A stretch of DNA of 64,000 nucleotides from Dehalococcoidia bacterium (lineage in GTDB: Bacteria; Chloroflexota; Dehalococcoidia; Lucifugimonadales; UBA1127): positions 9,276 through 73,275 of the forward strand of contig CAVOCU010000001.1 in NCBI GenBank assembly GCA_963694315.1, written 5' to 3'. How positions within the stretch are numbered: position 1 is the stretch's first letter; the number at the start of each line of letters is the position of its first letter. Below the pieces are notes generated by a model, which was given only the letters and a program-made list of their open reading frames with translations, searched no databases and was not told the DNA's origin. Position numbers and translations under genes: made by a program. This document shows positions 1 through 64,000 of the stretch, in pieces.

Positions 1-239
1 CAACCGCCCAGGGGAGCTGTTGCGGCGATGACTAGGCTCTCTACCGTGAACATCAGGGATATCTCTGCCCTAGTCACCCCCAGATCCTTTTCAAGGGGGA
101 GCAAAAGCAGGCTACGGGCGTTCATGCCTACGCCTGAAGCCACAAACCGTGTGAGCGAAAGCACCAGCACGATTCGCCATCCGTAGAACAGTCCACCACT
201 AAAGAGGTTGTTTATGGAAAGACGTTGTCCGCCGAGCAC
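1..239 (-). CDS. MFS transporter, N-terminal part (gene runs off the window start)
   Basis: Minus-strand translation from GTG at 239 (GGGGAG SD 4 nt upstream) reads LGGQRLSINNLFSGGLFYGWRIVLVLSLTRFVASGVGMNARSLLLLPLEKDLGVTRAEISL. This is the same N-terminal architecture as the complete MFS gene at 43592. It is absent from the ORF track because it has no stop in the window. Confidence 0.55.
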   Translation of the reverse strand, partial: MLGGQRLSINNLFSGGLFYGWRIVLVLSLTRFVASGVGMNARSLLLLPLEKDLGVTRAEISLMFTVESLVIAATAPLGG

Positions 240-290
240 ACTACTCCCCTTGGGTCACGTTGAAGACTGTTCAGCAGTGTAGGGGGACAA

Positions 291-325
291 ACGAAGCCTG
301 TCCATTCAGAACGGACAGGCTTCGT
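291..325. other. perfect 13-bp stem hairpin ACGAAGCCTGTCC-N9-GGACAGGCTTCGT
   Basis: Read directly. Lies in the divergent spacer between the MFS start (239) and the OCD start (587). Confidence 0.6.
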
Positions 326-568
326 GCAAGTTCAATGTCGTATCTGTGGTCTACGGCGCTCCACGGCGAGAGATGAATCGGTACGGATTTTCGTCAACCC
401 GCGTGCTCCCATGAGGGGCTTATTGCTAAATAGACATAGGCCTTTGTGTTGAGATGCCATGTATTCAAGGTACAGGGGAGATATAAACAGGGCATAAACA
501 AACGGCCAATGATATAAACAAAGAGTGTGGTCAGTGTGAAGAGTGGTGTTTGTGCTTTGCACAGTGGG

Positions 569-577
569 TGATATACT
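569..577 (+). promoter_or_regulatory. extended -10 element TGATATACT
   Basis: Matches the TGnTATAAT class. It ends 10 nt before ATG 587, which has no SD, implying a leaderless or 2-4 nt leader mRNA. Confidence 0.4.
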
Positions 578-586
578 CCCCCCACT

Positions 587-1585
587 ATGCCAGATGTGCT
601 ATTGCTCTCAGACAATGACTTTCGACCCTTGCGAGAAGACCCGGCCTACGCCGCAGGCCCAATTGATTGCGTGGAACGTGCTATCCGTGCCCATGACCAG
701 GGAAAGACGCGCTTCCAGGGCATGGTCGATAGGAACCCCGGCGAGTTTGAAGGCTTGCGCGTTGCGATGGCCGCGGGGACAGAGACCTTCACGGGGCTTC
801 GACTCTTCGGAAACCCGCCTCACACGCGAGCTTTCATGCTCTTTGATGGCACCACCAGATCCATGTTGTCGTTAATGGACTACGGCGTCTTGAACTCCCT
901 TCGCGTAGGAGCCATTTCCGGTGTTGCCGCAAAATACCTGGCTCCCAAGGGTGCCAAGGTTATGGGCCTGCTGGGCTCTGGCTGGCAGTCACCCCCCCAG
1001 GTGCAATCCATCACTCACGCCGTTCCCGGCCTGGAATTGATTCGTGTGTACAGCCCCACAAAAGCCAATCGAGAGACTTTTGCTGCGCGGATGACGGAGA
1101 TTCACGGCGTCACCGTTGAGGCCGTAGACACCATTGAAGAGGCTGTCCGTGGCGCAGACATCGTGGATTTGTGCGCCCCCGGCCACTTTGATGTGAAGGA
1201 ACCGTTGCTGGAGATACCTTGGGTGAAGCCTGGAGCGTTGGTCATTTCCATGGCAGCCAGCCAGCTCACGGAAGAGTTCGTGCTGCACTCCCGCGTGGCC
1301 ACGGTCAATTGGCAGAGCTTGGCAGAAGAGCCTGCTCCAAGGCCCCCGTACAGCGGACTTATTGAGAAGGGCCTCTTTTCTAGGGACGATGTCACGGAGC
1401 TTGGCCCAATCATGGACCGCAAAGCAGACCCGCGACGCACACCCGACGATACGGTGATTTATGATCTTACCGGCGGTAACGTCCATGACCTGTTCCTGGC
1501 AACATGGGCGTACGAGTGGGCCAAGGAACGCGGCTTGGGGTCAACGTTTACGCTCACCGGAGAGGACCTCCCCAGAGACCGGTAG
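587..1585 (+). CDS. ornithine cyclodeaminase / mu-crystallin family protein
   Basis: 332-aa ORF with Rossmann-type GLLGSGWQ and overall OCD/mu-crystallin-like sequence. No SD. An extended -10 lies 10 nt upstream. Confidence 0.75.
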   Translation: MPDVLLLSDNDFRPLREDPAYAAGPIDCVERAIRAHDQGKTRFQGMVDRNPGEFEGLRVAMAAGTETFTGLRLFGNPPHTRAFMLFDGTTRSMLSLMDYGVLNSLRVGAISGVAAKYLAPKGAKVMGLLGSGWQSPPQVQSITHAVPGLELIRVYSPTKANRETFAARMTEIHGVTVEAVDTIEEAVRGADIVDLCAPGHFDVKEPLLEIPWVKPGALVISMAASQLTEEFVLHSRVATVNWQSLAEEPAPRPPYSGLIEKGLFSRDDVTELGPIMDRKADPRRTPDDTVIYDLTGGNVHDLFLATWAYEWAKERGLGSTFTLTGEDLPRDR

Positions 1586-1702
1586 GGCGCAAAAGACCCT
1601 AAGGGTCCCCCCTTCTTGTACCGCTAAGTGTGGTAGCCTGTCTGCCCAGCGTATTAAGACGCTGGTTATCGGTGGATTTGGGCCCAGGAAGGGGACAAAA
1701 GA

Positions 1703-2458
1703 ATGGCATCGCAGGCGGAGATTAACAGGCTCAAGAAGCAGGTCGCAGAGAGTTCCCAGATACTCGACCACGAGGGTTTGGTCGATTTCCACGGCCACGT
1801 CAGCGCCCGCATCCCCGGCACCAACTCCATGCTCATCAAGCCCGTGCTGAAGGCCCACAACCAGGTCACGGCTAAGGACATTGTCGTCGTTGATTTAGAG
1901 GCCTACGCCGCAGGCACCGGCAGCCAGTGGAACCCCCGCTTGCAGAAGGGCCGCATCATTGATGCGCCACTGCCCCCGCGCGAGGCGATGATACACGTTG
2001 CCATCATGCTGGCCAGACCCGACGTCAACTCCGTTGTCCACACCCACCAACTCATCGCTACTTCTATCGGCGCGGCCAACGTGCCAATCATTCCTCTGTA
2101 CAACCAGTCGATTCCCTTTGCCCCGGAGACGCCTATCTTCCCGCACCCGCGACTCATTACTACGCGAGAGGACGGCGAGGCTGTAGCCGATTGCCTGGGC
2201 GATCGTACTGGCGTTCTCCTACGAGGACACGGCGTGGTGGTGGTTGGCGAGTCCATTGACCACGCGGTCACCAACACCATCTACCTGGAGCGCGCCGCCA
2301 TCATGCAGGTAGTCGCCTCTATCGTGGGCAAGCCCTACCCGTTGCCGGACGGATACGCTGAGGAGTGGCTGCCCGACTGGACTCGGCGTGCCTCTCACGC
2401 ATACGAGTACTTCAAGTCGCTGGTACCCAGCTTGAACGGCTCAAAGGGCAAGAGCTAG
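1703..2458 (+). CDS. class II aldolase / adducin domain protein
   Basis: 251-aa ORF with the HVAIMLARPDVNSVVHTHQ and LLRGHGVVVVG motifs typical of class II aldolases. SD GGAAGGGGA. Confidence 0.85.
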   Translation: MASQAEINRLKKQVAESSQILDHEGLVDFHGHVSARIPGTNSMLIKPVLKAHNQVTAKDIVVVDLEAYAAGTGSQWNPRLQKGRIIDAPLPPREAMIHVAIMLARPDVNSVVHTHQLIATSIGAANVPIIPLYNQSIPFAPETPIFPHPRLITTREDGEAVADCLGDRTGVLLRGHGVVVVGESIDHAVTNTIYLERAAIMQVVASIVGKPYPLPDGYAEEWLPDWTRRASHAYEYFKSLVPSLNGSKGKS

Positions 2459-2543
2459 GACGCATTCCCCTACCCCTCTGAGTAGTCGCGCCTCTGGTTC
2501 AACCCTTCTCTCAACTACCCCTCAGCTACCCATTTATAGGTGA

Positions 2544-2559
2544 TGTGAAAACAATCACA
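2544..2559. promoter_or_regulatory. CRP/FNR-type palindrome TGTGA-N6-TCACA
   Basis: Exact consensus half-sites (extended form ATGTGAaaacaaTCACAT), 90 nt upstream of the DoxX-like gene. Confidence 0.45.
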
Positions 2560-2649
2560 TTGATATGCTACAGGTGAAGCGGATGAGGAGGGGATGACCC
2601 GGGGGAAACCTAAAAACGCGACGGCCTGGCAGCCGGGAAGGAGACCAAA

Positions 2650-3183
2650 ATGACCACGATGAGAGAGAGGGAACAGGTCCAGCGACTGGGTGGAGACGAG
2701 TTGAAGGGTCTGGTAGCGCTGCGTGAGAAGTTCGCGAAGAAGCCTCACCATCTCGACAAGTATGTTTGGGGCGCTCTGAGAATCGGTGTAGGGTGGATCT
2801 TCCTCTGGGGCTTCCTGGACAAGCTCTTTGGACTCGGGTTCGCAACGTCTAGAGAGAGTGCCTGGATCAACGGCGGCAGCCCCACCTTCGGGCTCCTGAA
2901 CTTCGTCACCAAGGGGCCTTTCGCCGGGTTCTACCAGGGTATGGCCACCAGCGAGGTGGTTGAATGGGTGTTCATGCTAGGGCTTCTGCTCATCGGTGTC
3001 TCGCTCATGGTGGGCATCGGAGTGAGGCTTGCAGCGGCGGGCGGCGTGGCAATGGAGATCATGATGTACACGGCGGGGTTCATCTTCCTAGGCATCTTGC
3101 TGGTGGGCGGAGGCCAGTACCTGGGACTCGGAGGCTGGTGGAAGCTGACGAGGTTGGTGAAGTGGTTCCCAGTTCTTGAGTAA
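2650..3183 (+). CDS. DoxX-like integral membrane protein
   Basis: 177-aa ORF with about 4 hydrophobic helices and DoxX-like WIFLWGFLDKLFG. SD GGAAGGAGA. Confidence 0.55.
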   Translation: MTTMREREQVQRLGGDELKGLVALREKFAKKPHHLDKYVWGALRIGVGWIFLWGFLDKLFGLGFATSRESAWINGGSPTFGLLNFVTKGPFAGFYQGMATSEVVEWVFMLGLLLIGVSLMVGIGVRLAAAGGVAMEIMMYTAGFIFLGILLVGGGQYLGLGGWWKLTRLVKWFPVLE

Positions 3184-3212
3184 CTGCCCTTTCCGGCTCG
3201 GGTCGACCTGAC

Positions 3213-3250
3213 AATAGAACCCTGGAGCCTTAAGGCTCCAGGGTTCTATT
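3213..3250 (+). terminator. 17-bp perfect stem hairpin after the DoxX-like gene
   Basis: AATAGAACCCTGGAGCC-ttaa-GGCTCCAGGGTTCTATT. Confidence 0.7.
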
Positions 3251-3273
3251 CGCATAAAATTAGAACAAATGAT

Positions 3274-3303
3274 TTGACAAATAACAAACACATGTTCTAT
3301 TAT
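3274..3303 (+). promoter_or_regulatory. sigma-70-type promoter TTGACA-N18-TATTAT
   Basis: Read directly. Lies 60-70 nt upstream of ORF 3366. Confidence 0.6.
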
Positions 3304-3365
3304 TTTTTCCAGCGCAGGAATTCGGGAACGGAATCCCGGAGGGAGCGTCACTTAAAACGGAGGTA

Positions 3366-3599
3366 ATGACAATGATGCAGATGACAGAAGAACATATCCA
3401 GATCAAGGTACAGCGACTTGAGGGCCTGAACGACCAGGTCAGGATCAGCATAGTGGACGAGACCAACAAGGGAGCCAGCGGTAAGTCCATTTGCATGGAC
3501 CCGGAGAACGCAGCCCATATCGTTGGCCAGCTCTACCAGACTGGTCGACAGCGCGGCGCGCGCATCTCCCTTGAGGTTGGGCTGCTACCGGCGAGTTAG
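3366..3599 (+). CDS. hypothetical small protein (start may be 3372 or 3375)
   Basis: 77-aa ORF preceded by GGAGG and by a TTGACA-N18-TATTAT promoter. I recognise no family. Confidence 0.4.
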   Translation: MTMMQMTEEHIQIKVQRLEGLNDQVRISIVDETNKGASGKSICMDPENAAHIVGQLYQTGRQRGARISLEVGLLPAS

Positions 3600-3658
3600 C
3601 CCGGGCTGGCTCGCGACAGCTATCTGGGTAGACTACCCCGCGCGCATTGAAAAACCGG

Positions 3659-3823
3659 TCATCCTGAACTTGTAGAAGGGCGGCTCTGACTACTGATTTC
3701 CCGCGCTGCTGCCAGGTCTTCAGGTGTATTGATGTCCATGAACGACTGGGCCTGGAAGCCCAGTCGTTTTACGTCAACCGTATCCAGCGGTTCCACAGGC
3801 CCTGCTGCTATCAGGTCACGCAT
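3659..3823 (-). pseudogene. orphan C-terminal remnant of a MobA-like nucleotidyltransferase
   Basis: The tail ...VDVKRLGFQAQSFMDINTPEDLAAA matches the conserved C-terminal F-x-N-x-NTPEDL ending of MobA-type proteins. The roughly 140-aa N-terminal catalytic part is missing. The upstream part of the ORF overlaps the methyltransferase 3' end, and there is no SD. Confidence 0.3.
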
Positions 3824-3863
3824 GGCACAATGCCCGTAACCTCTACGGTCTGATGTGCCTGGC

Positions 3864-4646
3864 CTAACGCCCAACGCCCTCTGGTCGCCAGGAGGCGATT
3901 CCCAATCGCTGGGGTTTAACACCCTTGCTGATGAGGCCGCTTGGCGTTTCTTCAAGCAACTCGGTCATGGCAGATTGAAGTCGCTCGTCCTTGTCCGTTT
4001 CTGCTTCAACCCCCAGTCTTTGCCTCAGATACTCCAGCGCGCCAGCCTTGTCTGCCTCCAACCGGGGTAGGGTAGACGCAAACATCTCCAGGTCTGGGTA
4101 AACGTCCATCTCCCAGAAAACGTGTATGAGGTCCGGCAGCGTGGGTAGAGGGATTGGATCTGAGCCGTGGACGCGTTTGTAAAATGGCGTCTCTATCATC
4201 CCCGGAAACTCCATCATCACCACCACCAAAACCCTGTCCGTCGCCATTTGTGCGAGCTTCAGGATGAAGGGGCCTACGTCCTGCACGTGATGGAGCACTA
4301 AAGAGCAAAGCACAATGTCAGCCGTTTTAACCTCAGCGGCTTTCCAGTCGGATGTGATAGCCGTAATGTTCGTAATGCCTCGCTCTACCGCAATGCTTTG
4401 CAGCAGTTCCATCGAGTCACTCGATGGGTCTACCACGGTGACGTGTTTGGCGCGAGATTCCAGTGGGATTGCATAGCATCCAGTGCCGCCGCCAACATCG
4501 AGAACGGCGGTCTGCGGCCCTATAACTGCGTACAGGCTGTTCAATACAGGGTCGTCTGTCCTGTCGGGGTTGTCTTGACGAACGGCGAAGCGACTCCCAC
4601 GGTGGCCATGGCCGTGACCATGACCTCCCTTGTTCCCATGGAGCAC
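3864..4646 (-). CDS. class I SAM-dependent methyltransferase
   Basis: VLDVGGGTGCYAIPL motif I followed by DIVLCSLVLHHV. His/Gly-rich N-terminus. Confidence 0.8.
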   Translation of the reverse strand: MLHGNKGGHGHGHGHRGSRFAVRQDNPDRTDDPVLNSLYAVIGPQTAVLDVGGGTGCYAIPLESRAKHVTVVDPSSDSMELLQSIAVERGITNITAITSDWKAAEVKTADIVLCSLVLHHVQDVGPFILKLAQMATDRVLVVVMMEFPGMIETPFYKRVHGSDPIPLPTLPDLIHVFWEMDVYPDLEMFASTLPRLEADKAGALEYLRQRLGVEAETDKDERLQSAMTELLEETPSGLISKGVKPQRLGIASWRPEGVGR

Positions 4647-4729
4647 TGCAGTCTCTCGTTCATAGGCGTCAATCTGCTCGTGCTAGGCGGTAAATACTGA
4701 TGCCATGCCGTATCTCCGTTCTCGGGTGT

Positions 4730-4758
4730 TTGACGATGTTAGGGGCCCAGCATATAGT
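4730..4758 (+). promoter_or_regulatory. sigma-70-type promoter TTGACG-N17-TATAGT
   Basis: Read directly. Lies 70 nt upstream of the cupin-LLM-Rieske1 gene string. Confidence 0.6.
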
Positions 4759-4828
4759 GAACTTCCCCTGCCGTGAAGGCACGGAGCGCGGCATTGATGG
4801 AATCATGAATGGGGAATGGAGGTAGGGT

Positions 4829-5404
4829 ATGGCTCAAGTAGTTGGGTACACACTAGATGCGTTCATTGAAGACGTTCGAAAGGCCTTTGCCGATTCGGAT
4901 GACGCCAAGGTTCAGGCACAGACAGTGGCCGGGGACATGGGTACGCTCTTGCAAGTTCCAAACTTGCTGGACGGAAAGATTGAGATACCGGAGACGGGCA
5001 CAGCTGTCGCCAGCCTTCACCATGACACGGATTACGGCCATCCAGCCCCCGGGTTCTGGCTGATGTGCAATGTCCAGACCAGGAGTGGCGCAACGGTCGG
5101 CGTCCACCCCCATGACCACGGTGCGGCATGGGTTGTGTACGGGGTCTACTCCGGCGCTATCCAGCAGACAACATGGCGATGGGCCTTCCATGAGCCTGAC
5201 CGCACGGTTCCTCACCTTGACGAGGCCGGTCAGTGGGTTCAGAAGCCCGGCGAGGTAGCATTCTTCATGCCAGGTGCCATCCACGCCCAGAAGAACATCA
5301 ACGACGGCCCTTCAGTGGTCATTCGACTTGAGGCGCAGAAGCTTGATGGCGTGATTCGGCATAGCTACAACCTGGAGACTGAGGCCGCTACCATAGTCGG
5401 CTAA
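4829..5404 (+). CDS. cupin domain protein (metal-dependent, function unknown)
   Basis: 191-aa ORF with HPHDHGAAWVVYGV and GAIHAQKN cupin-like motifs. SD GGAGG. First gene behind the promoter at 4730. Confidence 0.55.
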   Translation: MAQVVGYTLDAFIEDVRKAFADSDDAKVQAQTVAGDMGTLLQVPNLLDGKIEIPETGTAVASLHHDTDYGHPAPGFWLMCNVQTRSGATVGVHPHDHGAAWVVYGVYSGAIQQTTWRWAFHEPDRTVPHLDEAGQWVQKPGEVAFFMPGAIHAQKNINDGPSVVIRLEAQKLDGVIRHSYNLETEAATIVG

Positions 5405-5433
5405 TTACGATAATTACAAGGAGTGAACACACA

Positions 5434-6366
5434 ATGGCCCTGAAAGACACCATTGCCGTTGGTATGGCAACCCCCCAGGCGTTTCTGCGCAACCCCATAG
5501 ATATGAGCCAGGTACGGACCGTGGCCCAACGGGCGGAGGCTCTGGGCTTCCGCGACCTTTGGACAACGGAGAACACCCTGGGGCCAAACAACAGCCTGGA
5601 GCCCTCCGTGCTCCTGAGCTACGTCGCCGGATTGACTACCACCATCAGGCTTGGTGTGTCAGTAGTGGTGTTCCCCTTTCACAGCCCCATCAACGTAGCT
5701 CGGCGTTACGGCACCCTGGATCAGGTGAGCAGCGGTCGGGTTACGCTGGGCCTTGGGATTGGCAGGGGCGATGCTGCACAGTACGCCGCCTTTGGGCTTC
5801 CCTTTGAGCGAAGAGTGACCCGGTTCACAGAGGGTGTGGAACTGCTGAAGGCCCTGTGGACAGAGCCTGTGGTCAATTTTAAAGGCGAGATATTCCAGAT
5901 AGAGGGCGCGACGATGGAGCCAAAGCCCATACAGAAACCACACATACCCCTCTGGATGGGTGGAGTACACCCCAACGTGCTCAAGCGCACCGCGGCCATT
6001 GCGGATGGGTGGATGGGGGCTGGAGGCAACACCACATCCCAGTATCCGGGCCTGGTTGCTACCCTACGGCAGGAGCTTGAGGCAGTAGGTCGAGACCCGG
6101 CCACGTTCCCTACGTCCAAGCGCATCTACGTGTCTGTGAGCGAGGTGCCCGGCGAGGCCCTTGCAGAACTGACGCACTTTTGTCAGACGACGTATGGTAA
6201 CGGCGATAACGCCGCTGACCAGGGCATATGCGGCACCCCGGAAGAGGTGAGGGAGCAGTTGGAATCCCTGGTTGCTACTACAGGCCCTGACCACTTGTTG
6301 CTGCACCCCGTGACCCGCTTTGTTGAGCACGTGGACGCGGTGGCAGAGATTGTGGGCCTGAAATAG
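5434..6366 (+). CDS. luciferase-like monooxygenase (LLM class, F420/flavin-dependent oxidoreductase)
   Basis: 310 aa with an LLM signature (GFRDLWTTEN, GRVTLGLGIG, IPLWMGG). Confidence 0.85.
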   Translation: MALKDTIAVGMATPQAFLRNPIDMSQVRTVAQRAEALGFRDLWTTENTLGPNNSLEPSVLLSYVAGLTTTIRLGVSVVVFPFHSPINVARRYGTLDQVSSGRVTLGLGIGRGDAAQYAAFGLPFERRVTRFTEGVELLKALWTEPVVNFKGEIFQIEGATMEPKPIQKPHIPLWMGGVHPNVLKRTAAIADGWMGAGGNTTSQYPGLVATLRQELEAVGRDPATFPTSKRIYVSVSEVPGEALAELTHFCQTTYGNGDNAADQGICGTPEEVREQLESLVATTGPDHLLLHPVTRFVEHVDAVAEIVGLK

Positions 6367-6447
6367 AGATTATCGCTTGACGGCGGAATCACAGCAGTAG
6401 ATTCTGTTTAGTGACCCTGGATAACGGGGTAAAAGGGGAGGGTATCA

Positions 6448-7758
6448 ATGCTTTCACAACGGGAAAACGAGCTTCTGTCTCAGGTTGGCCCCGGAACGCC
6501 TATGGGAGAGCTGTTCAGGCGGTTCTGGCTCCCTGCGTTGCTATCATCGGAGCTCCCTGAGCCGGACTGTGCACCGATACGTCTGCGGCTGCTCGGCGAA
6601 AACCTGGTGGCCTTCCGTGACACGGATGGTAAAGTCGGCGTCATCGATAACGCATGCCCACATCGTCGCGCCAGCCTGTTCTTCGGTCGCAACGAGGAGT
6701 GCGGACTCCGCTGTGTCTATCACGGCTGGAAGTTCGATGTGAACGGCGATTGCGTGGACATGCCCTCGGAGCCTGCCGAGAGCAACTTCAAAGATAAGGT
6801 CAAGATTAAGGCATACCCCGCAGAGGACTTCGGCGATTGCATCTGGATATACATGGGGCCACCGGAGTTGAAGCATGACCTGCCCCAATTCGAGTGGGCG
6901 CGTGTGCCTGCCAACCAGCGTCGGGTTTCGCGATGGATTCAGGACTGCAACTACATGCAGGCTTTGGAAGGCGACCTCGATTCGACCCACGTGTCCTTCC
7001 TGCATAGGTGGATGGACGTGGAGCAGGCCATGCCCTGGGACCCGCAGCAGAAGGAGCGACGCCGCAAGACGAATAGCGGTCAGGCGTTGTTGTACCGTGA
7101 GGGAGCCCCCCGGTTCTCCGTCAAAGAGACCGACTTTGGCATGATCTACGGTGCACGTCGACCCGCGGGCGACGACGAGTACTACTGGCGGCTCACCAAC
7201 TGGATGCTGCCCGTGTACACTATGCCGCCCCAGCCCACGTCCTGGTTTGGCCACGCATGGGTGCCGGTGGACGATGAGCATATCTCTGTGGTGTCTTTCA
7301 ACTGGAACCCCAACGAGCCGCTGAACACGCCTACGGCCAACAATTCCGGCAACATTGAGCTTGAGCGTTGCCAGATGCCCTTCCCGGACGGCTTTGTCAT
7401 AGACACATGGCGTGATGTCCGTCAGGCCACCAATGATTACAAGATTGATAGGGAGCTTCAGCGCACCGGAAACTACACGGGCATTGGGCCGCAGCGAACC
7501 CAGGACGTCATGGTCAATGAGACCCAGGGCGGGGTGTCAGACCGGACCAAGGAGCACCTGGGCACGACGGATATGGCTATCATTGCCGCGCGACGGAAGT
7601 TATTACGATTGGCCCGGGAGCTTCAGGAGGGCATAGAACCTGTGGCGGCAATGCAGGGCGATATGTATCACATTCGCGCCATTGATGTGGTGACGAGCGA
7701 GTCGGACATCGTCAGCGTCCTGGAAAAGCACGGTGACATAGGCGTCGCGACGAACTAA
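6448..7758 (+). CDS. Rieske [2Fe-2S] oxygenase, alpha-only type (paralog 1)
   Basis: CPH-x16-CVYH Rieske motif and DSTHVSFLH (D-x2-H-x4-H) mononuclear iron motif. SD GGGGAGG. Confidence 0.9.
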   Translation: MLSQRENELLSQVGPGTPMGELFRRFWLPALLSSELPEPDCAPIRLRLLGENLVAFRDTDGKVGVIDNACPHRRASLFFGRNEECGLRCVYHGWKFDVNGDCVDMPSEPAESNFKDKVKIKAYPAEDFGDCIWIYMGPPELKHDLPQFEWARVPANQRRVSRWIQDCNYMQALEGDLDSTHVSFLHRWMDVEQAMPWDPQQKERRRKTNSGQALLYREGAPRFSVKETDFGMIYGARRPAGDDEYYWRLTNWMLPVYTMPPQPTSWFGHAWVPVDDEHISVVSFNWNPNEPLNTPTANNSGNIELERCQMPFPDGFVIDTWRDVRQATNDYKIDRELQRTGNYTGIGPQRTQDVMVNETQGGVSDRTKEHLGTTDMAIIAARRKLLRLARELQEGIEPVAAMQGDMYHIRAIDVVTSESDIVSVLEKHGDIGVATN

Positions 7759-7770
7759 CTCTAGTGTGGG

Positions 7771-8595
7771 TTACGTAAGGGCGTAGACCACGCCATCGAC
7801 GGCAACGCGCCCTTCGTTTGTCAGCTTGATGAGTTGGCTTTCAATCTGCTCCTTGCCAATGCGGAGCCGCTCTTCAGGCAGGGTTGGGTAGATAGTCTGG
7901 AACAGCTGATCAATGGTCTGTGGGGCCGTTGCAAGCTCAGCCAGAAGCTGCTCTTCCCTGCGTAGTCTGTGGTCAATGAGTTGCTGAATGCGCCCTCCCG
8001 GGTCTGTCAGAGGCCTGCCGTGTCCTGGGTAGATAGTCCCAGGCCGCAGGTCGCGCAGCATCACCAGGGTTTGCACATACTTCCCCAGGTCGCCCTCGCT
8101 TGGCCGCACCACCGTGGTGGTTACGCCCAGCACAGAGTCTGCGGATAGCATCACGTTTCGCTCAGGGATAATCACTGCCAGGCTTCCCACGGTATGCCCG
8201 GGCGCGTGGACTACTTGTAACGTCAGACCTCCCAGGTCGTAGGACTCGCCACCCTCCAGAACCCTGTCGAGCGTCGCTGCCCCCCAAAACCGTTCAGCCT
8301 CTATTGCCACTTGGTCCAACCTGTGTGCAGATGTGGGGGTGCCAATGTCGTTGTGGATACGGAGTGCACCGCCACCGTGGTCGCCGTGCCTGTGGGTGAT
8401 GAGTATCTCCGTGAGTGGTGGCCCGCCGACGCTCTTGAGGTACGTCATTCGCGCGATGTGGTCGTCCTCGTTGTCCCAGCCAGAGTCCACGAACATGGAG
8501 GCGTCTGTACCCTGTATCAGGTACACGTTAGGGGAAGGGATGCCGAAGGGCTTCCGTCCGTGGGCAAGCTGATGGATGCCGGGTTCAAGTTCCAA
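7771..8595 (-). CDS. MBL-fold metallo-hydrolase
   Basis: ITHRHGDHGGG (HxHxDH) motif, followed by later HAPGHT and a C-terminal helical extension. Confidence 0.85.
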   Translation of the reverse strand: MELEPGIHQLAHGRKPFGIPSPNVYLIQGTDASMFVDSGWDNEDDHIARMTYLKSVGGPPLTEILITHRHGDHGGGALRIHNDIGTPTSAHRLDQVAIEAERFWGAATLDRVLEGGESYDLGGLTLQVVHAPGHTVGSLAVIIPERNVMLSADSVLGVTTTVVRPSEGDLGKYVQTLVMLRDLRPGTIYPGHGRPLTDPGGRIQQLIDHRLRREEQLLAELATAPQTIDQLFQTIYPTLPEERLRIGKEQIESQLIKLTNEGRVAVDGVVYALT

Positions 8596-8670
8596 GTAAT
8601 TCCGCCTTACAGCGTTGATGTGGGTTTGTGTAGGGGGAAAGTCAGCCGGTGGCAGCAGAAGCCGTGAAGG

Positions 8671-9057
8671 TTAGTTCTTCTCGGCTTCAGTGCCGTAGAG
8701 CGTCCTGATGACGTCTTGAATCTTCTTTGCTGCCTCAACGCCCTGGCGTGAGCCTACCAGGTAGTGCGCTTGGTAGACGTGGTCACGCGCAGCATACAAT
8801 CGCTTACTGATTTCTTCAGTCTCGCGCCCTTTTCTGGCAAAGGCCACTTGGGCGTCCGCTTCTCGCCAAACCAGGTTCATCTCAATCTCTCGACTGAAAT
8901 ACCCCTCTTCGTCTCCGGTTCCCGCCAGCCGTGCAATGAAATCCAGCAGCGTATCAGCCGCCAGGTCTTCAATATTCTCTACGGGATCGGTGTCATTCCA
9001 TGACCAGTTCATGTTTGTAGCCGTCCCTTCTCCCCCAGTATGCGATGGCACCAGCAT
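8671..9057 (-). CDS. hypothetical protein (start uncertain, possibly 9012)
   Basis: 128-aa acidic, helical ORF divergent from the nuclease gene. No family recognised. Confidence 0.35.
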   Translation of the reverse strand: MLVPSHTGGEGTATNMNWSWNDTDPVENIEDLAADTLLDFIARLAGTGDEEGYFSREIEMNLVWREADAQVAFARKGRETEEISKRLYAARDHVYQAHYLVGSRQGVEAAKKIQDVIRTLYGTEAEKN

Positions 9058-9132
9058 AATGGAAATGCCTCTGCCTTGTCACGGAGTGAGGCGAGACGAG
9101 GCTATAATAGCCGCAATCTCAATGCGGGAGAG

Positions 9133-10626
9133 GTGCCTTTGAATCTGTCAGCGTCAGACATTCACAATCTCTACCAGCCTAGCAGGTGCAGCCTGCGTGT
9201 CTATCTGCTGGCAAATGGAGAGCCACAGGCCGAAGAAGGTACGTTCTCCGCCATGCTCCGGGATTTGGGCGCACAACATGAAGCTAAGTATCTTGAGACT
9301 TTGGGCGATTTCGCAAGGCCAGAAGGTCGTACCCAGGAAGAACGGTGGGCTGACACACAGCGCCTGGTGAATTCCCTGGCGCCTATCATCTACCAACCCG
9401 TCCTCATAGCAGCTGCGCCGCCTGAGATGGGTAATCACAAGGTCGTCGGCATTCCTGACCTGCTGCTTTTGCAGGACGGCCTATACGTCATACGCGACGT
9501 GAAGCTGGCGCGGAACGTAGAGAACAACAGACATCCGGAGATTGTGGGGCAGCTTAGCCTGTATGGCTGGTTGTTCCGTGAGGCTTTTGGCGTTCCTCCA
9601 GCCGCATTGCAGCTCTTGTTGGGAGACGGAACGGTTGCGGAGCTTCCTGACGATGAGGGTAGCGGTGCAATGGACGCCTTGGGAGAAGTGCTCCAGCTTG
9701 GTGCGTTGCCGGAAGAGCCGTATGAGCCTGTTGGCTGGAGCAAGTGCAGCGATTGCGGCTACAAAAAACGATGCTGGGATAAAGCAACCAAACGGCAGGA
9801 CGTTGCAATCCTCCCGGGCGTTGACCAAGGGTTTGCACGGTTCCTCCGTGACCAGAAGGTTAATTCCGTTCAGCAGTTGCTGGAACGTTTTGATGCTTCA
9901 ACCCTCGCTGGTGCCTTGCGTCCTTGGGGTCAGCGTATGCAGAAGGTAGGCGCAAAACTGGCGAACAGCGTGATGGCCCACGCAGTAGCCCGAGTCACGG
10001 GCGAAGTGCAGCACCTCAGCCCGCCCCAGTTCCCGGAGTCGCCGAACTACATCGTGTTCGATATCGAAGGCATGCCGGCCTATCTGGACGATGATGAGAA
10101 GGCATACCTCTGGGGCACCCAGGTGTACGGAGAGAACGGCACGCCCTTCACGCCCGCGCTGGCGGGATTCCATGAAGAGGGAGACCGGGAGGGTTGGTTT
10201 GATTTCCTGGCCAACTGTCAGGCTGTGTTTGAACTTCATGGTGACCTGCCCATCCTGCACTGGGGCAGCTATGAGAAGACAAAGATCAACCAGTACCTTG
10301 CGCGGTACGGAGACCTGAAAGGCATCGCCTTGCGCATCCGCGAGAACCTTGTTGACCTGCTACCCATGACCCAGCGCTCCTTCGCCCTGCCAGACCCCTC
10401 GTACACGTTGAAGCTAGTGGAGCTGCGGGCTGGCTACAAACGCACTATGGACGAGTTCGGTGGAAGCTGGGCCATTGTGAACTATGCCCTGGCTGTAGAG
10501 TCCAAGGATGAGGTGATCCGCAAGGAAGTCATGGATCAGATTGTGAAGTACAACCGTGAGGACCTTGAAGCCACCTGGGCTGTTTTTGAGTGGCTTCGCA
10601 GCATTACGCCCATGAATAACACATAA
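9133..10626 (+). CDS. TM0106-family RecB/Cas4-like nuclease fused to an RNase H-like (DEDD-type) domain
   Basis: N-terminal Cys plus CSDCGYKKRC (a Cas4-like 4-Cys cluster). PD-(D/E)xK-like IPDLLL...IRDVK. C-terminal YIVFDIEG...NREDLEA exonuclease-like domain. The ORF-track start 9040 overlaps the divergent gene. GTG 9133 or TTG 9139 behind GGGAGAGG is more plausible. Confidence 0.7.
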   Translation: MPLNLSASDIHNLYQPSRCSLRVYLLANGEPQAEEGTFSAMLRDLGAQHEAKYLETLGDFARPEGRTQEERWADTQRLVNSLAPIIYQPVLIAAAPPEMGNHKVVGIPDLLLLQDGLYVIRDVKLARNVENNRHPEIVGQLSLYGWLFREAFGVPPAALQLLLGDGTVAELPDDEGSGAMDALGEVLQLGALPEEPYEPVGWSKCSDCGYKKRCWDKATKRQDVAILPGVDQGFARFLRDQKVNSVQQLLERFDASTLAGALRPWGQRMQKVGAKLANSVMAHAVARVTGEVQHLSPPQFPESPNYIVFDIEGMPAYLDDDEKAYLWGTQVYGENGTPFTPALAGFHEEGDREGWFDFLANCQAVFELHGDLPILHWGSYEKTKINQYLARYGDLKGIALRIRENLVDLLPMTQRSFALPDPSYTLKLVELRAGYKRTMDEFGGSWAIVNYALAVESKDEVIRKEVMDQIVKYNREDLEATWAVFEWLRSITPMNNT

Positions 10627-10684
10627 TCGCGGGCGGGTGTATACTCTCTCCAATCATGTTCAGGTATATGTAAGGGAGGGAAAA

Positions 10685-12001
10685 ATGCTAACGCAAGAAG
10701 ACAATGTACTGTTGACCAGGACAGGCCCTGGCACTGCAATGGGGGATCTCTTCCGTCGATTTTGGCAGCCGGTACTCCTGAGCGAGGAGCTACCTACCGC
10801 TGACTGCGACCCCGTTCGTATCAAGGTTCTCAGTGAGACTCTGGTGGCGTTTCGTGATACCAACGGCAACGTCGGCGTCGTCGATAACTTCTGCCCTCAT
10901 CGGCGCGCCAGCCTGTTCTTCGGTCGAAACGAAGAATGCGGCCTCCGCTGCGTCTATCACGGCTGGAAATTCGATGTGAACGGCGACTGCGTGGACATGC
11001 CGTCTGAGCCTGCCGAGAGCAACTTCAAAGACAAGGTTAAAATCAAGTCGTACCCGGCTCGCGATTACGGTAGCTGCATCTGGGTCTACATGGGTCCCGT
11101 AGAGTTGATGCCCGGGTTGCCCCAACTAGAGTGGGCCACGGCACCGGAAAGCCATCGCAACGTTCGGCGTTGGCTCCAGGAGTCCAATTACATGCAGTCC
11201 ACAGAAGGTGAGATTGATACGTCCCATGTGTCCTTCAATCACCGGTGGTTTGACCTCAGCAAAGCCCCGCGCCAGAACATTGGCAGGCGAATGAAGAACG
11301 GCCAGGCTTTGACCAACTTTGACGGCGCTCCCCAACTTACTGTCAAGGAAACCGACTACGGCTTCGTCTATGGTTCCCGAAGGGACGTGGGTGATGGCGA
11401 GTACTACTGGCGGGTAACCCAGTTCATCCTGCCCTTCTACAGCCTTATTCCCAGCCCCGGCGAGCGTGAAGGTGGCCGTTGCTGGGTGCCCATGGACGAT
11501 GAGCACATCTCCGTCTTCCAATACTCCGTCAGCACGGGTGACGCCTTCACTGACGAGCAGCGGAGGCTGATGAACGTAAGTCCTGAGAAGCTGCTTCGAG
11601 TGAAGTACAAGTTCGCTGACGGCTCGGTTGTTGATACATGGCAGCCTGAGCGACAGCTCCACAACGACTTCCTCATCGACCGAGACATGCAGCGCACGGT
11701 CAACTACACGGGTATTGCCAGCGGTCGTGAGCAGGATATGGCTATGACAGACAGCATGGGCTCCATTGGTGATCGCACCAAGGAACACCTTGGCACCAGT
11801 GACACCGCCATCATCTCTGGTCGCCGCATCCTGCTCCGCATGGCCCGTGAGTTGCAGGAGGGTATTGAGCCCTACGCCCCAGCGCACCCGGAGGTCTTTG
11901 CTGTCCGGGCCATAGACGTGGTGGACACGCAAGGTGATTTCTTCAAACTCCTGGAGGAGAAGGCGGAGTTAGGCAAGGCTCAGACTAGAGTCAGCGCCTA
12001 A
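10685..12001 (+). CDS. Rieske [2Fe-2S] oxygenase, alpha-only type (paralog 2)
   Basis: Same Rieske and DTSHVSFNH motifs. The true start is ATG 10685 behind GGGAGGG; the track ORF starts at 10637. Confidence 0.9.
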   Translation: MLTQEDNVLLTRTGPGTAMGDLFRRFWQPVLLSEELPTADCDPVRIKVLSETLVAFRDTNGNVGVVDNFCPHRRASLFFGRNEECGLRCVYHGWKFDVNGDCVDMPSEPAESNFKDKVKIKSYPARDYGSCIWVYMGPVELMPGLPQLEWATAPESHRNVRRWLQESNYMQSTEGEIDTSHVSFNHRWFDLSKAPRQNIGRRMKNGQALTNFDGAPQLTVKETDYGFVYGSRRDVGDGEYYWRVTQFILPFYSLIPSPGEREGGRCWVPMDDEHISVFQYSVSTGDAFTDEQRRLMNVSPEKLLRVKYKFADGSVVDTWQPERQLHNDFLIDRDMQRTVNYTGIASGREQDMAMTDSMGSIGDRTKEHLGTSDTAIISGRRILLRMARELQEGIEPYAPAHPEVFAVRAIDVVDTQGDFFKLLEEKAELGKAQTRVSA

Positions 12002-12026
12002 ACGCTGTTAGATAGGCTTAGTAAAG

Positions 12027-12063
12027 GAATCCCGCTCCAAATATTGGGGCGGGATTCTTTTTT
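12027..12063 (+). terminator. intrinsic terminator after Rieske paralog 2
   Basis: GAATCCCGC-N13-GCGGGATTC followed by TTTTTT. Confidence 0.8.
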
Positions 12064-12251
12064 AGTTGGTTAGACATAATAGAGTGAAATGCAGTGGCGT
12101 AGCTGGGGTTGGTGCGATATGCCGTATGTTTGGCTGCGGAATTGTCAGCGTGCCAAGCTGACGCTGAACAGTCGTTGACTGCTGTTTGGCACACGGATAC
12201 ACTCCCCGTGGTTAGGGATAACCGCTGGTAGCGACATAATGGAGGAGAAGC

Positions 12252-13352
12252 ATGGCAGACCTGAAATTTGCCTTTTGGGACTCTGTTGGCGGGTACAACG
12301 TAGAAGGCGAAAGTATGGCTGATGTCTACGAGAGGCATATTAAGCTGGCCCAACATTTAGAGGAACTTGGCTGGCATTCCTACTTTGTCATTGAACACCA
12401 GAACTCTCCAGTGGGCAGGATTACTGCCCCCACTGTCTACCTCACCGCAATTGCTCGCGCCACAACCACCCTGCGTATCGGTGCAATGATGTGGCAGCTG
12501 CCCTTCTACCACCCTATGCGTTTGGCCCAGGAGGTGGCGATGCTTGACCACCTCTCCCACGGTCGAGTCGAGTTCGGGTCTGGCATTGGCGTCCACGAAC
12601 ACGAATTCATGCGCTGGGGAGTCGATTACTACCAGCGGGCTGCTATGAGCGAAGAGGTGCTCACCCTGGTCAAGATGGCATGGACCCAGGACGAGGTCAC
12701 CTTTGCAGGCAAATATTTCCAATTTGATGAGGCGCTGCCGCAGCCCAAGCCCTTCCAGCAGCCGTATCCGCCCATCTGGGCAGCGGTGCATAGCGATGCG
12801 GCTATGGAGTTTGCCGCACGTAATAACCTCAACGTCTCCCAGAACCTGGACACAGATGAAGTGGTGGCCAGGAAATTTGACCTGTTCCGGAAGATATGGC
12901 GAGAGTGCAATCATCCGGGATCCATGCCCGGGATTTTCCTTCAACGGCAGGTCCACGTTGCTGAGACAGACGAGAAAGCCAATGCGGAAGCGCGCGAGTA
13001 TCTGGCATCTCCCGAAGGTGGCGCGGTTCGTGTAGGTGGCGGGCCCATCGCGGAGACCCGCATCGGTTGGGGAACCCATGCCAGGGGTATGGGTAGCGAC
13101 AGCGAACGACCCGATGATGCAGAGCGGGGCCGCACCATGATGCAGGCTGCCAAAGACTATGACTACAACATTGAGAATGGGCTGGCTTTGGTGGGAAGCC
13201 CGGAAACGATCATCCGCCTACTTCAGGAAGGGAAGAAACTCATCGGGTACGATATTTTCTGCACCAACCATCAGATAGGCCGGATGCCTCCTGAGTTGGT
13301 CACAAATTCCATAGAGCTCTTTGGGAAAGAGGTTATCCCCGCGTTCAAGTAG
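12252..13352 (+). CDS. luciferase-like monooxygenase (LLM class flavin-dependent oxidoreductase)
   Basis: 366 aa with LLM motifs (FVIEHQNSP, GRVEFGSGIG). SD GGAGGAG. Confidence 0.85.
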   Translation: MADLKFAFWDSVGGYNVEGESMADVYERHIKLAQHLEELGWHSYFVIEHQNSPVGRITAPTVYLTAIARATTTLRIGAMMWQLPFYHPMRLAQEVAMLDHLSHGRVEFGSGIGVHEHEFMRWGVDYYQRAAMSEEVLTLVKMAWTQDEVTFAGKYFQFDEALPQPKPFQQPYPPIWAAVHSDAAMEFAARNNLNVSQNLDTDEVVARKFDLFRKIWRECNHPGSMPGIFLQRQVHVAETDEKANAEAREYLASPEGGAVRVGGGPIAETRIGWGTHARGMGSDSERPDDAERGRTMMQAAKDYDYNIENGLALVGSPETIIRLLQEGKKLIGYDIFCTNHQIGRMPPELVTNSIELFGKEVIPAFK

Positions 13353-13438
13353 GGGTCTTCGACCCTTTTGCCAAGTGACCTTCTGCTCTCCCCATCGGGG
13401 GAGGGTTGGGGGGGTATTCCAGTGAACGGTGACTCTTT

Positions 13439-13939
13439 CTAGGCCTGCACTGCCCAAGACTGAGCCAGGCCCGGGAAGTCCCGGGCCATTTCATCAAGGG
13501 TGTCTTGGGATAGCAACGCATAGGAGCCTGTGGCTTCCACAGCTACCCGACCGTCAGCCAGCGAAACCCAGCCTTTGGTGTTGATGATGTTCCCCCGCCC
13601 ACCGCTCTTCTCCGCCGTAGCTGTCACGCGCTCGTCCGATGGTATTGGCAACCTGAACCGAAGCTCCAGTCGCGCTGACATACCCCAGCAGTTCTCCAAC
13701 ACTGGAACGCGACTCATCACCTCGTCCAGCAGGGCCGTGATGATTGCGCCGTGGAGGAAGCCCGGAAACCCCTGGTGGTGCGCCTTCCCCTGGTACGTCG
13801 TTACCACTTGGTTGCCCTGTCTCTCAAAGGTGAGCTGCAAGCCGCCAGTGTTTTTGGGGCCGCAGGCAAAGCACTGACCGTAGTCGGAATCATCGTTCAG
13901 GGAGATGGCCCTCGGAGGGTCAAAAAATTCTATGGTCAA
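13439..13939 (-). CDS. PaaI-family hotdog-fold thioesterase
   Basis: CFACGPKNTGGLQLTF and GFLHGAIITALLDE motifs. TTG start behind GAGGTG. Confidence 0.7.
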   Translation of the reverse strand: MTIEFFDPPRAISLNDDSDYGQCFACGPKNTGGLQLTFERQGNQVVTTYQGKAHHQGFPGFLHGAIITALLDEVMSRVPVLENCWGMSARLELRFRLPIPSDERVTATAEKSGGRGNIINTKGWVSLADGRVAVEATGSYALLSQDTLDEMARDFPGLAQSWAVQA

Positions 13940-13950
13940 CGCGTCACCTC

Positions 13951-13963
13951 ATTACAACATTAC
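13951..13963 (+). repeat. ATTACAACATTAC 13-mer, copy 1 of 3
   Basis: Exact 13-mer, also present at 37114 and 37980. Here it abuts the SD of the minus-strand thioesterase gene. Confidence 0.9.
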
Positions 13964-14019
13964 AACGGGTATAACCCGCTATAGGAGTGGCTTGACTCAG
14001 GGGCCTCTGGTTCCGATGC

Positions 14020-14943
14020 TTAACCTTGAGCTGGTTGGGCACCTGCAGCCGTAAGCCTGTCCTTCGCAGCTACTATCACATCGTCTGGGAGTGGTCCTTT
14101 AGCAGCTGCGGTGATGTTGTCATCCAGATGTTCCGTGCTACTAGTTCCAACAATCGTGGTGTCCAGTCCGGGGTGGGAAAGGGTGAAACGCAGCATGAAC
14201 TCCATGCGAGTCATACCCTCTAGCAACTCATCCAGCTTGGAACTGTCCCACCAGTCTTGCATGGTCTCGTTGGGCAACATGTAATACCTACGGCCCTCCC
14301 AATCGTCAGGGGTACCCCGGGCCACGCCACCACGGACGATGATGCCCATCCCTGCATCAGACGCCTTGGTGATGACACCTTCATGCTCGCGTTGCAGGGC
14401 TGAGTAGGGTATTTGAAAGACATCGAACACGCCCATATCAATCTGCTCATGGAGTGTGGGCAAGACCCCAGACACGCCAACGAAGCGAGTTTTGCCTTCG
14501 TCTCGCAGCTTCAGCAGCTCCGCCAGAGCTTCCTCAGCATCAAATTCATCACGGCCAAGACTGCGATGGAACTGAACCACGTCAAGGTGGTCTGTCTTAA
14601 GGGTGCGCAAACTGTGCTCTACGCCTTCCCGAATGTTCTTGGCGGTGTGGACGTGGTCAGAGCCCTGCGGAGCGTTGGGTACACAACCACACTTGGACGC
14701 CAGCACGTACTCTGAGCGTCTGTGAGAAATGAACTTACCTATCAACTCCTCGCTTCTGCCGTAGTCAATGGAGGTGTCAATGAAGTTGATGCCCTTGTCT
14801 AAAACCTGGTTGAGCAGCTTGTCAGCAGCTTCGTCGCTGATGGCGGGGCCTGTCGTCCCCCCTCGCAGCTCCATAGCACCAAAGCCAAGAGTTGTTACCT
14901 GCAAGTCCGTACGGCCAAGGGCACGCCTTGGTATAGCATCCAT
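14020..14943 (-). CDS. aldo/keto reductase
   Basis: 307 aa. LGFGAMELRG, INFIDTSIDYG and IPYSALQRE are typical AKR blocks. Confidence 0.9.
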   Translation of the reverse strand: MDAIPRRALGRTDLQVTTLGFGAMELRGGTTGPAISDEAADKLLNQVLDKGINFIDTSIDYGRSEELIGKFISHRRSEYVLASKCGCVPNAPQGSDHVHTAKNIREGVEHSLRTLKTDHLDVVQFHRSLGRDEFDAEEALAELLKLRDEGKTRFVGVSGVLPTLHEQIDMGVFDVFQIPYSALQREHEGVITKASDAGMGIIVRGGVARGTPDDWEGRRYYMLPNETMQDWWDSSKLDELLEGMTRMEFMLRFTLSHPGLDTTIVGTSSTEHLDDNITAAAKGPLPDDVIVAAKDRLTAAGAQPAQG

Positions 14944-14954
14944 ATGTGAATTTC

Positions 14955-16016
14955 CTATGGTTTCGGTTCTTCCCTGTAGAAGCCAAGAGCCTTCAGCACA
15001 GGGGTGTCCGTGAAGCTGAACAGGAACGCTGGCTCCGTTGAGGATTCGTTGACATGTTCGTGGAAGGCCCAGCCCGGGACGCAGAACGTATCCTTGTTCG
15101 CCCAGTCCAGCTTCTGATCGCCAACCAGCGTGTGCCCCTTCCCCTCCACCACGTGGTAGACGGAGCTGGTCGTATGGCGATGGGCCTTTGTGCGCTCGCC
15201 CGGCCGCAGGAGTTGAACGAAGCAGGCTATCGTCGGCATAGCATGGCCGCCGGTGCTGGGGTTGGTGTACTCCATCATTACGCCGTCGTAGGGGCTACCG
15301 TCCTCACCTGTTGCCAATCGCTCCAGGGCTTCTCGCGTGCGATCCCAGGGGTAGTACATCAGCGGTGAAGAGCCTTCTTCTTTGCGCTCAATCCACGTGG
15401 GTTGCAGTGCCATGCTGCCGTATTTGGCCAGCGATGACCCTGGAAACTCGGTGATAGGCTGAGTGTCCTCCGAGTACGGGTCGTGGAAGGACATCTCCAG
15501 AAAATTCACTAGAGGCAAATCAAGCCCGTCCAGCCATATCATGGGATTCTTCGTATCGTTGCCGTGGTCGTGCCAAGCCCACGGGGGCGTTAGCACCAAG
15601 TCGCCTGGCAGCATAGGGAACCGCTCGCCTCCTACCGACGTGTAGCCGCCGTCACTCTCAATGATGAAGCGCAGCGCAGCGGGCGTGTGCCGGTGCGCTG
15701 GGGAAATCTCGCCTGGAAGCACCGTTTGGATGCCCCCGAACAGTGTTTGCGTTGTGGCAGTCCGGCCACCAAGTCCCGGGTTCATAAGCCGGAGAACCCG
15801 CCGCTCAGCTTCCGCTGTTCCAACCAACTCTGTGGCGCGTATGGCTTGGGGTCGAATGTCTTTCCAGCTCCATACGTACGGAGTGACCTTGCTGGCGGGT
15901 TCCCGTGCTTGAATGTCGCCCATGACCGTCCAGAGGGGCGCGACGTTATAGGCTTCCAGTTTTTTGTAGTATTTCTGTAGTTCTTCCGTAGTAGTCTGTT
16001 TGCTGGACACTTCCAC
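14955..16016 (-). CDS. gentisate 1,2-dioxygenase-like bicupin
   Basis: 353 aa. N-terminal LEAYNVAPLW and two cupin modules with His ligands (HRHTPAAL, HRHTTSSV). GTG start behind GGAGG. Confidence 0.8.
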   Translation of the reverse strand: MEVSSKQTTTEELQKYYKKLEAYNVAPLWTVMGDIQAREPASKVTPYVWSWKDIRPQAIRATELVGTAEAERRVLRLMNPGLGGRTATTQTLFGGIQTVLPGEISPAHRHTPAALRFIIESDGGYTSVGGERFPMLPGDLVLTPPWAWHDHGNDTKNPMIWLDGLDLPLVNFLEMSFHDPYSEDTQPITEFPGSSLAKYGSMALQPTWIERKEEGSSPLMYYPWDRTREALERLATGEDGSPYDGVMMEYTNPSTGGHAMPTIACFVQLLRPGERTKAHRHTTSSVYHVVEGKGHTLVGDQKLDWANKDTFCVPGWAFHEHVNESSTEPAFLFSFTDTPVLKALGFYREEPKP

Positions 16017-16054
16017 GTCGGCCTCCTCTGGGGTCAGATTACTAGTTGATTTAC

Positions 16055-16819
16055 CTATGCGTGGGCTTTGGCTGTAATGGGCCCTAAGTACTTCTCAAAC
16101 CAGTCAAAAGTCCTGGCCCAGCCGTCTACTGCAGCCTCTACGCGATAGTTTGCGCGGCTGGTGATGAAAAAGGCGTGTCCTGCGCCGTCATAACGGTGAA
16201 ACTCATATGTCTTGTTGTGCTTCTTTAGCTCAGCCTCGTGGATGTCCACTTGCTCAGGGCTGGGCCTTGCATCATCGTTGCCAAAGAGCCCCAGTAAGGG
16301 GCACGATAAGTTGGGCGTCATGTCTAACGGCGCAACGGGCGCTGCGGCAGTCAATTCTTCCTTGGTGACAACCACGCCGCCGCCCCAGCAATCCACTGCT
16401 GCATCAAACTCAGGGATGTTGCAGGCTGCGATAAACACCTGACGACCGCCTGAGCAGAACCCGATGACGCCGACTTTGCCGTTCAGGTACGGTTGTGCCA
16501 GCAGATATTGGACGGTTCCCTTGGTATCACCTATGAACTGGGCGTCCGGGACGCCTCCGGCCTCGCGGATTGCTGCTGACATCTCAACCGCAGTGCCTGG
16601 CCCCTTCCGGTGGTGAAGGTTCGGGCAGATGGCGGCGTAGCCCTGGGATGCTAGCTTCCTCGTAATCTCCTTGATGTCCTGATCCCATCCGGGCATGTGA
16701 TGGATTACCACAACACCGGGATGGGGCCCGGGACCCATAGGCCTGGCAAAGTAAGCTTCAATTTCCGTTCCGCCATCGCCTTCAATGACAACGGTTTCTG
16801 CGATCATACCTTCGTACAT
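16055..16819 (-). CDS. dienelactone hydrolase family protein
   Basis: 254 aa. An alpha/beta hydrolase with the GFCSGG nucleophile elbow typical of DLH. Confidence 0.85.
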   Translation of the reverse strand: MYEGMIAETVVIEGDGGTEIEAYFARPMGPGPHPGVVVIHHMPGWDQDIKEITRKLASQGYAAICPNLHHRKGPGTAVEMSAAIREAGGVPDAQFIGDTKGTVQYLLAQPYLNGKVGVIGFCSGGRQVFIAACNIPEFDAAVDCWGGGVVVTKEELTAAAPVAPLDMTPNLSCPLLGLFGNDDARPSPEQVDIHEAELKKHNKTYEFHRYDGAGHAFFITSRANYRVEAAVDGWARTFDWFEKYLGPITAKAHA

Positions 16820-16991
16820 AGCTTTCCTCCCTACGTTTTGGCCTATTTTATTGGCCTAGCTTTTGGTCGCCACAGTGTCCCATGCTCATGCTTCGCGCGC
16901 AAGCGAGATGCGTTATCTTGCAACCCTCCTAGCTCCCCGCTACCCTGCTCCCAATAGAAAATGGAGCCACGTGAGTATAAGGAGGTACCTG

Positions 16992-17456
16992 ATGCCGAAA
17001 GTGAATAAGGTAGCCCACATCGTGCTGGCAGTAAAAGACGTGATGGCGTCTGTGAAGTTCTACACTGAAGTCCTTGGCATGGAAGCCGTTGATCTCAAGG
17101 AAAACCACAAAGCAGCGTTCCTGTCCTTTGGTACCCAGCACCATGACGTTGCCGTTTTTGAGGCCCCGGACGGTGCCGAGCGAGGGCAGATTGGCCTCAA
17201 CCACTTCGCTATGCAGATAGAGGGTGGCATACTTGAGCTCAAAGAGATGCACCAGCGACTTCTGGATCATGGGGTGACCATCACCCATACAACAGACCAC
17301 ATAATTACCAAGAGCGTGTACTTCTTGGATCCGGACGGTAACCAGCTGGAGGTTTTTGCCGAGGGGTTTGAAGTTCCCAGTGAAGGCCTGAATTTCATTC
17401 GACAGGGCACCTACCACGTGAAGCTCCTGGAGTTAGAAGTTCCCGCTGCCAGCTAG
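16992..17456 (+). CDS. VOC family protein (glyoxalase / extradiol dioxygenase fold)
   Basis: The true start is ATG 16992 behind AAGGAGG. VAHIVLAVKDVMASVKFYTEVLGM is a VOC N-terminus. Confidence 0.8.
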   Translation: MPKVNKVAHIVLAVKDVMASVKFYTEVLGMEAVDLKENHKAAFLSFGTQHHDVAVFEAPDGAERGQIGLNHFAMQIEGGILELKEMHQRLLDHGVTITHTTDHIITKSVYFLDPDGNQLEVFAEGFEVPSEGLNFIRQGTYHVKLLELEVPAAS

Positions 17457-17467
17457 ATAAAAGCCAA

Positions 17468-17493
17468 TTGTCATTCTGAGCGTAGCGAAGAAT
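17468..17493 (+). repeat. TTGTCATTCTGAG...GCGAAGAAT short hairpin repeat, copy 1
   Basis: TTGTCATTCTGAGCGTAGCGAAGAAT, 12 nt after the VOC gene stop. The second copy is at 37041. Confidence 0.7.
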
Positions 17494-17540
17494 ATAACAA
17501 CTTGCTTGGCCGCCGAAAGACTAAATACGACGCATAAGTA

Positions 17541-17572
17541 ACTGCCCTTCATGGTTATCCATGAAGAGCAGT
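17541..17572. terminator. hairpin between convergent genes (14-bp stem, one mismatch)
   Basis: ACTGCCCTTCATGG-ttat-CCATGAAGAGCAGT followed by TTATAT. Confidence 0.6.
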
Positions 17573-17638
17573 TTATATCTAAAGGCTTAAGTAACCGTAG
17601 GAATATAGGTCTAGGACATCGTCCTGGTGAGTCAATTT

Positions 17639-18481
17639 CTAGCTCTTGTATTCCTTTTCCATAGCGTAGATGTCCTGTAGCCCCAACAAGTCTGCAATCT
17701 CCGTCCGATACTGCGGCGTACTGATAGCACCATTGTCGCGCAGTTCCGTCATAGCGCGTTTCACCGCATCGTAGACCACCGTCAGCGTGTAGCCTGCCAG
17801 CATCAGCTTGAAGCCCAGTTCGGCTACTTCGCCCGTCGTTGCTACAGGGTCAGCGCCGTTGAACACCTTGGGCAGGTCAGCCATCTCCCGGGCGCACGTC
17901 TCCAGATCTTCTTTAGTTTTTACTCCATCCACAAACACCAGGTCAGCCCCCGCCGCGTAGTAGGCCTTGCATCGACGGATTGTGTCCTCCCAACCGTTGA
18001 CCTGCAGGGCGTCCGTCCGTGCAATGATGACGAAGTCCTTGTCTTTGCGTGCGTCCAGGGCTGCGCGCACTTTCTGAACGTGCTCCTCCATAGGGATTAC
18101 GTCCTTCCCAGCAAAGAATCCGCACTTCTTTGGGAACACCTGATCCTCAATGTGGATGCCGCTCACCCCAATCGACTCGTACTCCTGCACTGCACGATGC
18201 ACATTGATTGCGTTGCCGTACCCCGTATCGCAATCGGCCACCACCGGCACTTCCACCGCGTTGGCTATATACCGAGCGTTGGCCACCATCTCCGTCTGGG
18301 TCAGCAGTCCTACGTCTGAGAAGCCGTGCTCAGCGGAAGTGCCAGAGCCAGTCATGTACACGGCCTTGAACCCCACAGATTCTGCAATCTTGGCGTGGAG
18401 GGCGTTGAGGCAGAATGGTGCTACTACCATCTCGCCGCTGCTCAGCATCGCTCGAAGCCTGGTTGTTCTCTCGTTTGCCAT
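17639..18481 (-). CDS. isocitrate lyase / PEP mutase family enzyme (methylisocitrate-lyase-like)
   Basis: DCDTGYGN and HIEDQVFPKKCG motifs. Start ATG 18481 behind AAGGAGA. Confidence 0.85.
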   Translation of the reverse strand: MANERTTRLRAMLSSGEMVVAPFCLNALHAKIAESVGFKAVYMTGSGTSAEHGFSDVGLLTQTEMVANARYIANAVEVPVVADCDTGYGNAINVHRAVQEYESIGVSGIHIEDQVFPKKCGFFAGKDVIPMEEHVQKVRAALDARKDKDFVIIARTDALQVNGWEDTIRRCKAYYAAGADLVFVDGVKTKEDLETCAREMADLPKVFNGADPVATTGEVAELGFKLMLAGYTLTVVYDAVKRAMTELRDNGAISTPQYRTEIADLLGLQDIYAMEKEYKS

Positions 18482-18598
18482 GTTGGTTCTCCTTCTCATA
18501 AATTGAGGTCTTCCTATTCCCAATGTGCCGGGTGGGAAGACCTCATCCTGGGGCAACCGTCAGGTCATGGGGAGGGCAGGGAAGATAGGTCGGCTTGG

Positions 18599-19861
18599 CT
18601 ACAGAATCATGGACTCTGCAGCTACCGCTTTCAAGGACATATCCTGCGATGCCTTCACGGCGGCTGAACGGATGCGATACAGGTCACCGTGTTGAGGGGC
18701 GTACGGCTCAATGCCTTCTTGAAAGTCAGCCAACTCTCGTAGCAGCCTGCGCCGAGCGCCGATGATGGCCGCATCTGACGTTCCTAAATGCTCTTTGTTC
18801 CTGTCGCTGATGGCTCCCATACCTTCTATTACTGCCATGTCCTGGGCTTGGATGCCCTTGATGCCGCTGTAGCTCACCGTTTGCTGCTTTGTGCGGTCAA
18901 TGAGGTAGTCATTACCCTTATTGGCATAAGCTTTATAGCTCAATGGCATCACCAGCTCGTGGAAGATGCCGCCTGTCTCGTACTCCGTGCGTTCAGCAGC
19001 CGTTAGAGCCCTGCGTGGGTGCCACGATGCTCGGAAGACCAGTGATGTGTTGTCGTCGGCAGGCACATACATGTTGCCCGTCATCACCGCATCTTCCTCT
19101 GCGGGGACTATTGTCCCGTAGGGTAGCATCCAGGGCGTGATACGCCAGTAGTACTTCCCCTCCGGCGTCGTGCGCCGCGCGCCAATGATCAGACCATACT
19201 CGGTTTCGTCCAGGACAAACCGTGGAGACTTGTCCTGTAAGGCGGTGCCCTGAGCATCGGAGTTTGACACGGTCAGTGTGTAATCGGCGGGCTTCAGGCT
19301 GCTGTGTAGGAAGCTGATGTGGCTGGAGTCTATGCCACCTTCCAATGCTTGGAGCCAATTGCATTCCTGAAGGCACTTGGTCAGAAACAGGTTTTCTTCC
19401 GGGCAGGAAGCCCACCCCAGGTCTGGAAGCTGCGGTCTGCGGTCTGGGGGCCCCATGTAGGCCCATACCACAACTCCGCGCTCTTCAGTGGGATATGCGG
19501 CTATCTTCACCTTGTTCTTGAAGTTGCTCTCTGCCGGCTCAGACGGCATGTCTACGCAGTTACCCTCTGCATCAAACTTCCAACCGTGGTAGACGCACCG
19601 CAGGCCGCATTCCTCGTTCCTGCCGAAGAACATACTTGCGCGACGGTGTGGGCAGTAGTTGTCGATGAGCCCTACTACTCCGTCCGTGTCTCTGTATGAG
19701 ATGAGTGACTCTCCAAGGATTCTCACTCGCACGGGAGGGCAGTCTGGTTGGGGTACTTCTTCAGACAGAAGTGCAGGAACCCAGTATCGGCGTAAATACT
19801 CGCCCATAGGTGTACCAGGGCCAACATGGGTCAGCAGGTCATTCTCTTCAGTGCTGAGCAT
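18599..19861 (-). CDS. Rieske [2Fe-2S] oxygenase, alpha-only type (paralog 3)
   Basis: CPH-x16-CVYH plus DSSHISFLH. Confidence 0.9.
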   Translation of the reverse strand: MLSTEENDLLTHVGPGTPMGEYLRRYWVPALLSEEVPQPDCPPVRVRILGESLISYRDTDGVVGLIDNYCPHRRASMFFGRNEECGLRCVYHGWKFDAEGNCVDMPSEPAESNFKNKVKIAAYPTEERGVVVWAYMGPPDRRPQLPDLGWASCPEENLFLTKCLQECNWLQALEGGIDSSHISFLHSSLKPADYTLTVSNSDAQGTALQDKSPRFVLDETEYGLIIGARRTTPEGKYYWRITPWMLPYGTIVPAEEDAVMTGNMYVPADDNTSLVFRASWHPRRALTAAERTEYETGGIFHELVMPLSYKAYANKGNDYLIDRTKQQTVSYSGIKGIQAQDMAVIEGMGAISDRNKEHLGTSDAAIIGARRRLLRELADFQEGIEPYAPQHGDLYRIRSAAVKASQDMSLKAVAAESMIL

Positions 19862-19934
19862 TTACTGCCTCCCGCGTGTCTACGTGGGGTTGATGGCATA
19901 AAGATACACCCCTCCCTACGTAGGAGGTAAATAC

Positions 19935-19964
19935 CAAGGGGGCTGCTCTAGAGCAGCCCCCTTG
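19935..19964. terminator. perfect palindromic hairpin CAAGGGGGCTGCTC/TAGA/GCAGCCCCCTTG
   Basis: Lies downstream of the DUF5679 mini-gene and upstream of Rieske paralog 3, both on the minus strand. Confidence 0.65.
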
Positions 19965-20103
19965 AGACAACACCATATCTGCGCCTTCAATGTGTCTGTT
20001 CAACACAGAGGCATACAGTGTGAATATTCCCCTAGGTGTGAAGCACGGTATTACCCGCTCTCTCCCATCTCAGGACGAGTCACATCACCTGCTGTTAAAG
20101 CTT

Positions 20104-20244
20104 TTAGCTCTTACCTATACGGAAGAGCTTGGTGCCGCAGGTCCCGCAGGTGCCCTGAGTGGCCGGTCGGCCATTCTTCAGGGTAACAGGGGTAGGTCCG
20201 CTGATCTCTCGCTTGGTTCGGCATTTGAAGCAATAGGCTTCCAT
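20104..20244 (-). CDS. DUF5679-like zinc-ribbon mini-protein (46 aa)
   Basis: Read by hand (below the ORF-track cutoff): MEAYCFKCRTKREISGPTPVTLKNGRPATQGTCGTCGTKLFRIGKS. It has a CxxC...CxxC ribbon. SD GGAGGC lies 6 nt before the ATG, and a palindromic terminator lies downstream at 19935. Confidence 0.6.
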   Translation of the reverse strand: MEAYCFKCRTKREISGPTPVTLKNGRPATQGTCGTCGTKLFRIGKS

Positions 20245-20490
20245 GTTGACGCCTCCTTCTCCTAGCTAATAACGTAGCGACCATAATAGTTAGCCGTAGC
20301 TTTGTCAACAGGTTTGTTGCTTGATTCTTGACTCGTCTGCTAGTAATTGGGCTTTTCTGGGGCTGTTTGGAAGGCGATAGCTAGGGCGGTTCTATGTCCC
20401 AACCATGTCCATATCCACTCAAAACAAGCGCTGGTCTGCCATTCGGAATCGTGTATCATGGGCGCACTTTGGGTCAGGAGGGGGTAGAGC

Positions 20491-21045
20491 ATGTCTTGGA
20501 TTAGAGAGGCAGATGAGCAAAAACCGCCCATCATCAGGGTCATGTCCATCAACCCGGCGGCTATGGATGCCGTCAGTGCTAACAACGCCAACATCACCTT
20601 TGGATCATCCGCGCTTACCAGGGTGCAGGAGGAGGTCATCTCAGGAGCGGTGTCTGCTGCCCAACTGTGTAGGTACTGAACGATGTCCCACGGAGGGTTC
20701 CTCCGTCAGCATTCAGACGACCCTGTGCTTGCCAGCCACATCATGCATGATTACACCAAAGCTGACCTTGACCCTACGACGAGGGCGATGCTCGATTTTG
20801 CGGTCAAGCTGACCAAAGAGCCGTGGTCTATGGTGAAGGGCGATGTGGAGAAGCTTCGAGATGCAGGCTTGAGCGATGAACAGATTTTGTCTGTAGTTCT
20901 TATCACCTGCAATTTCAACTTCATGGCCCGTATGGCTAACGCCCTTGGTGTGGAGCTTGGGGAGGGGCGCCAGGAGCAGATTGAAGAATGGCTCAGCCCA
21001 GAAGCTGCTGCCCAAGAGTGGCTGATGAAGGTCAAAGATGCGTAG
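20491..21045 (+). CDS. AhpD-like / carboxymuconolactone decarboxylase family protein with in-frame TGA (candidate selenocysteine) at 20677-20679
   Basis: Track ORFs 20491..20679 and 20683..21045 share a frame. The joined sequence reads ...AAQLCRY[TGA]TMSHGGFL. The TGA replaces the second Cys of the family CxxC..H motif. A hairpin lies 10 nt downstream. Confidence 0.6.
20690..20706 (+). promoter_or_regulatory. SECIS-like hairpin ACGGAGG-GUU-CCUCCGU
   Basis: 7-bp stem and a 3-nt loop starting with G. Begins 10 nt after the in-frame TGA at 20677-20679. Confidence 0.5.
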
Positions 21046-21170
21046 AAGAACAACATAGCCCGAAACAAAGCGGCCTCTCCTTCATAGGACATGGGGGTGT
21101 TTTTGGGGGTATACTCTCATCCAATTGAGTGATTTCCAGCAAGTAATTTAGGGCGTTATTCCTTTGGTGG

Positions 21171-21686
21171 ATGTGGGCAATACCATATTTGGACTTTAAT
21201 GGGTACATGATGAACAAGACTGAAATAACAGCAACAAACCACTTCGCAAACAACAACGTAGCCGCCTCCGCAGTGAAGACTGCTCTGGTGGTAGACGACG
21301 AGGTAGCCCTGCTCCCGGTCTACATAGAGTTCTTGGGGCGGATGGGCTACGCGGCTACGGGAGTCGTTAACGGTGCAGAAGCCATCGCAGAGATGGATCA
21401 GCATCACTATGATTTGTTGCTCGTGGATTTGCGCATGTCTGGCAAGACTGGGTTTGAGATGCTCAACGAGCTACGCCCTGACCACCCGGACACGTGTATC
21501 ATCCTGGTTAGTGGGTGCGTCAGCCACGAGTTTGCTGCTACGGCCTTGAGGTTGGGCGCAGACAGCTACGTAGCTAAGCCATGCAGCCTGGGGTACCTTG
21601 CGGAGCGCATTCAGTATGCCCAGGAGCTCCGAACCAGTGCTGGCAATCGTAGCCATCGCCGAGAAGCCCTCGTTAACGCAGGCTAG
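21171..21686 (+). CDS. stand-alone response regulator receiver (CheY-like) protein; start may be 21207
   Basis: VVDDE...LLLVDLRMSGKTGFEML...AKP receiver-domain pattern. No output domain. Confidence 0.75.
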   Translation: MWAIPYLDFNGYMMNKTEITATNHFANNNVAASAVKTALVVDDEVALLPVYIEFLGRMGYAATGVVNGAEAIAEMDQHHYDLLLVDLRMSGKTGFEMLNELRPDHPDTCIILVSGCVSHEFAATALRLGADSYVAKPCSLGYLAERIQYAQELRTSAGNRSHRREALVNAG

Positions 21687-22079
21687 TTACATTACCGGTG
21701 AGCCGTGGTGATGGACTAGCAGCCACTGCTCTCCGCGCTTCCTGAAGATGTTGGTTGCTTCAATCTGGCCTTCGGTGACTTTTCCATCCACTACAGAACG
21801 TAGACCCTCCGTGCACACTACCCAGGCCCAATCGCCTTCAACCATCACAGATGCCACGGTAATGGTGAATTGCATGACCATGGTGTTGTTGAAGATGTTG
21901 GCCCAGCTTTGTAGCACCTCGCCCCTACCTTCAATGAGGGGCCAGCCCGGGTGTACACAAGTAACCGCCTGGTCCTCGTCCCATGCCCCCCGCATCTGCT
22001 CAAGGTCTAGGGTCTCAAAAGCGCGATAGAACCGCTGGTTGGCCTCTGTTACTACTTCTTTGTCCGTCACTGACATCAC
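21687..22079 (-). CDS. SnoaL-like / NTF2-fold protein
   Basis: 130 aa. EANQRFYRAFETLDLEQM...VTCVHPGWP is typical of the NTF2-like (DUF4440/SnoaL) fold. Confidence 0.65.
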   Translation of the reverse strand: MMSVTDKEVVTEANQRFYRAFETLDLEQMRGAWDEDQAVTCVHPGWPLIEGRGEVLQSWANIFNNTMVMQFTITVASVMVEGDWAWVVCTEGLRSVVDGKVTEGQIEATNIFRKRGEQWLLVHHHGSPVM

Positions 22080-22233
22080 CTCGGGTCAGACTTGCGCTCG
22101 TCTGGGTTCTGCTACATCTGAACGGTTTTCTAGTTTGAATTCGCTCCTAATGTCCCTAATGTCATGTGGGGCGACCTGTTGACCTTATAAACAAAGCCCC
22201 ACCGGGTAACCAGTCAGAAAAGTGGGTGAAGGG

Positions 22234-24036
22234 CTAATCCTGCGCTTGAGAGAGGGCCCATGACAGGTTCCTTGCCGTGTGGATCAGTCCAATATGGCTG
22301 AACGCCTGAGGGAAATTGCCCAGGGCTTCCTTGGTCACGGGGTCAATCATCTCAGAGAGCAGTCCCAGGTGGTTGGCGTACCCCAGCATCTCCTCAAAAA
22401 GGTCTTTGGCTTTCCGTATCTGGCCGCTCGTCATTAGTCCCCCAATAAGCCAGAAAGACAGCATTGTCAGTGCACCCTCCTCCCCTTGGAGGCCATCGTC
22501 TGCTTCATCCACCTTGTAGCGATGCACGAATGGCCCATTGCCAAGCTCCTCCACCGTTCTGGCAATGGTGCTTTGAATGCGAGGGTCGTCCGGTGGGAGC
22601 AGGCCGGTCCACGTCAGGATGAGGGAGCTAGCGTCCATTACATCGCTGTCATAGCTCTGCACAAACGCCTGTTTTGCCTCGCTCCATCCCCGAACCAACA
22701 CTTCCGCCTTAATCTCGTTCGCAACACGACGCCACCTTGCCAGGTTGCTCTTGTGCTCGGTAGCGGTTCCTATTTCGATGGCTTTGTCCAAAGCAGCCCA
22801 GCACATAGCTTTTGAGTAGGTGAAATGGCGCTCGTGGCCGCGTACTTCCCAAATGCTCCGGTCTGGTAAGTGCCATGTTTGGCAGGTCGTCTCCGCAAAG
22901 TCATGGACAATCGACCATATCTCGCTGGAGATGTAGCCACCGTAGCGCATGTAGGTGCTAATGCTGAGAATGACCTCGCCAAAGATGTCTAACTGGAGCT
23001 GATTGGCGGCCCCGTTGCCAATGCGCACGGGTTGGGAGCCCTTGTATCCCTCCAGGTGGTCAAGGGTCACCTCTTCCACGTCTGAGTCTGCTGTGATGCC
23101 GTAGAGCGCCTGGACTTCCCTCGACTTAACGTGTTCTGCCGACATGGATATCAGCCAGTTGAGGAAGTGTCTGGCGTCATGGAGGTCTCCTACGAGGAAG
23201 AGCACATTAAGAGTGAATGCCGAGTCCCGCAACCAGCAATACCGGTAGTCCCAGTTGCGCTCACCACCGATGTTCTCCGGGAGCGATGTGGTTGGCGCAG
23301 CTACAATTGCGCCCGTTGGAGCGTACATCAGCAGATGGAGCACGAGGAACGACCGGACAACCTCGTCTCGCCACATGCCCTTGTAGTCCAACTCTTGTAC
23401 TATCCGTTCCCACATCTTCTTGGTGTGTTCCAACCTGTGGGCGCTTCTGCCGTACCCAACGGCCATAGGCGTAGCCCTGCCGTAGGATGCCACAAAGGTG
23501 GTACCTTCCCCGCCTTCCAGGGTGAACTGGCTTTCTGCAATGCCTCCATTGTCGGTCATGGGGATGCTTGTGGAGAGCGCCAGGGTTTCGCCACCGTTAG
23601 ACGCTAAGACGCCCAAGGGGAGGATTTCAAGGTGTGTTGATGCTCTGGCATAATCGAATCTTGGCTGGAAGACGGATTTGAGGGCTACCGTGCCCTCTTC
23701 ACACGCCACAATCCTATGAATCTCGTGAGGAGCGTGGTCGGCAGAGCGAGTAGGGCTTGTGGCCATGAAGTCCGTGAGGGTGACCCTCCCGGTGGGAGTG
23801 ATGAACGTAGTTTCCAGGATATTTGTGTTAGGGAGGTACCGTTGCGCGGACTCATAAGGCTCTATTGGTGCTATCTGGAAGTACCCACCCTTGTGTTCGT
23901 CTAATATGGCCCCAAAGATGCTGGGTGAGTCAAACCGGGGCATACACGCCCAATCGATAGAGCCATCCAACCCCACTAGAGCGGCTGAGTGCATGTCTCC
24001 TATAAGGCCGTAATCGCTGATAGCCTTGTACGCCAC
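22234..24036 (-). CDS. glycoside hydrolase family 15 (glucoamylase/trehalase-like)
   Basis: 600 aa. N-terminal YGLIGDMHSAALVGLDGSIDWACMPRFDSPSIF and the WLRD catalytic region. GTG start behind GGGAG. Confidence 0.9.
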   Translation of the reverse strand: MAYKAISDYGLIGDMHSAALVGLDGSIDWACMPRFDSPSIFGAILDEHKGGYFQIAPIEPYESAQRYLPNTNILETTFITPTGRVTLTDFMATSPTRSADHAPHEIHRIVACEEGTVALKSVFQPRFDYARASTHLEILPLGVLASNGGETLALSTSIPMTDNGGIAESQFTLEGGEGTTFVASYGRATPMAVGYGRSAHRLEHTKKMWERIVQELDYKGMWRDEVVRSFLVLHLLMYAPTGAIVAAPTTSLPENIGGERNWDYRYCWLRDSAFTLNVLFLVGDLHDARHFLNWLISMSAEHVKSREVQALYGITADSDVEEVTLDHLEGYKGSQPVRIGNGAANQLQLDIFGEVILSISTYMRYGGYISSEIWSIVHDFAETTCQTWHLPDRSIWEVRGHERHFTYSKAMCWAALDKAIEIGTATEHKSNLARWRRVANEIKAEVLVRGWSEAKQAFVQSYDSDVMDASSLILTWTGLLPPDDPRIQSTIARTVEELGNGPFVHRYKVDEADDGLQGEEGALTMLSFWLIGGLMTSGQIRKAKDLFEEMLGYANHLGLLSEMIDPVTKEALGNFPQAFSHIGLIHTARNLSWALSQAQD

Positions 24037-24087
24037 GCTTACTCCCGTATATCCCCAGATACGTTGTTACTGCCTTCCCCAGGGAAA

Positions 24088-24113
24088 CATTACAATATTT
24101 ATATTGTAATGTA
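24088..24113. promoter_or_regulatory. perfect 12-2-12 palindrome ACATTACAATAT-tt-ATATTGTAATGT
   Basis: Read directly. Lies 52-77 nt upstream of the GH15 GTG start. Contains TACAAT on both strands. Confidence 0.6.
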
Positions 24114-24192
24114 ACTATCGAATCGCTGTTCAGACCACTTCGCCGTCCGTCAGGTCATTCGAGTCCAGGGCCTTGCCCTGGTAGGTGTAGGA

Positions 24193-25389
24193 CTAGTCCT
24201 GCCTGGCTTTGAAGAGCGCAAAGGAACTTGTATAGCCGTGCAAGTACGTCGTGCCGCTAACCTGGCCTATCTCGCCGTTGCAGAAGAAGCCGCCTAACGG
24301 GATAGAGCCTAGCATCTCCGTGAACATGCCAGAGTCATGGTTCTCCCTGCCGTACAGGTACTTGCCGCGCCCGTTGCACTGGAACATCAACGCCCCCACG
24401 GGTGACGCTTGCCCTGCCGTCTCCATATACCGAGTCAGTTGCCGTTGAAGGTCCTCTGAAGAGGTAGACGCGTCGCGGATGTGGAACTGGGCCAGCTGGC
24501 CCTCGCGCAGGAGCTCCCCAATGGCAACGTACCCGTTCTCCTGATCCGTGCCAATCAGGTTCCGTATGAGGAAGTCCCCGGCGTTCACATCCTCCAGCTC
24601 TAGCTGCGGATCCATGGCTATGCCCAGGAACAGGTTGTTCCCCGCCAGGGCCTGGTCTCCTGGCGAGAGTTTGCTGAACATTTCTCGTAAGTAGTCCAGC
24701 GGACGCTCGCCGTCCAGTTCCATCAGCAGGTTTCGTTCGGCCTTGGTGATGCGTTTTTGTTCGCCAATGGGGCGGCAGCCCTGAGCTACCACCGTTTCCA
24801 CCACAATGTTGCCTGTCAGTGCAATGCCAACAGCGCCGTCATGGTAGACCTCGTCGCCAAGGAACAGCGCGTGGCCGCTTGGAAGCCCGCTTCCGCTGGC
24901 CAGTCCACCCACTTTGACAGCAGAAGGGAACGCATAGTCCAGTCCCGCCAGTATTCCCTCCCCTGGCATGGAAAAGGGATCCATGAGTACCAGGAAATGT
25001 GGCTTCTCCTCTGGCGATACGCCTAGCAGCTCCGACCATGCGTCCGGGGGGGCGTCTGGAGAGGGGAGTTCGTCTGAGATGACGTGGAAGGGCTTGGCCT
25101 CTACGCCCGGGAGATACCCCACGGTCAGGGCAACAGCTGCGGGCCCCTCAATCTCCCGCGCAGCGCCAATGACACCAGCGCCGGAGCAGCCCAGCACCAT
25201 GGCTCCTGGGAACCGTTCACCCAGGATGCGGGGCACAGCATAAGTGGCATCGCTGTAGCTGGCCGATGCGAATACCATTGCCAGAGAGACTGGGGCGTCT
25301 GGCCCTAGCTCCGCTGCTACTTTCTCTGCACACGCTTCAAGCGCTGTGACCAGGTCGCCATCGTCAGATATCGCCGATGCCCACTTCAT
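24193..25389 (-). CDS. FIST N/C domain sensor protein
   Basis: 398 aa with the FIST pattern, ending in GFFCNGEIG. Confidence 0.75.
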   Translation of the reverse strand: MKWASAISDDGDLVTALEACAEKVAAELGPDAPVSLAMVFASASYSDATYAVPRILGERFPGAMVLGCSGAGVIGAAREIEGPAAVALTVGYLPGVEAKPFHVISDELPSPDAPPDAWSELLGVSPEEKPHFLVLMDPFSMPGEGILAGLDYAFPSAVKVGGLASGSGLPSGHALFLGDEVYHDGAVGIALTGNIVVETVVAQGCRPIGEQKRITKAERNLLMELDGERPLDYLREMFSKLSPGDQALAGNNLFLGIAMDPQLELEDVNAGDFLIRNLIGTDQENGYVAIGELLREGQLAQFHIRDASTSSEDLQRQLTRYMETAGQASPVGALMFQCNGRGKYLYGRENHDSGMFTEMLGSIPLGGFFCNGEIGQVSGTTYLHGYTSSFALFKARQD

Positions 25390-25643
25390 AAAACCTTCCC
25401 CTTGCCCACCTTGGTGCTTACCTGGACACTTCTAAAAACAGATCAGCCTTGTTGGCTGCCGGTCAGCCGTGCCCTTGCGCTGCCCTGCGAATAAGGATAC
25501 CCGCTGACTGCGATGATGTCGCCATGTTGAGCTACAAATTTCAACGGCGTTAATTGAGAATTAATTCACATTAACACGCATTATCGCTAGCCGTACACTC
25601 GTTTCTGCACAGAATTCACCTGTGAAACAGAAAAGGAGAGAGA

Positions 25644-26534
25644 ATGACTCGCACCGTTCAGAAGTCTATCGTAATGATTTTTGCTTTTGTGGCTGCCCTG
25701 GCATTGGTGGCTTGCAGCAGTGATGATGAGCCAACCATATCCACGGTGGCAGTGACGGCTGCCGATTTCTCGTTCACCCTTCCTGCAACAGTAGAGGGTG
25801 GTCTGACCCGTATTGAAATGACCAATGCAGGGCAGGACTCCCACCACATGCAGATACTGAAGCTCAATGATGGGGTGTCACAGGCTGATTTCCAGACCAC
25901 CATTCAAGGGGTTATTCAATCACTTCCAGAACAAGGTGAAGCTGCGTTATTCCAGATATTTGAAGTTGCTGCTCTTGCAGGCGGCCCCTCGGGTGCTGCG
26001 CCTGGAGGCCAATCAACAGCAATCGTAGATCTGAAGGCCGGCGAATATACTCTGGTCTGCTTCATTGCCGGTGCTGACGGAGTACCCCATGTGGCCAAGG
26101 GGATGGTTCAGGCTGTAACCGTAACTGCGCCCACGGGTGACGCTCCTGCCGCGCCGGAATCCTACGCATCTGTTGATTTGATTGACTACGCTTTCTTGGG
26201 TGTGCCAGTAAGCCTTCCAACGGGTGAAACCACCCTGAAGGTGACCAACAAGGGCCAGGAGCCCCATGAGTTCACCGTACTGAAGCTTGAGGGCATCACA
26301 GCGGAGCAGGCTCTAGCATTATTCACTGCGCCGCCAAGTGACGCAGCTCCCGCTGGGCCACCGCCGTTCTCGGATGCTGGTGGATTCCAGGCAATCTTGC
26401 CGGGGGATTCTGGCTATGCTGTATTGAACCTGGAAGCCGGGAATTATTTTACTCTCTGCTTTGTTCCTTCCCCGGTCAATGAGTTCGCACTGCATATGGT
26501 GTTGGGGATGACCTCGTCTTTCACCGTTGAATAA
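25644..26534 (+). CDS. lipoprotein with two tandem cupredoxin-like domains
   Basis: Signal peptide with lipobox LVAC. An internal duplication, each half carrying H...C-x9/11-H-x4-M spacing. SD AGGAGAG. Confidence 0.55.
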   Translation: MTRTVQKSIVMIFAFVAALALVACSSDDEPTISTVAVTAADFSFTLPATVEGGLTRIEMTNAGQDSHHMQILKLNDGVSQADFQTTIQGVIQSLPEQGEAALFQIFEVAALAGGPSGAAPGGQSTAIVDLKAGEYTLVCFIAGADGVPHVAKGMVQAVTVTAPTGDAPAAPESYASVDLIDYAFLGVPVSLPTGETTLKVTNKGQEPHEFTVLKLEGITAEQALALFTAPPSDAAPAGPPPFSDAGGFQAILPGDSGYAVLNLEAGNYFTLCFVPSPVNEFALHMVLGMTSSFTVE

Positions 26535-26558
26535 CCTGATTCGTTTGTAAGGACGATA

Positions 26559-26593
26559 AAAGAAAGGCCCGGGCATACGCCCGGGCCTTTCTT
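26559..26593. terminator. bidirectional terminator between convergent genes
   Basis: AGAAAGGCCCGGGC-atac-GCCCGGGCCTTTCT flanked by A and T runs. Confidence 0.8.
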
Positions 26594-26655
26594 CTTTGTT
26601 ATGTTCCTAGTAACAGAGCAATGTTCAGTCACCGTCAGGAAATATGAGTTCAGGG

Positions 26656-28158
26656 CTATTCCTGGGCTAGGAACATCTTGGTGAGATCTGGCTTCACCAC
26701 CTTGCCCATCGCGTTACGGGGAAGCTCTGCCACGGGAACCATGCGACTTGGCATCTTGTACGGTGCGAGCCGCTCCCGGGACCAGTCTCGCAACTCCTCA
26801 AGGGTCAAGTTACCGCCTTTTGCCAGCACTAGCGCTGCGCAGACGCGTTCTCCCCACTCTAAGTCCTCCATCCCCACAACCGCGCATTCTGCGATGGCTG
26901 GATGGTCACGCAGCACGTCTTCCACTTCCAGAGCGGAGACCTTGAAGCCCCCAGTCTTGATGATGTCTACGCTGCTTCTGCCCAGAATGCGGTATGCGCC
27001 GCCCTCTAGGATGGCTACATCGCCCGTGCGGAACCAGCCGTCTACAAACTCGGATGCAGTGGCTTCTGGCTTGCCCCAGTACTCCTGGAAGACGCAGGGA
27101 CCTTTGACCTGAATCTCTCCCGTTGCGCCTAGTTCTACAGGCAGGTTAGCCTCGTCTACCAGTCGCATTTCCACATGGGGAAGTGGTGTTCCCACAAATC
27201 CAGGCTTACGCACTCCGTTCAGCGGGTTGGAGAGAGCCATGCCTATCTCCGTCATGCCGTATCGCTCCAGCAATACGTGCCCGCTGATACCCTGCCACTC
27301 TTCCAGCGTCTGCACAGGCAACGCAGCGGAGCCGGACACCATGAGTCGCAGCTTTGCACACGCAGCCGTCAGCGCCTTCTGTCGTTCAGTCGATGCCGCG
27401 TTCCACGAAGTCACCAGACGTGCATAGATGGTTGGCACCGCCATGAACAGCGTCATGTTGCTGTTCTGAATGCGCTCCCACACCGCTTCAGCGTCGAATG
27501 CTGGCAGCATCTCGCAGACGGCCCCCGACCACTCTGAGCAGCCCAGCACGTTCACTATGCCGTGGATGTGATGGAGCGGGAGCACGTGCAGGATGTGGTC
27601 GTCAGCCTTCCAGCCCCAGGCTTCCACCAGGCTGGTAATTTGCGCCTCAATGGTGCTGTGGGTGGACACTACGCCCTTTGGCTTGTTCGTTGTGCCACTG
27701 GTGTAGATGATCATCGCCCTCCGCTCTGGCCCGAAAGTCGGTAGCGGCCCTGGCGATGTTGAAAGCAACTCAGAGGTCAGCAGAAACCGCAGGCCCATGT
27801 CTTCTGCGATGGGTCTCAGTTTTGCTTCGTATGTTGAGTCTGCCACTACGATGGTTGCGCCGGAGTCCTCAAGCATGTACTCAAGCTCTGGCCCGGGGTG
27901 GGAAGTGGCAAGAGGCACCGTAACGCCACCTGCGCGCCATACGCCCCACTGGATAGCAGCGTAGTGGTAGCCAGGGGCCGTTAGGAACGCCACTCGGGTC
28001 TCCTGTAGGTCGGCAGCACCGTCCAGCAGGCAGGAGGCTATGGCGCTGGAGTCCGTCAGAAGCTGGTTGTAGGTGAATGTTCCTTCTGTCGCAATTATCG
28101 CCACCCGGTCGCCGTGCGCCTCTGCCCGGGCAATCAGGGGTATGTTGGATACGCTCAT
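26656..28158 (-). CDS. AMP-dependent acyl-CoA synthetase/ligase
   Basis: IIYTSGTTNKPKGV AMP-binding motif. Start ATG 28158 behind AGGAGA; the track ORF is extended to 28209. Confidence 0.9.
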   Translation of the reverse strand: MSVSNIPLIARAEAHGDRVAIIATEGTFTYNQLLTDSSAIASCLLDGAADLQETRVAFLTAPGYHYAAIQWGVWRAGGVTVPLATSHPGPELEYMLEDSGATIVVADSTYEAKLRPIAEDMGLRFLLTSELLSTSPGPLPTFGPERRAMIIYTSGTTNKPKGVVSTHSTIEAQITSLVEAWGWKADDHILHVLPLHHIHGIVNVLGCSEWSGAVCEMLPAFDAEAVWERIQNSNMTLFMAVPTIYARLVTSWNAASTERQKALTAACAKLRLMVSGSAALPVQTLEEWQGISGHVLLERYGMTEIGMALSNPLNGVRKPGFVGTPLPHVEMRLVDEANLPVELGATGEIQVKGPCVFQEYWGKPEATASEFVDGWFRTGDVAILEGGAYRILGRSSVDIIKTGGFKVSALEVEDVLRDHPAIAECAVVGMEDLEWGERVCAALVLAKGGNLTLEELRDWSRERLAPYKMPSRMVPVAELPRNAMGKVVKPDLTKMFLAQE

Positions 28159-28240
28159 GGAATCTCCTATAACATTTGTGGATGCTGGCCCCTGCAAAGG
28201 GGCCAGCATCCACGTTTAACCCGGTAGAGTGCGGGAATAG

Positions 28241-29872
28241 TTACTTCCCGGAAAATACGTAGAATTCCTTGGTGATAATCTCCAAAACCGCAGTCTGTCC
28301 GGAATTGATCTTCGCGACACACCGCTTGATGGCTGGAGCTATCTCGTTGGGGTCGGTCACCTTCTCTGTGTGAGCGCCCAGGGCAGCCGCTACGCCAGTG
28401 TAGTCTCCAGTCAGGTATTTGGTCCTGTACTTCTCTACAGATATGGGGAGGTTGTGTTCGTAGCCGCCCATTGCGCTATTGTTCATGATGACAGTCAGGA
28501 TGGGAATCTTCTCTCGAATAGCGGTCTCAATATCCATCAGCGCTGTCCCTGCCGCGGTGTCGCCCATGAAGTTGACGCACATCTTGTCAGGAGCAGCTAC
28601 CTTTGCGCCCATGGCAAGCCCTAGACCCGTGCCCAACGGAGTGGAGTTTCCCCAGCCCATGTAGGTCTTGGGGGCAACGGTCTCGTAGAAGGGAACCATC
28701 TGGTCGCGGGGGTTGCCAGAGTCGTGAGTCATGATGGTATTTGCCCGGTCCAAGGTGTTCCGAAGTTCCCAGACCACCCGGTACGGGTTGATGGGAACTT
28801 CATCGGAGGTTAGCTGCGGCATCCACTCGGCCATCCAAGCGTCCTTGGCTGTCTTTACCTCTGCGATGATGTCCTTGCCGTCCCGTCCCTTGGGGTTTTG
28901 GCTCTTAATCTCGTCGATGAGAGCCTGAAGAACCAGCTTGGCGTCGCCGATAACTGCATGGTCTATGGCGTACTCGTTGTCCAAGTCTGAACCATCGATA
29001 GTCGATTGGATGATGGTCTTGCCCTTGGGAACAGCGTAGGAGGCCAACGTCTTTTGGAAGCTGGTGCCAATACCGAATACGGTGTCGGATTTCGCTAGGA
29101 AGTCAGGAACCATCTGGGGGGCAGAGTTGCCACCGGCGCCTAGAGATAGGGGGTGGTCTTCTGGGAAGCAGCTCTTGCCCAGAGTAGTGGTCATCACCGG
29201 CGCGTTAATCAGTTCCGCCAGTTCCTTCAGCTCCGCATACGCCTCGGCAAAGAAGATGCCCTGACCGGCGTAAATGACTGGGCGATCTGAGTTCAGTAGC
29301 ACTGTTGCTACTTCCTTGATGTCTCCCGGGTCACCAGCCGACTTGTGACGCTTGACCTCTTGATACGGAAACTCTTCGTCGGTCATCTCGCCGTTCACTA
29401 CATCAGTGCCCACTTCCAAGAGGACAGGTCCTGGCTTGCCACTCCGGAGGGCGGACATTCCGCGGCGCATCATGTTGGGGACGCGCTCCGGGCTGTTTAT
29501 CTGAGCGGCCCACTTGGTGATGCCCTCAAAGTTTCGGACAGCGTCGAAGTTGGAGGAAAGACTCTCACGAGCCTGCCCTGCCTGGCCTGGCAGTATGAGG
29601 ATAGGTGAAGAGTCTGAGAATGCGTGCGCAATTCCACCGTAGGCGTGTTCAATCCCAGGGCCACCCTGGAACACACAGACTGCCTGCGGATCGCCACCGT
29701 TGGTTCGTGCATAGCCTACGGCCATAGCCACTGCGGTTCGTTCAACCCTGGAGACGATAGGCCGGATTCCTACCGCAGATGTAGCGTCAATGAGAGGGTT
29801 CTGTGGGAAGCAGAAGAGGTAGCGTACTCCCTCTTGCTTCAGAATCTTAGCGATGGCGGCGCCACCCTTCAT
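28241..29872 (-). CDS. thiamine-pyrophosphate-dependent enzyme (acetolactate synthase / sulfoacetaldehyde acetyltransferase superfamily)
   Basis: 543 aa with the TPP-binding GDTAAG...NN motif and an N-terminal Pyr domain. Confidence 0.85.
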   Translation of the reverse strand: MKGGAAIAKILKQEGVRYLFCFPQNPLIDATSAVGIRPIVSRVERTAVAMAVGYARTNGGDPQAVCVFQGGPGIEHAYGGIAHAFSDSSPILILPGQAGQARESLSSNFDAVRNFEGITKWAAQINSPERVPNMMRRGMSALRSGKPGPVLLEVGTDVVNGEMTDEEFPYQEVKRHKSAGDPGDIKEVATVLLNSDRPVIYAGQGIFFAEAYAELKELAELINAPVMTTTLGKSCFPEDHPLSLGAGGNSAPQMVPDFLAKSDTVFGIGTSFQKTLASYAVPKGKTIIQSTIDGSDLDNEYAIDHAVIGDAKLVLQALIDEIKSQNPKGRDGKDIIAEVKTAKDAWMAEWMPQLTSDEVPINPYRVVWELRNTLDRANTIMTHDSGNPRDQMVPFYETVAPKTYMGWGNSTPLGTGLGLAMGAKVAAPDKMCVNFMGDTAAGTALMDIETAIREKIPILTVIMNNSAMGGYEHNLPISVEKYRTKYLTGDYTGVAAALGAHTEKVTDPNEIAPAIKRCVAKINSGQTAVLEIITKEFYVFSGK

Positions 29873-30070
29873 AACTGCCTCCTGTTGATGTCGTAGCTAT
29901 ATAAAGACTACGCAAATGTCTCGAATAAGAGCAGGGTGAAGTGTACACCACAGGCCCGTGGGCGTCATCGTTTTTGATGCACCAATTTCCCTATATGAGG
30001 CGAAGGGACGGCACGGAGACGAAGCGCACGACCTCAAGCAACGGGCTCTGAGTTGCCCTAGCTGGAACCC

Positions 30071-30841
30071 TTATAGGTCTTTGCTCACTAAGTGGGTGTA
30101 GTACTTCCATGCACCGCCAGGGCCTGCGTTCCCTCTGGCCCGTGGCCCACCAGCAAAGTGGGCTAGATCCCCAAGGGTTGGCTGGTTGTTGGCTTCTTCA
30201 ATGTCTGCCTCTGGGATGCCGGTGTAGTTTGGCCCGGCTGCGCAGTAGGCGTACCAGTTCATCTTTGCCTGCTCTTCAAGTTGGAACATGTTCATCACAG
30301 ACTGTTCCAGGCTGGCCCCTGTGGTCACAGCGCCATGACCGCGAAGCAACGCCGCCTGCGATTCTCCAAGGGTACTTGCAACGTCCTGGCCGTCCTCTTC
30401 CGTCAAGATGAGCTTGCTGTGGGGATACACCGGCAATGGCGTTCGTACTAGGTGGATGCCCTCGTTGCACATGGGTACCAACGCCTTTTCCAGCACGCTC
30501 ATCATCGTTGTGTACCTGGGGTGCACGTGGACAATGGAGTTCACTTCCGGGTGCGCCTTGTAGATGGCAGAGTGCATCTTGATCTCAAAGCACTGTTACG
30601 ACCCGGGAGGGCTGTCTATCCAGTACCCCTCAAGGTCACAGGTGACCATGTCTTTTGGCTGCATTAACGCCAGCGCGTCAATCGCGTAGCCGCGAACCTT
30701 GACCACAAATTTGTCTGGTTCGCCGGGAACGCGCAGGCTGGCATGTCCCAGGGATGCTAGGACTCCTGTAGTTAGCCCCACCTCTGCCAGTACGCGGTTT
30801 GCTACAGCTACTTCGTATTGAACGTCATCAATCTCCACCAT
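30071..30841 (-). pseudogene. class II aldolase/adducin domain gene interrupted by an in-frame TAA (30596-30598)
   Basis: Track ORFs 30596..30841 and 30071..30577 share a frame. The joined sequence reads ...DSPPGS[TAA]QCFEIKMHSAIYKAHPEVNSIVHVHP, which matches the intact paralog at 1703. Confidence 0.7.
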
Positions 30842-30980
30842 GTCCCATCCTCCAGTGGGTTTTCTATCTGGTTGAATAGAGTTTGCTACCCGCCCGAACT
30901 CCCCGTCACGTGTAGCTGCTAAACAAGAAGGAGCCTCCGGTATGCACCAAGAGACTCCTTCTTCCTATACCTATGAAATC

Positions 30981-32309
30981 CTACGCCTGTTTGGCTGGTA
31001 TCAATTCCGGGTGCTCAACAAAGGCTTTCCGCAGGTGAGCGGTGCCCTCCATCCAGTCAACATCATTCGGAAGCACCACGTCGCCGGTGCGGACGCTGTA
31101 CGCCTCGGGGTTGTCCACCCCCGGAGGTGTCACGCCCTCCTGGAAGGCTCTGGCTGCGTTCAGCACCCGTCGCCTTGACTTGATGATCATGGAGTCGCTG
31201 GTGCCCAGTCGCTCCTTGGTGCGGTCTTCAACTGCGCCCATGCTCTCTGTGACCGCCTGATCTTGCAGGAATATCCCCGTGATGCCCGTGTAAATCTCGT
31301 TTTTCCGCTGAGCCTCACGGTCAATCTTGTAGTCGTTTGCTGCGTTTGCTGCCAGGTTCCAACGTCCCATGAACCCGGGCTGTGCAGGCAGGTAATCGGT
31401 CTGAGCAGCGCTTCCGCCTAGCACTTTGCCGTTGGCGTCTGTTCGCCGCCCCCCGCCCTGAACTCCTGGCGCGGTAGCAGTGACGCTCCAGAACATCGTG
31501 TGGGTATCGTCAATGGGCACCCACGCCCGGAAGCGCACCATCAGCCCCAGCGTTCCTGTAGGAATCTGGGTGTAGAAGGGTAGCAAGTAGTTTGCGAACC
31601 GCCAGTATGTAGAATCGTCTTCCGCCGGTCGGTATGCCGCGTACGTTACGCCGTAGTCCGTGTCCATCACGTTGTACTTGGGATGGCGTACGTTCACGGT
31701 GTAGTAGTCAACGGAGCCGGGTACCAGCGCCTTGGGGTCTGCGCTACCAAGGTGGAGGAACCCCAGGTGTGCCGTATCAATGTCGCCTTCAAGGGCCTGC
31801 ATCCAGTTGCAATTCCTCATGGTCAAAGCAATCGTGTAGTCCCTATCCGGGCGCATGTTCGCTTCTAGCTCAGGGAGAGCCGGGGTCTTTTCGCGAGTCC
31901 CCATGTACGTCCAGATAATGCCGTTCCGCTCCTGGCACTCGTAGGCCTTGATCTTCACTTTGTCTTTGAAGTTGCTCTCCGCCGGTTCCGATGGCATATC
32001 CACGCAGTTGCCGTTCACATCGAACTTCCATCCGTGATACACGCAGCGCAGCCCGCATTCTTCGTTGCGCCCAAAGAACATGCTTGCACGCCGGTGAGGG
32101 CAGAAGTTGTCCATGATTCCAACGTTGCCGTTGGTGTCCCGGAAGGCAATCAAGTCTTCGCCTAGTAGCCGTATGCGTACCGGGTCGCTATCGGGCTCCG
32201 CAAGCTCGCTCGACATGAGAGCTGGAATCCAGTACTCCCGCATCAACTCGCCCATCGTGGTGCCCGGGCCAACCTGGGTTAGCGTATCGTTATCGATTTG
32301 TGAAAGCAT
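30981..32309 (-). CDS. Rieske [2Fe-2S] oxygenase, alpha-only type (paralog 4)
   Basis: CPH-x16-CVYH plus DTAHLGFLH. Confidence 0.9.
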   Translation of the reverse strand: MLSQIDNDTLTQVGPGTTMGELMREYWIPALMSSELAEPDSDPVRIRLLGEDLIAFRDTNGNVGIMDNFCPHRRASMFFGRNEECGLRCVYHGWKFDVNGNCVDMPSEPAESNFKDKVKIKAYECQERNGIIWTYMGTREKTPALPELEANMRPDRDYTIALTMRNCNWMQALEGDIDTAHLGFLHLGSADPKALVPGSVDYYTVNVRHPKYNVMDTDYGVTYAAYRPAEDDSTYWRFANYLLPFYTQIPTGTLGLMVRFRAWVPIDDTHTMFWSVTATAPGVQGGGRRTDANGKVLGGSAAQTDYLPAQPGFMGRWNLAANAANDYKIDREAQRKNEIYTGITGIFLQDQAVTESMGAVEDRTKERLGTSDSMIIKSRRRVLNAARAFQEGVTPPGVDNPEAYSVRTGDVVLPNDVDWMEGTAHLRKAFVEHPELIPAKQA

Positions 32310-32461
32310 GTCTATCCTCCTATGAATACTCCCGCGCGAGACACACGCAGTCTAATAGGCGAGTCGGATGGGTGTCAAACGACATAATCACTGCGAGCCG
32401 CTAACGACGTTGCTATGTTGCGGTCAGGGGTAGGCCAATGGAGGTCAGGGTAGGAGTAATC

Positions 32462-32824
32462 ATGGCTGACAGCGGTATGCCTGCGGGCTCCAATATGGAC
32501 GAGGTCATCTACGAGCGAATTATCCACGATAAACCGTGGATGTGGGCGTTGGTGAGCAATACGGAGTTTCAGCCCACGCCACCTCCACAGTTCAGCACTG
32601 ACCCGTATGCGTGGTGGACGCTGGTGCATCGCATGATGGTTGATGACTGGGCCTTTGAGTTTTACTCACCCGGAGCCAAGCCACGCAGGAGTAGCGAACC
32701 TCTCACGGTGTTCTATGTGCGCGTCTCCCGCCTGAGCGACGACAAGATAGAAGAGGGGAAGGGCTTTGGCGATACCATGTGGGAGGCCACTGGCCGCGCC
32801 GTCCTGGACGCTGTCCGTAGCTAA
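32462..32824 (+). CDS. hypothetical protein
   Basis: Start ATG 32462 behind AGGAG. Trp-rich sequence with no family recognised. Confidence 0.4.
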   Translation: MADSGMPAGSNMDEVIYERIIHDKPWMWALVSNTEFQPTPPPQFSTDPYAWWTLVHRMMVDDWAFEFYSPGAKPRRSSEPLTVFYVRVSRLSDDKIEEGKGFGDTMWEATGRAVLDAVRS

Positions 32825-32920
32825 TTTGCGCCTTGCCCCGATAATCCTAGTTGGGTACCCGCAGGAACAGGGGTCAAAAGCGTGCCCTGGTTGGGTAACC
32901 GTCAGGCACAAAGCGGGGGC

Positions 32921-33373
32921 TTAGCCCCCCTGGTGGACGGCCTTCTTCAGATTCTCCGTGAACTCTTTGACCATAGAATCGGCCTTCTTCTTAATGAGAG
33001 GCTGTCCCAACTGCCCCAACCGACCCGAGAACTGCACGTCCGCGCTTAGCTGCATCCGGGTGCTCCCAGGCGATGGCTCAGTGATAATCGTATCCACTGT
33101 GGATGTCACGCCGCCGCCAATGCGCGGGTCCTTCGCCTGCGATTTCATTGACCATGTCCCTGCCACCCTGTCTTCCTCAACGGCCACCGAGCCTGCCAGG
33201 TTGAACCCGATAGGCCCAACACGGATGCGAACCGTCCCTGTATACGTACCGTCCGGCTGTAAAACCACATCCTGTATACCCGGCATCAACTCGGACGCCC
33301 GGGGGATGTCAGATAGCAGTTCCCAAACGAGGTCTTGGGGTGCGTCTATGGCCACATCGTAGTCAAACTTCAT
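32921..33373 (-). CDS. CoxG-like SRPBCC protein
   Basis: 150 aa. MKFDYDVAIDAPQDLVWELLSD is typical of CoxG. Its start overlaps the upstream stop (ATGA). Confidence 0.8.
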   Translation of the reverse strand: MKFDYDVAIDAPQDLVWELLSDIPRASELMPGIQDVVLQPDGTYTGTVRIRVGPIGFNLAGSVAVEEDRVAGTWSMKSQAKDPRIGGGVTSTVDTIITEPSPGSTRMQLSADVQFSGRLGQLGQPLIKKKADSMVKEFTENLKKAVHQGG

Positions 33374-34230
33374 GAGGCCAGTCCAAGAACCTGCTCAAGT
33401 GCTCGTCGAGTGAACACCACAGCCATGTCTCGCTTGTAGTCGGCAGAACCCCGGAAGTCGGTCAGTGGGTCAACCTGGTCGGCTACAGCCTCGGAGGCAG
33501 CACGTACTGCGTCTGGCGTCACTTGCTGGCCTAGGAGCGCAGCTTCCACTGCGGTAGCTCGGATGGGCGTTGGCGCAACGGCCCCCAATACCACCCGTAT
33601 CTCCTGGCAGACGCCGTTTTCCATCCGGGCCAGGGCCGCAACGCACACCGTGGCGTAGTCGTCTTCTGTGCGGGGTAGGAACTTCAAGTACACGGTCTTG
33701 GCCCCGGGAGTAGCTTGGGGAACAACCAACTCTGTCAGCAGTTCTCCCGGCTCCAGTGCAGATTCGTAGTAGTCCAGGAAGAGGTCGTTCACAGGCAGTT
33801 CCCGGGTACCCCGGGAGGATGTCAGCACAACGTGGGCGTCCAGTACCATCAGGGTTGGTGGTGGGTCTTGGGCAGGGTCTGCGTGGGTTAGACCGCCGCC
33901 AACCGTCGCCATGTTCCGCACCCGTACCGTTGCTACTTTGCTGTAGGCTTCTGCCAGAAGGGGTGAGTGTGCTTGCACTTCCGGGCTTAGCTCTACCTCC
34001 CGGTGCCGAGTCAGTGCGCCGATGTGTAGGCTGCCGTTGCTCTGAGAGACCCCTCGTAGGCCCGGGAGCTTGCCCAGTCCTACAAGGTGGTCTGCCAGCA
34101 CCATGTTCTGCTTCATCAGGTTCACCATAGCCGTGCCGCCGGCAATGGGTCTCGCGTCTTCCCCGTGTTCTTCCAACAGGGAAAGCGCCTCTGCAATCGT
34201 TGTGGGGGCGTGGTAGATGAAGTCTCGCAT
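33370..34230 (-). CDS. molybdenum hydroxylase FAD-binding (medium, CoxM-like) subunit
   Basis: 286 aa with the IAGGTAMVNLMK FAD-binding motif. Confidence 0.9.
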   Translation of the reverse strand: MRDFIYHAPTTIAEALSLLEEHGEDARPIAGGTAMVNLMKQNMVLADHLVGLGKLPGLRGVSQSNGSLHIGALTRHREVELSPEVQAHSPLLAEAYSKVATVRVRNMATVGGGLTHADPAQDPPPTLMVLDAHVVLTSSRGTRELPVNDLFLDYYESALEPGELLTELVVPQATPGAKTVYLKFLPRTEDDYATVCVAALARMENGVCQEIRVVLGAVAPTPIRATAVEAALLGQQVTPDAVRAASEAVADQVDPLTDFRGSADYKRDMAVVFTRRALEQVLGLAS

Positions 34231-34231
34231 C

Positions 34232-34705
34232 TTATTTGCTCGCCTTCATGATGGATTCCATGATCTGGTAGTAGCCCGTGCATCGGCACAGGTTCCCCAT
34301 CATCCACTCCTTGACCTGCTCCTCTGTGGGCGATGGGTTGCTGTCCAGAAGCGACTTTGCTGCCACAATCTGCCCGGATGTGCAGATGCCGCACTGGAAA
34401 CCGCCGTGGTCAATGAAGCTCTGTTGCAATGGGTGGAGGGTCTCGCCGTTCGCCACCCCTTCAATAGTCGTAATGTTTGCGCCGTCAGCCTGCACCGCCA
34501 GAATGATGCAAGACGCAGCAATCTCGCCGTCAATCAGTACAGTGCATGCGCCGCACACGCCCACGCTGCACGTTTCCTTGGTTCCCGTCATGTCCAGGTC
34601 GTACCGCAGCATGTCTACCAGCGTACGCCTTGCGGGCACCTTTACCTCGTGCGGCTGGCCGTTGATTGTCACCTTGACCGTGTAGAGTGCATCAGCAGTA
34701 GTCAT
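34232..34705 (-). CDS. molybdenum hydroxylase [2Fe-2S] (small, CoxS-like) subunit
   Basis: CSVGVCGACTV and CGICTSG cluster motifs. Start ATG 34705 behind AAGGA; the track ORF is over-extended. Confidence 0.9.
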   Translation of the reverse strand: MTTADALYTVKVTINGQPHEVKVPARRTLVDMLRYDLDMTGTKETCSVGVCGACTVLIDGEIAASCIILAVQADGANITTIEGVANGETLHPLQQSFIDHGGFQCGICTSGQIVAAKSLLDSNPSPTEEQVKEWMMGNLCRCTGYYQIMESIMKASK

Positions 34706-34788
34706 CTGGTATCCTTGCGCAAAGTTCTGAGCCCAAAAGTTGTAGGGAATGGTAGCCCAGGACGCTATTGCTGACAAGGGAAAAAGAT

Positions 34789-37026
34789 ATGACCACACCA
34801 AGCGCATACGGCAAGGTATTCGGACAACCACTCGCTCGTGTAGATGGCCCGGAGAAGGTGACCGGCAAGGCAAAGTACTCCGCCGATATTAACCTCCCGG
34901 GCACCCTGTGGGGCAAGTCGCTCCGCAGCCCCTACCCTCACGCTCGCATCGTAAGCATTGATATCGCGGCCGCAAAGGCGCTGCCGGGCGTCCACGCCGT
35001 CCTCACGGGCGACGATGTTCGAGGCATCCTTTACGGACGTCGACTTCGCGATGTGCCGGTGCTGGCCTGGGACCACGTGCGGTTTGCCGGTGAGCGTGTT
35101 GCTGCCGTTGCTGCCGACGACGAGGACATCGCCCAGGCTGCCATCGATCTCATAGAAGTCGAGTACGAGGAGCTACCAGCGCAGCTAAACCCCCTTGAAG
35201 CTATGAAAGACGGTGCCGCGTTTATCCACCCGGACATGGTGAGCTACATGGGTTACCCGCAGCCGCCGGAGAAGCCCTCTAACGTGTTCATCCACAGCAC
35301 CTGGGGTAAGGGTGATATCGATGCAGGCTTCGCAGAAGCCGATGTCATCGTTGAGAATACCTTCACCACTCCCAGACAGCATCAGGCGTATCTGGAGTCC
35401 CACACCTGCGTGGTCTGGATAGACGAAGACGGCGTGGCCCAGATATGGGCTTCCAACAAAGCCCCCTATAGCCTGCGACAGCAGATGTCAGACTTTTCTG
35501 AGCTTCCCCAAGAGAGCTTCCAGGTCAACTTCGCTACCATTGGCGGCGATTTCGGCGGCAAGGGCTCTCCTATGGAGGTGCCCGTTTGTTACTACCTGGC
35601 CCTCAAGAGTGAGCGTCCGGTGAAGATGGTTATGGATTACATGGACGAGTTCATGGCAGCCAACCCGCGTCACGCATCCACGTTGCAGGTGAGGACCGGG
35701 GTGAAGCGCGATGGCACAATGGTTGCTCATCACGTCCGTGGCATCTTTGATAGCGGCGCATACGGTGCGTACAAGCCCGGCGTGAACCTGATGGGCTTCT
35801 CCCACGCTGGTGGCCCTTATCGGACGCCCAACGTGAAGGTTGAGGGCATCCAGGTCTACACGAACAACGTTCCTTGCGGTCATATGCGAGGCCCGGGTGA
35901 GCCCCAGGCGGCCTTTGTCATGGAATCGCAGTTGGATATGGTGGCTCGGGAATTGGGCTTAGACCCCCTTGATGTGCGACGGAAGAACGTTGTTGGCGTC
36001 GGTGAAAAAGACGGCCTTGGCCACACTTTCGAGGGCATCAACATCAGAGAAACCATGGAAGCTGCGGTAGAGACCGGCGAATACGGCAAACCCAAGGCTC
36101 CAAACATAGGACGAGGCATTGCCCTGGGAGATAGGCCTCCCGGTGGTGGTCAGTCAACGGCAGCAGTCACCCTCAACCCAGACGGCTCTGCACTCCTCAG
36201 CACCCCGGTGTTTGAGCAGGGTACCGGCACCTACACCCTGGAGATGCAAGTAGTGGGCGAGGAGTTGGGTATCTCTATTGATCACATAGGCCTTGAGATT
36301 TGGCGCACTGGCACCGTCGATTTCGATTCCGGCGTTGGTGGCAGCCGCGTCACACGCATCGGCACCCAGGTAGCCTATGCAGCTGCCCAGGAGGTCAAGT
36401 CAGAGCTGCTTAAGGTGGCTGCATTACATCTAGGCGTCGCAGAGGACAGGCTGTCCTTCACCGATGGCGCTGTGCGTAATCGCGATACAGGTGAGAACCA
36501 TGCCTGGTACGAATTGCTGCAAAAGGCAGGCCGTTCCGTGACAGGCCAAGCTGAGTTCCAGGATTCCAGCCTTCCGGCAGTTACGGCCTACGTGGCCCAG
36601 GTAGCAGAGGTATCCGTAGACCCGGAAACAGGCCAGGTGAAGCTGCTCAGCCTATCCACCGCCCACGATGTCGGCAAAATCGTGAACCCCATCGGTCATC
36701 AGGGCCAGATTAACGGTGGCGCTATGCAGGGTATCGGCTACGCGCTTATGGAGGAGCTTGTTGTTGAGGACGGTCGCGTGACCACGTTGACCTTCGGCGA
36801 CTACAAGATTCCGACGATGGCTGACCTGCCGGAGATGCGCACCGTGCTGGTGGAGTCTGAGAGTGGCGTCGGCCCCTACAACGTCAAGAGCATCGGAGAG
36901 AACGCCACCATCCCTGTAGCTGCGGCAATAGCCAACGCTGTGGAGGACGCGGTGGGTGTGCGTATCAAAGACCTGCCCATCACGGCGGAGAAGGTCTACC
37001 GCGCGTTGCAGGCCAAGAAGCAGTAG
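34789..37026 (+). CDS. molybdopterin-binding large subunit of a xanthine dehydrogenase/aldehyde oxidase family hydroxylase
   Basis: About 745 aa with VDGPEKVTGKAKYSAD at the N-terminus and the GGDFGGKG motif. Divergent from its small, medium and CoxG partners. Confidence 0.9.
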   Translation: MTTPSAYGKVFGQPLARVDGPEKVTGKAKYSADINLPGTLWGKSLRSPYPHARIVSIDIAAAKALPGVHAVLTGDDVRGILYGRRLRDVPVLAWDHVRFAGERVAAVAADDEDIAQAAIDLIEVEYEELPAQLNPLEAMKDGAAFIHPDMVSYMGYPQPPEKPSNVFIHSTWGKGDIDAGFAEADVIVENTFTTPRQHQAYLESHTCVVWIDEDGVAQIWASNKAPYSLRQQMSDFSELPQESFQVNFATIGGDFGGKGSPMEVPVCYYLALKSERPVKMVMDYMDEFMAANPRHASTLQVRTGVKRDGTMVAHHVRGIFDSGAYGAYKPGVNLMGFSHAGGPYRTPNVKVEGIQVYTNNVPCGHMRGPGEPQAAFVMESQLDMVARELGLDPLDVRRKNVVGVGEKDGLGHTFEGINIRETMEAAVETGEYGKPKAPNIGRGIALGDRPPGGGQSTAAVTLNPDGSALLSTPVFEQGTGTYTLEMQVVGEELGISIDHIGLEIWRTGTVDFDSGVGGSRVTRIGTQVAYAAAQEVKSELLKVAALHLGVAEDRLSFTDGAVRNRDTGENHAWYELLQKAGRSVTGQAEFQDSSLPAVTAYVAQVAEVSVDPETGQVKLLSLSTAHDVGKIVNPIGHQGQINGGAMQGIGYALMEELVVEDGRVTTLTFGDYKIPTMADLPEMRTVLVESESGVGPYNVKSIGENATIPVAAAIANAVEDAVGVRIKDLPITAEKVYRALQAKKQ

Positions 37027-37040
37027 GGCTAACACCTACC

Positions 37041-37072
37041 TTGTCATTCTGAGGAGCGTGGCGACGAAGAAT
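37041..37072 (+). repeat. TTGTCATTCTGAG...GACGAAGAAT short hairpin repeat, copy 2
   Basis: TTGTCATTCTGAGGAGCGTGGCGACGAAGAAT, 15 nt after the Mo-hydroxylase large-subunit stop. Confidence 0.7.
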
Positions 37073-37111
37073 CTTGGGCGGGGTATCAGGCTTCTCCTTA
37101 AATAGCTAGAA

Positions 37112-37126
37112 AAATTACAACATTAC
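37112..37126 (+). repeat. AAATTACAACATTAC 15-mer, left copy
   Basis: Exact 15-bp direct repeat with 37978-37992. Immediately precedes the SD of the small cupin gene. Confidence 0.9.
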
Positions 37127-37137
37127 GGAGGAACACA

Positions 37138-37485
37138 ATGGGAAACACATACCGCATGTACGTCGGCAGCGACGGCAAGGCCACTTGGGAGGCAGTTGAT
37201 TTGGAGGTGGCCACAGAGTGGACAAAGGGCATAGACGTCACCCAGATTCGCTACGGCTCCCGTGCCCCGGGCGTTGTGCAGGACTGGCATCCTGCTCCGC
37301 AGCGTCAGTTCGTGATAATCCTGTCCGGCCAGCTTGAAATCGGCTTTGAGGACGGCTCCAAGAAGGTCTTCGGCCCCGGAGACGCCCGGCTCGTCGAGGA
37401 CATCACTGGCAAGGGCCACACCACCATCGCCCTCGGCAACGAGCCGTGCATCACCGCCACCATCGGGCTTGTAGACCAGGACTAA
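37138..37485 (+). CDS. small cupin domain protein
   Basis: 115 aa with the beta-rich DWHPAPQRQFVIILSGQLEIGFEDG. SD GGAGG. Confidence 0.5.
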   Translation: MGNTYRMYVGSDGKATWEAVDLEVATEWTKGIDVTQIRYGSRAPGVVQDWHPAPQRQFVIILSGQLEIGFEDGSKKVFGPGDARLVEDITGKGHTTIALGNEPCITATIGLVDQD

Positions 37486-37508
37486 ACCCTGCAAAAGAGA
37501 GAGACAAA

Positions 37509-37560
37509 CCGACACAAGAAGAGAATCAGATACTAACTCAAATCGGACCCGGGCCACCCA
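37509..37560 (+). pseudogene. remnant of the N-terminus of a sixth Rieske oxygenase paralog
   Basis: Reads PTQEENQILTQIGPGPP, compared with ML(S/T)QE(E/D)N.LLT..GPGT in the five intact paralogs. There is no start codon (CCG where ATG is expected), and the similarity ends after GPG. Confidence 0.55.
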
Positions 37561-37776
37561 CGTGGCGGTCAACCCGGCGGTGTATCGCGTCCGATCTGGA
37601 TTTGCGGTGCTCACCCATGACGTTCTCTTCGATGAGGGTAAACAAGCCTAGGCTGAGAGGTTTGTGTTAGCCTGATATTTTAGCCAATGTAGCTATAGTA
37701 GTTAAATTGTAGTATATATGTAGTGTTTATTCCCCGTGATGTATTTTCCCGTTGTGAACCCGTTGTTATGCACCTT

Positions 37777-37802
37777 TGGATAGTGATACACGTATCACTA
37801 TC
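37777..37802. promoter_or_regulatory. perfect 12-2-12 palindrome GGATAGTGATAC-ac-GTATCACTATCC
   Basis: Read directly. Lies inside a 500-bp non-coding tract. Confidence 0.55.
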
Positions 37803-37928
37803 CACCATACCCTCGCCTGCGCCTTGGCCATGACAGTCTCTTCATGTCAGACCTTGCTCTGGTAACACCGCTGAGGCACCCGTTATCAGAGTTCCTGTCC
37901 CACTTTCCCTACGGACTGTAAGACAACA

Positions 37929-37963
37929 AAGAGGGCTGCCCCGGGAATCGGGATGGCCCTCTT
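37929..37963 (-). terminator. terminator of the amidohydrolase gene 37989..39044
   Basis: AAGAGGGC...GCCCTCTT outer stem with an inner CCCG/CGGG, followed on the minus strand by TGTTGTCTT. Confidence 0.6.
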
Positions 37964-37977
37964 CACCTTGCTAGGTT

Positions 37978-37992
37978 AAATTACAACATTAC
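37978..37992 (+). repeat. AAATTACAACATTAC 15-mer, right copy
   Basis: Exact repeat of 37112-37126. Overlaps the stop codon (37989-37991) of the minus-strand amidohydrolase gene. Confidence 0.9.
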
Positions 37993-39044
37993 TCCGTGTA
38001 GAGTGGGAACGCCTTTAGTGCGTTGTCACGGAAAACCTTCTTCTTGTCCGCATCTGTCAGGAAATCAATGCTGTCTATCACCGGTACCATGTCGTCGGAT
38101 GGCCGACCTGTATCAGGGTTCAACACTGCCGTGCCGCTCCCGGGTGATTCTGACCCAAAGATCATCTGATTCACGCCACGTTGCTTGAATGCCACTGCCA
38201 GATAGTCCTTGTCGTACGAGCATGTATCGAAGTAGAGGTTGTTGCTCAGGTCGATGCCCTCGTCGGCATGGGCCGCCTCAGTCTTTGCGCCGATGCCTAC
38301 AGAACCGCCTCCAGCTTCTCCGGAGGGCTTGGCGTTGGGAATGAACCGACTCACAGAGCCGCCGCAGTGGCACACCTGGATGCGTAGCTTTGGATATCGC
38401 TGGAACACATCGCTCTGCTGCAACAGGTCAGTGGCCAGGGTCTGCTCCGTCATGAAGTTGTACTGGTAGCTGTGGGGCAGGAGCTGCACTCGTGGGTCCC
38501 TGCTGATGGATGCATGGATGATGAGCGTAGCGCGCAGGGCCTCCGCTCGTTCGTATAGCGGGAACCAGTACGCTTCGTTCATGCCCGGAGCTCTGCGGTC
38601 TCCGCCCGGGTCCGGGTTCACGGTAGCAGCTACAAACCCAAGGGTGTTGATTGCCCGTTCCAGCTCCGCAATGCAGTTGGACGTGTCGTCCGCGTAGTCA
38701 GGGCCAACCTGGGGCAACTGAGCAACGCCCCGGAAGCGGTCAGGATGGAGGCGAACCGTTTGGGCTATCACATCGTTTGTGGTCTGCGTCCAGTGGTCAA
38801 CCAGCAGAGGCTGTTCCCAGTGCATCATCGCCACTGGCCTGGGCGAAATGAACTGCATGTCTATGTTGCGGTCATCCATTACCTTCAGGTGACGTGCCAG
38901 GGCTGGCCCCATCGTCTCGTCAGATATCTCCAGCTTGCTGCCTCGTGGGCTGCGCAGGGCTATCAGGTTGTAGGCGTAGGCCCGGAAGTTCGCCGGGGTA
39001 GAGTGGTGCCCGTGAATGTCTATGACCCTCATGCCGTTATGCAT
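37989..39044 (-). CDS. amidohydrolase-2 family protein (ACMSD-like decarboxylase/hydratase)
   Basis: MRVIDIHGHH metal motif and YFDTCSYD. Start ATG 39044 behind AAGGAGA. Confidence 0.85.
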   Translation of the reverse strand: MHNGMRVIDIHGHHSTPANFRAYAYNLIALRSPRGSKLEISDETMGPALARHLKVMDDRNIDMQFISPRPVAMMHWEQPLLVDHWTQTTNDVIAQTVRLHPDRFRGVAQLPQVGPDYADDTSNCIAELERAINTLGFVAATVNPDPGGDRRAPGMNEAYWFPLYERAEALRATLIIHASISRDPRVQLLPHSYQYNFMTEQTLATDLLQQSDVFQRYPKLRIQVCHCGGSVSRFIPNAKPSGEAGGGSVGIGAKTEAAHADEGIDLSNNLYFDTCSYDKDYLAVAFKQRGVNQMIFGSESPGSGTAVLNPDTGRPSDDMVPVIDSIDFLTDADKKKVFRDNALKAFPLYTE

Positions 39045-39428
39045 AGTTCTTCTCCTTTGTTGAAAAGGCGTTGCGCCTGTTTTACGATGCGCCAAACATA
39101 CACGAACAGCGACCCAACCGCAATTTTGTTGGCGGGTTACTGTTCGCAGGCCGGCCTCTGGCTACGACGGCCCATGCTAGCGGCGAACCACCACGCCTTC
39201 CTATGCTTTGGGGGTAGAGTGATTACCCATAAGGTCATATTGAGTCTGCTGGAGGGCACAAATTTTGCTCGTACACAGACTTCTGAGTGCGGCCCCATTT
39301 TACGGGAGATCCACCTGAAGGGCTTGAAGGTCGGCTTGGTACGTGAACTGTCTCTCTACTCGACAGAAATGGCTCACAAGAGAACATGAGGGGCTCTTTG
39401 CCTGGGAAGATGAGTGTAGGGTTTTGAC

Positions 39429-39740
39429 CTACCGCCAGGAATCGTCAGCAGGGAAGACGTTGGTGGACGTGGAACGGGTTGGAGGGCCTTCCCACCAGTC
39501 CAGCACCGCGCTGCGCCACTTTGTGTAGTGGGGCGCTTGCCTATGGGCCTCTAGGGCTGCCTCGTCCTTGTAGACCTCATAGAGGTGGATGAGGTTAGGG
39601 TCTTCAGAGTCTTGGAGGATATCGAACCGCAGGCATCCAGGCTCGTCCCTGTTGGAGCCTATGGCATCCCCCATCATTGCTTCCATGAACTCCTCTTTGT
39701 GCTCCGGCTTAATGCTGATATTGACCATAAGTACAATCAT
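39429..39740 (-). CDS. antibiotic-biosynthesis-monooxygenase (ABM) domain protein
   Basis: Ferredoxin-like ABM pattern (CLRFDILQD...IHLYEVYKDEAALEAHRQAPHY). Start ATG 39740 behind AAGGAGAG. Confidence 0.75.
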   Translation of the reverse strand: MIVLMVNISIKPEHKEEFMEAMMGDAIGSNRDEPGCLRFDILQDSEDPNLIHLYEVYKDEAALEAHRQAPHYTKWRSAVLDWWEGPPTRSTSTNVFPADDSWR

Positions 39741-39880
39741 TGTGACTCTCCTTCTTGTTTTAACGGCAGTGCCGTCGTAGTTCTTGCATCGCTTTGTGTA
39801 GATATGAGCCATGGCGTGCGAGGCCGATATCATACTGCGGTTTCAATAATCCAAACCCTTCTCGCCTACGTAGATGCGCC

Positions 39881-39948
39881 TGCTCCGCTGTGGAAAGCCA
39901 CAGCGGAGCAAATCAAGAGAGGGTGACCTCTTAAAGGCCACCCTCTCT
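39881..39948 (-). terminator. two tandem hairpins downstream of the betaine ABC operon
   Basis: TGCTCCGCTGTGG-aaag-CCACAGCGGAGCA (39881-39910) and AGAGAGGGTG...CACCCTCTCT (39916-39948). Confidence 0.65.
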
Positions 39949-39986
39949 ACGCAGTGACGTTGTCTTATAATGCTAGCGTACTAGCT

Positions 39987-41006
39987 TTACTTTGCTGCCA
40001 GTGCTTCTTTTATCTTTTTGGCGTTTTCAGCGGGCATCCACGTGGTCCATCGGTCCTCGTAGTTGTTCAAGTAATAAATGGCTGCCTTCTCCCAGACGCC
40101 CTGGATTTCGGCATCCATAGCCCATGCGGCAGTCACGTTGATTGGCTGGAGGCCTACGTCCATCTTCTCCAGCATCTCTACCACTTCCGGAGCTCTCTCA
40201 GGCAATGATTTATGTACGGCTTTGTCTACGGGAAGGACTTCATAGGCGCAGGCTTCCTTGGCTATATATGTTGCGTCATCTTGTCCCTTTGCAACTTCTT
40301 CCCAGCAAGACTCGGTGTATAGGGGTTCCTCAATGACTTGCCATTCATACGCACCCATGATGGAGGTGGGGGCCCAGTAATAACCAACGACGGGTTTGTT
40401 CTTCTTCTGAGCACCAACCAGGGCTGCGTCTAGGGCCGCTGCTGAGCCTCCGGATTTGATGTTGAAGAACTCGTCCAGGCCATAGGCAAAGATCTTCGCG
40501 CGGTTGATCTCGGCGCACTGCCAGCCAATGGGGCAGTTATGGAATTCTCCCTTGCTGGAATCCTCTGGGTCCTCGAATAGTTTCCAGTTCTTCTTCAGGT
40601 CATCAATGGTCCTGATATTGTGTTCATCTGCCGTGGCCTTGGGGATAATAAAGAACTGGGGGCCGCCCTCGTACGTCGGGCCTATATTGATGTAACTGCC
40701 TTTGGCGATCTCCTCGTTGTAGTTGTCGATGAAATTTTGATGCCACAGCTCCATGTTGACATCAACGTCGCCTTCGGCTAGCGCTACCTGCATGAGCGGA
40801 GTGGTAAGCTCCACGGACTCTACTGGATAACCATAGCCGTGCTCGACGACGAACTGGGCGATTGCGTTGTTGATCCAAAGTGACTCGAACTGGGTGTCAC
40901 TGAATTTAATAGGCAACTTTTCCTTGGTATCTCCACTGCATGCAGCAGCAAAGAGAGCGAACGCCATCATCGCTACTAGTAATAATTTAATTCTCATGTT
41001 AGTCAA
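39987..41006 (-). CDS. glycine betaine/compatible-solute ABC transporter substrate-binding lipoprotein (OpuAC/ProX-like)
   Basis: Signal peptide with AAC lipobox and an overall ProX/OpuAC-like sequence. Confidence 0.8.
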   Translation of the reverse strand: MTNMRIKLLLVAMMAFALFAAACSGDTKEKLPIKFSDTQFESLWINNAIAQFVVEHGYGYPVESVELTTPLMQVALAEGDVDVNMELWHQNFIDNYNEEIAKGSYINIGPTYEGGPQFFIIPKATADEHNIRTIDDLKKNWKLFEDPEDSSKGEFHNCPIGWQCAEINRAKIFAYGLDEFFNIKSGGSAAALDAALVGAQKKNKPVVGYYWAPTSIMGAYEWQVIEEPLYTESCWEEVAKGQDDATYIAKEACAYEVLPVDKAVHKSLPERAPEVVEMLEKMDVGLQPINVTAAWAMDAEIQGVWEKAAIYYLNNYEDRWTTWMPAENAKKIKEALAAK

Positions 41007-41150
41007 CCTCCATTTATTGTTTTTTGAGTTGGAATTCTCCCAAGAGAGGAGTGCTTTCTGCTACCTTCCTCGCTAATCCTTACCTCCTTGTTTTCTTTCT
41101 TTTTACGCAACCCCCTGCCAATGGATAAGCAATTCAGTGAGCTTTGCCCG

Positions 41151-43286
41151 TTAGCGGGGCTTGCCTAGACCTTGAGTGATGCGATCTAGAATTATGGCCA
41201 TAACCACAATGCCAAGCCCGCCGATGAGTCCGCGGCCCACATCCAGTCTTGCGATGCCGTTAATGACTTCAACGCCTAGGCCCTTTGCTCCAATCATGGC
41301 GGCGATTACCACCATGGCCAGCCCCATCATGATGGTCTGGTTCAAGCCCGCCATGACCGTTGGCATCGCAAGAGGAATCTGCACCTTAAGCAACAGTTGA
41401 CTACCCGTGGAACCGAAGGCTCGCGCTGCCTCGACGACGTTGATGTCTACCTGCCGGATACCCAGATTGGTCAATCGGATGATAGGTGGTACGGCGTAGA
41501 TGACTGTTGCCATGATTGCCGGTACCTTTCCTAAACCGAAGAGCATGAGTGCCGGGATGAGATACACAAAGCTGGGCATGGTCTGCATGATGTCTAATAT
41601 GGGACGCAGAATAATATCGAAGCGACTGTTCCTAGCCGCTAGGATTCCGGTAGGGACTCCTAGCACCACTGACAACAACGTTGCGACGATGACTAGGGCT
41701 AGGGTGGACATGGCCATTTCAAAAATGCCTAGGGAAACGACCAGTAGTAACATGGCCACCGCTACAACAGCAAAGGCCTGACCAACTATCCGGTATGAGG
41801 GCAAGGCTATTACAACGACCACCAGCCACCATGGCAGACTCAGCAACCAATTCTCCAATGGAAGCAACACGTATCTGAGTAGCCCAATGTTGATGGCGCT
41901 AAAAATAGGATCCCCGTTGATCACGACCCAATCCACCGCGCCGTTCACCCACTTAGAGACTGAATAACCTATTTGGATGCTATCCGGGGTAGCAGCAATT
42001 CCTCCAAAGGGAACAATGGTACCTATTAATAACAGAACAACTAGCCAAATCCAATTTGGCAGAGATGCCAGTGTTCGCAGAGGGAAGGACAACTGCGCTA
42101 TGAAGCCTGAAGATTTAGCATCAGAGCCTTGGGAGACAGATGTTGCTCCCGTGACTTTCGTGTCTGTAGTGGGGTAAGCGGCCCCTGTTTGTTCGTTCGG
42201 CGGGGCGAATTGCTCGAATGCAGCTTTCAGAAGCGTTTCTCTGTCGATTACGCCGACTAGTTTGCCTGATTCATCCATCACTGGAAGTTGTCCGGGCGTG
42301 TCCCATCGCTGAGAAAGAGCCTCCTCAACTGTCTGCTCTGAAGCAATTTCAGCGTCAGGGCGGCTGAGCCCAGGAGGCATCTGCGGATCCTTTTGTTGGT
42401 CCATGACGAACCCAACAGTAAGGACCGTGGAGGGCCGGACATCTCGCGTAAATTCCGCTACGAACTCATCAATGGGATCGGATACGATTTCTTCGGGAGT
42501 TCCCACTTGAACAATCGCGCCATCGCGCATGATGGCAATGCGGCTTCCAAGCTTCACTGCTTCTGCCAGGTCATGGGTGATAAATATTGCGGTTTTCTGC
42601 ATCTGCCCTTGGAGGCGAACAAGCTCGTTCTGCATATCCCTGCGTATGAGAGGGTCAAGTGCACTGAATGGTTCGTCTAAGAGGAGAATCTCTGGGTCTG
42701 AAGCCAATGCTCTTGCTAGGCCTACCCGCTGCTGCATGCCGCCAGAGAGCGCAAAAGGCCGATAGTCTTCCCACCCAGAAAGTCCCACTAGGGCAAGGAC
42801 TTCTCTGGCCCTCTCCTCCCGTTCCTGGGAGGGAACATTCTGAATTTCAAGCCCCCAGGCTGCATTTTCTAAGACGGTGCGATGGGGCAAGAGCCCGAAC
42901 TGCTGGAAGACCATGGAGGTCTTCATCCGCCGGAACTCAGTGAGCTCAGACGTGGAGTATTCCATAACATCCTGGCCATCCACAAAGACGGATCCAGCAC
43001 TTGGTTGGATAAGCCTATTGATGCAGCGGATCAGGGTGGATTTTCCGCATCCGGAGAGGCCCATGACAACGAATGTCTCGCCATCGTGGACATCAAAGCT
43101 AACATCTTGGAGAGCCAAGACGGAATCGGAATTCGCCTGGACCTCAGCCTTGGAGAGCCCCGCCATCTTCTGTGGCACATCAGATGTTTCATCAGGACCA
43201 TAGACCTTCCAAAGGCCTTTAACGCTAACCCTGATTTGCCCTGACCCCGCTTGCTTAGGAGGGTCTTCTCTTACATCAATGGCCAT
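41151..43286 (-). CDS. glycine betaine-type ABC transporter, fused ATPase (ProV-like with CBS region) and permease (ProW-like)
   Basis: 711 aa. Walker A GLSGCGKST, signature LSGGMQQR and Walker B LLLDEP, followed by a linker and about 6 TM helices with a ProW-like core. Confidence 0.9.
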   Translation of the reverse strand: MAIDVREDPPKQAGSGQIRVSVKGLWKVYGPDETSDVPQKMAGLSKAEVQANSDSVLALQDVSFDVHDGETFVVMGLSGCGKSTLIRCINRLIQPSAGSVFVDGQDVMEYSTSELTEFRRMKTSMVFQQFGLLPHRTVLENAAWGLEIQNVPSQEREERAREVLALVGLSGWEDYRPFALSGGMQQRVGLARALASDPEILLLDEPFSALDPLIRRDMQNELVRLQGQMQKTAIFITHDLAEAVKLGSRIAIMRDGAIVQVGTPEEIVSDPIDEFVAEFTRDVRPSTVLTVGFVMDQQKDPQMPPGLSRPDAEIASEQTVEEALSQRWDTPGQLPVMDESGKLVGVIDRETLLKAAFEQFAPPNEQTGAAYPTTDTKVTGATSVSQGSDAKSSGFIAQLSFPLRTLASLPNWIWLVVLLLIGTIVPFGGIAATPDSIQIGYSVSKWVNGAVDWVVINGDPIFSAINIGLLRYVLLPLENWLLSLPWWLVVVVIALPSYRIVGQAFAVVAVAMLLLVVSLGIFEMAMSTLALVIVATLLSVVLGVPTGILAARNSRFDIILRPILDIMQTMPSFVYLIPALMLFGLGKVPAIMATVIYAVPPIIRLTNLGIRQVDINVVEAARAFGSTGSQLLLKVQIPLAMPTVMAGLNQTIMMGLAMVVIAAMIGAKGLGVEVINGIARLDVGRGLIGGLGIVVMAIILDRITQGLGKPR

Positions 43287-43591
43287 TCAAATCCTATAAG
43301 TACAGATTGCTAAAGAAAACAATCTCAGTATTTCGTGGTTCGCCGCAGTGTATGGTGGTGCGGGAGGTATGTCAACGTCTTTGAGATGGCATTTTCGATG
43401 ACTGCTGAACGTTCTTTTGGTGAATATTAGCTATGAGCGACATATAATTAGCCAATAATATCTGATTCTTTGTAATTCACTACGATAAACGTTAGGTCGA
43501 TAGAAATACGCATATATAACCGTCCTTGTGAGTGAATGTATGTGGTGGTAGGCTGACAGCAGTTCAGCTCTCAGAACAAAGGTGAAGCCCT

Positions 43592-44887
43592 ATGAAAACT
43601 CCAGGTCCATCTAACATCTATTATGGCTGGTTCATTGTCGCCACCACTTTCTTTGTCATCATGGTGACTATGGGTGCACGGAACGGGGTGGGGGTCTTTG
43701 TTCTTCCCATGAGTGAAGAGTTCGGTTGGAACCGCAGCGTTATTTCATTCGCAGGTGCACTGGGAATCCTGGTCAATGGTATCAGCCAACCATTTTTGGG
43801 CAGCACTTATGACAAAATAGGGGGCAGGAAGCTCATCCTCATTGGTGTTTTGGCAATTGGCTTCACGGTCTTGCTTCTCTCTCTCACGTTCCACTTCGTT
43901 TATTTTTTGCTTATCTTTGGTGTGTTCATGGCCATCGCTATGAGTGCGGGATCCATCACCACCGGGGCCGTTCTTGTCTCCAAGTGGTTTCAACGCAAAC
44001 GTTCCACTGCAATATCCATCAGTTCTGCAGGGGCTTCTATTGGAGGGTTGGTTCTGGTTCCTTTGACTACCTACCTAATTATCCTTATTGACTGGCGTCT
44101 CACTTGGGTTGTCCTAGGGCTGTTGATCCTTTTATTGGTTTTCCCTGTGGCCTTTTTCATGCTCAGAAACGATCCTGCTGAATTAGGGTTGCTACCAGAT
44201 GGTGACCTCGCACCGGAAGAAGGTGCTGCGAAACGCCCACAACGGGCCGCTGGGCCTCTAGAAGTAGAGGAATGGCGACATGCCTTTCGGTCCCTACCAA
44301 TGTGGCAGCTGTGCGCCACCTATTTTGTATGTGGATTTACCACACTCATTATGGCGTTTCACTTTGTCCCGAATGCGGTGGAAAGTGGATTTTCTCCTAA
44401 AACAGCAGCAACGGCTTTTGGACTTCTCAGCGTCATGAACACCATTGGTGTATTACTGGTGGGGCCGCTAGCAGATAGATGGGGGAACAAGAATCTGCTG
44501 AGCTTTGTGTATGCGTTTAGGGCTATGGGGTATTTAAGCTTGTTGTTACTACCCGGTCAATGGGGCTTGTGGGTATTTGCCGTTGTAGGTGGCTCCTCGT
44601 GGATTGCAACGGTACCTTTGACCACCGCGTTAACTGCTGATGTCTATGGGTTGAAGAAGGTGGGGACGCTCATGGGTATGGTATTTCTGTCGCACCAAAT
44701 TGGGGGCTCAATAGGCATCCAGTTTGGTGGCATCATGCGAGACGTTACAGGTTCCTACGATATTCCCTTTGCTATCGCTGGGGCGCTGCTGGTCCTGGCA
44801 AGTATTACCAGCTTCATGATTCGGGAGCGCAAATACTCTGCAAGGTACCAACCCTCTTACCCTGCCCCAGCACCTGCAGAGAGTTAA
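43592..44887 (+). CDS. MFS transporter (oxalate/formate antiporter-like family)
   Basis: 431 aa with 12 predicted hydrophobic segments. SD AGGTGA. Confidence 0.85.
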   Translation: MKTPGPSNIYYGWFIVATTFFVIMVTMGARNGVGVFVLPMSEEFGWNRSVISFAGALGILVNGISQPFLGSTYDKIGGRKLILIGVLAIGFTVLLLSLTFHFVYFLLIFGVFMAIAMSAGSITTGAVLVSKWFQRKRSTAISISSAGASIGGLVLVPLTTYLIILIDWRLTWVVLGLLILLLVFPVAFFMLRNDPAELGLLPDGDLAPEEGAAKRPQRAAGPLEVEEWRHAFRSLPMWQLCATYFVCGFTTLIMAFHFVPNAVESGFSPKTAATAFGLLSVMNTIGVLLVGPLADRWGNKNLLSFVYAFRAMGYLSLLLLPGQWGLWVFAVVGGSSWIATVPLTTALTADVYGLKKVGTLMGMVFLSHQIGGSIGIQFGGIMRDVTGSYDIPFAIAGALLVLASITSFMIRERKYSARYQPSYPAPAPAES

Positions 44888-44893
44888 ATTACC

Positions 44894-45085
44894 ATGTATC
44901 CCTTGGTCGTTCCCCTACACCATGAAGCGGCTGGAGACCCTGCGTTGATGGAGTGGATCAAGGACCGGATGGATGCTGTTTTTGGTCTTGACCCAGCGGC
45001 GATGGTTGCGATATGTGGCTTGATGGTGCTCGCAATTCCTGTGGCTATCCTTGTAGCGTATACGCTTCAGCGTCGCCGCAACTAG
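44894..45085 (+). CDS. hypothetical small membrane protein
   Basis: 63 aa with one C-terminal TM helix followed by RRRN. Starts 7 nt after the MFS stop. Weak SD. Confidence 0.35.
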   Translation: MYPLVVPLHHEAAGDPALMEWIKDRMDAVFGLDPAAMVAICGLMVLAIPVAILVAYTLQRRRN

Positions 45086-45150
45086 CGTGGAATCCTTGTA
45101 CGCCGCGCCCCTCTGTAAGCCCGGCTAAGACCTCCGGGCGGACAATACCC

Positions 45151-45975
45151 TCACACGACGCGACGGCGCAGCGTGGTCGCGAACACAAAGAAGCCTGTTG
45201 CTACCAAAACCATTGCGGCACCTGAAGGGATGTTGAAGTAGAAGGACAGGTAAAGCCCGACGATGGCTGAAATCCCTCCCAACACGCCACCAACTACCAT
45301 CATTGGCGTGAAGCGACGCACCAGTAGGTACGCAGTAGCTGCTGGTGTAACAAGCATCGCCATAACCAGAATCAATCCCACAGCTTGAAGCGCAATGACA
45401 ATGACCAGGGCCAGCAACACGAGCAGAAGGTAAGAAAGGAACTTGGTGGGTATGCCAATGACTTCAGCACCCACCGGGTCAAAACTTGTGAATACCAATT
45501 CCTTGTGGAAGACGTAGAGAATTCCAAGGACAAGCACTGCCATTCCTAGCGTCACGTACACGTCTGTTGTGGAGACTCCCAGAACCTGGCCAAGAAGCAA
45601 GTCCTCAAGGTTCACACTGAGGCCATCGGATGCTGAGAGCATTGTGATGCCAAGGGCGAAGAGGCCAGCAAACAAGATGCCAATGGTTGTGTCCTCGCTG
45701 AGCCCTGTTCGACGTGTTAAGTAGCCTATTGTGATTGCTACGGCTATTCCCACAGCTGCCGCTCCGGCGAAGGGGCTCATGCCGACGAGCAACGCTGCTA
45801 CTACGCCCGGGAGGACTGCGTGCGCTAGCGCGTCGCCCATGAACGCGAGGCCACGCATCACGACGTAAGCACCCAAGACAGCACACGTAATCCCCACGAG
45901 TACGGACACGGCGAGTGCGCGCACCATGAAACTATACCGAAGCGGATCAGAAACGAGTTCTAGAAGGTCACTCAA
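45151..45975 (-). CDS. znuB: metal (Zn/Mn) ABC transporter permease (ZnuB-like)
   Basis: TTG start at 45975 overlaps the ATPase stop, behind AGGAGG. LRYSFMVRAL N-terminus and GDALAHAVLPG motif. Confidence 0.8.
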   Translation of the reverse strand: MSDLLELVSDPLRYSFMVRALAVSVLVGITCAVLGAYVVMRGLAFMGDALAHAVLPGVVAALLVGMSPFAGAAAVGIAVAITIGYLTRRTGLSEDTTIGILFAGLFALGITMLSASDGLSVNLEDLLLGQVLGVSTTDVYVTLGMAVLVLGILYVFHKELVFTSFDPVGAEVIGIPTKFLSYLLLVLLALVIVIALQAVGLILVMAMLVTPAATAYLLVRRFTPMMVVGGVLGGISAIVGLYLSFYFNIPSGAAMVLVATGFFVFATTLRRRVV

Positions 45976-46727
45976 TGGAGGTGGCCTCCTTCCGCAAAAG
46001 CGACGCCATGGGCACCATAGAGTTCTTCTAGGACTTCCGGGGTGAAGGCCGTGTCCGGCGGGCCAACTGCACAGACATGGCGGTTTATACACAGAACCGT
46101 ATCAAAGCGTTCAGAGAGCCTGGTCAGGTCATGGGTGGCTAGGAGGATAGTTTTACCTTCATCTCGTAACTCACGTAGCGCTCCTACAAGAGCTTCCTGG
46201 GACGCAAAATCTACTCCACTAAAGGCCTCGTCCAGCATGAGTATGTCGGCCTCCTGTGCCAAAGCGCGCGCCACGAACACCCGTTGACGCTGTCCGCCGG
46301 AGAGTTCTGAGACAAGGTTGTTCCGCACCTCCCACATACCTACACGGTGCAAACACTCATCAACAAGATTACGATCATTACTATTCGTCTGATGTAACCG
46401 TCCGCTCTTATGAACGCGTCCAAGGAGGACCACTTCCCGGGCTGTAAGGGGGAATCGCCAGTTGATGGATTCTTTCTGGGGGACATACGCAAGGCGACCC
46501 CGGGCTTTCTCCGGCGGGAGGCCATGCACTAGAACTGTGCCTGCTTGGAGTGGCACAAGGCCTGCAATGGCGTTGAACAGGGTGCTCTTTCCTGCTCCGT
46601 TGGGGCCAACAACCCCCACAAGAGTGCCTACGGCTAACGATGCTGTGACGTGCTCCAACACAACCGAATCGCCGAATTGCACCATCACGTCAGTCATGGT
46701 GAGTGCGTCTACGGGCCTAGTGGTCAT
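45972..46727 (-). CDS. znuC: metal (Zn/Mn) ABC transporter ATP-binding protein (ZnuC-like)
   Basis: Walker A GPNGAGKST, LSGGQRQR and LMLDEA. Confidence 0.9.
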   Translation of the reverse strand: MTTRPVDALTMTDVMVQFGDSVVLEHVTASLAVGTLVGVVGPNGAGKSTLFNAIAGLVPLQAGTVLVHGLPPEKARGRLAYVPQKESINWRFPLTAREVVLLGRVHKSGRLHQTNSNDRNLVDECLHRVGMWEVRNNLVSELSGGQRQRVFVARALAQEADILMLDEAFSGVDFASQEALVGALRELRDEGKTILLATHDLTRLSERFDTVLCINRHVCAVGPPDTAFTPEVLEELYGAHGVAFAEGGHLH

Positions 46728-47650
46728 TGCAGTGCCTCCACAATGGCGAAGATGTTTGCCCGCATCATGTCGATATACGTGTCTGCACCTTCACCAGCCG
46801 CGCTCAAGGAGCCCGTATAAAGGCTCCGAACTATGGTGACGCCGGCCTCTTCAGCAACGCGGTTGGCTAGGCGGCCACTGGTGGTGTTTTCCACGAATAT
46901 GGCGGGTATGGCGTGCTCCTTTACAAGGTCTATCAAGTCGGCCATCTCCCTCGCGGAGGGCTCCCCATCCGTTGCGACGCCGGGAACGACTGTGCCGATG
47001 ACCTCAAATCCATACCGAAACGCGAAATACGCCAAGGAGTCATGGGAGGTGACCAGGCGGCGGCGGTCTGCCGGAAGCTCTGTCACTATCTGTTGTGCAC
47101 GCAGGTGGAGGTCATCCAACTCTTGAAGGTACGTGATTGAATTATCTCTGTACTCCTGCGCTCCAGCGGGGTCTAAGGCCGTTAACGTTAGCCCAATTTC
47201 TGCTATTGCAAGCTTGACTCGCAATGGATCGAACCAGAAGTGAGGGTCTGGTATGCCTGTATCCTGCCCCCCGGCAATGATAGGATCAGCTGATTCTCCC
47301 AGGGCGATCACCGCTCCTGTATTTGCTGCTGCTGTGCTGACAAGGTCCTTCAACCACTCCTCTTCCAGCCCTAGACCCATGCTGAAGACCACGTCTGCGT
47401 CTGCAACACGGGTCACGTCGCGGGCTCCCGGCTGGAATGCGTGAGGGTCTGCCCCTGGGGGGACGAGACTGAAAACCTCTACCCTCTCGCCTCCAATGCG
47501 CTGGACCCAATCCTCAGCGATGTTGCTGGTAGTGACGACACCTATGACAGCCTTGCTGGAGGCTGGATTGGAGTCTCCACATGCTGATGCAGCCATTGCT
47601 ACAGTCATTAGAGCGACCAACAAGAGTGTTTTAACCATGATGCTAGCCAT
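46724..47650 (-). CDS. znuA: metal ABC transporter substrate-binding protein (ZnuA/TroA-like)
   Basis: Signal peptide plus Cys. DPHAFQP, DPHFWFDP and SHDSLAYFA motifs. Confidence 0.9.
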   Translation of the reverse strand: MASIMVKTLLLVALMTVAMAASACGDSNPASSKAVIGVVTTSNIAEDWVQRIGGERVEVFSLVPPGADPHAFQPGARDVTRVADADVVFSMGLGLEEEWLKDLVSTAAANTGAVIALGESADPIIAGGQDTGIPDPHFWFDPLRVKLAIAEIGLTLTALDPAGAQEYRDNSITYLQELDDLHLRAQQIVTELPADRRRLVTSHDSLAYFAFRYGFEVIGTVVPGVATDGEPSAREMADLIDLVKEHAIPAIFVENTTSGRLANRVAEEAGVTIVRSLYTGSLSAAGEGADTYIDMMRANIFAIVEALQ

Positions 47651-47671
47651 TGAACTCTCCCGTCAACTATG

Positions 47672-47699
47672 ATTATAATTTAATGAGATATTATCTCAA
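47672..47699 (-). promoter_or_regulatory. znuA promoter TTGAGA-N16-TATAAT with overlapping 7-1-7 palindrome TGAGATA-a-TATCTCA (47684-47698), a putative Zur box
   Basis: Read on the minus strand. The palindrome covers the -35 and spacer. Its architecture matches Fur-family 7-1-7 boxes, and zur lies directly upstream. Confidence 0.6.
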
Positions 47700-47721
47700 T
47701 AACGTGTAAAAAAGGGGTTTC

Positions 47722-48150
47722 CTAGCTGGAAGCCCCACCTCGGCCAATGCAGGACGCGCATCGGCCATAGATCTCCAGTCGATGTCCTTCTGGCTGGTAG
47801 CCAAACCGGTTTGCCACCGTGTCTACAAAGTCGTCTACGCTGCAATCAGCGATGTCCTGAACTGCACCGCAACTTGTGCACACCATGTGGTGATGGTGCC
47901 GTGTACCACCCAGTAGGTATTTGGGTGCTCTCCCGTCAATCATTAGCCGACAGATAACGCCTTCCTCTTGCAAGGAAGCCAGCGTCCTATAAACCGTTGC
48001 CCTACCTACTTGGGGCAGGCTGCGGCACAGTTCCTCTGCCGAGAAGTGGCCCTCCCAGGCGACAACAGTTTCCACAACGGTCTTCCGAGGGCCTGTCGCT
48101 CGAGAGAAACCCATCTGCAGGACAGTTGCCAACGCGTTCCTGTCAACCAC
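47722..48150 (-). CDS. zur: Fur family transcriptional regulator (Zur-like)
   Basis: HHHHMVCTSCG...CASC motifs. Start GTG 48150 behind AGGAG, with a TTGACC-N17-TACGAT promoter upstream. Confidence 0.8.
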   Translation of the reverse strand: MVDRNALATVLQMGFSRATGPRKTVVETVVAWEGHFSAEELCRSLPQVGRATVYRTLASLQEEGVICRLMIDGRAPKYLLGGTRHHHHMVCTSCGAVQDIADCSVDDFVDTVANRFGYQPEGHRLEIYGRCASCIGRGGASS

Positions 48151-48187
48151 ACACCACTCCTGAGATAAAGTCTCAATTGGTAATACA

Positions 48188-48216
48188 ATCGTACTATGTG
48201 CAGGAATCAGGGTCAA
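48188..48216 (-). promoter_or_regulatory. sigma-70-type promoter TTGACC-N17-TACGAT upstream of zur
   Basis: Read on the minus strand, 38 nt upstream of the GTG 48150 start. Confidence 0.6.
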
Positions 48217-48514
48217 GAGAACTTACCTGGTGCTAGCTACTTTAGCAGCTATGGGGGATTGGTAGTCAGCAACCGGGTTATACCCTGGCTGAAGGAGCCG
48301 ATGTACTGCGTCATGGTCTTCTGTACTCATCATCCGCAGCAAGCAAGCCTGAGCCCTGCCAGGGCGAGACCTTGGACCCAAAACTCTGCCGGTTACCCAA
48401 GAGTGAGTGCAGGAACATGAACTCACCACATTAAGTGGTAGTTTCCCCGGCTTCCTCTCGTTATACTACTGTCCATCCTGAAATCCTCTTGAATTGCCTC
48501 ATGAAAGGAATCCT

Positions 48515-49804
48515 ATGCCTCCCTCAAGTATAAATGCTCCCCAGATACTGCTGGATAAAGACCCGGAAGTAGCTCAAGCCATCCAGAAAGAGATTGACAG
48601 GCAGCAGAACTCACTGGTGCTTATCGCCTCTGAGAACCACGCATCGCAGGCGGTCATGGATGCCTCTGCCACGGTGTTGAGCAACAAATACGCAGAGGGC
48701 TATCCGGGTAAACGCTACTACGGCGGCTGCGAGTACGTAGACATGGTTGAGACCATTGCCATTGAACGGGCCAAGAAGCTCTTTGGTGCCGAGCATGCCA
48801 ACGTGCAACCGCACTCTGGCACTCAGGCCAACATGGCGGTGTACTCAGCGCTGATTCAGCCAGGGGATACCATTATGGGAATGAGGTTGGATCACGGTGG
48901 ACACCTTTCTCATGGGAGCCCGGTGAACTTTACGGGTAAGACGTACAACATTGTGTCCTACGGGGTTCATCCTGAGACTGAGCTTATTGATTTTGACCAA
49001 GTGGAAGAACTGGCAAAAGAGAATCGCCCCAAGGTCATCGTGGCAGGGTACAGTGCCTATGCCAGGGTGGTGGACTGGGCCCGGTTCCGGGCTATTGCCG
49101 ATTCCGTGGATGCAACCTTGTTGGTAGACATGGCTCACATAGCTGGGCTCATCGCCGGTGGCGTTCACCCTTCGCCTGTACCCCACGCTCAAATGGTGAC
49201 ATCCACAACCCATAAGTCATTGCGAGGCCCACGTGGTGCGTTCATCCTCACCACAGAAGAGAACACCCAGGCCATTGACCGAGCCGTGTTCCCGGTGAAC
49301 CAGGGTGGCCCGTTTATGGCTGCCATTGCTGCCAAGGCTGTGTGCTTTGGTGAGGCGTTGCAACCCGGGTTCTCCCGGTACGCAGAGCGCGTGGTGGAGA
49401 ACGCCCAGAAGCTGGCGGCAACCCTTGTTGCTGGCGGTATGCGCATTGTCACTGGGGGTACGGATACTCACCTGTTCCTTGTAGACCTGACCTCTATGGA
49501 ACTGACGGGCAGGGACGCCGAAGAAGCGTTGAGCGCAGTGGGCATCTACGTGAACCGGAACACCATCCCCAACGATACGAAGTCTGCGCGTGTCACCAGC
49601 GGGTTACGCATTGGAACGCCGGCGCTGACGACGCGGGGTATGGGGCCGGAAGAGATGGAGACGGTTGGCAAGCTCATCCTCCGTACCGTGACCAACATTG
49701 GTGACGCTGGTGTGGCGCGAGAGGTGAGGGATGGCGTAGCTAGTCTGACGAGCCACTTCCCGGTACCCGGGATTACCACGGATAACGCTTGGCCTCTGGA
49801 GTAG
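48515..49804 (+). CDS. glyA: serine hydroxymethyltransferase
   Basis: [21 protein letters not shown] and [13 protein letters not shown] (PLP Lys). ATG 48515 behind GAAAGGAA. Confidence 0.95.
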
Positions 49805-49961
49805 GGGCCTTAGGCCAACCGGTACTTTGGCTCGGAACTAAATATAGTTGCCATTCGTTTTTCGTAAGTGTCAGGTGACGCGGAGGATCTTTCTGTCTTG
49901 TTGACAGCTACGATACGCGTATGCTAGCGTGAGAAGAAGGATTTCGAAAATATCACAAACG

Positions 49962-50270
49962 CTGTGACGGGGAGTAGTAGCATAGTTCACGCTTCAGAGA
50001 GTCGGCGATAGGTGGAAAGCCGATAGCGGTTGGATTGCGAACTCGCCCCTGAGTGGAGGGAGTGAACAAGGGCGCGCCCTTGGCCCACGTTTTCTGGAAC
50101 TGGTCATACGGCTAAGCCAGATAGATGCGGGAACAAGTGAGGTTCTTTGTAGCTCCCTACGGTTGCGCCGTTACAGCAGCCTGAGGTGTTCCTTTTCATC
50201 TGAGAAGGAAAATGAGGGTGGTACCGCGGGTAGCGATGAGACCCGTCCCTGGTGGACGGGTATTTTTGTG
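49962..50270 (+). promoter_or_regulatory. T-box riboswitch leader, Leu specifier CUC (50042-50044)
   Basis: GA/K-turn, AGUA...GAA-CUC-G specifier loop, AG bay AGAGAG (49996), distal loop GGUGGAA (50011) and F-box CCGUUA (50168). The T-box AAUGAGGGUGGUACCGCG (50211-50228) matches the consensus exactly. A terminator follows. Confidence 0.9.
50241..50270 (+). terminator. T-box terminator hairpin ACCCGTCC-ctggt-GGACGGGT plus ATTTTTGTG
   Basis: 8-bp GC-rich stem followed by a U-run, 90 nt upstream of ilvB. Confidence 0.85.
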
Positions 50271-50360
50271 CTTTCAGAACAACGATGCGAAGCAGCACAA
50301 ACGGGGAATATGTAGCCCCTACAAAATGCAGTAGGGGCAAGTCCCCCAGGAGAGATAGTT

Positions 50361-52055
50361 ATGAAGCTGAACGGTGGACAGATGGTATGCCAGGCCCTCT
50401 TGAACGAGGGTGTGGACACCGTCTTCGGCATCCCTGGAGGGGCAATCATGCCTCTGTACCAGATGTTGCCGCAGTTCCCAGGCCTGCGACATATCCTTGT
50501 TCGCCATGAACAGGGTGCTGCAATGGCCGCTGACGGATACGGTAGAGTGACCGGCAAGGTTGGTGTGTGTTTCGCTACATCAGGCCCCGGTGCGACCAAT
50601 CTGGTGACCGGACTGGCCGGTGCGATGATGGACTCTGTCCCGATGGTTGCCATTACGGGCCAGGTCGCTCGAGAGGCTATCGGATCGGACGCGTTCCAAG
50701 AGGCAGACGTGACCGGTGTCACTTTACCGGTAATCAAGCACAACTTCCTGGTGATGTCTGCCGAGGAACTCCCTCGGGTAATGAAAGAAGCGTTCTACCT
50801 TGCGCGTACCGGGCGACCCGGGCCTGTGCTGGTGGACGTACCTAAAGATGTGTTTGTAGAAGTGGCGGAGTTTGAATACCCGGAAACCGTTGAACTCCCG
50901 GGCTACCCGCCGAAAATGGAAGGCGACCCCGAGGCCATCAATCGGGCAGCATCACTCATAGCACAGGCCAAACGGCCAGTGATTATGGCCGGCCACGGCG
51001 TCCTCATTTCTGACGCGTACAAAGAGCTACAGGAATTTGCAGAAAAGGGCCAATTCCCGGTTACGACCACGTTGCTGGGCATCGGTTCATTCAAGTCGGA
51101 CCATGTATTGAACATCGGGTTGCCCGGGATGCACGGCTCTGCTTACGCAAACCATGCCATCAACGATTCTGACCTGCTCATCGCCCTTGGTATGCGGTTC
51201 GATGACCGTGTGACAAGCAAGGTGAGTCTGTTCGCTCCCAAGGCCAAGGTCATCCACGTGGACATTGACCCGGCAGAGCTTGGGAAGAACGTACGGCCGA
51301 CGGTGCCCATTGTGGGCGACGTGAAACATGTACTGAAGCAGCTTTTTCCCCTGGTGGAGAAGGCTGACCGACGTGAGTGGCTGTCGCACATCGAGGAGTT
51401 GCGCCGCAACCATCCATTGTTTTTTGAGGACGATGACACTCTCCGGCCTCAGGATGTGATCCAACAGATATCTGATAGCACAGAGGGTAAGGCTATCATT
51501 GCCACGGGTGTGGGTCAGCATCAGATGTGGGCAGCTCAACTGTACAAGTTCACTGAGTTCAACAGCTTCATCACCTCCGGCGGACTGGGGGCAATGGGTT
51601 TTGAGACGCCGTCAGCTATGGGCGCTCAAGTAGGTAGGCCGGACCGGGTGGTATGGACCATTGCAGGGGACGGGGGCTTCCAGATGACCATGATGGAGCT
51701 GGCCACCATGGTGGAGAACCAGATTCCCGTGAAAATTGCGCTGATAAACAACAACTCCCTGGGGATGGTTCGCCAGTGGCAAGATCTCTTTTACGACCAC
51801 GACTATGTGGCGACGTTATATACTGCCAACCCGGACTTTGTGAAGCTGGCAGAGGCCTTTGGTATCCCCGGTATCCGGGTGACCAAGAAGGACGAAGTGG
51901 GCGCTGCTGTGGCGCAGGCTATGGCGTGGAACGGGCCGGTGCTGGTGGACTTCCAGGTGGAGCAGACAGAGAATGTATACCCGTTCATCCCACCGGGAAC
52001 CGGAGTTGGCCAGATTGTGGAAGACCCAAGATTGGTGGAGAAGCGCGTACGATGA
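50361..52055 (+). CDS. ilvB: acetolactate synthase large subunit
   Basis: 564 aa with canonical AHAS blocks. SD AGGAGAG. Confidence 0.95.
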   Translation: MKLNGGQMVCQALLNEGVDTVFGIPGGAIMPLYQMLPQFPGLRHILVRHEQGAAMAADGYGRVTGKVGVCFATSGPGATNLVTGLAGAMMDSVPMVAITGQVAREAIGSDAFQEADVTGVTLPVIKHNFLVMSAEELPRVMKEAFYLARTGRPGPVLVDVPKDVFVEVAEFEYPETVELPGYPPKMEGDPEAINRAASLIAQAKRPVIMAGHGVLISDAYKELQEFAEKGQFPVTTTLLGIGSFKSDHVLNIGLPGMHGSAYANHAINDSDLLIALGMRFDDRVTSKVSLFAPKAKVIHVDIDPAELGKNVRPTVPIVGDVKHVLKQLFPLVEKADRREWLSHIEELRRNHPLFFEDDDTLRPQDVIQQISDSTEGKAIIATGVGQHQMWAAQLYKFTEFNSFITSGGLGAMGFETPSAMGAQVGRPDRVVWTIAGDGGFQMTMMELATMVENQIPVKIALINNNSLGMVRQWQDLFYDHDYVATLYTANPDFVKLAEAFGIPGIRVTKKDEVGAAVAQAMAWNGPVLVDFQVEQTENVYPFIPPGTGVGQIVEDPRLVEKRVR

Positions 52056-52669
52056 CCCAGCAAAAGGGAAAGATGCAGCAACACACGGTAGTGGCCCTGG
52101 TCTATGACAGGCCCGGTGTGCTGAACCGCGTTGTCAGCATGGTGCGTCGGCGGGCGTTTAACATCAGCAGCCTGGCTGTTGGACACTCTGAGACTCCGGG
52201 TTTGTCCCGCATGACGTTTGTCGTTGAGGGAGACGACACAATGCTGGCACAGGTAACCAAGCAGCTCCAAAAGCTGGTTGATGTGGTGAAGGTATCTGAC
52301 TCGAGCCTGGAGAACTCTATTTACAGGGAACTATCGTTGGTGCGAGTGAGCGCCTCGGCTGTCACCCGGAGCGAGATTATCCAGATTGTGGGCATCTTTA
52401 GAGCCAACATTGTGGACGTAGCTCACGATGCGCTTATCATTGAGGTCACCGGCGACGAGGACAAGCTAGATTCTTTGGTGACGCTCTTAAAGCCCTTTGG
52501 TGTCCTGGAGATTATGCGCAGCGGCCGATTGGCTATGGTGCGTGGGGTTCTTCAGGAATCAACCGCGAATGGAATGGTGGCGGACGCTGAAGACGTGGTG
52601 ACTGATGATAATTGGCGGAGAGAAGATAGTGACCAATCGGAATCAACGATACTCTTACCACCGGGCTAG
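52052..52669 (+). CDS. ilvN: acetolactate synthase small (regulatory) subunit
   Basis: The ATG overlaps the ilvB stop (ATGA). ACT domain HTVVALVYDRPGVLNRVVSMVRRRAFNISSL. The track ORF 51653.. is an artefactual upstream extension. Confidence 0.9.
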   Translation: MTQQKGKMQQHTVVALVYDRPGVLNRVVSMVRRRAFNISSLAVGHSETPGLSRMTFVVEGDDTMLAQVTKQLQKLVDVVKVSDSSLENSIYRELSLVRVSASAVTRSEIIQIVGIFRANIVDVAHDALIIEVTGDEDKLDSLVTLLKPFGVLEIMRSGRLAMVRGVLQESTANGMVADAEDVVTDDNWRREDSDQSESTILLPPG

Positions 52670-52717
52670 CAACTAAATCGAACAATATTAGGCAAGAAAC
52701 GGAAGGGGATACATAAC

Positions 52718-53716
52718 ATGGCTACGATGTACTACGACAAGGACGGGGATCCAGCGATATTGGAAGGCAAGACCGTTGGCATAATTGGCTACGGAAGCCA
52801 GGGCCATGCACACGCGTTGAACCTGAAGGACAGCGGCTATAACGTCATGGTTGGGCTGTATAAGGGCAGCAGCTCATGGGCTAAGGCTGAAGAGGCTGGC
52901 CTTAAGGTTGCAGAGGTATCGGAAGTTGCCCAGCAGGCTGACGTGATTATGATACTGGTGCCGGATATGAAGCAGAAGCTGGTCTACGATGAGTCTATTG
53001 CTCCGTATTTGACCTCTGGCAAGACGTTGATGTTTGCCCACGGGTTCGCCATCCACTTCAAGATGATAGTGCCTCCGGCGGATGTGGACGTCAGCATGAT
53101 TGCTCCCAAAGCCCCTGGTCACAGGATGCGTGAGATATTCACCCGCGGTATGGGTGTTCCCTCGCTGATTGCGGTATACCAGAACCCTTCAGGTCACGCG
53201 AAGGAAACGGCGTTGGGCTATGGAATTGGTGTAGGTTCCGGGCGTGCAGGGATTCTTGAGACAACCTTCAAAGAAGAGACAGAGACGGACCTCTTTGGTG
53301 AGCAGTCTGTGCTTTGCGGTGGAGTCACCTCCCTCATCAAGATGGGCTTTGAGACCCTTGTTGAGGCAGGCTATCAGCCGGAAGTTGCCTACTTTGAGTG
53401 CATGCATGAGGTGAAGCTCATTGTTGACCTGCTGTACCAGGGTGGCATGTCCTACATGCGCTACTCTATCAGCGAGACGGCGGAATACGGGGATTACAGC
53501 CGTGGCCCCCGGGTGATTGACGAGCACGTTCGGGAAACTATGCGAACAGTGCTCAAGGAGATTCAGAGCGGTGAATTCGCCAGAGAATGGATTGCTGAGA
53601 ACGACGAGGGTCTGAAGCGGTTCCAGCAGGATCGCAAAGAGGGCGCCGAGCACCCCATTGAGAAGGTTGGGGAAGAGCTGCGCTCCATGATGCCCTGGCT
53701 GCAACAGACTATCTAA
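52718..53716 (+). CDS. ilvC: ketol-acid reductoisomerase
   Basis: [16 protein letters not shown] and a class I KARI length (332 aa). Confidence 0.95.
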
Positions 53717-53769
53717 CCGAGAATTACACAGGAGTCAGATAGTTATGGCAATTGGGGAGGGTATCCGTG

Positions 53770-53810
53770 CAGTCCTCGTCCTGGAAACAGGACGAGACTG
53801 CGTTGTTTTG
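53770..53810 (+). terminator. terminator-like hairpin plus U-run inside the ilvC-leuA spacer
   Basis: CAGTC(C)TCGTCCTG-gaaa-CAGGACGAGACTG forms 13 bp with one bulge, followed by CGTTGTTTTG. It is embedded in a 29-codon ORF (53745..53834). Confidence 0.5.
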
Positions 53811-53867
53811 AAAACTCTTACTCATATCGCGTAAACACGAAGAGAAAGAGCAAGGGAGAATACGATA

Positions 53868-55418
53868 ATGGCTGAGAACAGAGTACGCATATTTGACACC
53901 ACGCTGCGTGACGGAGAGCAGGCGGCAGGTGCGTCTATGACTGGCGATGAGAAGCTGGAGATTGCTAAGCAACTCGAAAAGCTGGGAGTTGATGTCATTG
54001 AAGCTGGCTTTGCTGCGTCATCACCCGGCGACATGGAGTCAATCAAGCGCATCGCCAAAGAGATTAAGAACTCAACCGTGTGTTCATTAGCCCGGGCAAA
54101 CCCTGACGACATAGACGCGGCGTGGGAGTCCATCAAAGAAGCCGTGTATCCGCGTATCCACACGTTCATTTCAAGCTCTGACATCCATATGGAGCACCAG
54201 CTTCGGAAGAATCGCGAAGAGGTCATGGATATGGCTGTGACTGCGGTCTCCCGGGCTAAAGGGTACTGTGAGGATGTGGAGTTCTCTCCCATGGACGCCA
54301 CCCGGACAGACCCGGATTTCCTGTATGCGTTGGTTCAGGCGGCTATTGATGCAGGGGCCACGACCATCAACATCCCAGATACAGTGGGCTATGTGATACC
54401 AGAGGAATTTGGCGCACTTATCGCCAGCATCATTGAGAACGTACCCAACATAGACAAGGCAATCATCAGTGTCCACTGCCACAACGACCTGGGGCAGGCA
54501 GTGGCCAACAGCCTGGCGGCGGTGAAGGCAGGGGCGCGTCAGGTAGAGGGTTGCATCAACGGCATTGGAGAGCGGGCGGGCAACACTGCCTTGGAAGAGG
54601 TCATCATGGCCCTCCACACGCGTCGTCAGTACTTTGATACGACGGTGGGCATAGACACCACCCAGATATACCCGACCAGCCGTATGGTCAGCGAGATTAC
54701 CAATTTCCCGGTGCAGCCGAACAAGGCGATAGTTGGAACGAACTCGTTTAGGCACGCCTCTGGCATTCATCAGGACGGGATCATCAAGGAACGAACGACC
54801 TACGAGATTATGGATCCCAAAGACGTTGGCTGGGTTGGGGAGACAATGGTTCTCTCCAAGCTGAGTGGTAGGGCGGGGCTCCGATCCCGTATGGAGGAGC
54901 TAGGCTACACGTTGGACAGGGACGAGCTGAACAGAGTATTCATGTCCTTTAAAGAGCTTGCCGATAAGAAGCGTGAAGTGACGGACCGGGATCTGGAAGC
55001 CCTGATGGCAGAAGACCGCCGAGTGGAAGAGGTCACGGGCTATCACGTAGAGTCCGTAGCTATTCTGACGGGCACTGGACTGGTTCCTACGGCCACCTTG
55101 GTTATGATTACCCCGGACGGTGAGAAACGGACTGAACAGATGGAAGGCAACGGCCCGGTGGACGCTGTCTGCAATGCCGTTGTCCGCATTGTTGGGGTTC
55201 AGCCGAAATTGGACGAATACAGTGTGCGTTCTATTACTGAGGGGTTGGATGCTGTGGGTGATGTGACGGTGCGCTTGCGCTATGAGAACCATATCTACAC
55301 GGGTCGCGCTGCTCACACGGATATCCTGGTGGCCAGCGCTAAGGCGTACACCAATGCGGTGAACCGCTTACTGACCCTTGATGGCACGGAAATCCAGGGC
55401 GAGATGCAGGGCGTCTAA
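53868..55418 (+). CDS. leuA: 2-isopropylmalate synthase
   Basis: [12 protein letters not shown] and HCHNDLG motifs. 516 aa. Confidence 0.95.
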
Positions 55419-55500
55419 CAACGCAGCATCTTGCAGGCTGGGAGACAGGCGATACCCTAGCTACTATTACGAGATTACAATTTATAGTGAGGTTATAGCT

Positions 55501-56907
55501 ATGCCCGGAAAGACGATGTTTGAGAAAATTTGGGATGCTCACGTGGTGTCTGAGGAACCGGGTAAACCCTCTGTTATCTACGTGGATCTCCACTTGGTGC
55601 ATGAGGTCACATCCAACCAGGCATTTGACGGCCTGCGTATTGCCAAGCGTGGCGTCCGTCGTCCGGATCTGACGGTGGCGACCGCTGACCATGACATCCC
55701 GACCACAGACCGCTCCAAGCCCATCGCGGACCCCATTGCAGTTCAGCAGCTGGAGCACCTGGCGAACGATACCAAGGAGTTCAAAATCCAGTTTGCGGAC
55801 ATGCACAGTCCCTTGAATGGTATTGTCCACGTCATTGGGCCTGAACAGGGACATACGCAGCCGGGGAAGGTCATTGTGTGCGGAGACAGCCATACGGCCA
55901 CTCACGGCGCGTTTGGGGCCTTTGCGCTTGGCATTGGCACATCAGAAGTGGAACACGTGCTGGCCACCCAGACGTTGCGACAGACAAAGCACAAGACCAT
56001 GCAGGTGGACGTGAACGGCCCGCTGCCCTTCGGCGTCACCGCTAAAGATCTCATCCTGGCCATCATCGGGCAGATAGGCATCGCTGGAGGAACCGGATAC
56101 GTCATCGAGTACACGGGCCAGGGTGTCCGTGAACTATCGATGGAAGGCAGGATGACCTTATGTAACATGTCGATCGAGGGCGGCGCCCGGGCCGGGATGG
56201 TTGCTCCGGACGAGAAGACATTTGAGTACATGAGAGGTCGCGCCAATGTGCCTCAGGGTGATGCCTTTGACGAAGCTGTAGAGAAGTGGAAGCTGTTGCC
56301 ATCGGACGCAGACGCCGTTTACGACAGGATAGAGGTCATTGACGCAGCATCGCTTGAGCCGCATCTGACCTGGGGAACCAACCCCGGCCAGGTGGCAAGC
56401 ATATCCAGCACTGTGCCGGACCCGTCATCCTTTGCCGACCCCGCCGACCGTGAGAGCGCGGAGCGGGCACTGGCCTACATGGGTCTGGAGGCGAACACAC
56501 CGATGACCGAGGTTCCAATAGACCGTGTGTTCATTGGTTCCTGCACTAATTCCCGCATAGAGGACCTTAGGGCCGCTGCTGCGGTTGCCAAGGGCCATAA
56601 GGTGAACGCTAGGGTTGGGGCAATGGTTGTCCCGGGCTCCTACAACATTAAACAGCAGGCGGAAGCCGAGGGTCTGGACAAGATATTTATTGAAGCTGGA
56701 TTCGAGTGGCGCAATGCCGGCTGCTCCATGTGTCTGGCAATGAACCCGGACATGCTACTTCCCGGTGAGCGTTCAGCATCGACATCTAATCGCAACTTTG
56801 AAGGCAGGCAAGGCAAGGGCGGCCGAACCCACCTGGTGAGCCCGGAGATGGCTGCTGCTGCCGCTATAGCAGGGCATTTCGTGGACATACGCACCTGGGA
56901 AGGCTAG
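55501..56907 (+). CDS. leuC: 3-isopropylmalate dehydratase large subunit
   Basis: [12 protein letters not shown]-terminus and aconitase-family Cys ligands. The track ORF start 55378 is an extension. Confidence 0.95.
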
Positions 56908-57015
56908 CCCCAGAGCGAGCCTTGGACCCGGGCTACCTGGCGGGTACCAAACAGAATTTGGCGAGGCACTTGAGTAAGAAAAATTACAATCTGTAATGAA
57001 TCCTAGGAGGATACG

Positions 57016-57609
57016 ATGGAGCCATTCAAAAAGCACTCAGGCGTGGTGATGCCCCTGGACCGGGTCAACGTAGACACGGACCAAATCATCCCCAAGCAGT
57101 TCTTGAAACGGGTTGAGCGTGATGGGTATGAGGATTTCCTGTTCTTTGACTGGCGCTTTGACGCAGATGGGACGCCGAACAAGGATTTTGTGCTGAACCA
57201 CCCGGGCTACAAAGACGCGTCCGTGTTGGTGGCTGGTAGGAACTTTGGATGCGGTTCATCGCGAGAACATGCACCCTGGGCACTTCAGCAGTACGGGTTC
57301 AAGGCAATCATCTCACCAAGCTATGCAGACATCTTTTACAACAACTGCTTCCAGAATGGCTTGCTTCCGGTGACGCTGGACGAGGTCTCCGTGGCGCATA
57401 TCACGGCGCAGGCCAAGGAGATTCCTGGCTACGAGGTGACCGTTGACCTGGAGAACTGTGTAGTCTCTGACAGTGAGGGTTTCAGAGCTTCTTTCAGTCT
57501 GGACGAGTTTAAGCAGTATTGCTTGCTGAACGGCCTGGACGATATTGGCATCACCCTTCAGGATGAGGGCGCTATCACGGCGTACGAAGCAAAGCAGCAG
57601 GGCGCGTAG
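57016..57609 (+). CDS. leuD: 3-isopropylmalate dehydratase small subunit
   Basis: VNVDTDQIIPKQFL and GRNFGCGSSREHA. SD AGGAGG. Confidence 0.95.
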   Translation: MEPFKKHSGVVMPLDRVNVDTDQIIPKQFLKRVERDGYEDFLFFDWRFDADGTPNKDFVLNHPGYKDASVLVAGRNFGCGSSREHAPWALQQYGFKAIISPSYADIFYNNCFQNGLLPVTLDEVSVAHITAQAKEIPGYEVTVDLENCVVSDSEGFRASFSLDEFKQYCLLNGLDDIGITLQDEGAITAYEAKQQGA

Positions 57610-57638
57610 AGCAGCCCGGGCTTAGGAACGACAAAATG

Positions 57639-57670
57639 AAAAGGGCTCCGCTACTACGGAGCCCTTTTCT
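57639..57670. terminator. bidirectional terminator ending the ilv-leu operon
   Basis: AAAAGGGCTCCG-ctacta-CGGAGCCCTTTT. Confidence 0.85.
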
Positions 57671-57689
57671 ATTGGGACAAGAATAGAGC

Positions 57690-58043
57690 CTACTTTTTAA
57701 ACAGGCCAATCACGTTGCCATCGAGGTCTGCGAAGAGGGCCATAGTAACGGAACCGGGGACGTCCATGACTTCCATGACTACAGTACCGCCAAGGGCCAC
57801 TGCCTTATCTAGATAAGCCTGAGGATCGTCAACCTGGGCGTAGACGGAGACACGTGGGTTTCCCCTGTTTGCGCTGCCAAGTCCGCCGTTGATGCCAGAC
57901 TCACCGCTTTCCCTGGTGTACGCCATGCCGTAAGCGAAGGGATTGTTGGTGTCTATCCTCCACTCGAAGAGGTTTCCATAGAACTCCTGGGTCTTCTTGG
58001 CGTCTGATCCCATGATTTCAAAATGCACCACCGGGTTTGGCAT
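57690..58043 (-). CDS. VOC family (glyoxalase-like) protein
   Basis: 117 aa with NPVVHFEIMGSDAKKTQEFY. Confidence 0.75.
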   Translation of the reverse strand: MPNPVVHFEIMGSDAKKTQEFYGNLFEWRIDTNNPFAYGMAYTRESGESGINGGLGSANRGNPRVSVYAQVDDPQAYLDKAVALGGTVVMEVMDVPGSVTMALFADLDGNVIGLFKK

Positions 58044-58117
58044 CGCGGCCCTCCTCAGATATAAAATCGCGTTATTGGTACGTTATCTCAATAGCTAATA
58101 TAATGCTATTGAGCGCC

Positions 58118-58564
58118 CTATCTGGCGGTCCAAGGGTCAGAACCTGGATCGTTGCCGGTGGCCGCAGCGGTAAGTCGCTCAAGGTAGTGATCCCAGCCCA
58201 TACCGTGGGATTCCCTATCAAGTTCAGGGAGACCGGAGTGTCTGAGGCGTACCACGATGGCCCCGCCATCTTCGGTGAGCGTAATCTCCACCGTGGAGGT
58301 GCCTGGAGTCACCAATGTGTCCTCAGACTCCCATCCCCAGGTGAACACTACCTTGGTGAAGGGTGAAATCTCCACAAAGGACCCACTGGCGATGTCATTG
58401 CCAGTGACATTGACGCGATAGATACCGCCGGGCGTGGGGTCGGCCTCGGCAGAGATGCCCATCCAGTGTGTCATCTTCTCTGAATCTGTCAGGAACGGGA
58501 AGATTGTCTCAGCGCGAGCGCCAATACGGACTTTTCGCTCCACAAAATCTGGCAGGCTTGTCAT
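58118..58564 (-). CDS. SRPBCC (AHSA1-like) domain protein
   Basis: 148 aa with the typical AHSA1/START-like pattern. Confidence 0.7.
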   Translation of the reverse strand: MTSLPDFVERKVRIGARAETIFPFLTDSEKMTHWMGISAEADPTPGGIYRVNVTGNDIASGSFVEISPFTKVVFTWGWESEDTLVTPGTSTVEITLTEDGGAIVVRLRHSGLPELDRESHGMGWDHYLERLTAAATGNDPGSDPWTAR

Positions 58565-58730
58565 GAGATGTTGATGCTCTCCTCTCGGTTAAAACCAAAG
58601 GGTCATAAGGCTGTGTTTCAGCGATGGTATACCATTCACTCGCCCAAATGGGGTGAACATGACAGAGTAAGCCGGTCTCAGATATAAACGACCCGGGCAT
58701 TCCTCATTCTACAGCTATACTGTAATTTGT

Positions 58731-58764
58731 AGGTAATACAACTACAATTGTAGTTTTATTACCT
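58731..58764. promoter_or_regulatory. 34-bp near-perfect palindrome AGGTAATAcaACTACAATTGTAGTttTATTACCT
   Basis: One mismatch. The core ACTACAATTGTAGT is perfect. Lies in a 590-bp unassigned spacer. Confidence 0.55.
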
Positions 58765-59101
58765 ATTCAGCTACGAACTGTGGAAGGGATACCCTGCCGT
58801 CTTGGACTGCATACTCTTGACGTTGGAGCTGCGGCTTTCTATGCTGCGGCTCGACGAATGTATGAGGAGTGTGGCCACGCCAGAGTTTACGCTGCACCTG
58901 AATCAGGAGCTGAAGCGTGACGTGCCATCTAAGGCTGTGCCGATAATAGACAACGGACGCGGCGGCCTGTGTTTTATCTGATGCTGGCAGAGGAACCGAG
59001 CATGGCCCATGTGGACGTTGATGAGTGGACTACGGTGAATCCACTGGTAGAGGTAGTGCCTGCAGGGTAAGACGTGTCAGTCTGATTTGGGATATAAAAA
59101 G

Positions 59102-59133
59102 GAAGAGGCTCGGGTTTATTCCCGGGCCTCTTC
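59102..59133 (-). terminator. intrinsic terminator of the Rieske5-amidohydrolase operon
   Basis: On the minus strand, GAAGAGGCCCGGG-aataaa-CCCGAGCCTCTTC followed by CTTTTTTAT. Confidence 0.8.
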
Positions 59134-59152
59134 TTAATGACAAGAACGTTCT

Positions 59153-60328
59153 CTAACCAGACGTAGCGACTTCCGTAAGTGCTTCCAGGCCAAAGAGGTT
59201 TGCGGCGTTGTCCCAGAGGATCTTCCGTTTGTTGTCGTCGGACACGCCCTCCAATGCCAGGAAGGTGTTCACTGCCTCCGGGAAGATGGAATCGCTATGG
59301 GGGTAGTCCGTGGAGAACAAGAGTTTGTCAGCCCCCATGTAATCGATGGTGTACTTGATGGGTGACTCCTCAGGCTCGATGACCGAGTAGCACTGTCGCT
59401 TGAAGTACTCGCTGGGGAGCATGGACAGCTTGATTTCTAGGTCAGGCGCATTGGTCTCCCACTTGTCGTCCAGCCTCCAGAGGAACCAGGGCAGCCAACT
59501 CGCATTGACCTCTAGGAAGGCTGGCTTCAGGTTGGGGAACCGCTCCAGCACGCCGCCGATGATGAGCTCCGCCAGTTGGGCTTGGGCGTGGACCGGGCCT
59601 GTCATGGTGTTTCCGACGACACCCATGCCCTTGTGCCCGAAGTAGCGATGGTTGTAGTTGTCCTTCAGGTTGTAGTTAGCGGGCGGCCCGTGCATCCCGA
59701 AAGCAGTGCCGAGTCGGTTCATCTCTTCCCATAGCGGGTCAAAGAACTCATCACAGAGCAGGTTGCCGTTCACTGCGCCACCGGTCATGGCCACGGCCAC
59801 CGCTCCAAGCTCTTCTACAGCACGCTTGGCCTCACCCGCTGCCAGCTTTGCATCCTGAGGCGGTACCCATGCCCAGAACTTGAAGCGGTCTGGGTGATGG
59901 CTGACAAACTCTGCGGCGTAATCGTTGTAGACCTGGCAAAGGGCCAAGGCGTGTTCCGGATCCAATCCATCGTACCGGACGATGCCCATAGCCGCTGTGG
60001 GCATGAACACGCCGATGTCTATGCCTTCGATGTCGAACCCTTCCAGGAAAACGTCAGGCTCAGGGTTCTGCGTGACCTTCAATAGCTCCGGCACTGCGGG
60101 GATACGCCGGAGGCTGCGCTGCCGCACCATGGGGTTAGAAGCTATTGGTGGCTTCACCACGCCCTCAATCTCAATGCGAGCGCCGCTGCCCTCTGCAATG
60201 CCGCCGTTTTCTGGCCTCACAATCTTTGTCCGAGACCTGAAAGGCTCCGGCAGCTTCTCCATCCAGAGTTCCAGGGGCTCCAGCAGATGGGGCTCACTAT
60301 CGATGACCTTGAAGCCGTTCTTCGCCAT
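59153..60328 (-). CDS. amidohydrolase-2 family protein
   Basis: 391 aa with the FSTDYPHSD terminal metal motif. Lies 32 nt downstream of Rieske paralog 5. Confidence 0.85.
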   Translation of the reverse strand: MAKNGFKVIDSEPHLLEPLELWMEKLPEPFRSRTKIVRPENGGIAEGSGARIEIEGVVKPPIASNPMVRQRSLRRIPAVPELLKVTQNPEPDVFLEGFDIEGIDIGVFMPTAAMGIVRYDGLDPEHALALCQVYNDYAAEFVSHHPDRFKFWAWVPPQDAKLAAGEAKRAVEELGAVAVAMTGGAVNGNLLCDEFFDPLWEEMNRLGTAFGMHGPPANYNLKDNYNHRYFGHKGMGVVGNTMTGPVHAQAQLAELIIGGVLERFPNLKPAFLEVNASWLPWFLWRLDDKWETNAPDLEIKLSMLPSEYFKRQCYSVIEPEESPIKYTIDYMGADKLLFSTDYPHSDSIFPEAVNTFLALEGVSDDNKRKILWDNAANLFGLEALTEVATSG

Positions 60329-60360
60329 GACATCCTCCGTAACAGGGTAGTACCAACTTG

Positions 60361-61620
60361 CTAGACCAGAGCGTGCCCTGGGTCCAAGGGACGAGCCTCC
60401 TGCCAGGTGATGTTTGCGGGCTTCGTAAAGTCATCACCGCGGATGAGTTCATAGGTGATGGACGCAGCCAACCCGGGCGGATCTATGCCGTCAGTGTAGC
60501 CGCGGACAGAGTCTGCCAGCAGTCGCCGCATCGCGATGATGGCGCGGTCGCTGGTGCCAAGGTGCTCCCGCGTGCGGTCATAGATGGCTCCCATGGTCTC
60601 CTGGACGGCGTGGTCCTGGGTGCGTGTGCCGAAGATGCCTGAGAAGCCCCGGGACTTCATTGCCTCCCGGTCTTGCAGATACCAATTATCGAAGTTTCTC
60701 GCCTTCCGAAACCCGGGTTGCAGGTCATGGAAGCCGAACTGCTCAATGCGGTCTGCGCGCTCCTGGGCTGTGAAAGGACGCTCCTCGTTGAAGCCGATCT
60801 CCCACTGCCAACAACTGAAATCATCGCGAGGCACCCAGATGGAAAAGCCGGTGGTGCGGCCAGGAGCCCCGGGAATGTAGGCATAGAACGGAAGGATATA
60901 GGGCGTCATGCGCACGTACTCCTCGCTGTCGCTGGCTCGCCTGACGGCGGCGTACCTGTAACCGTAAGACGTGTACTCAACCTCCAGGCGTGGGGCAGTG
61001 TCCTTCATCACAAGGGCGTTTACCGGATTTCCCCACCCGGTGCGTACCCCGCTGAAAGAGCGGTGCAGGAACGAGGCGTGGGAAGAGTCTATGCCACCCT
61101 CTAATCCTTGGAGGTAGTTGCTTTCTTGAATGGTCTTGATGAGCACAAGGTGATCATCCGTCACCTTTGTCCACTGGAAGGCTGGGAACGGGGGGAGTTT
61201 ATCTGCCGGCCCCATATACGCCCACACAATGCCTGCCACTTCCTGAACCGGATAGGCCCGGGCCTGCACCTTATCTTTGAAGTTGCTGGCGGAGGGTTCT
61301 GAGGGCATGTCCAGGCAGTTGCCGTCAACATCGAATTTCCAGCCGTGGTAGATACACGTTAGGCCGCAGTCCTCGTTGCGACCCAAGGCCAGGGATGCGC
61401 CGCGATGGGGGCAGTACTCTTCCATAACGCCTACCTTCCCATTGGTATCGCGGAAGGCAATCAAATCCTCGCCCAGGAGTTTGAGGCGTATGGGAGTGCC
61501 GTCGTGTTCGCGGATTTCGCTTGCTATGAAGGCCGGTATCCAGAACCGACGCATCATTTCACCCAAGGGCGTACCCCGGTCAGTCCGAGTGATGAGATTG
61601 TTCTCTTCCTTGGTCAGCAT
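60361..61620 (-). CDS. Rieske [2Fe-2S] oxygenase, alpha-only type (paralog 5, most divergent)
   Basis: CPH-x16-CIYH plus DSSHASFLH. Confidence 0.9.
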   Translation of the reverse strand: MLTKEENNLITRTDRGTPLGEMMRRFWIPAFIASEIREHDGTPIRLKLLGEDLIAFRDTNGKVGVMEEYCPHRGASLALGRNEDCGLTCIYHGWKFDVDGNCLDMPSEPSASNFKDKVQARAYPVQEVAGIVWAYMGPADKLPPFPAFQWTKVTDDHLVLIKTIQESNYLQGLEGGIDSSHASFLHRSFSGVRTGWGNPVNALVMKDTAPRLEVEYTSYGYRYAAVRRASDSEEYVRMTPYILPFYAYIPGAPGRTTGFSIWVPRDDFSCWQWEIGFNEERPFTAQERADRIEQFGFHDLQPGFRKARNFDNWYLQDREAMKSRGFSGIFGTRTQDHAVQETMGAIYDRTREHLGTSDRAIIAMRRLLADSVRGYTDGIDPPGLAASITYELIRGDDFTKPANITWQEARPLDPGHALV

Positions 61621-61658
61621 GCTCTCCCCTTAAATATGTAATGTTGAAATAATTGTAG

Positions 61659-61853
61659 CTACTGGGTGTCGTCATCACGCCAGCGTTTGAACGTGAAGGC
61701 AAATATCGTAAGTGCGACGCCAAAGATGGCGAACGTGTAATTTTTAACCCAGAGAGGGAAGCTAGTGCCAACCTTGTCAGCAAAGATGAACCCCAATACC
61801 AACAGGCCAGAGAACAGCATGACTTTGCCGAAGAAGTTGTGTGCAGCCTTCAT
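61659..61853 (-). CDS. hypothetical two-TM mini membrane protein (64 aa)
   Basis: ATG 61853 behind AAGAGGGG. Two hydrophobic helices. Confidence 0.4.
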   Translation of the reverse strand: MKAAHNFFGKVMLFSGLLVLGFIFADKVGTSFPLWVKNYTFAIFGVALTIFAFTFKRWRDDDTQ

Positions 61854-61994
61854 TTGGTACCCCTCTTTTGGCCTGGGCGCTGAGTGCAAAGGATAAAACC
61901 ACAACGCAACGGCCAACATTGGAAACCTCGGCCATTATACAGAGGGGCACAGTAGAACGGAAGGAGGTCTTTGGGGGTGGGAGGAACCCAGGCG

Positions 61995-62327
61995 CTAGTA
62001 CGTGATCATGCGTTGGTCGTCAAAGGTGTGGCTCCATGAACCCGGGGCATAACTGCTTGCCGGTACTGTGCTGGACATGATGATAGTAGCGGCACTTCCG
62101 GTAGCAACGGAGAATTTAACTCCACTACCATGTACGGAGGTAGCATTCAAAGCTGCCTCACGAATAAACTCCGATGTCTTCTTGTTGGCTTGGGCAGCGT
62201 GCTCGGTCACTCGGTTGAAGTCCGCACGGGGAAACGCTACCGAAACGATTGCACGATCCCCTGGTGAGGACTGCTCATCTGTTGTGGGCTGACCTTGTTC
62301 TGGGGTCTTAAACGATTCTTGTACCAC
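61995..62327 (-). CDS. ribbon-helix-helix (CopG-like) domain protein
   Basis: IVSVAFPRADFNRVTEHAAQANKKTSEFIREAAL fits a beta-alpha-alpha RHH pattern. GTG start behind AGGAGAA. Confidence 0.5.
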   Translation of the reverse strand: MVQESFKTPEQGQPTTDEQSSPGDRAIVSVAFPRADFNRVTEHAAQANKKTSEFIREAALNATSVHGSGVKFSVATGSAATIIMSSTVPASSYAPGSWSHTFDDQRMITY

Positions 62328-62349
62328 AGCTTTGTTCTCCTATGTGTCC

Positions 62350-62378
62350 TTGACAGATTACAGTGGAAATACTACATT
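62350..62378 (+). promoter_or_regulatory. sigma-70-type promoter TTGACA-N17-TACATT overlapped by palindrome ACTACA-tt-TGTAGT (62371-62384)
   Basis: Read directly. Lies in the divergent spacer between the RHH gene and ORF 62417. Confidence 0.6.
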
Positions 62379-62416
62379 TGTAGTGTATTGTAGCTTATGG
62401 GGTAGGAGATACACAA

Positions 62417-62860
62417 GTGGAAATCCAGTGGCTCATGTTGGCGGACGCCGCAGAGGTTGTTGCAAACAAGCTGTATATCATGGGTGGTGGCTGGGAAGTG
62501 CTGACGGTGAACACGCCGTTCCCGGTGGCGCGACACTGTGCTGTAGCTATTGCTGTACGGGTTCCCTGGCAGGAGACCAACCAGCAGAGCACGCTGGAAG
62601 TGGAAGTAGCTACGGAGTTTGGGCAGACCCTGGGTAAGATTACCGGGCACTTTGAGGTAGGCCGGCCTCCAGGTATTCGTACTGGGCAGGATCAGCTTAT
62701 GAAACTGGCTGTAGACCTTGATTTGAATCTGGATGGCCCCGGGCGATACTTTATTATGGGCAATGTGAACGGGCAGACAAGTACCCGTATGATGTTTCAG
62801 GTTGTGCCCGGGCCTTTGCTTGTAGCCAGTGGAGGAAGCCCACCTATCGCGCCTCAGTGA
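62417..62860 (+). CDS. conserved-looking hypothetical protein
   Basis: 147 aa. GTG start behind AGGAGA, downstream of a TTGACA-N17-TACATT promoter. Family not recognised with confidence. Confidence 0.5.
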   Translation: MEIQWLMLADAAEVVANKLYIMGGGWEVLTVNTPFPVARHCAVAIAVRVPWQETNQQSTLEVEVATEFGQTLGKITGHFEVGRPPGIRTGQDQLMKLAVDLDLNLDGPGRYFIMGNVNGQTSTRMMFQVVPGPLLVASGGSPPIAPQ

Positions 62861-63128
62861 ACCTTAGGTTCCTTTGTAGGGGCGGGAGCGAAATCTCACC
62901 CCTTTTTGTTTGGCTAGTCAAAATGCCTTCACCAACGTTGACCGTGGTGCTATCTGATGCTAGCTTGCTGGTTAACGAATAAGGGGGCCTTCCTGGCTTC
63001 TCCGTGTAGCTAGTACCCCACAAATACCATCCAAGAATGGTATGATTATGCGTCCAAACGGCGACAGATAGCTGTATTTCTCTGTTCGCTATTATGTGTA
63101 ATCTCGTTACATTACAAGGGGGCTAGGA

Positions 63129-64000
63129 GTGACTAAAGAGACCTTGAGCGGAGCTGAAATAGAAGAGCTGAAGACTATGGCAGCGGCGCACTTCTGGCCG
63201 CACGCTCGCCAGGCCGGTGACATGACCGATGAGACGGGCATCAAGCTGGTGGTTAGAGGCAAAGGCGTATGGGTGGAGGACGCTCAGGGCCAGCAGTGGT
63301 TTGATGTGATTTCCGGCATGTGGCTGAAGAACATAGGCCACGGGCGGAAAGAAATTGCCGATGCGGTCTATGAGCAGATGCTAGACATCAGCTACACGCC
63401 CGGGGGAACGGTAGCGCCGGTAACGGCCAGGCTGGCCGCCAAACTGGCAAGCATATCGCCGGACAAAGACTCCCGGGTGTTCTTCGTCAGTGGAGGCTCA
63501 GAGGCTGTGGAGACTGCGCTGAAGATGGCCCGGAAGTTCCACACGAACAACGGCGAAGCATCTCGGTTCAAGTTCATCGCTCGCAGGGGCTCCTACCACG
63601 GGACAACCTTCATGAATATGAGCCTGGGTGGTGGCAGCGTGGCATCACCCTCAGACTTTGGGCCGCTGATGCCGTACACGTACAACATTGCTCAGCCGGG
63701 CGAGTTCAAGTGCAACCTGTGTCGGGACCGTAGCGGCTGCGACCTTGATTGCGCCCGGGACTTGGAACGCACCATCCTGGAATTGGGGCCGGACACGGTA
63801 GCCGCGTTTATTGCAGAGCCAATCTCCGTGGCCAGCGGCGTGCATGTGCCCCACCCGGACTACTGGCCTACTATTCGGGAAATTTGCGACAAGTATGGCG
63901 TCCTCCTCATCTGCGACGAGGTCATCACCGGATTTGGTCGCACGGGGAAGTGGTTTGCTACGGAGCACTGGGGCATCAAGCCGGACATCTTCACCGTGGC
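63129..64000 (+). CDS. class III (omega) aminotransferase, N-terminal about 290 aa (runs off the window end)
   Basis: Hand translation: ...FFVSGGSEAVETALKMARKF...CDEVITGFGRTGKWFATEHWGIKPDI. Absent from the ORF track because it has no stop in the window. The GTG 63129 start is tentative; ATG 63177 is the alternative. Confidence 0.85.
   Translation, partial: MTKETLSGAEIEELKTMAAAHFWPHARQAGDMTDETGIKLVVRGKGVWVEDAQGQQWFDVISGMWLKNIGHGRKEIADAVYEQMLDISYTPGGTVAPVTARLAAKLASISPDKDSRVFFVSGGSEAVETALKMARKFHTNNGEASRFKFIARRGSYHGTTFMNMSLGGGSVASPSDFGPLMPYTYNIAQPGEFKCNLCRDRSGCDLDCARDLERTILELGPDTVAAFIAEPISVASGVHVPHPDYWPTIREICDKYGVLLICDEVITGFGRTGKWFATEHWGIKPDIFTV

Follow-up and report, generated by a model that had tools for sequence, protein, structure and literature searches.

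An ATTACA box, probably a clade-specific cis-regulatory element, before genes of uncultured marine SAR202 bacteria

The omega repressor of pSM19035 reads arrays of heptads whose copies are direct, convergent or divergent, and MetJ reads tandem 8-bp met boxes. The box described here, ATTAC(A/G)A(A/C), resembles these sites in having a short (7-8 bp) non-palindromic or minimal unit in two or more adjacent copies, and its tandems have the same 8-bp head-to-tail register as met boxes. It differs in that its sequence is unrelated, a cognate ribbon-helix-helix protein was not found, many boxes stand alone or 5-13 bp apart, and the copies lie at ribosome-binding sites (RBSs) inside apparent operons, not at mapped promoters. 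At the mRNA level, binding sites of protein S1 serve as A/U-rich translational enhancers upstream of the Shine-Dalgarno (SD) sequence, and the TMV omega motif is active in bacteria as a translational enhancer. The box shares with such enhancers the repeated G-poor A/U/C words (including AUUAC and CAA) directly 5' of the RBS, predicted to be unstructured; but the enhancers are orientation-dependent and drift-tolerant, whereas the box has an invariant reverse-complement copy and one copy in a 3' region. The TMV omega leader contains ACAAUUAC repeats and a (CAA)n motif (PMC9502800). The WalR/VicR box is TGTWAH-N5-TGTWAH (PMC4168254), and WalRK has been described for Firmicutes (bioRxiv 10.1101/2022.04.01.486798). 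Read in reverse, our box gives TGTAAT, which fits TGTWAH and occurs as a direct repeat, but its spacer measures 2-3 nt (8-9 bp register) where the WalR box has 5 nt (11 bp). A WalR-type site was rejected, and the N5 arrangement shows no enrichment in the window (5 versus 2.9 expected). The Bacillus-type Zur box is TCGTAAT-N-ATTACGA (PMC545781, PMC2706843); several copies (5404, 55466, 46368) are identical to its half-site ATTACGA/TCGTAAT, and a Fur-family gene is present in the window. A Zur-type site was rejected nonetheless: the 7-1-7 inverted arrangement is absent from the window, and the local zur-znuA region carries TGAGATATTATCTCA instead.

We analysed a 64,000-nt window of a contig from an uncultured marine SAR202 bacterium (Dehalococcoidia); the analysis covered roughly 78 kb of its genome in total and roughly 50 kb from clade relatives. 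A sequence-only reading had listed recurrent AT-rich words in intergenic spacers, and every one of them was found at its position. In the 8.36 kb of noncoding DNA of the window, compared with 1000 dinucleotide-preserving shuffles, ATTACA/TGTAAT is the top-ranked hexamer, with 17 occurrences against 3.98±2.06 (0/1000 reach 17), and ATTACAA/TTGTAAT occurs 11 times against 1.01 (0/1000 reach 11). Head-to-tail ATTAC-N3/4-ATTAC was observed 3 times (0.02 expected in shuffled noncoding DNA), and the 13-mer ATTACAACATTAC has exactly three copies (13951, 37114, 37980) against 0 in 100 shuffles, so that both the recurrence and the triplicate 13-mer of the earlier reading were borne out. A start codon lies no more than 30 nt from a copy at 9/13 loci; sliding the copies inside their own spacers gives an expectation of 5.8 (P=0.018). 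In coding DNA the word is neither enriched nor depleted; two tandem copies sit within coding sequences, where the earlier reading had correctly allowed for copies. An additional 1.97 kb of noncoding DNA of the same genome holds no copy, indicating uneven density. Similarity between copies ends at the box edges, and the box is therefore not a repeat element.

The copies differ in layout. On the plus strand, the head-to-tail pair ATTACGATA-ATTACAA (5404..5419, 9-bp register) shares its first base with the end of the stop codon (TAA 5402-5404) that closes ORF 4829-5404, and directly after the pair comes the SD (GGAG) of a luciferase-like monooxygenase gene (5434-6366). The perfect 8-bp tandem ATTACAAC-ATTACAAC (13951..13966, plus strand) is reverse-oriented relative to its own gene: the minus strand reads TTGTAATGTTGTAAT-GAGGTGA-N5-TTG, the start of a PaaI-like thioesterase gene (13439-13939). 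Between the FIST and GH15 genes, 52 nt before the GH15 start, lies a 26-bp perfect palindrome, ACATTACAATAT-TT-ATATTGTAATGT (24087..24112; z -2.3 and z -2.25). The plus-strand tandem ATTACAAC-ATTAC (37114..37126) abuts GGAGG-N7-ATG of a cupin gene (37138-37485). The copies had been described as usually lying just before SD sequences, which fails for the third exact 13-mer (37980..37992, plus strand): it overlaps the stop codon of a minus-strand amidohydrolase gene (37989-37991) before the terminator hairpin of that gene, and no SD follows on either strand. All three successive ilv-leu spacers carry the motif as claimed (53723, 55466/55474, 56983/56992), except that the first copy, a single plus-strand ATTACA (53723..53728), precedes not leuA but a 29-codon leader ORF between ilvC and leuA (53745-53834), one base before its AGGAG. 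The second is the plus-strand tandem ATTACGAG-ATTACAAT (55466..55481), 7 nt before the leuC SD (GTGAGG), and the third is an inverted pair, ATTAC-N5-GTAAT (ATTACAATCTGTAAT, 56983..56997), 9 nt before the leuD AGGAGG. A single minus-strand ACATTACAT (61637..61645) lies 5 nt before AAGGGGAG and the start of a Rieske oxygenase gene (60361-61620). An everted pair TGTAAT-N8-ATTACA with GTTACA in between (63097..63116) abuts AAGGGGG and precedes an aminotransferase gene starting at 63129. Two weak single copies are possibly chance occurrences: a plus-strand ATTACA (62357..62362) in the spacer of the promoter TTGACA-N17-TACATT, and a minus-strand TGTAAT (43471..43476) 115 nt upstream of an MFS transporter gene.

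The sequence-only reading had also counted CTACAAT/TTGTAG palindromes among the family. This was wrong: they form a separate TACAnnTGTA motif, which mainly accounts for the ranges 58721-58764 and 62370-62394. One is a 36-bp near-perfect palindrome (58732..58767) centred on TACAATTGTA (58743-58752); the other, TACATTTGTA (62373..62382), lies beside a promoter in a divergent region next to a small RHH-like gene (61995-62327). TACAnnTGTA is the cop box of CopY/BlaI/MecI-type repressors (PMC7253601). Its 10-bp core has two exact matches in the window, at 58743 and 62373, and no others; relatives show similar TGTAG/CTACA repeats beside AHSA1 and ArsR-type genes. In contrast to cop box systems, a Pfam scan of the neighbours brought up no CopY/BlaI-family gene, and the 10-base cop box is not sufficient for binding (PMC7253601).

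The ATTACA box is kept in close relatives (82-90% protein identity), in which the surrounding spacers have diverged beyond alignment. The tandem at 13951 is the best-conserved copy, with 27 invariant columns (CCCGTTGTAATGTTGTAATGAGGTGAC) in 4 relatives (82-89% protein identity); the conserved reverse-complement copy TTGTAATGTTGTAAT abuts the SD, and the rest of the spacer differs, in relative L214 even the upstream gene. Forward copies before leuC and leuD are conserved in the same way. The leuC tandem of L087 is ATTACGGG-ATTACAAT, its sole change falling in the 3 nt between the ATTAC cores; at leuD, L210 keeps ATTAC-N5-GTAAT with different spacer letters, and L087 and L208 keep only ATTACAAC. 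At the FIST-GH15 site the arms AACATTACA/TGTAATGTT are kept in L214 around an unrelated 11-nt loop, and the pairing extends past the box with letters that differ between the genomes (ATAT/ATAT versus GG/CC). The cupin copy (37114) is missing from L220-L223, cupin relatives at a greater distance. Single copies found in relatives lack conservation, and about 40 other Dehalococcoidia have no box at their ilv-leu loci. A few point changes within pre-existing spacers gave rise to the box. Given the strong over-representation before genes and the unchanged retention in close relatives, we concluded that the ATTACA word, often doubled, is a real regulatory signal, that it is confined to one clade, and that its ATTAC cores are under selection in both orientations. 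The box has no counterpart among Rfam families.

We weakly favour a protein that reads duplex DNA, and tentatively picture it as a clade-specific factor on 8-bp boxes in direct or inverted arrays. Such a sequence-specific protein of the SAR202 sub-clade would bind the short non-palindromic boxes singly, and adjacent boxes cooperatively, whether these are paired head to tail (8-9 bp register), inverted or everted. Since the boxes stand 0-30 bp ahead of the RBS, the bound protein may act as a repressor or as a roadblock to transcription entering the gene. Recognition of double-stranded DNA is favoured because the reverse-complement copy is equally conserved: read directly, AUUACAA (forward) and UUGUAAU (reverse) have no common trinucleotide, so that one single-strand RNA reader could not recognize both, and a duplex-DNA reader would see the same site. 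Chance falls far short of the enrichment and of the tandem or inverted architecture, and the window and L210 share the N5 spacing despite changed spacer letters; both point the same way. Of the three roles that the sequence-only reading had put forward with no preference, an operator for a dimeric regulator survives in its double-stranded recognition but not in its classical form, since inverted pairs occur at only 3/13 loci, their spacings are unequal and most pairs are head-to-tail at 8-9 bp. Against a DNA reader, layouts are heterogeneous (direct N3 or N4; inverted N5, N8 and N12/13; singles), and the 8-bp register puts successive sites on different helix faces. Most of the conserved copies lie by SD sequences in same-strand spacers (those of leuA-leuC and leuC-leuD, and the one ahead of the thioesterase gene), with no evident promoter and no obvious job for an operator. 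The extended FIST-GH15 pairing favours a hairpin, and no candidate binding protein was identified in the DNA covered from this genome and its relatives.

The bias toward start codons is the expectation for an mRNA element of the translation-initiation region, which is nearly as likely, if still doubtful. An A/U-rich, mostly G-free box 5' of the SD would keep the RBS open after GC-rich intercistronic hairpins; its reader could be a sequence-specific RNA-binding factor, the ribosome (protein S1) or an endoribonuclease, and the box would set translation or processing of individual cistrons within operons. Four copies directly abut the SD (ATTACAAGGAG, ATTACGGAGG, ATTACACAGGAG, ATTACAAGGGGG), and predictions for the window and three relatives leave box and SD unpaired and place a stable hairpin of non-conserved sequence just upstream. 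The proximity to start codons, the succession of ilv-leu copies and the likeness to the TMV omega motifs (PMC9502800) also fit. The position thus agrees with the mRNA element that the sequence-only reading had offered, but the orientation argues otherwise: in the best-conserved copy the box is reverse-complemented, which places two AUGs and mini-ORFs beside the SD on the mRNA and shares no 3-mer with the forward copies. Furthermore, the 37980 copy has no start codon nearby, conservation is more exact than an A/U-rich standby site would require, and coding sequences show no depletion of the sense orientation.

RNA-RNA pairing is an unlikely reading, in which forward boxes (AUUACAACAUUAC) at RBSs would be targeted by complementary RNA (GUAAUGUUGUAAU), with the invariant thioesterase-leader reverse tandem, or else a hairpin like that at 24087-24112, as regulator, sponge or intramolecular partner. 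The minus-strand transcript of 13951 has exact 13-nt complementarity to 37114/37980, the strictest conservation is that of the reverse copy, as for a seed, hairpins are predicted for inverted copies, the stem at the FIST-GH15 site being extended in a compensatory way, and clade specificity is typical of small RNAs; but around no reverse copy is there a separate transcription unit (promoter and terminator), and beyond the two exact copies targets would pair over only 5+5 nt. A discrete RNA of this kind would contain UUGUAAUGUUGUAAU.

The sequence-only reading was right not to take the motif for a promoter feature alone; the suggestion that the boxes are -10 elements of internal promoters, taken here as TACAAT, TACGAT, TACATT and TAATGT without a -35 and with very short leaders, is improbable and unsupported as a general explanation. 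TAnnnT does stand 5-7 nt before the SD at 5404, 13951 (minus), 55474 and leuD of L087 and L210, a hairpin stands before the box, as it would in a terminator-then-promoter layout, and TACGAT and TACATT are -10 hexamers of consensus-like promoters at 48189-48217 (minus) and 62350. However, the invariant core is ATTAC, not TAnnnT; about half of the copies (ATTACAAC, ATTACAAG, ATTACACA, ATTACGAG) are without the essential final T (-7), conservation is equal in the first and second boxes of each tandem, and neither -35 DNA nor TGn is conserved in relatives. With SD-abutting copies the transcript would begin inside the SD or beyond it, SDs overall show neither an excess of TAnnnT 3-9 nt upstream nor a general spacing to it, an exact 13-mer is unexpected for promoters, and clear -10 boxes of this genome resemble TATACT. 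Equally improbable is a box with no dedicated function (by-product of AT-rich composition, local duplication, mobile-element footprint or regulation-free methyltransferase target), which the uneven density, the unconserved single copies and the two coding tandems would suit, but which is largely refuted by boxes invariant where flanks are randomised, along with counts never reached in shuffles and copies without similarity outside the box.

The ATTAC(A/G)A(A/C) box is best explained as a clade-specific cis-regulatory element that selection maintains at the gene-proximal end of intergenic spacers. The genes next to the boxes are functionally unrelated, which points to a global factor, and absence from other Dehalococcoidia together with origin by a few point changes is the pattern of transcription-factor sites with a lineage-specific factor. 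If a DNA-binding protein is the reader, its effect in this SAR202 sub-clade would be repression.

Every word quoted in the sequence-only reading was found in the window at its coordinate, and the 13-mer ATTACAACATTAC occurs exactly three times, as claimed, and never in shuffles. ORFs, Pfam hits and JGI calls were combined into a gene map that leaves 8.36 kb of the window (64 kb, 56% GC) as noncoding, and in this fraction ATTACA/TGTAAT is the most over-represented hexamer. Against 1000 dinucleotide-preserving shuffles of this noncoding DNA, ATTACA/TGTAAT was counted 17 times (3.98 ± 2.06 in shuffles), ATTACAA 11 times (1.0) and head-to-tail ATTAC-N3/4-ATTAC three times (0.02); none of the 1000 shuffles reached any of these counts. 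The 13 copies in coding DNA match the number predicted from composition and codon usage in either orientation. Synonymous-codon shuffling of the coding sequences showed the box to be neither avoided nor in excess in either orientation, and because of this outcome the coding shuffle has no power to tell a DNA-level from an RNA-level reading. The coding copy noticed before was confirmed as a head-to-tail ATTAC-N4-ATTAC at 4363-4377 (ITNIT in the minus-strand methyltransferase gene). A second coding pair of this type, at 46368-46381, lies antisense in an ABC ATPase gene; two were found where a rough estimate gives ∼0.07 by chance, and both resemble the pair at 5404 in their 9-bp register and ATTACGA form.

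Alignment of all noncoding ATTAC occurrences gave a short box, roughly (a)(a/c)ATTAC(A/g)(A)(c/t), outside which the copies are not alike. Neither the three exact 13-mers nor the other copies have related flanks; the box is therefore a motif and not a repeat element, and dispersed repeats and mobile elements (REP, MITE) were rejected because no similarity extends past the short core. At nine of the 13 loci a copy lies ≤30 nt from a start codon, compared with an expectation of 5.8 when each copy is shifted within its own spacer (P = 0.018). Five pairs are head-to-tail, three are inverted or everted and about four loci have single copies. The gaps are variable: N3 and N4 in direct pairs, N5 and N12 in inverted pairs (N12 becomes N13 in the related metagenome contig L214) and N8 in the everted pair. 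The head-to-tail register is 8 bp at four loci and 9 bp at one. In all five head-to-tail pairs (5404, 13951, 37114, 37980, and 55466) ATTAC is on the plus strand whatever the direction of the neighboring gene (two-sided P about 0.06). This bias may be due to chance or may be tied to the chromosome strand; GC skew tracks gene direction here and so does not reveal the replication strand.

Several loci had to be reassigned. The copy at 37980 is followed by no Shine-Dalgarno sequence (SD); it lies across the stop codon of an amidohydrolase gene on the minus strand, ahead of that gene's terminator. An identical 15-mer, AAATTACAACATTAC, is present at 37112-37126 and 37978-37992, 866 bp from each other; between the two copies lie the cupin gene and an AT-rich region of 374 nt. 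Insertion of a cupin cassette between the 15-mers is unsupported: in L220-L223, contigs from relatives, the cupin has the same MoCo-dehydrogenase gene as its neighbor but neither repeat. The copies at 43471 and 62357 stand alone; the -35 and -10 of a consensus-like promoter flank the latter. Downstream of the 13951 tandem, the plus strand has no small ORF. The copy at 53723 precedes a 29-codon leader ORF (MAIGEGIRAVLVLETGRDCVVLKTLTHIA, 53745-53834), not leuA; this ORF has its own SD and lies between ilvC and leuA. It carries a 14-bp GC-rich hairpin at ∼53769-53801 followed by GUUGUUUUG, with the U-run reaching 53809 (fold z -3.5). The 5' arm of the hairpin is formed by the ORF's Val/Leu codons (GTC CTC GTC CTG), and 53745-53834 has no Rfam match. 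ORF and hairpin together look like an attenuator of the leader-peptide type acting on leuACD, whose operon has, in addition, an upstream T-box (49955-50253, ahead of ilvB at 50361; 110.9 bits, E 1e-23, Rfam 15).

The CTACAAT/TTGTAG blocks at 58721-58764 and 62370-62394, assigned earlier to the same family, mainly represent another motif with the core TACAnnTGTA. This core has exactly two matches in the window, 58743 and 62373, both intergenic. CTACA/TGTAG palindromes and repeats are found at 58732-58767 (a 36-bp near-perfect palindrome), 62373-62382 and 37706-37727, and TGTAG/CTACA repeats in the relatives L209 (∼1400-1440), L210 (∼1800-1850) and L220 (∼4480-4510). The genes next to this motif are of the AHSA1, ArsR-type and small RHH-like kinds, and its conservation reaches relatives more distant than those that keep the ATTACA box. 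It appears to be a separate, operator-like family. CopY/BlaI repressors have a site similar to its core, the cop box (PMC7253601), but the Pfam results for the neighboring genes contain no CopY/BlaI-type winged-helix repressor; an ArsR-type HTH_5 gene adjoins the motif in L210 instead.

The sequence covered here is ∼78 kb of the window's genome and ∼50 kb from clade relatives. The window is identical to contig k141_1174470 of ENA assembly ERZ27247691 and matches several marine metagenome contigs from JGI and ENA at 99.9% identity. The near-copies L001-L006 and L211-L213 hold no polymorphism information because their identity to the window is 99.9-100%. The closest GTDB species representative is a Dehalococcoidia MAG with only 83% LeuC identity, and the remaining matches are SAR202/Chloroflexota MAGs. 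The gene content, with many Rieske/LigXa oxygenases, amidohydrolase_2 proteins, luciferase-like monooxygenases and cupins and an ilvBNC-leuACD cluster behind the T-box, fits SAR202. Two adjacent minus-strand ORFs, 30071-30577 and 30596-30841, correspond to two pieces of one Aldolase_II domain, C-terminal (profile 73-182) and N-terminal (profile 2-60), respectively; the gene appears to be interrupted by a frameshift or stop codon and would be a pseudogene or the result of an assembly error. The 9.4 kb added to the left and 3.6 kb to the right of the window contain no further box copies. An exact metagenome scan for AAATTACAACATTAC had unrelated contigs among the matches listed and gave no new clade sequence; L096 and L204, promising at first in the metagenome scan, turned out to be unrelated.

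In the 20-kb ilv-leu loci of ∼40 other Dehalococcoidia and 40 other bacteria, noncoding ATTACA is not enriched, and ATTAC precedes leuC or leuD in none of the 22 Dehalococcoidia inspected. The ∼1.5 Mb of these comparison loci contain only two ATTAC-N3-ATTAC, both in Paenibacillus. Because it was not found in the other Dehalococcoidia ilv-leu loci, the box is not a class-wide promoter or ribosome signal. The GTDB representatives (≤83% LeuC identity) are too distant and are without the box. Among closer relatives, the thioesterase leader has 27 invariant columns, CCCGTTGTAATGTTGTAATGAGGTGAC, common to the window, L214, L218, and L219 (82-89% protein identity), whereas the other 50-60 nt of the spacer are essentially random among the four genomes. 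The upstream gene differs in L214: an aldo/keto reductase gene lies between bicupin and thioesterase in the window, L218 and L219, not in L214 (8835-10486 compared with 13439-16016 in the window), and the conserved reverse box and SD are directly downstream of the variable segment. The leuC tandem reads ATTACGGGATTACAAT in L087 (LeuD 89%) and ATTACGAGATTACAAT in the window, a single internal change that falls between the ATTAC cores; the upstream half of the spacer has largely diverged. Before leuD, ATTAC is kept in all four relatives that have a spacer (L209 has none), and L210 keeps the inverted pair ATTAC-N5-GTAAT with changed spacer letters. At the FIST-GH15 site (24087-24112 in the window), L214 keeps the arms AACATTACA/TGTAATGTT around an unrelated loop. 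More distant cupin relatives (86%) have gaatacacaactttatGGAGG in place of the box, and the closest GTDB genome has GATACCTTTAG where the window has GATTACAATTT. From these box-less variants it follows that the boxes arose by a few substitutions in existing spacers of one sub-clade; by the same comparison they are, once arisen, retained there by selection.

We tentatively favor a clade-specific DNA-binding protein as the reader of the box arrays. It would bind duplex arrays in either orientation and would repress or roadblock at gene starts. The best-conserved copy, that of the thioesterase (13951), lies directly next to an SD as well, yet its sequence is exactly the reverse complement of the 13-mer present at two further loci. 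AUUACAA and UUGUAAU have no trinucleotide in common; therefore one single-strand reader cannot take both, whereas duplex-DNA reading or RNA-RNA pairing can. An operator for a dimeric regulator had been suggested before. Inverted pairs do exist, but they have no single spacing (N5, N8, N12) and most pairs are direct repeats; the mixture of direct, inverted, everted, and single copies rules out a classical dimeric operator. The mixture is consistent with arrays of short protein-binding units in either orientation, such as the omega heptads and the 8-bp MetJ boxes. The only lead to a candidate box-binder is ORF 61995-62327, with a weak NikA-like ribbon-helix-helix match (E 1e-4, below the Pfam cut-off). 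Since the box genes (monooxygenase, thioesterase, glycoside hydrolase, cupin, leuA leader, leuC, leuD, Rieske oxygenase, and aminotransferase) share no pathway, the reader would be a global factor.

Somewhat less probably, the box is an mRNA element of the initiation region. Copies adjoin the SD, often inside apparent operons, and in the window, as in three relatives, the box closely follows a stable hairpin of non-conserved sequence; box and SD are unpaired in most predicted folds. This hairpin-box-SD layout is that of an intercistronic translation-initiation region. The sense is not uniform, however, given the invariant reverse-complement tandem before the thioesterase SD in four genomes, and the reverse copy sets two AUGs with two- and three-codon mini-ORFs over the SD. 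For the A/U-rich translational enhancer proposed earlier, or for an S1 standby site, the unstructured transcribed leader just 5' of the SD held up, but the same strand sense in all functional copies did not. The box word is similar to the ACAAUUAC/(CAA)n motif of the TMV omega translational enhancer (PMC9502800). We regard as doubtful the bolder proposal of a clade-specific post-transcriptional regulon in uncultured SAR202, in which an 8-nt SD-abutting word is read on mRNA by a new factor or a complementary RNA. In the first variant a new sequence-specific RNA-binding or translation factor would read the word; in the second the invariant reverse tandem of the thioesterase leader would be the regulator or a sponge. 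An RNA-RNA pairing network among the box copies is unlikely. The FIST-GH15 stem, which extends past the box with bases differing between two genomes, speaks for a hairpin.

That the copies are -10 boxes of internal promoters, another earlier suggestion, is very unlikely. Their invariant core is ATTAC, not TAnnnT: half of the copies lack the final T (position 6, at -7), namely ATTACAAC (13951, 37114, 37980, L087, L208), ATTACAAG (5413, 63111), ATTACACA (53723) and ATTACGAG (55466). Both members of tandem boxes are equally conserved. The DNA 15-40 bp upstream of conserved boxes, where a -35 hexamer or TGn was sought, is not conserved among relatives. A consensus scan gave a promoter at 62350 only, with ATTACA within its spacer, and the clear -10 boxes of the window resemble TATACT. 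A -10 reading would put the start site inside or past the SD for SD-abutting copies and at the first base of the SD for the others. Over the SDs of this genome as a whole, TAnnnT shows no excess in the 3-9 nt preceding them and keeps no general spacing to the SD. A box without dedicated function, retained as it is in the sub-clade, is just as improbable.

Known families did not account for the box. Among Rfam 15 models only the T-box reaches threshold in the window, and 53700-57030 and 13900-14060 have no match with E ≤ 1. The half-site ATTACGA fits a Bacillus-type Zur box (7-1-7), but GTAAT-N-ATTAC is absent from the window. The zur-znuA region contains TGAGATATTATCTCA, a perfect 7-1-7 palindrome at 47684-47698 between znuA and the Fur-family gene, and TGAGATAAAGTCTCA lies at 48161-48175, just downstream of the TTGACC-N17-TACGAT promoter of the Fur-family gene; these two are probably this organism's Zur boxes. 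TGTAAT fits the TGTWAH of WalR sites, but the direct-repeat register of 8-9 bp differs from the 11 bp of WalR sites (10-11 bp for the OmpR/WalR type in general), and TGTWAH-N5-TGTWAH is not enriched in the window. Integron attC, dif-like and CsrA sites and, more tentatively, extended anti-SD pairing were dismissed from sequence alone.

SAR202 bacteria, although abundant in the deep ocean, have hardly been cultured, and we know of no regulatory signals described for them; a full-text literature search on SAR202 promoter or intergenic motifs found nothing on the subject. Judged by the comparisons made here, the box is demonstrably under selection, confined to one sub-clade and placed at the starts of unrelated catabolic and amino-acid biosynthesis genes. 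It offers a concrete handle on a global regulator, usable in genome-wide motif statistics, in marine metatranscriptomes and in affinity capture with DNA or RNA. If read on DNA, the box would be one more lineage-specific operator; if mRNA is where it is read, the ribosome-binding site would have an unusual sequence-specific element beside it, and cistron-by-cistron control would be possible within operons such as leuA-leuC-leuD.

Follow-up and report, generated by a model that had tools for sequence, protein, structure and literature searches.

In SAR202 Chloroflexota, a genome may encode as many as 62 alpha paralogs of ring-hydroxylating dioxygenases with far fewer beta subunits, and most of the alpha paralogs are annotated as phthalate 4,5-dioxygenase (PMC6946804); diversification onto many recalcitrant aromatic substrates has been proposed for them (PMC6946804, PMC6123686). 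By term search, ferredoxins are not mentioned in either paper, and reductases are not mentioned in PMC6123686. The locus described here resembles those expansions (Saw et al. 2020, Colatriano et al. 2018) in its Dehalococcoidia-class host, in having many alpha paralogs with few or no beta subunits, in the luciferase-like monooxygenase (LLM) paralogs interspersed with them, and in the prevailing phthalate 4,5-dioxygenase annotation. It differs in that the relatives of the present host are labelled only Dehalococcoidia or Chloroflexota.

Three further systems are relevant. PDO_KF1 (7FJL/7V25/7V28) and IPDO_KF1 (9INA/9IOY) of Comamonas testosteroni KF1 are also alpha-only, and are homologous to our proteins over their full length (E 1e-121 to 1e-128). 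The roles of the pocket positions have been described for PDO_KF1: Arg231 and Arg244 are carboxylate anchors, and an alanine variant of Arg207 has no detectable phthalate turnover (PMC8649396). RO_CH34 (7FHR), a phthalate-family enzyme of Cupriavidus metallidurans, keeps Arg231/Arg244 without the other phthalate determinants, and does not turn over phthalate (PMC8649396). In Sphingobium sp. SYK-6, the 5,5'-dehydrodivanillate O-demethylase has three components, with LigXa as the oxygenase; the locus tags of ligXa, ligXc and ligXd are distant from one another (SLG_07770, SLG_08500 and SLG_21200, respectively), and ligW (SLG_07850) is close to ligXa (PMC12997858).

The window, a stretch of 64,000 nucleotides, contains five paralogs, R1 to R5 (Table 1). 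We consider it likely that this is ordinary chromosome from an uncultured member of the class Dehalococcoidia (Chloroflexota), with five anciently diverged alpha-only Rieske oxygenases of the phthalate family, which would use a partner encoded elsewhere and act on different carboxylated substrates. The first-pass annotation had described five full-length ORFs for alpha-only Rieske oxygenases, each with a D-x2-H-x4-H iron site; coordinates, lengths and Pfam matches agree with this, and the site is present in every copy.

Table 1. Coordinates of the oxygenase genes and their neighbours within the window
Feature	Coordinates	Strand	Evidence
R1, Rieske oxygenase, 436 aa, alpha-only, phthalate/LigXa family	6448-7758	+	Pfam Rieske 3.6e-19, LigXa_C 4.6e-34
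R2, Rieske oxygenase, 438 aa	10685-12001	+	Pfam Rieske and LigXa_C
R3, Rieske oxygenase, 420 aa	18599-19861	-	Pfam Rieske and LigXa_C
R4, Rieske oxygenase, 442 aa	30981-32309	-	Pfam Rieske, LigXa_C, weak VanA_C
R5, Rieske oxygenase, 419 aa	60361-61620	-	Pfam Rieske and LigXa_C; most divergent copy
Probable R1 partner: 191-aa cupin-motif protein	4829-5404	+	His motifs visible, no Pfam match
Probable R1 partner: LLM	5434-6366	+	Bac_luciferase 3.3e-59
R2 downstream: LLM	12252-13352	+	Bac_luciferase 1.3e-57
R3 downstream: PEP-mutase/ICL-family lyase	17639-18556	-	Pfam; prpB-like NCBIfam model below cutoff
Near R3: VOC/glyoxalase	16908-17456	+	Pfam
R3 downstream: dienelactone-hydrolase-family protein	16055-16819	-	Pfam
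R3 downstream: gentisate-1,2-dioxygenase-like bicupin	14955-16016	-	TIGR02272 402 bits (cutoff 442)
R3 downstream: aldo-keto reductase	14020-14943	-	Pfam
R3 downstream: 4HBT-like protein	13439-13939	-	Pfam
R4 downstream: class II aldolase, interrupted by in-frame TAA	30071-30841	-	
R4 downstream: TPP enzyme	28241-29872	-	
R4 downstream: acyl-CoA ligase	26656-28209	-	
R5 downstream (32 bp): Amidohydro_2 protein, fold family of LigW-type decarboxylases	59153-60328	-	Pfam 8.6e-32
Mo hydroxylase near R4: CoxG-like	32921-33373	-	
Mo hydroxylase near R4: FAD (medium) subunit	33370-34230	-	FAD_binding_5 1.7e-48
Mo hydroxylase near R4: [2Fe-2S] (small) subunit, Fer2/Fer2_2	34232-34705	-	Fer2_2 4e-30
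Mo hydroxylase near R4: Mo (large) subunit	34789-37026	+	MoCoBD_1 5e-74

All five proteins match Pfam Rieske (E 1e-18 to 4e-20) and LigXa_C (E 5e-34 to 2e-50). The Rieske ligands (C70/H72/C89/H92), the D178-x2-H181-x4-H186 motif and the third iron ligand (Asp353, R1 numbering) are intact in each, and the metal ligands are also invariant across the wider family (106/106 members). A profile built from R1-R5 matches IPDO_KF1 (9INA, E 3.7e-128), RO_CH34 (7FHR, E 4.7e-125) and PDO_KF1 (7FJL, E 8.9e-121) over nearly their full length. The five copies are 42-59% identical to one another, with R1 and R2 at 59%, and 37-45% identical to PDO, IPDO and RO_CH34 (37-44% for RO_CH34); R5 is the copy nearest PDO_KF1 (45%). 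The two KF1 enzymes share with R1-R5 the Rieske ligands, the bridging Asp178, His181/His186/Asp, Arg231, Arg244 and the same long C-terminal helical region (LigXa_C), but differ at Arg207, Ser182, Phe278, Phe280 and Phe339, which are replaced in our proteins. RO_CH34 differs in host and in clade, grouping with none of R1-R5 in the tree. R1-R5 resemble LigXa in their match to the Pfam LigXa_C domain, well above threshold; the host of LigXa is a sphingomonad rather than a member of the Chloroflexota. By these comparisons R1-R5 can be assigned to no characterised orthogroup, because none reaches an NCBIfam equivalog cutoff and identity to PDO/IPDO/RO_CH34 is only 37-45%. No sixth copy or fragment was found in the window by tblastn; the exact R3 protein is present on 21 contigs.

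Each copy has a different gene neighbourhood, and synteny is partly conserved. The 191-aa protein, the LLM and R1 are encoded on the same strand with gaps of 29 and 81 bp, and the first two are probably operon partners of R1; in locus L008 the R1 ortholog likewise has the 191-aa protein encoded upstream of it, and no LLM310 homolog was detected there. The LLM beside R2 also adjoins the R2 ortholog in L008 (140-bp gap). The R3 gene set (13439-18556) is conserved in S34_275 and L021, and the genes downstream of R4 (26656-30841) include a match above cutoff to NCBIfam NF004807 (726 bits). Rieske-Amidohydro_2 adjacency, as in R5, is seen again with gaps of 77 bp in L012 and 43 bp in L029, and has a parallel in ligW, an Amidohydro_2-fold decarboxylase gene near ligXa (PMC12997858); homologs of LigZ and LigY were not found here. 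The neighbours named in the first-pass annotation are thus mostly as described (LLMs, PEP-mutase/ICL enzyme, TPP enzyme, acyl-CoA ligase and amidohydrolase), except that the cupin lacks a Pfam match and the aldolase frame is interrupted.

The region had been called an island, but it is syntenic core chromosome, because its GC is uniform, mobility genes are missing, housekeeping operons lie inside it and synteny is shared with a sister species. GC stays at 0.50-0.59 across the window and at 0.53-0.59 over the five oxygenase genes; there are no tRNA genes in the window, and the Pfam records of the called genes list neither an integrase nor a transposase family. Between R4 and R5 lie glyA, a T-box leader with ilvBNC-leuA-leuCD, znuABC and a Fur-family regulator, and ribosomal protein genes and EF-G are found just outside the oxygenase span. 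Gene order is conserved with the sister species S34_275 over a stretch that runs from a methyltransferase gene, upstream of R1, as far as an acyl-CoA ligase gene past R3. The best-matching species-representative genomes are Dehalococcoidia MAGs, and the named IlvC homologs all come from Dehalococcoidia or Chloroflexi MAGs. Given this evidence, we regard it as unlikely that the oxygenases were imported together on a horizontally acquired catabolic island, even though several catabolic genes are clustered, GC falls to 0.50 at 40-44 kb, the closest relatives of R4 are in soil 'Chloroflexia' MAGs (57-60% identity) rather than marine Dehalococcoidia, and horizontal transfer of SAR202 dioxygenases has been suggested (PMC6946804, citing PMC6123686). 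Ancient transfer of individual genes is possible.

No PDR-type reductase, Rieske ferredoxin or FAD ferredoxin reductase was found in the 64-kb window or in the 10 kb on either side. The parent contig has about 69 kb to the left of the window, and a partner gene at a distance of 10-70 kb is possible. The first-pass annotation would have given up its reading for a characterised orthogroup, or for a reductase fused or adjacent to R1-R5; neither was found. Unlike the pht/iph operons, the five genes have no adjacent PDR-type reductase, and the typical dehydrogenase and transporter are not evident in the Pfam records. The statement that the 64 kb lack any ferredoxin or reductase holds for Rieske-oxygenase partners but overlooks a Fer2/Fer2_2 and FAD_binding_5 pair about 1 kb upstream of R4, the window's only Fe-S/flavin electron-transfer proteins. 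Both belong to a xanthine-dehydrogenase-family Mo enzyme, as its small and medium subunits, and not to a Rieske-oxygenase reductase; the best NCBIfam matches of the Mo hydroxylase genes are all below cutoff.

Absence of a linked partner is the norm in related Chloroflexota loci. A partner is missing in 42 of 43, the exception (L069) having Rieske ferredoxins within 10 kb. Among 80 related loci, a PDR-type reductase is adjacent in only six, all non-Chloroflexota, and a Rieske ferredoxin in five, all proteobacterial; the adjacent reductases occur mainly in the IPDO clade, and R1-R5 all lie outside that clade. The ferredoxin LigXc and reductase LigXd, with their distant locus tags, give LigXa the same 'orphan alpha' arrangement, and by analogy a reductase common to all copies and encoded elsewhere is plausible. 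It has a competitor in the Mo hydroxylase, whose FAD and [2Fe-2S] subunits could feed R4 in place of a classical reductase, so that one substrate is oxidised as another is oxygenated. R4 is indeed preceded on its own strand, at 0.6-2.4 kb, by CoxG, CoxM and CoxS, a CoxL homolog follows the Rieske gene of L019 after 52 bp, L010 and L084 have Cox subunits no more than 7 kb away, and canonical partners are lacking in those 42 Chloroflexota loci. However, Cox-type genes are found in just ~4 of the 43, an opposite-strand 128-aa gene separates R4 from the Cox genes, and R4 is the only paralog with a Cox neighbour. LigXa is moreover a direct precedent for unlinked classical partners, and ordinary Rieske-type ferredoxins are present at one Tara Dehalococcoidia locus. 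We therefore give this donor very little weight, and prefer a classical partner encoded elsewhere.

The N-terminal 120 aa had been described as almost invariant, but residues 1-125 are only 58-79% identical in pairwise comparisons, and high identity is confined to residues 66-121 of R1-R4 (86-96%; 66-70% for R5). The claimed divergence of the C-terminal halves is borne out, the catalytic halves being merely 33-50% identical in proteins of 419-442 aa. Synonymous pS is 0.68-0.88 over both residues 1-125 and 126-end, and dS, where finite, is at least 0.75. R1 and R2 each have an ortholog in Dehalococcoidia S34_275 (82% identity in both cases), R3 has orthologs in L018 and L021 (74%), and R1-R5 are placed in separate clades of the tree. 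The duplications are ancient rather than a local burst, because synonymous sites are saturated, the copies fall in separate clades and R1-R3 each have their own ortholog.

Conservation of the N-terminus is for the most part shared by the whole family and lineage. It is most improbable that the near-identical core arose by recent duplication, or by gene conversion still under way, within the genome. Core identity in R1-R4 does exceed that of family pairs with similar C-terminal divergence (86-96% vs 65%, SD 9%), R1-R2 core pS is somewhat low (0.47), and mean core identity is slightly higher within genomes (0.75) than between them (0.69). However, core synonymous sites are near saturation in most pairs (pS 0.67-0.84; 0.47-0.54 in three), codons for identical residues agree at the third position in only 52-72% of cases, and core identity of 89-96% is found just as well between R1/R2/R4 and non-orthologous paralogs from other Dehalococcoidia genomes (e.g., L018:9429, L022, L028 and L031). 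No long identical DNA tracts were seen between copies. From these sequence comparisons, the core is maintained by purifying selection and not by gene conversion. It would suit the docking of a single electron donor shared by all copies, but its conservation could equally reflect constraints from the cluster or the subunit interface.

In the substrate pocket, Arg231 and Arg244 are fixed in R1-R5 and nearly so in the family (105/106 and 101/106, respectively), while positions 182, 207, 278, 280 and 339, which line the phthalate site in PDO_KF1, vary among the five. The Arg207 equivalents are Leu, Leu, Thr, Tyr and Leu, where the alignment may be off by one (RO_CH34 Trp201 by structural alignment, Arg202 by sequence alignment); Arg is absent from positions 206-208 in all five. 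The two conserved arginines do not prove a carboxylate substrate, because RO_CH34, whose pocket situation is the same, keeps both yet does not turn over phthalate. With these arginines kept and the opposite pocket wall differing, the likeliest substrates of R1-R5 would be five distinct carboxylated compounds, probably aromatic. Most likely they include no true phthalate 4,5-dioxygenase, and the public label is probably wrong, because the phthalate pocket has lost Arg207 and its aromatic wall. In the public IMG annotation R1-R5 are oxygenase subunits of phthalate 4,5-dioxygenase, in which case they would be redundant copies serving the breakdown of phthalate esters. That reading is hardly credible: the nearest solved structures are indeed PDO and IPDO, and Arg231 and Arg244 are conserved, but identity to PDO_KF1 is just 37-45%, Ser182, Phe280 and Phe339 are replaced along with Arg207, no PDR reductase gene is nearby, the dihydrodiol-dehydrogenase family is absent from the Pfam records of called genes, the equivalog level is not reached, and R1-R5 are as different from one another as from PDO.

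In the mechanism that we favour, each paralog would form a head-to-tail alpha3 trimer or a stacked alpha3-alpha3 hexamer, as in the solved homologs. Electrons from NAD(P)H would reach the Rieske cluster (Cys70, His72, Cys89, His92) through the partner encoded elsewhere; Asp178 would serve as the bridge by which they pass between subunits to the mononuclear iron (His181, His186, Asp353), where activation of O2 would lead to substrate hydroxylation or O-demethylation. R1 would feed the cupin-like protein and LLM, R2 an LLM, R3 a gentisate-type ring-cleavage set, R4 the aldolase, TPP enzyme and CoA ligase, and R5 the Amidohydro_2 protein, probably a decarboxylase.

Modular diversification of one scaffold, as first suggested for these genes, is thus supported by the diverged catalytic halves, pockets, clades and neighbourhoods, although not as a local burst and not on an island. 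The idea of diversified oxygenases has already been published for SAR202 Chloroflexota (PMC6946804, PMC6123686). Because the pattern was described for marine SAR202-type Chloroflexota, this locus, with five old copies beside different catabolic genes and none beside its electron donor, is a good example of it rather than a discovery.

The window holds five full-length oxygenase genes, R1 to R5, for which the ORF listing and the translations agree, as the first-pass annotation had proposed; a tblastn search with all five proteins as queries found no sixth copy, fragment or pseudogene in the window. Their positions, and those of the neighboring features discussed here, are collected in the table. 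Pairwise identities among the five range from 42 to 59% (44–59% for R2–R5 against R1 in the MAFFT alignment), and each scores well above threshold for both Pfam Rieske (over the gathering score) and Pfam LigXa_C (E values of 5e-34 to 2e-50). The Rieske ligands C70, H72, C89 and H92 (C-x-H ... C-x2-H) show no substitution in R1–R5 or in any of 106 relatives, and the bridging Asp178, the iron ligands H181 and H186, and a C-terminal Asp (aligned to D343 of PDO_KF1, the phthalate dioxygenase of Comamonas testosteroni KF1) are invariant in R1–R5. With both ligand motifs in place, the five proteins are catalytic alpha subunits of Rieske non-heme iron oxygenases.

Positions of the oxygenase genes and of neighboring features in the window
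Feature	Position	Strand	Details
Cupin-motif protein	4829-5404	+	191 aa; motifs HPHDH...G and PGAIHAQKN
R1	6448-7758	+	436 aa
PD-(D/E)XK nuclease + RNase_H_2-superfamily protein	9040-10626	+	~500 aa; between R1 and R2
R2	10685-12001	+	438 aa
Bicupin	14955-16016	-	TIGR02272 (gentisate 1,2-dioxygenase), 402 bits (cutoff 442)
R3	18599-19861	-	420 aa
Class II aldolase	30071-30841	-	after R4; in-frame TAA at 30596-30598
R4	30981-32309	-	442 aa
Molybdenum hydroxylase gene set	32921-37026		includes the next three features
FAD_binding_5 protein	33370-34230		just upstream of R4
[2Fe-2S] protein	34232-34705		Fer2 + Fer2_2; just upstream of R4
MoCoBD large subunit	34789-37026		divergently transcribed
T-box leader	49955-50253	+	Rfam RF00230, 110.9 bits, E 1.2e-23; upstream of ilvB-ilvN-ilvC-leuA-leuCD
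R5	60361-61620	-	419 aa

When a profile of the five proteins was searched against PDB sequences, three enzymes gave near full-length matches, spanning about 390–415 residues: the isophthalate dioxygenase of C. testosteroni KF1, IPDO_KF1 (9INA/9IOY, E 3.7e-128; PMC12445078), RO_CH34 of Cupriavidus metallidurans, a phthalate-family oxygenase without phthalate turnover (7FHR, E 4.7e-125), and PDO_KF1 (7FJL/7V25/7V28, E 8.9e-121; PMC8649396). Identities to these structures are 37–45%, with R5 nearest to PDO_KF1, and the next matches (SxtT, NdmA, CARDO and DdmC) are weaker by 100 orders of magnitude. Since the E values to solved structures are near 1e-120, the fold of R1–R5 is not in doubt. The LigXa_C domain and the full-length structural homology place the five in the alpha-only phthalate-family clade (PDO/IPDO/LigXa); they also share the C-terminal helical region homologous to that of the family's stacked alpha3-alpha3 hexamer, a likeness seen in sequence alone. 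No NCBIfam equivalog covers R1–R5, which gave only weak Rieske-domain matches far under the cutoffs. The Pfam family of beta subunits (Ring_hydroxyl_B) is not recorded for any called gene of the window, and the sole NTF2-like gene, which encodes a SnoaL_3 protein, adjoins no paralog.

The public label of these proteins is phthalate 4,5-dioxygenase. In PDO_KF1, one face of the substrate pocket is formed by Arg207, Arg231, Ser179 and Arg244 and the opposite face by Phe278, Phe280 and Phe339; phthalate turnover is undetectable in the alanine variants of Arg207 and Arg244, and these two arginines, with Ser182, Phe280 and Phe339, are the phthalate determinants (PMC8649396). We rebuilt the three PDB sequences from HMMER alignments and realigned them with R1–R5. 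Ser/Thr179, Arg231 and Arg244 are retained in all five paralogs. At the other positions the residues in R1 to R5, respectively, are L, L, T, Y and L (Arg207); V, V, I, L and A (Ser182); V, V, V, F and Q (Phe278); S, Q, R, S and E (Phe280); and Q, G, I, I and T (Phe339). The alignment is ungapped from 207 to a conserved A-P-R anchor, and it shows no arginine at 206–208 in any of the five. A true phthalate 4,5-dioxygenase is thus a poor fit, because Arg244 is kept but positions 207, 182, 280 and 339 are all replaced; nor does the locus fit a two-component phthalate 4,5-dioxygenase system, as the cognate PDR-type (FMN + Fer2) reductase was not found anywhere in the window and the 10 kb flanking it at each end. 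The public label is probably wrong. Across the family Arg231 occurs in 105 and Arg244 in 101 of 106 members, and the remaining pocket positions are highly variable. A carboxylate anchor common to R1–R5 would face a substrate-specific wall, and with a common anchor and differing walls the paralogs would therefore be five different enzymes, which probably act on carboxylated aromatics and none of which would be a true phthalate 4,5-dioxygenase.

The N-terminal 120 residues had been described as almost invariant. They are conserved, yet residues 1–125 are only 58–79% identical among R1–R5, as against 33–50% for the C-terminal part. The N-terminal domain is the more conserved one family-wide (62%, versus 39% for the catalytic domain), so that most of this pattern is generic. 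What exceeds expectation is a 56-residue core, residues 66–121, which is 86–96% identical among R1–R4, where pairs equally diverged in their C-terminal parts reach 65% (SD 9%); against R5 it is only 66–70% identical. Core identities of 89–96% also occur between R1, R2 or R4 and non-orthologous paralogs in other Dehalococcoidia genomes (for example at 9429 in L018 and in L022, L028, L031 and L042, all from our set of 80 related loci), and the core is approximately 90% identical, across genomes too, between paralogs whose catalytic domains are less than 42% identical. Gene conversion within the window is ruled out by this same conservation across genomes, together with synonymous differences that are saturated in the N- and C-terminal halves alike (pS 0.68–0.88), which also exclude recent duplication. 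The cross-genome conservation instead points to a lineage-level constraint under purifying selection, and this constraint is compatible with, but does not prove, a docking site for a common electron donor.

The family is large, with at least 597 matches among species-representative genomes (one genome per species) and at least 8000 in metagenomes; the taxa among the matches listed include Chloroflexota, Acidobacteriota, Actinomycetota, Alpha- and Betaproteobacteria, Bacillota, Nitrospirota and others. Closest among the matches listed is the sister species Dehalococcoidia bacterium S34_275, whose protein is 82% identical to R1. The window contains no rRNA genes. The named homologs of its IlvC are all Dehalococcoidia or Chloroflexi MAGs (identity of 73% or less), and these and the nearest genomes carry Dehalococcoidia/Chloroflexota MAG labels, several of them from sponge or Tara Oceans samples; the names do not go so far as SAR202. 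In a neighbor-joining tree of 106 sequences, R1 and R2 fall in sister clades, and S34_275 has a separate ortholog of each (82% identity). Orthologs of R3 come from two Dehalococcoidia genomes (74%), R4 clusters with soil “Chloroflexia” MAGs (57–60%), and R5 lies on a long branch beside PDO_KF1; clades from other phyla are interleaved among those of the paralogs. Gene order is also conserved in S34_275, over a stretch that begins with the methyltransferase gene upstream of R1, takes in R2, the gentisate-dioxygenase set and R3, and reaches an acyl-CoA ligase gene beyond R3. In two related Dehalococcoidia genomes the R3 ortholog and the PEP-mutase gene flank an additional tandem Rieske paralog (L018, 9429-10730; L021, 2830-4221), where the window has a gap of 42 bp, which indicates gain or loss within a syntenic block.

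Each paralog has its own neighbors. R1 is preceded by the cupin-motif protein and then a luciferase-like monooxygenase (LLM), the three genes being separated by 29 and 81 bp. The “cupin” of the first-pass annotation has no Pfam match at E≤0.01, although its His-rich cupin-like motifs are visible; a protein of 73% identity occupies the same place upstream of the R1 ortholog in S34_275. The nuclease/RNase_H_2 protein between R1 and R2 is conserved at the same site in S34_275 (L008, 58% identity); the protein has no evident catabolic role, and its surroundings lack mobile-element features. Behind R2 lies a second LLM, and in S34_275 the two remain paired across a gap of 140 bp. A PEP-mutase/ICL-family lyase lies 42 bp past R3, and beyond it are a VOC protein, a dienelactone-hydrolase-family protein, the bicupin, an aldo-keto reductase and a 4HBT-like protein. 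The bicupin also scores 323 bits on the 5-aminosalicylate dioxygenase model; we predict a ring-cleavage enzyme of the gentisate or salicylate type that falls narrowly short of the curated family. The R3 gene set, which is conserved in two other genomes, suggests that R3 prepares a gentisate-like ring for cleavage.

After R4 come an aldolase, a TPP enzyme whose NF004807 score is above cutoff, and then an acyl-CoA ligase. The aldolase is present as had been reported, but it is split by an in-frame stop codon into pieces of 81 and 168 aa in one reading frame, whose combined length equals that of an intact paralog at 1703-2458. The same split appears in the JGI gene calls; the gene is a pseudogene, or else the assemblies share an error. 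Upstream of R4, the FAD, [2Fe-2S], CoxG-like and MoCoBD genes encode a molybdenum hydroxylase of the xanthine-dehydrogenase family. An Amidohydro_2 protein, of the fold found in LigW-type non-oxidative decarboxylases, lies 32 bp downstream of R5, and the same adjacency is seen again in two related loci (L012 and L029). The arrangement resembles that of LigXa, the DDVA O-demethylase oxygenase, in the Pfam domain common to R1–R5 and, for R5, in the adjoining Amidohydro_2 gene.

Contrary to the first description, the five genes do not form an island: GC is flat (0.50–0.59 across the window), there are no tRNA genes in the window, housekeeping operons lie inside the span, and gene order is conserved with S34_275. 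The lowest GC, 0.50–0.51 versus 0.53–0.59 elsewhere, is at 40000-44000, which holds an OpuA-type ABC transporter and an MFS gene. The interval between R4 and R5 contains these transporters, znuABC, a Fur-family regulator, glyA, and the T-box leader with the ilvBNC-leuA-leuCD operon behind it, which mark this span as core biosynthetic chromosome. Directly past the right edge of the window are genes for an aminotransferase, AdoHcyase, trehalose synthesis, ribosomal proteins S12 and S7, and EF-G. The window matches a 148,570-bp JGI metagenome contig (sample 3300060728, Ga0589678_0000002) and near-identical contigs of ENA, NCBI and Logan assemblies. A one-base homopolymer indel relative to Ga0589678_0000002 (CCC against CCCC, at ~3345 in a 102-aa ORF at 3292-3600) indicates that the window derives from another, near-identical assembly or population variant.

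Electron-transfer partners were sought by regex and BLAST among all ORFs of at least 60 aa in the window and in 10 kb to its left and right. This screen found no PDR-type reductase, no Rieske or plant-type ferredoxin and no FAD ferredoxin reductase in that region; the only matches in the window were the Rieske domains of R1–R5 themselves. It does recover real PDR-type reductases, as a PDR-like candidate in one related locus (L053) was confirmed by Pfam. The earlier statement that no ferredoxin occurs anywhere is literally wrong, given the [2Fe-2S] and FAD proteins upstream of R4, but holds for partners of the Rieske-oxygenase type. Several small ORFs were considered as hidden ferredoxins and rejected: the 81-aa ORF after R4 is the N-terminal aldolase piece, an 86-aa ORF upstream of R5 appears by eye to encode a small hydrophobic, probably membrane, protein, and 128-aa ORFs near R2 and R4 are mutually unrelated and have no Pfam match. 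PDR-type reductases occur within 10 kb at six of the 80 related loci; none of these six is from Chloroflexota, and most belong to the IPDO clade. Rieske ferredoxins directly precede the oxygenase in five proteobacterial loci, and at three of these an FAD reductase is present as well. Only one of the 43 Chloroflexota loci has partners nearby (L069, from a Tara Oceans Dehalococcoidia MAG), so that orphan alpha genes are the rule in the phylum. The L069 genes, the only candidate electron carriers near the family in those 43 loci, encode tandem Rieske-type ferredoxins of 111 and 105 aa (426-761 and 792-1109, both on the + strand; Pfam Rieske ~1e-16), approximately 7.5 kb upstream of a tandem oxygenase pair.

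Unlinked partners have a precedent in Sphingobium SYK-6, where ligXa, ligXc and ligXd have distant locus tags (SLG_07770, SLG_08500 and SLG_21200; PMC12997858). Alternatively, one lineage-specific donor of a new kind might drive all orphan alpha subunits of marine/sponge-type Dehalococcoidia by docking at residues 66–121; such a donor may be the Fe-S/FAD module of the molybdenum hydroxylase or another unrecognized redox protein. We consider this very improbable, because classical partners encoded at a distance have good precedent and because the related marine Dehalococcoidia locus encodes normal Rieske ferredoxins. Cox-type molybdenum hydroxylases adjoin the oxygenase family in about four of the 43 Chloroflexota loci, a frequency for which we claim no significance. 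Rieske paralogs lie beside subunits of a xanthine-dehydrogenase-family molybdenum hydroxylase in several Chloroflexota loci, among them the window and L019 (9755-13720 and 18115-21186); in L019 a CoxL homolog begins 52 bp past a Rieske gene.

The feature is real and was correctly spotted, and it is ordinary for the lineage. SAR202 group VII genomes carry 1–62 alpha-subunit paralogs and 1–3 beta-subunit genes each; phthalate was explicitly doubted as their substrate, and the paralogs were proposed to extend use to a wider variety of aromatic compounds (Saw et al. 2020, PMC6946804). The same was described for Arctic SAR202 (Colatriano et al. 2018, PMC6123686). The first-pass interpretation, one scaffold diversified onto many substrates, is thus essentially the published hypothesis. 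The window resembles these expansions in having five COG4638-type alpha genes and zero beta genes in 64 kb, and related Dehalococcoidia loci carry 2–3 alpha copies per 21 kb. The genomic pattern is already in the literature, and the present work confirms it and refines it in five respects: it assigns the proteins to the PDO/IPDO/LigXa clade, argues from individual residues against a phthalate substrate, shows that the copies are ancient and syntenic, puts numbers on the lack of linked partners in Chloroflexota, and describes a Rieske core conserved throughout the lineage. R1–R5 belong to a large family that is biochemically almost untouched, and the window offers five clean, syntenically conserved oxygenase-plus-cassette pairs that could be expressed and screened. 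If these enzymes oxidize natural aromatic acids, they would bear on the breakdown of recalcitrant dissolved organic matter by Chloroflexota, and thus on the ocean carbon cycle.

Follow-up and report, generated by a model that had tools for sequence, protein, structure and literature searches.

Two open reading frames on the forward strand of the window (the whole 64-kb stretch of Dehalococcoidia DNA analyzed here) raise the question of whether an in-frame TGA ends a gene or encodes selenocysteine (Sec) within a longer one. The ORFs, 20491-20679 and 20683-21045, share one frame, which runs from ATG 20491 to TGA 20677-20679, through a single ACG codon to ATG 20683, and on to TAG 21043-21045. A sequence-only reading of the window had joined them into one 184-aa AhpD-like selenoprotein, with the TGA at the second Cys of a CxxC motif and a SECIS-like hairpin behind it. 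Our analysis leads to the same reading, to which we assign a probability of about 0.9: positions 20491 to 21045 are most likely one Sec-encoding AhpD-like gene, with Sec at UGA 20677-20679. The features of the locus are collected in Table 1.

Table 1. Features of the AhpD-like locus, with positions counted from the first nucleotide of the window
Feature	Position	Strand	Remarks
SD-like AGGAGGGGG	20476..20484	+	6 nt 5' of the start codon; read from the sequence
Single CDS, AhpD-like (TIGR01926) protein, 184 residues	20491..21045	+	TGA 20677-20679 read as predicted Sec63; stop TAG 21043-21045
Glu48 codon GAG, acid of the E-x11-C relay motif	20632..20634	+	Matched by a conserved Glu in the PDB homologs
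Cys60 codon TGT, first residue of C-x-x-U, presumed resolving thiol	20668..20670	+	Cys in 77/77 orthologs
In-frame TGA, predicted Sec63 codon	20677..20679	+	TGA in 76/80 species genomes and in the window
His67 codon CAC of C-x-x-U-x3-H	20689..20691	+	Last two bases begin the hairpin
SECIS-type hairpin ACGGAGG-GUU-CCUCCGU	20690..20706	+	7-bp stem 20690-20696/20700-20706, GUU loop 20697-20699
Terminator-like hairpin and T-run	21079..21107	+	34 nt after the stop; 7-pair stem, then TGTTTTTGGG; consensus scan only

Read through the TGA, the product consists of 62 residues, Sec, Thr, and a further 120 residues, 184 in all, and around the stop it reads ...QEEVISGAVSAAQLCRY[TGA]TMSHGGFLRQH (VSAAQLCRY[TGA]TMSHGGFLRQH). 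Profile searches were run with Cys in place of the TGA-encoded residue. The joined protein matched TIGR01926 (“peroxidase-related enzyme,” NCBIfam, AhpD core) with 121.5 bits, compared to a cutoff of 81.8, residues 10 to 154 falling on profile positions 26 to 173 of 178. All five NCBIfam matches are AhpD or peroxidase-related models, and the Pfam CMD domain was matched at 1.2e-9. Five PDB entries (3c1l, 2prr, 2pfx, 6k40, and 2oyo) matched over ~140 residues, with E values from 2e-23 to 1e-18. The product is very probably a thiol/selenol oxidoreductase of the AhpD-like type (TIGR01926/COG2128, CMD fold), in which Sec is predicted to replace the catalytic second Cys. Two narrower assignments were tried and rejected. 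The AhpD core-domain model TIGR00778 gave 26.3 bits, just under its cutoff of 27.8, which speaks against an AhpD orthologue; and a PcaC-type 4-carboxymuconolactone decarboxylase was likewise set aside, as the generic Pfam CMD domain matched and no decarboxylase-specific model did.

The TGA falls at the second redox-motif Cys, a conserved position, because the PDB alignments place it there and Cys is the modal residue at this column. In the three alignments inspected, the CyyC/ClyC/CfyC...HG of 3c1l, 2prr, and 2pfx falls exactly on C-R-Y-TGA...HG. A search of 1.84 billion cluster representatives returned 123 that span the TGA column, and 72 of these have Cys there (Gly, 26; Ser, 7; Trp, 5; Leu, 4; others, 9). 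The profile score of the joined protein, the frame conserved across the TGA (see below), and these alignments uphold both the merging of the two ORFs into one 184-aa gene and the placement of the TGA that the sequence-only reading had proposed. The motif has the spacing E48-x11-C60-x-x-[TGA]63-x3-H67, and in the PDB alignments Cys60 pairs with the first Cys of CxxC.

A scan of species-representative genomes yielded 80 loci, all from Dehalococcoidia, Chloroflexota, or SAR202 MAGs. The codon is TGA in 76 of the 80 species genomes, at protein identities of 61 to 93%, and these 76 loci together with the window make up the set of 77 TGA orthologs (75 distinct sequences) used throughout. All 76 loci encode a conserved in-frame peptide 5' of the TGA, ...ITFGxSALTRVQEEAIATxVSxxNxCR[Y/F]. 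The EE pair at Glu48 is conserved across the 77 orthologs; residue 67 is His in 76 of them and is always encoded by CAC, the gene's other His codons being both CAT and CAC. The MSWIRE start and its Shine-Dalgarno (SD) sequence are also conserved, and a motif of the GGAGG or GAGG type lies at an equal distance 5' of this start in five related loci (L004 to L007 and L016). Compared with 15 orthologs, dN/dS is 0.02 to 0.32 upstream of the TGA and 0.03 to 0.16 downstream, with synonymous sites near saturation. These values point to purifying selection on both halves flanking the TGA.

Such conservation bears on one alternative, namely, that the locus is a pseudogene or an error, i.e., a Cys-type gene with a nonsense mutation or with a TGC/TGT miscalled as TGA. 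Gene callers everywhere do give two fragments, and real decay or truncation is seen in a few relatives: the four loci outside the TGA set (L055, L059, L071, and L083) are truncated remnants, since the whole upstream half is missing from them. However, the TGA occupies the same codon in nearly all of the species genomes, none of the 80 loci has TGC or TGT at this position, and TAA or TAG never takes its place among the 77 orthologs. The dN/dS values lie well below 1 on both sides, and the frame is not otherwise disrupted. The 555-nt gene also occurs, without a single difference from the window at the TGA, the hairpin, or elsewhere, in four independent assemblies (one from JGI, two from ENA, and one from Logan), whose separate origins make a shared erroneous reference implausible. 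Four identical assemblies and a conserved TGA thus exclude both a sequencing error and a decaying pseudogene, and the probability that we leave to either is practically nil. Further frameshifts, homologs without a conserved Cys at the column, and a codon resolved as TGC or TGT had been named beforehand as signs against a selenoprotein; the locus has no extra frameshifts, Cys is conserved in the homologs, and the TGA recurs in the independent assemblies.

Gene callers stop at the same TGA in very many contigs. Index entries for the exact 120-aa product occur in 48 blocks of an assembly collection, and among the best 120 matches in a collection of 5.8 billion proteins, most are 119 to 120 aa long and begin with MSHGG or MAHGG. 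“Full-length” database proteins are rare. We had suspected that the Trp or Gly at the TGA column of full-length homologs came from gene calling under genetic code 4 or 25; this was rejected for the three proteins that were checked at the DNA level, which have real TGG, CGA, and GGC codons there. The TGG and CGA codons each differ from TGA by one base and lie in singleton contigs of ~1 kb in which the hairpin is still perfect. Errors or very recent mutations probably account for these two. The protein with GGC comes from a diverged sister clade.

A further possibility is that TGA has been reassigned genome-wide, to Trp (code 4) or Gly (code 25), in line with the W or G at the column in some database homologs. 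TGA is indeed the rarest stop in the window, ending 5 of 45 genes, some of them in overlapping ATGA stop-start junctions. Against this stand the 44 long ORFs of the window, which comprise 16,000 codons (75% of the window) and have zero in-frame TGAs, compared to ~435 predicted without constraint from the 2.7% TGA frequency of their off-frames. The five genes ending in TGA and the TGG, CGA, and GGC codons of the checked W, R, and G homologs tell against it as well. Among 85 in-frame-TGA read-through candidates in the window, the AhpD-like gene is the only one that is protein-like on both sides. The TGA counts in the long ORFs exclude reassignment to either code, and we give it hardly any probability. 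The screen covered genes with 35 or more codons on either side of a TGA, and within that range it found no other selenoprotein genes in the 64-kb window.

Alternatively, the locus could be a true split gene, in which termination at the TGA is followed by reinitiation at AUG 20683 to give proteins of 62 and 120 aa that may assemble with each other, either as the sole output or as a second one when selenium is scarce. What speaks for it is that the AUG two codons after the UGA is kept in 72 of the 77 orthologs. Met at this position is specific to the TGA clade, the Cys-type homologs having L, V, T, or A there. Yet the AUG is replaced by CTA, GCA, CTG, or TTG in the other five orthologs, it has no conserved SD sequence, and the codon at position -2 relative to it varies freely (CGC, CGG, CGA, CGT, AGA, and AGG). 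The downstream ATG is therefore not an independent start, and the observation in the sequence-only reading that the downstream half lacks an SD sequence of its own holds across the orthologs. A split would also sever the active site between Cys60 and His67, and would leave unexplained a stop that is always TGA and a hairpin with an invariant loop G and a covarying closing pair. We consider termination and reinitiation to be quite unlikely. There is similarly a slim chance that the Dehalococcoidia/SAR202 clade makes two products, a selenoenzyme when Sec-tRNA is available and, under scarce selenium, the products of UGA termination and reinitiation at the clade-specific AUG.

The hairpin begins 10 to 11 nt after the UGA, inside the codons for His67 to Arg72 (HGGFLR), and it appears in the minimum-free-energy fold. 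We compared it with the published bacterial SECIS consensus model (PMC13188914, Fig. 2). The apical loop has 3 nt (model, 3 to 9 nt) and the upper stem 7 bp (model, 4 to 16 bp; RNAalifold consensus, 6 bp). The loop reads G-U-U, with the G in first place, where the model calls for a G in loop position 1 or 2 with G or U after it. The spacing from UGA to loop is 17 nt, 20680-20696 (model, 16 to 37 nt), and the free energy of the 17-nt element alone is -9.8 kcal/mol (model, -7.5 kcal/mol or lower). The hairpin that had been read from the single sequence as a 17-nt SECIS-like element 10 nt after the TGA thus agrees with the model in each of these respects.

The signal in the single sequence is weak. 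A 60-nt fold has z = 0.02 relative to shuffles, and 70 of the 2,182 UGA triplets in the window (3.2%) precede a hairpin passing the same SECIS criteria, so the hairpin in the lone sequence is not beyond chance. The comparative pattern, i.e., conservation of the TGA, pairing across orthologs, identical assemblies, and a unique read-through candidate, is far beyond chance. The hairpin is kept in all 77 TGA sequences. Paired cells amount to 97.7% over the 75 distinct sequences, compared to 42 to 62% when the 3' partners are slid. The loop G, a third codon position, and the first loop U are invariant in 77/77; the loop-closing pair is G-C in 45 sequences, A-U in 22, and C-G in 4. The covariation score is 0.207, compared to an average of 0.121 for 500 shuffles, none of which attains 0.207, with changes on both sides seen in only two pairs and three pairs never varying. 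Covariation crosses the genetic code: Gly69 changes to Glu (GGG to GAG) together with TTC to TTT, and Gly69 changes to Ala (GCG) together with Phe70 to Leu (TTG).

Part of the sequence conservation of the hairpin is protein derived, since it overlaps the conserved peptide HGGFLR. Synonymous sites, however, are frozen only within the stem: His67 is CAC in 76/76, Gly69 is GGG in 47/47, Leu71 is CTC in 74/77, and Arg72 is CGT in 68/77. Gly68 uses GGA or GGG only, each able to pair with U. Arg61, just upstream of the stem, is unconstrained (CGC, 32; CGG, 27; CGA, 8; CGT, 5). In four of five diverged relatives without the TGA, the stem is down to 5 of 7 pairs. Together with the pairing and the covariation, the codon pattern argues that selection acts on the hairpin structure itself and not just on the peptide. 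The single-sequence fold also pointed to a lower stem (20682-20686/20709-20713), which was rejected, being only 61% paired across orthologs. No Rfam match was found for 20600-20800 at E values of up to 10, and a scan of the whole window at the gathering thresholds returned a T-box only; this null carries no weight for the hairpin, as no Rfam model captures such a small one. At locus L011, the catalytic His codon is altered such that one hairpin base pair is restored. Cys revertants are wholly absent, in that no species shows the one-step change from TGA to TGY. The missing TGY change and the altered His codon fit the idea that Sec may be irreplaceable at this position.

Stable hairpins downstream of stop codons can promote read-through generally. 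The hairpin could then merely slow termination, with a near-cognate tRNA inserting Trp, Cys, or Arg at the UGA independently of any SECIS; Sec insertion here is itself a prediction. This explanation has to contend with a UGA at the catalytic Cys position of a protein family for which Sec forms are documented, with relatives that are published Sec users, and with a hairpin that has SelB-type features (a small loop with G first and a 17-nt spacing). Moreover, the motif would lose its activity if Trp or Arg stood in place of the nucleophile. We regard SECIS-independent read-through as highly improbable and keep to the Sec-encoding gene.

Sec decoding would require the corresponding machinery. ARAGORN found no tRNA in the 64-kb window, hence no tRNASec, and among the 18 tRNAs detected in 83 loci and the window, none was tRNASec. 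An ORF survey did not find selA, selB, or selD in the 64-kb window, nor did tblastn searches of ~1.4 Mb of flanking sequence from relatives give a match, with E. coli SelA, SelB, and SelD as baits. Since the window is a few percent of a ~3-Mb genome, the absence of sel genes and tRNASec is expected by chance. Indirect support comes from the lineage. BSepDB, whose search was limited to genomes having two or more of SelA, SelB, and SelD, lists among its top ten by selenoprotein count Dehalococcoidia bacterium UBA1141, with 49 genes, and isolate 10f4566d, with 46 genes (PMC13326102). We found TGA orthologs of the AhpD-like gene in both UBA1141 (L022 and L030) and isolate 10f4566d (L018 and L041). 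The genome under study is a probable Sec user. A literature search on SAR202 and selenocysteine found nothing relevant. Of the related loci, seven contain a further AhpD-like paralog, ...NKCQY[TGA]TLAH..., with its own hairpin.

The window is syntenic with L004 and L005 (~71 to 81% nucleotide identity in aligned blocks) and with L006 and L016 (~70 to 80%), which places it in a related Dehalococcoidia lineage outside the set of species representatives. The neighborhood of the AhpD-like gene is conserved in relatives. The neighbor genes encode a LigXa-type Rieske oxygenase, a PEP-mutase/isocitrate-lyase family protein, a dienelactone hydrolase, a bicupin, and an aldo-keto reductase, as well as a DUF5679 protein, a receiver-domain protein, a SnoaL-like protein, a GH15 glycosidase, and a FIST protein. 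This setting suggests oxidative catabolism, in which an antioxidant enzyme would be plausible; given the neighbor genes of the aromatic-catabolism type, a role of the AhpD-like protein tied to an aromatic pathway is possible as well. The predicted terminator suggests that the gene is a monocistronic unit.

Following the established bacterial Sec pathway, the 17-nt hairpin would act as the SECIS element. A complex of SelB, GTP, and Sec-tRNASec would bind the apical loop, whose first base is G, with the ribosome positioned at the UGA, and after insertion of Sec63 translation would run on to TAG 21043. In the enzyme, a proton-relay motif, E48-x11-C60-x-x-U63-x3-H67, may have Sec63 as its nucleophile, with activation by way of His67 and Glu48; the relay role of Glu48 is one that we take over from Glu118 of Mycobacterium tuberculosis AhpD. 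By the same analogy, the chemistry would be of the peroxidase type, Sec63 attacking its presumed physiological substrate, a peroxide or an oxidized partner such as a peroxiredoxin. Resolution of the intermediate would next fall to Cys60, giving a selenenylsulfide that a cellular reductant could recycle.

The practical consequences are for annotation. The gene is reported as two hypothetical proteins of 62 and 120 aa in the public contigs examined, and merging them reveals a hidden redox enzyme. Because of the mis-split, selenoproteins are undercounted in Dehalococcoidia of the SAR202 type, which are abundant in the deep ocean. The 77 orthologs also provide a clean natural example of a predicted minimal 17-nt SECIS inside an active-site peptide, HGGFLR, where amino acid and synonymous changes covary such that the stem is preserved.

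Known systems place the gene closely. M. tuberculosis AhpD, an alkylhydroperoxidase and AhpC reductase with Glu118, Cys130-x-x-Cys133, and His137 as its motif, has the identical E-x11-C-x-x-[C/U]-x3-H spacing and belongs to the same CMD/AhpD-core fold family; the gene here differs by the predicted Sec in place of the second Cys. The structurally solved homologs 3c1l (Mlr4105), 2prr, 2pfx, 2oyo, and 6k40 (AhpD) are all Cys forms, with CxxC...HG aligned on C-R-Y-U...HG, and from the motif His onward they read HGAAVR or HGAILR in place of the hairpin-encoding HGGFLR of the gene described here. For the hairpin, the reference is the E. coli fdhF SECIS, which Liu et al. reportedly described in 1998 as a hairpin of ~17 nt that follows the UGA at ~11 nt and whose apical loop contains an essential G. 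Size, spacing, and loop G are alike; the hairpin studied here differs in its perfect 7 bp, its 3-nt GUU loop, the lack of a bulged U, and the absence of sequence similarity. A minimal SECIS construct of 20 nt, ATCGGTTGCAGGTCTGCACC, has also been published (PMC10945757).

Among Sec-containing families, NF041238 (AhpD_rel_CFYUT, an alkylhydroperoxidase-related (seleno)protein, the Sargasso “hypothetical protein 1”) shares the AhpD-related domain and has CFYUT where the gene has CRYUT. Membership was rejected, with 62.7 bits compared to a cutoff of 175: that family is about twice as long, and the gene matches just the C-terminal half of the 357-position profile (positions 176 to 345). The proper counterpart is the AhpD-like selenoprotein family (COG2128, CxxU), newly reported from the Sargasso Sea by Zhang et al. 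in 2005, when it comprised 27 sequences and a SECIS was predicted for it (PMC1088965). As “AhpD-like 1,” it was later the fourth most abundant selenoprotein family of the GOS data, with 299 Sec and 902 Cys forms (Zhang and Gladyshev 2008, PMC2398784), and it appears in a 2026 review under “AhpD-like protein, TIGR01926, CxxU” (PMC13188914). The statement in the sequence-only reading that AhpD-like proteins are a known Sec/Cys family is thus amply documented. Because the family has been known since 2005, our result is an annotation correction and no discovery: the gene is an instance of a catalogued CxxU family in a lineage published as selenoprotein rich, and it opens no new question, since the family, the motif, and the selenoprotein richness of Dehalococcoidia have all been published. 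Likened by profile and motif rather than through the reference sequences AACY01418594 and MCB9421940.1, the gene and the AhpD-like selenoprotein family share the TIGR01926 profile, Sec at the second Cys of the motif (predicted in the present gene), a small G-containing hairpin, and an origin in uncultured marine bacteria, and nothing essential differs between them.

At the Sec column of the AhpD-like gene, neither Cys codon (TGC or TGT) occurs in any of the 80 species-representative loci (L004-L083), and the only sense variants observed are TGG and CGA, both on singleton short contigs. The Cys codons are nonetheless just one step away from TGA; either this clade disfavors Cys at the site, or variants of this kind occur very seldom. 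The AUG two codons past the Sec-UGA (window positions 20683-20685; columns 7-9 of alignment A3) is present in 72 of the 77 TGA-clade orthologs. Met is found at this position only in the TGA clade, with L, V, T or A in Cys-type homologs; the conserved AUG may be mere sequence context or a re-initiation codon.

One genome, represented by the related locus L011 (9995-10048; A3 columns 14 and 30), carries two changes in the hairpin, CAC to CTC, which replaces the presumed catalytic His67 with Leu, and CGT to CGA. Together they turn the outermost A-U pair into U-A, so that the RNA pair is retained at the apparent cost of His67, although this double change could be an assembly quirk.

A sister clade with 45-51% identity contains Gly instead of Sec (CRY-G-ALTHGGF; locus L002, 3001-3930, and database homologs P0102 and P0122-P0135), the Gly codon in L002 being a genuine GGC. 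The redox nucleophile is lost in this clade, the hairpin is degraded, and the proteins have long, low-complexity C-terminal tails of up to 486 aa. A DDE transposase adjoins the gene in L002.

Seven related loci have a second, more divergent AhpD-like paralog 1-3 kb away from the first, of which the window holds no copy. In this paralog, too, the second Cys position is occupied by an in-frame TGA (...NKCQY[TGA]TLAH...), and the downstream hairpin differs from that of the first gene.

Features of the window and of related loci (L handles)
Feature	Sequence	Positions	Strand	Details
Second AhpD-like paralog	L030	6407-7084	-	
Second AhpD-like paralog	L041	6478-7155	-	
Second AhpD-like paralog	L056	7526-8191	-	
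Second AhpD-like paralog	L065	4869-5534	-	
Second AhpD-like paralog	L068	8454-9131	-	
Second AhpD-like paralog	L070	3-695	-	
Second AhpD-like paralog	L073	2522-3199	-	
T-box leader	Window	49955-50253	+	Rfam RF00230, 110.9 bits vs gathering score 93
Very stable hairpin	Window	~26573-26606		13-14 bp, -24 kcal/mol; at gene end
Very stable hairpin	Window	~59100-59135		13-14 bp, -24 kcal/mol; at gene end
Rieske oxygenase paralog	Window	6448-7758	+	
Rieske oxygenase paralog	Window	10637-12001	+	
Rieske oxygenase paralog	Window	18599-19861	-	
Rieske oxygenase paralog	Window	30981-32309	-	
Rieske oxygenase paralog	Window	60361-61620	-	

Stop codon usage in the 45 long open reading frames of the whole window is skewed (TAG 22, TAA 18, TGA 5), and at least two of the five TGA codons overlap a start codon within ATGA. 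The two very stable hairpins have a common core, GGCCCGGG...CCCGGGCC; probably they either act as terminators, strong or bidirectional, or are copies of one small repeated element.

The T-box leader is a tRNA-sensing riboswitch belonging to a branched-chain amino-acid operon. Directly downstream lies an acetolactate-synthase-like gene (50361-52055), followed by genes (52718-57609) that, judged by their sequence, look like ilvC, leuA, leuC and leuD.

Rieske and LigXa_C domains were detected by profile in one of the five Rieske oxygenase paralogs, and its N-terminal sequence recurs in the other four. Luciferase-like monooxygenase-type and amidohydrolase-type open reading frames accompany the five genes. 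Such an expansion of Rieske paralogs is typical of SAR202-type Dehalococcoidia.
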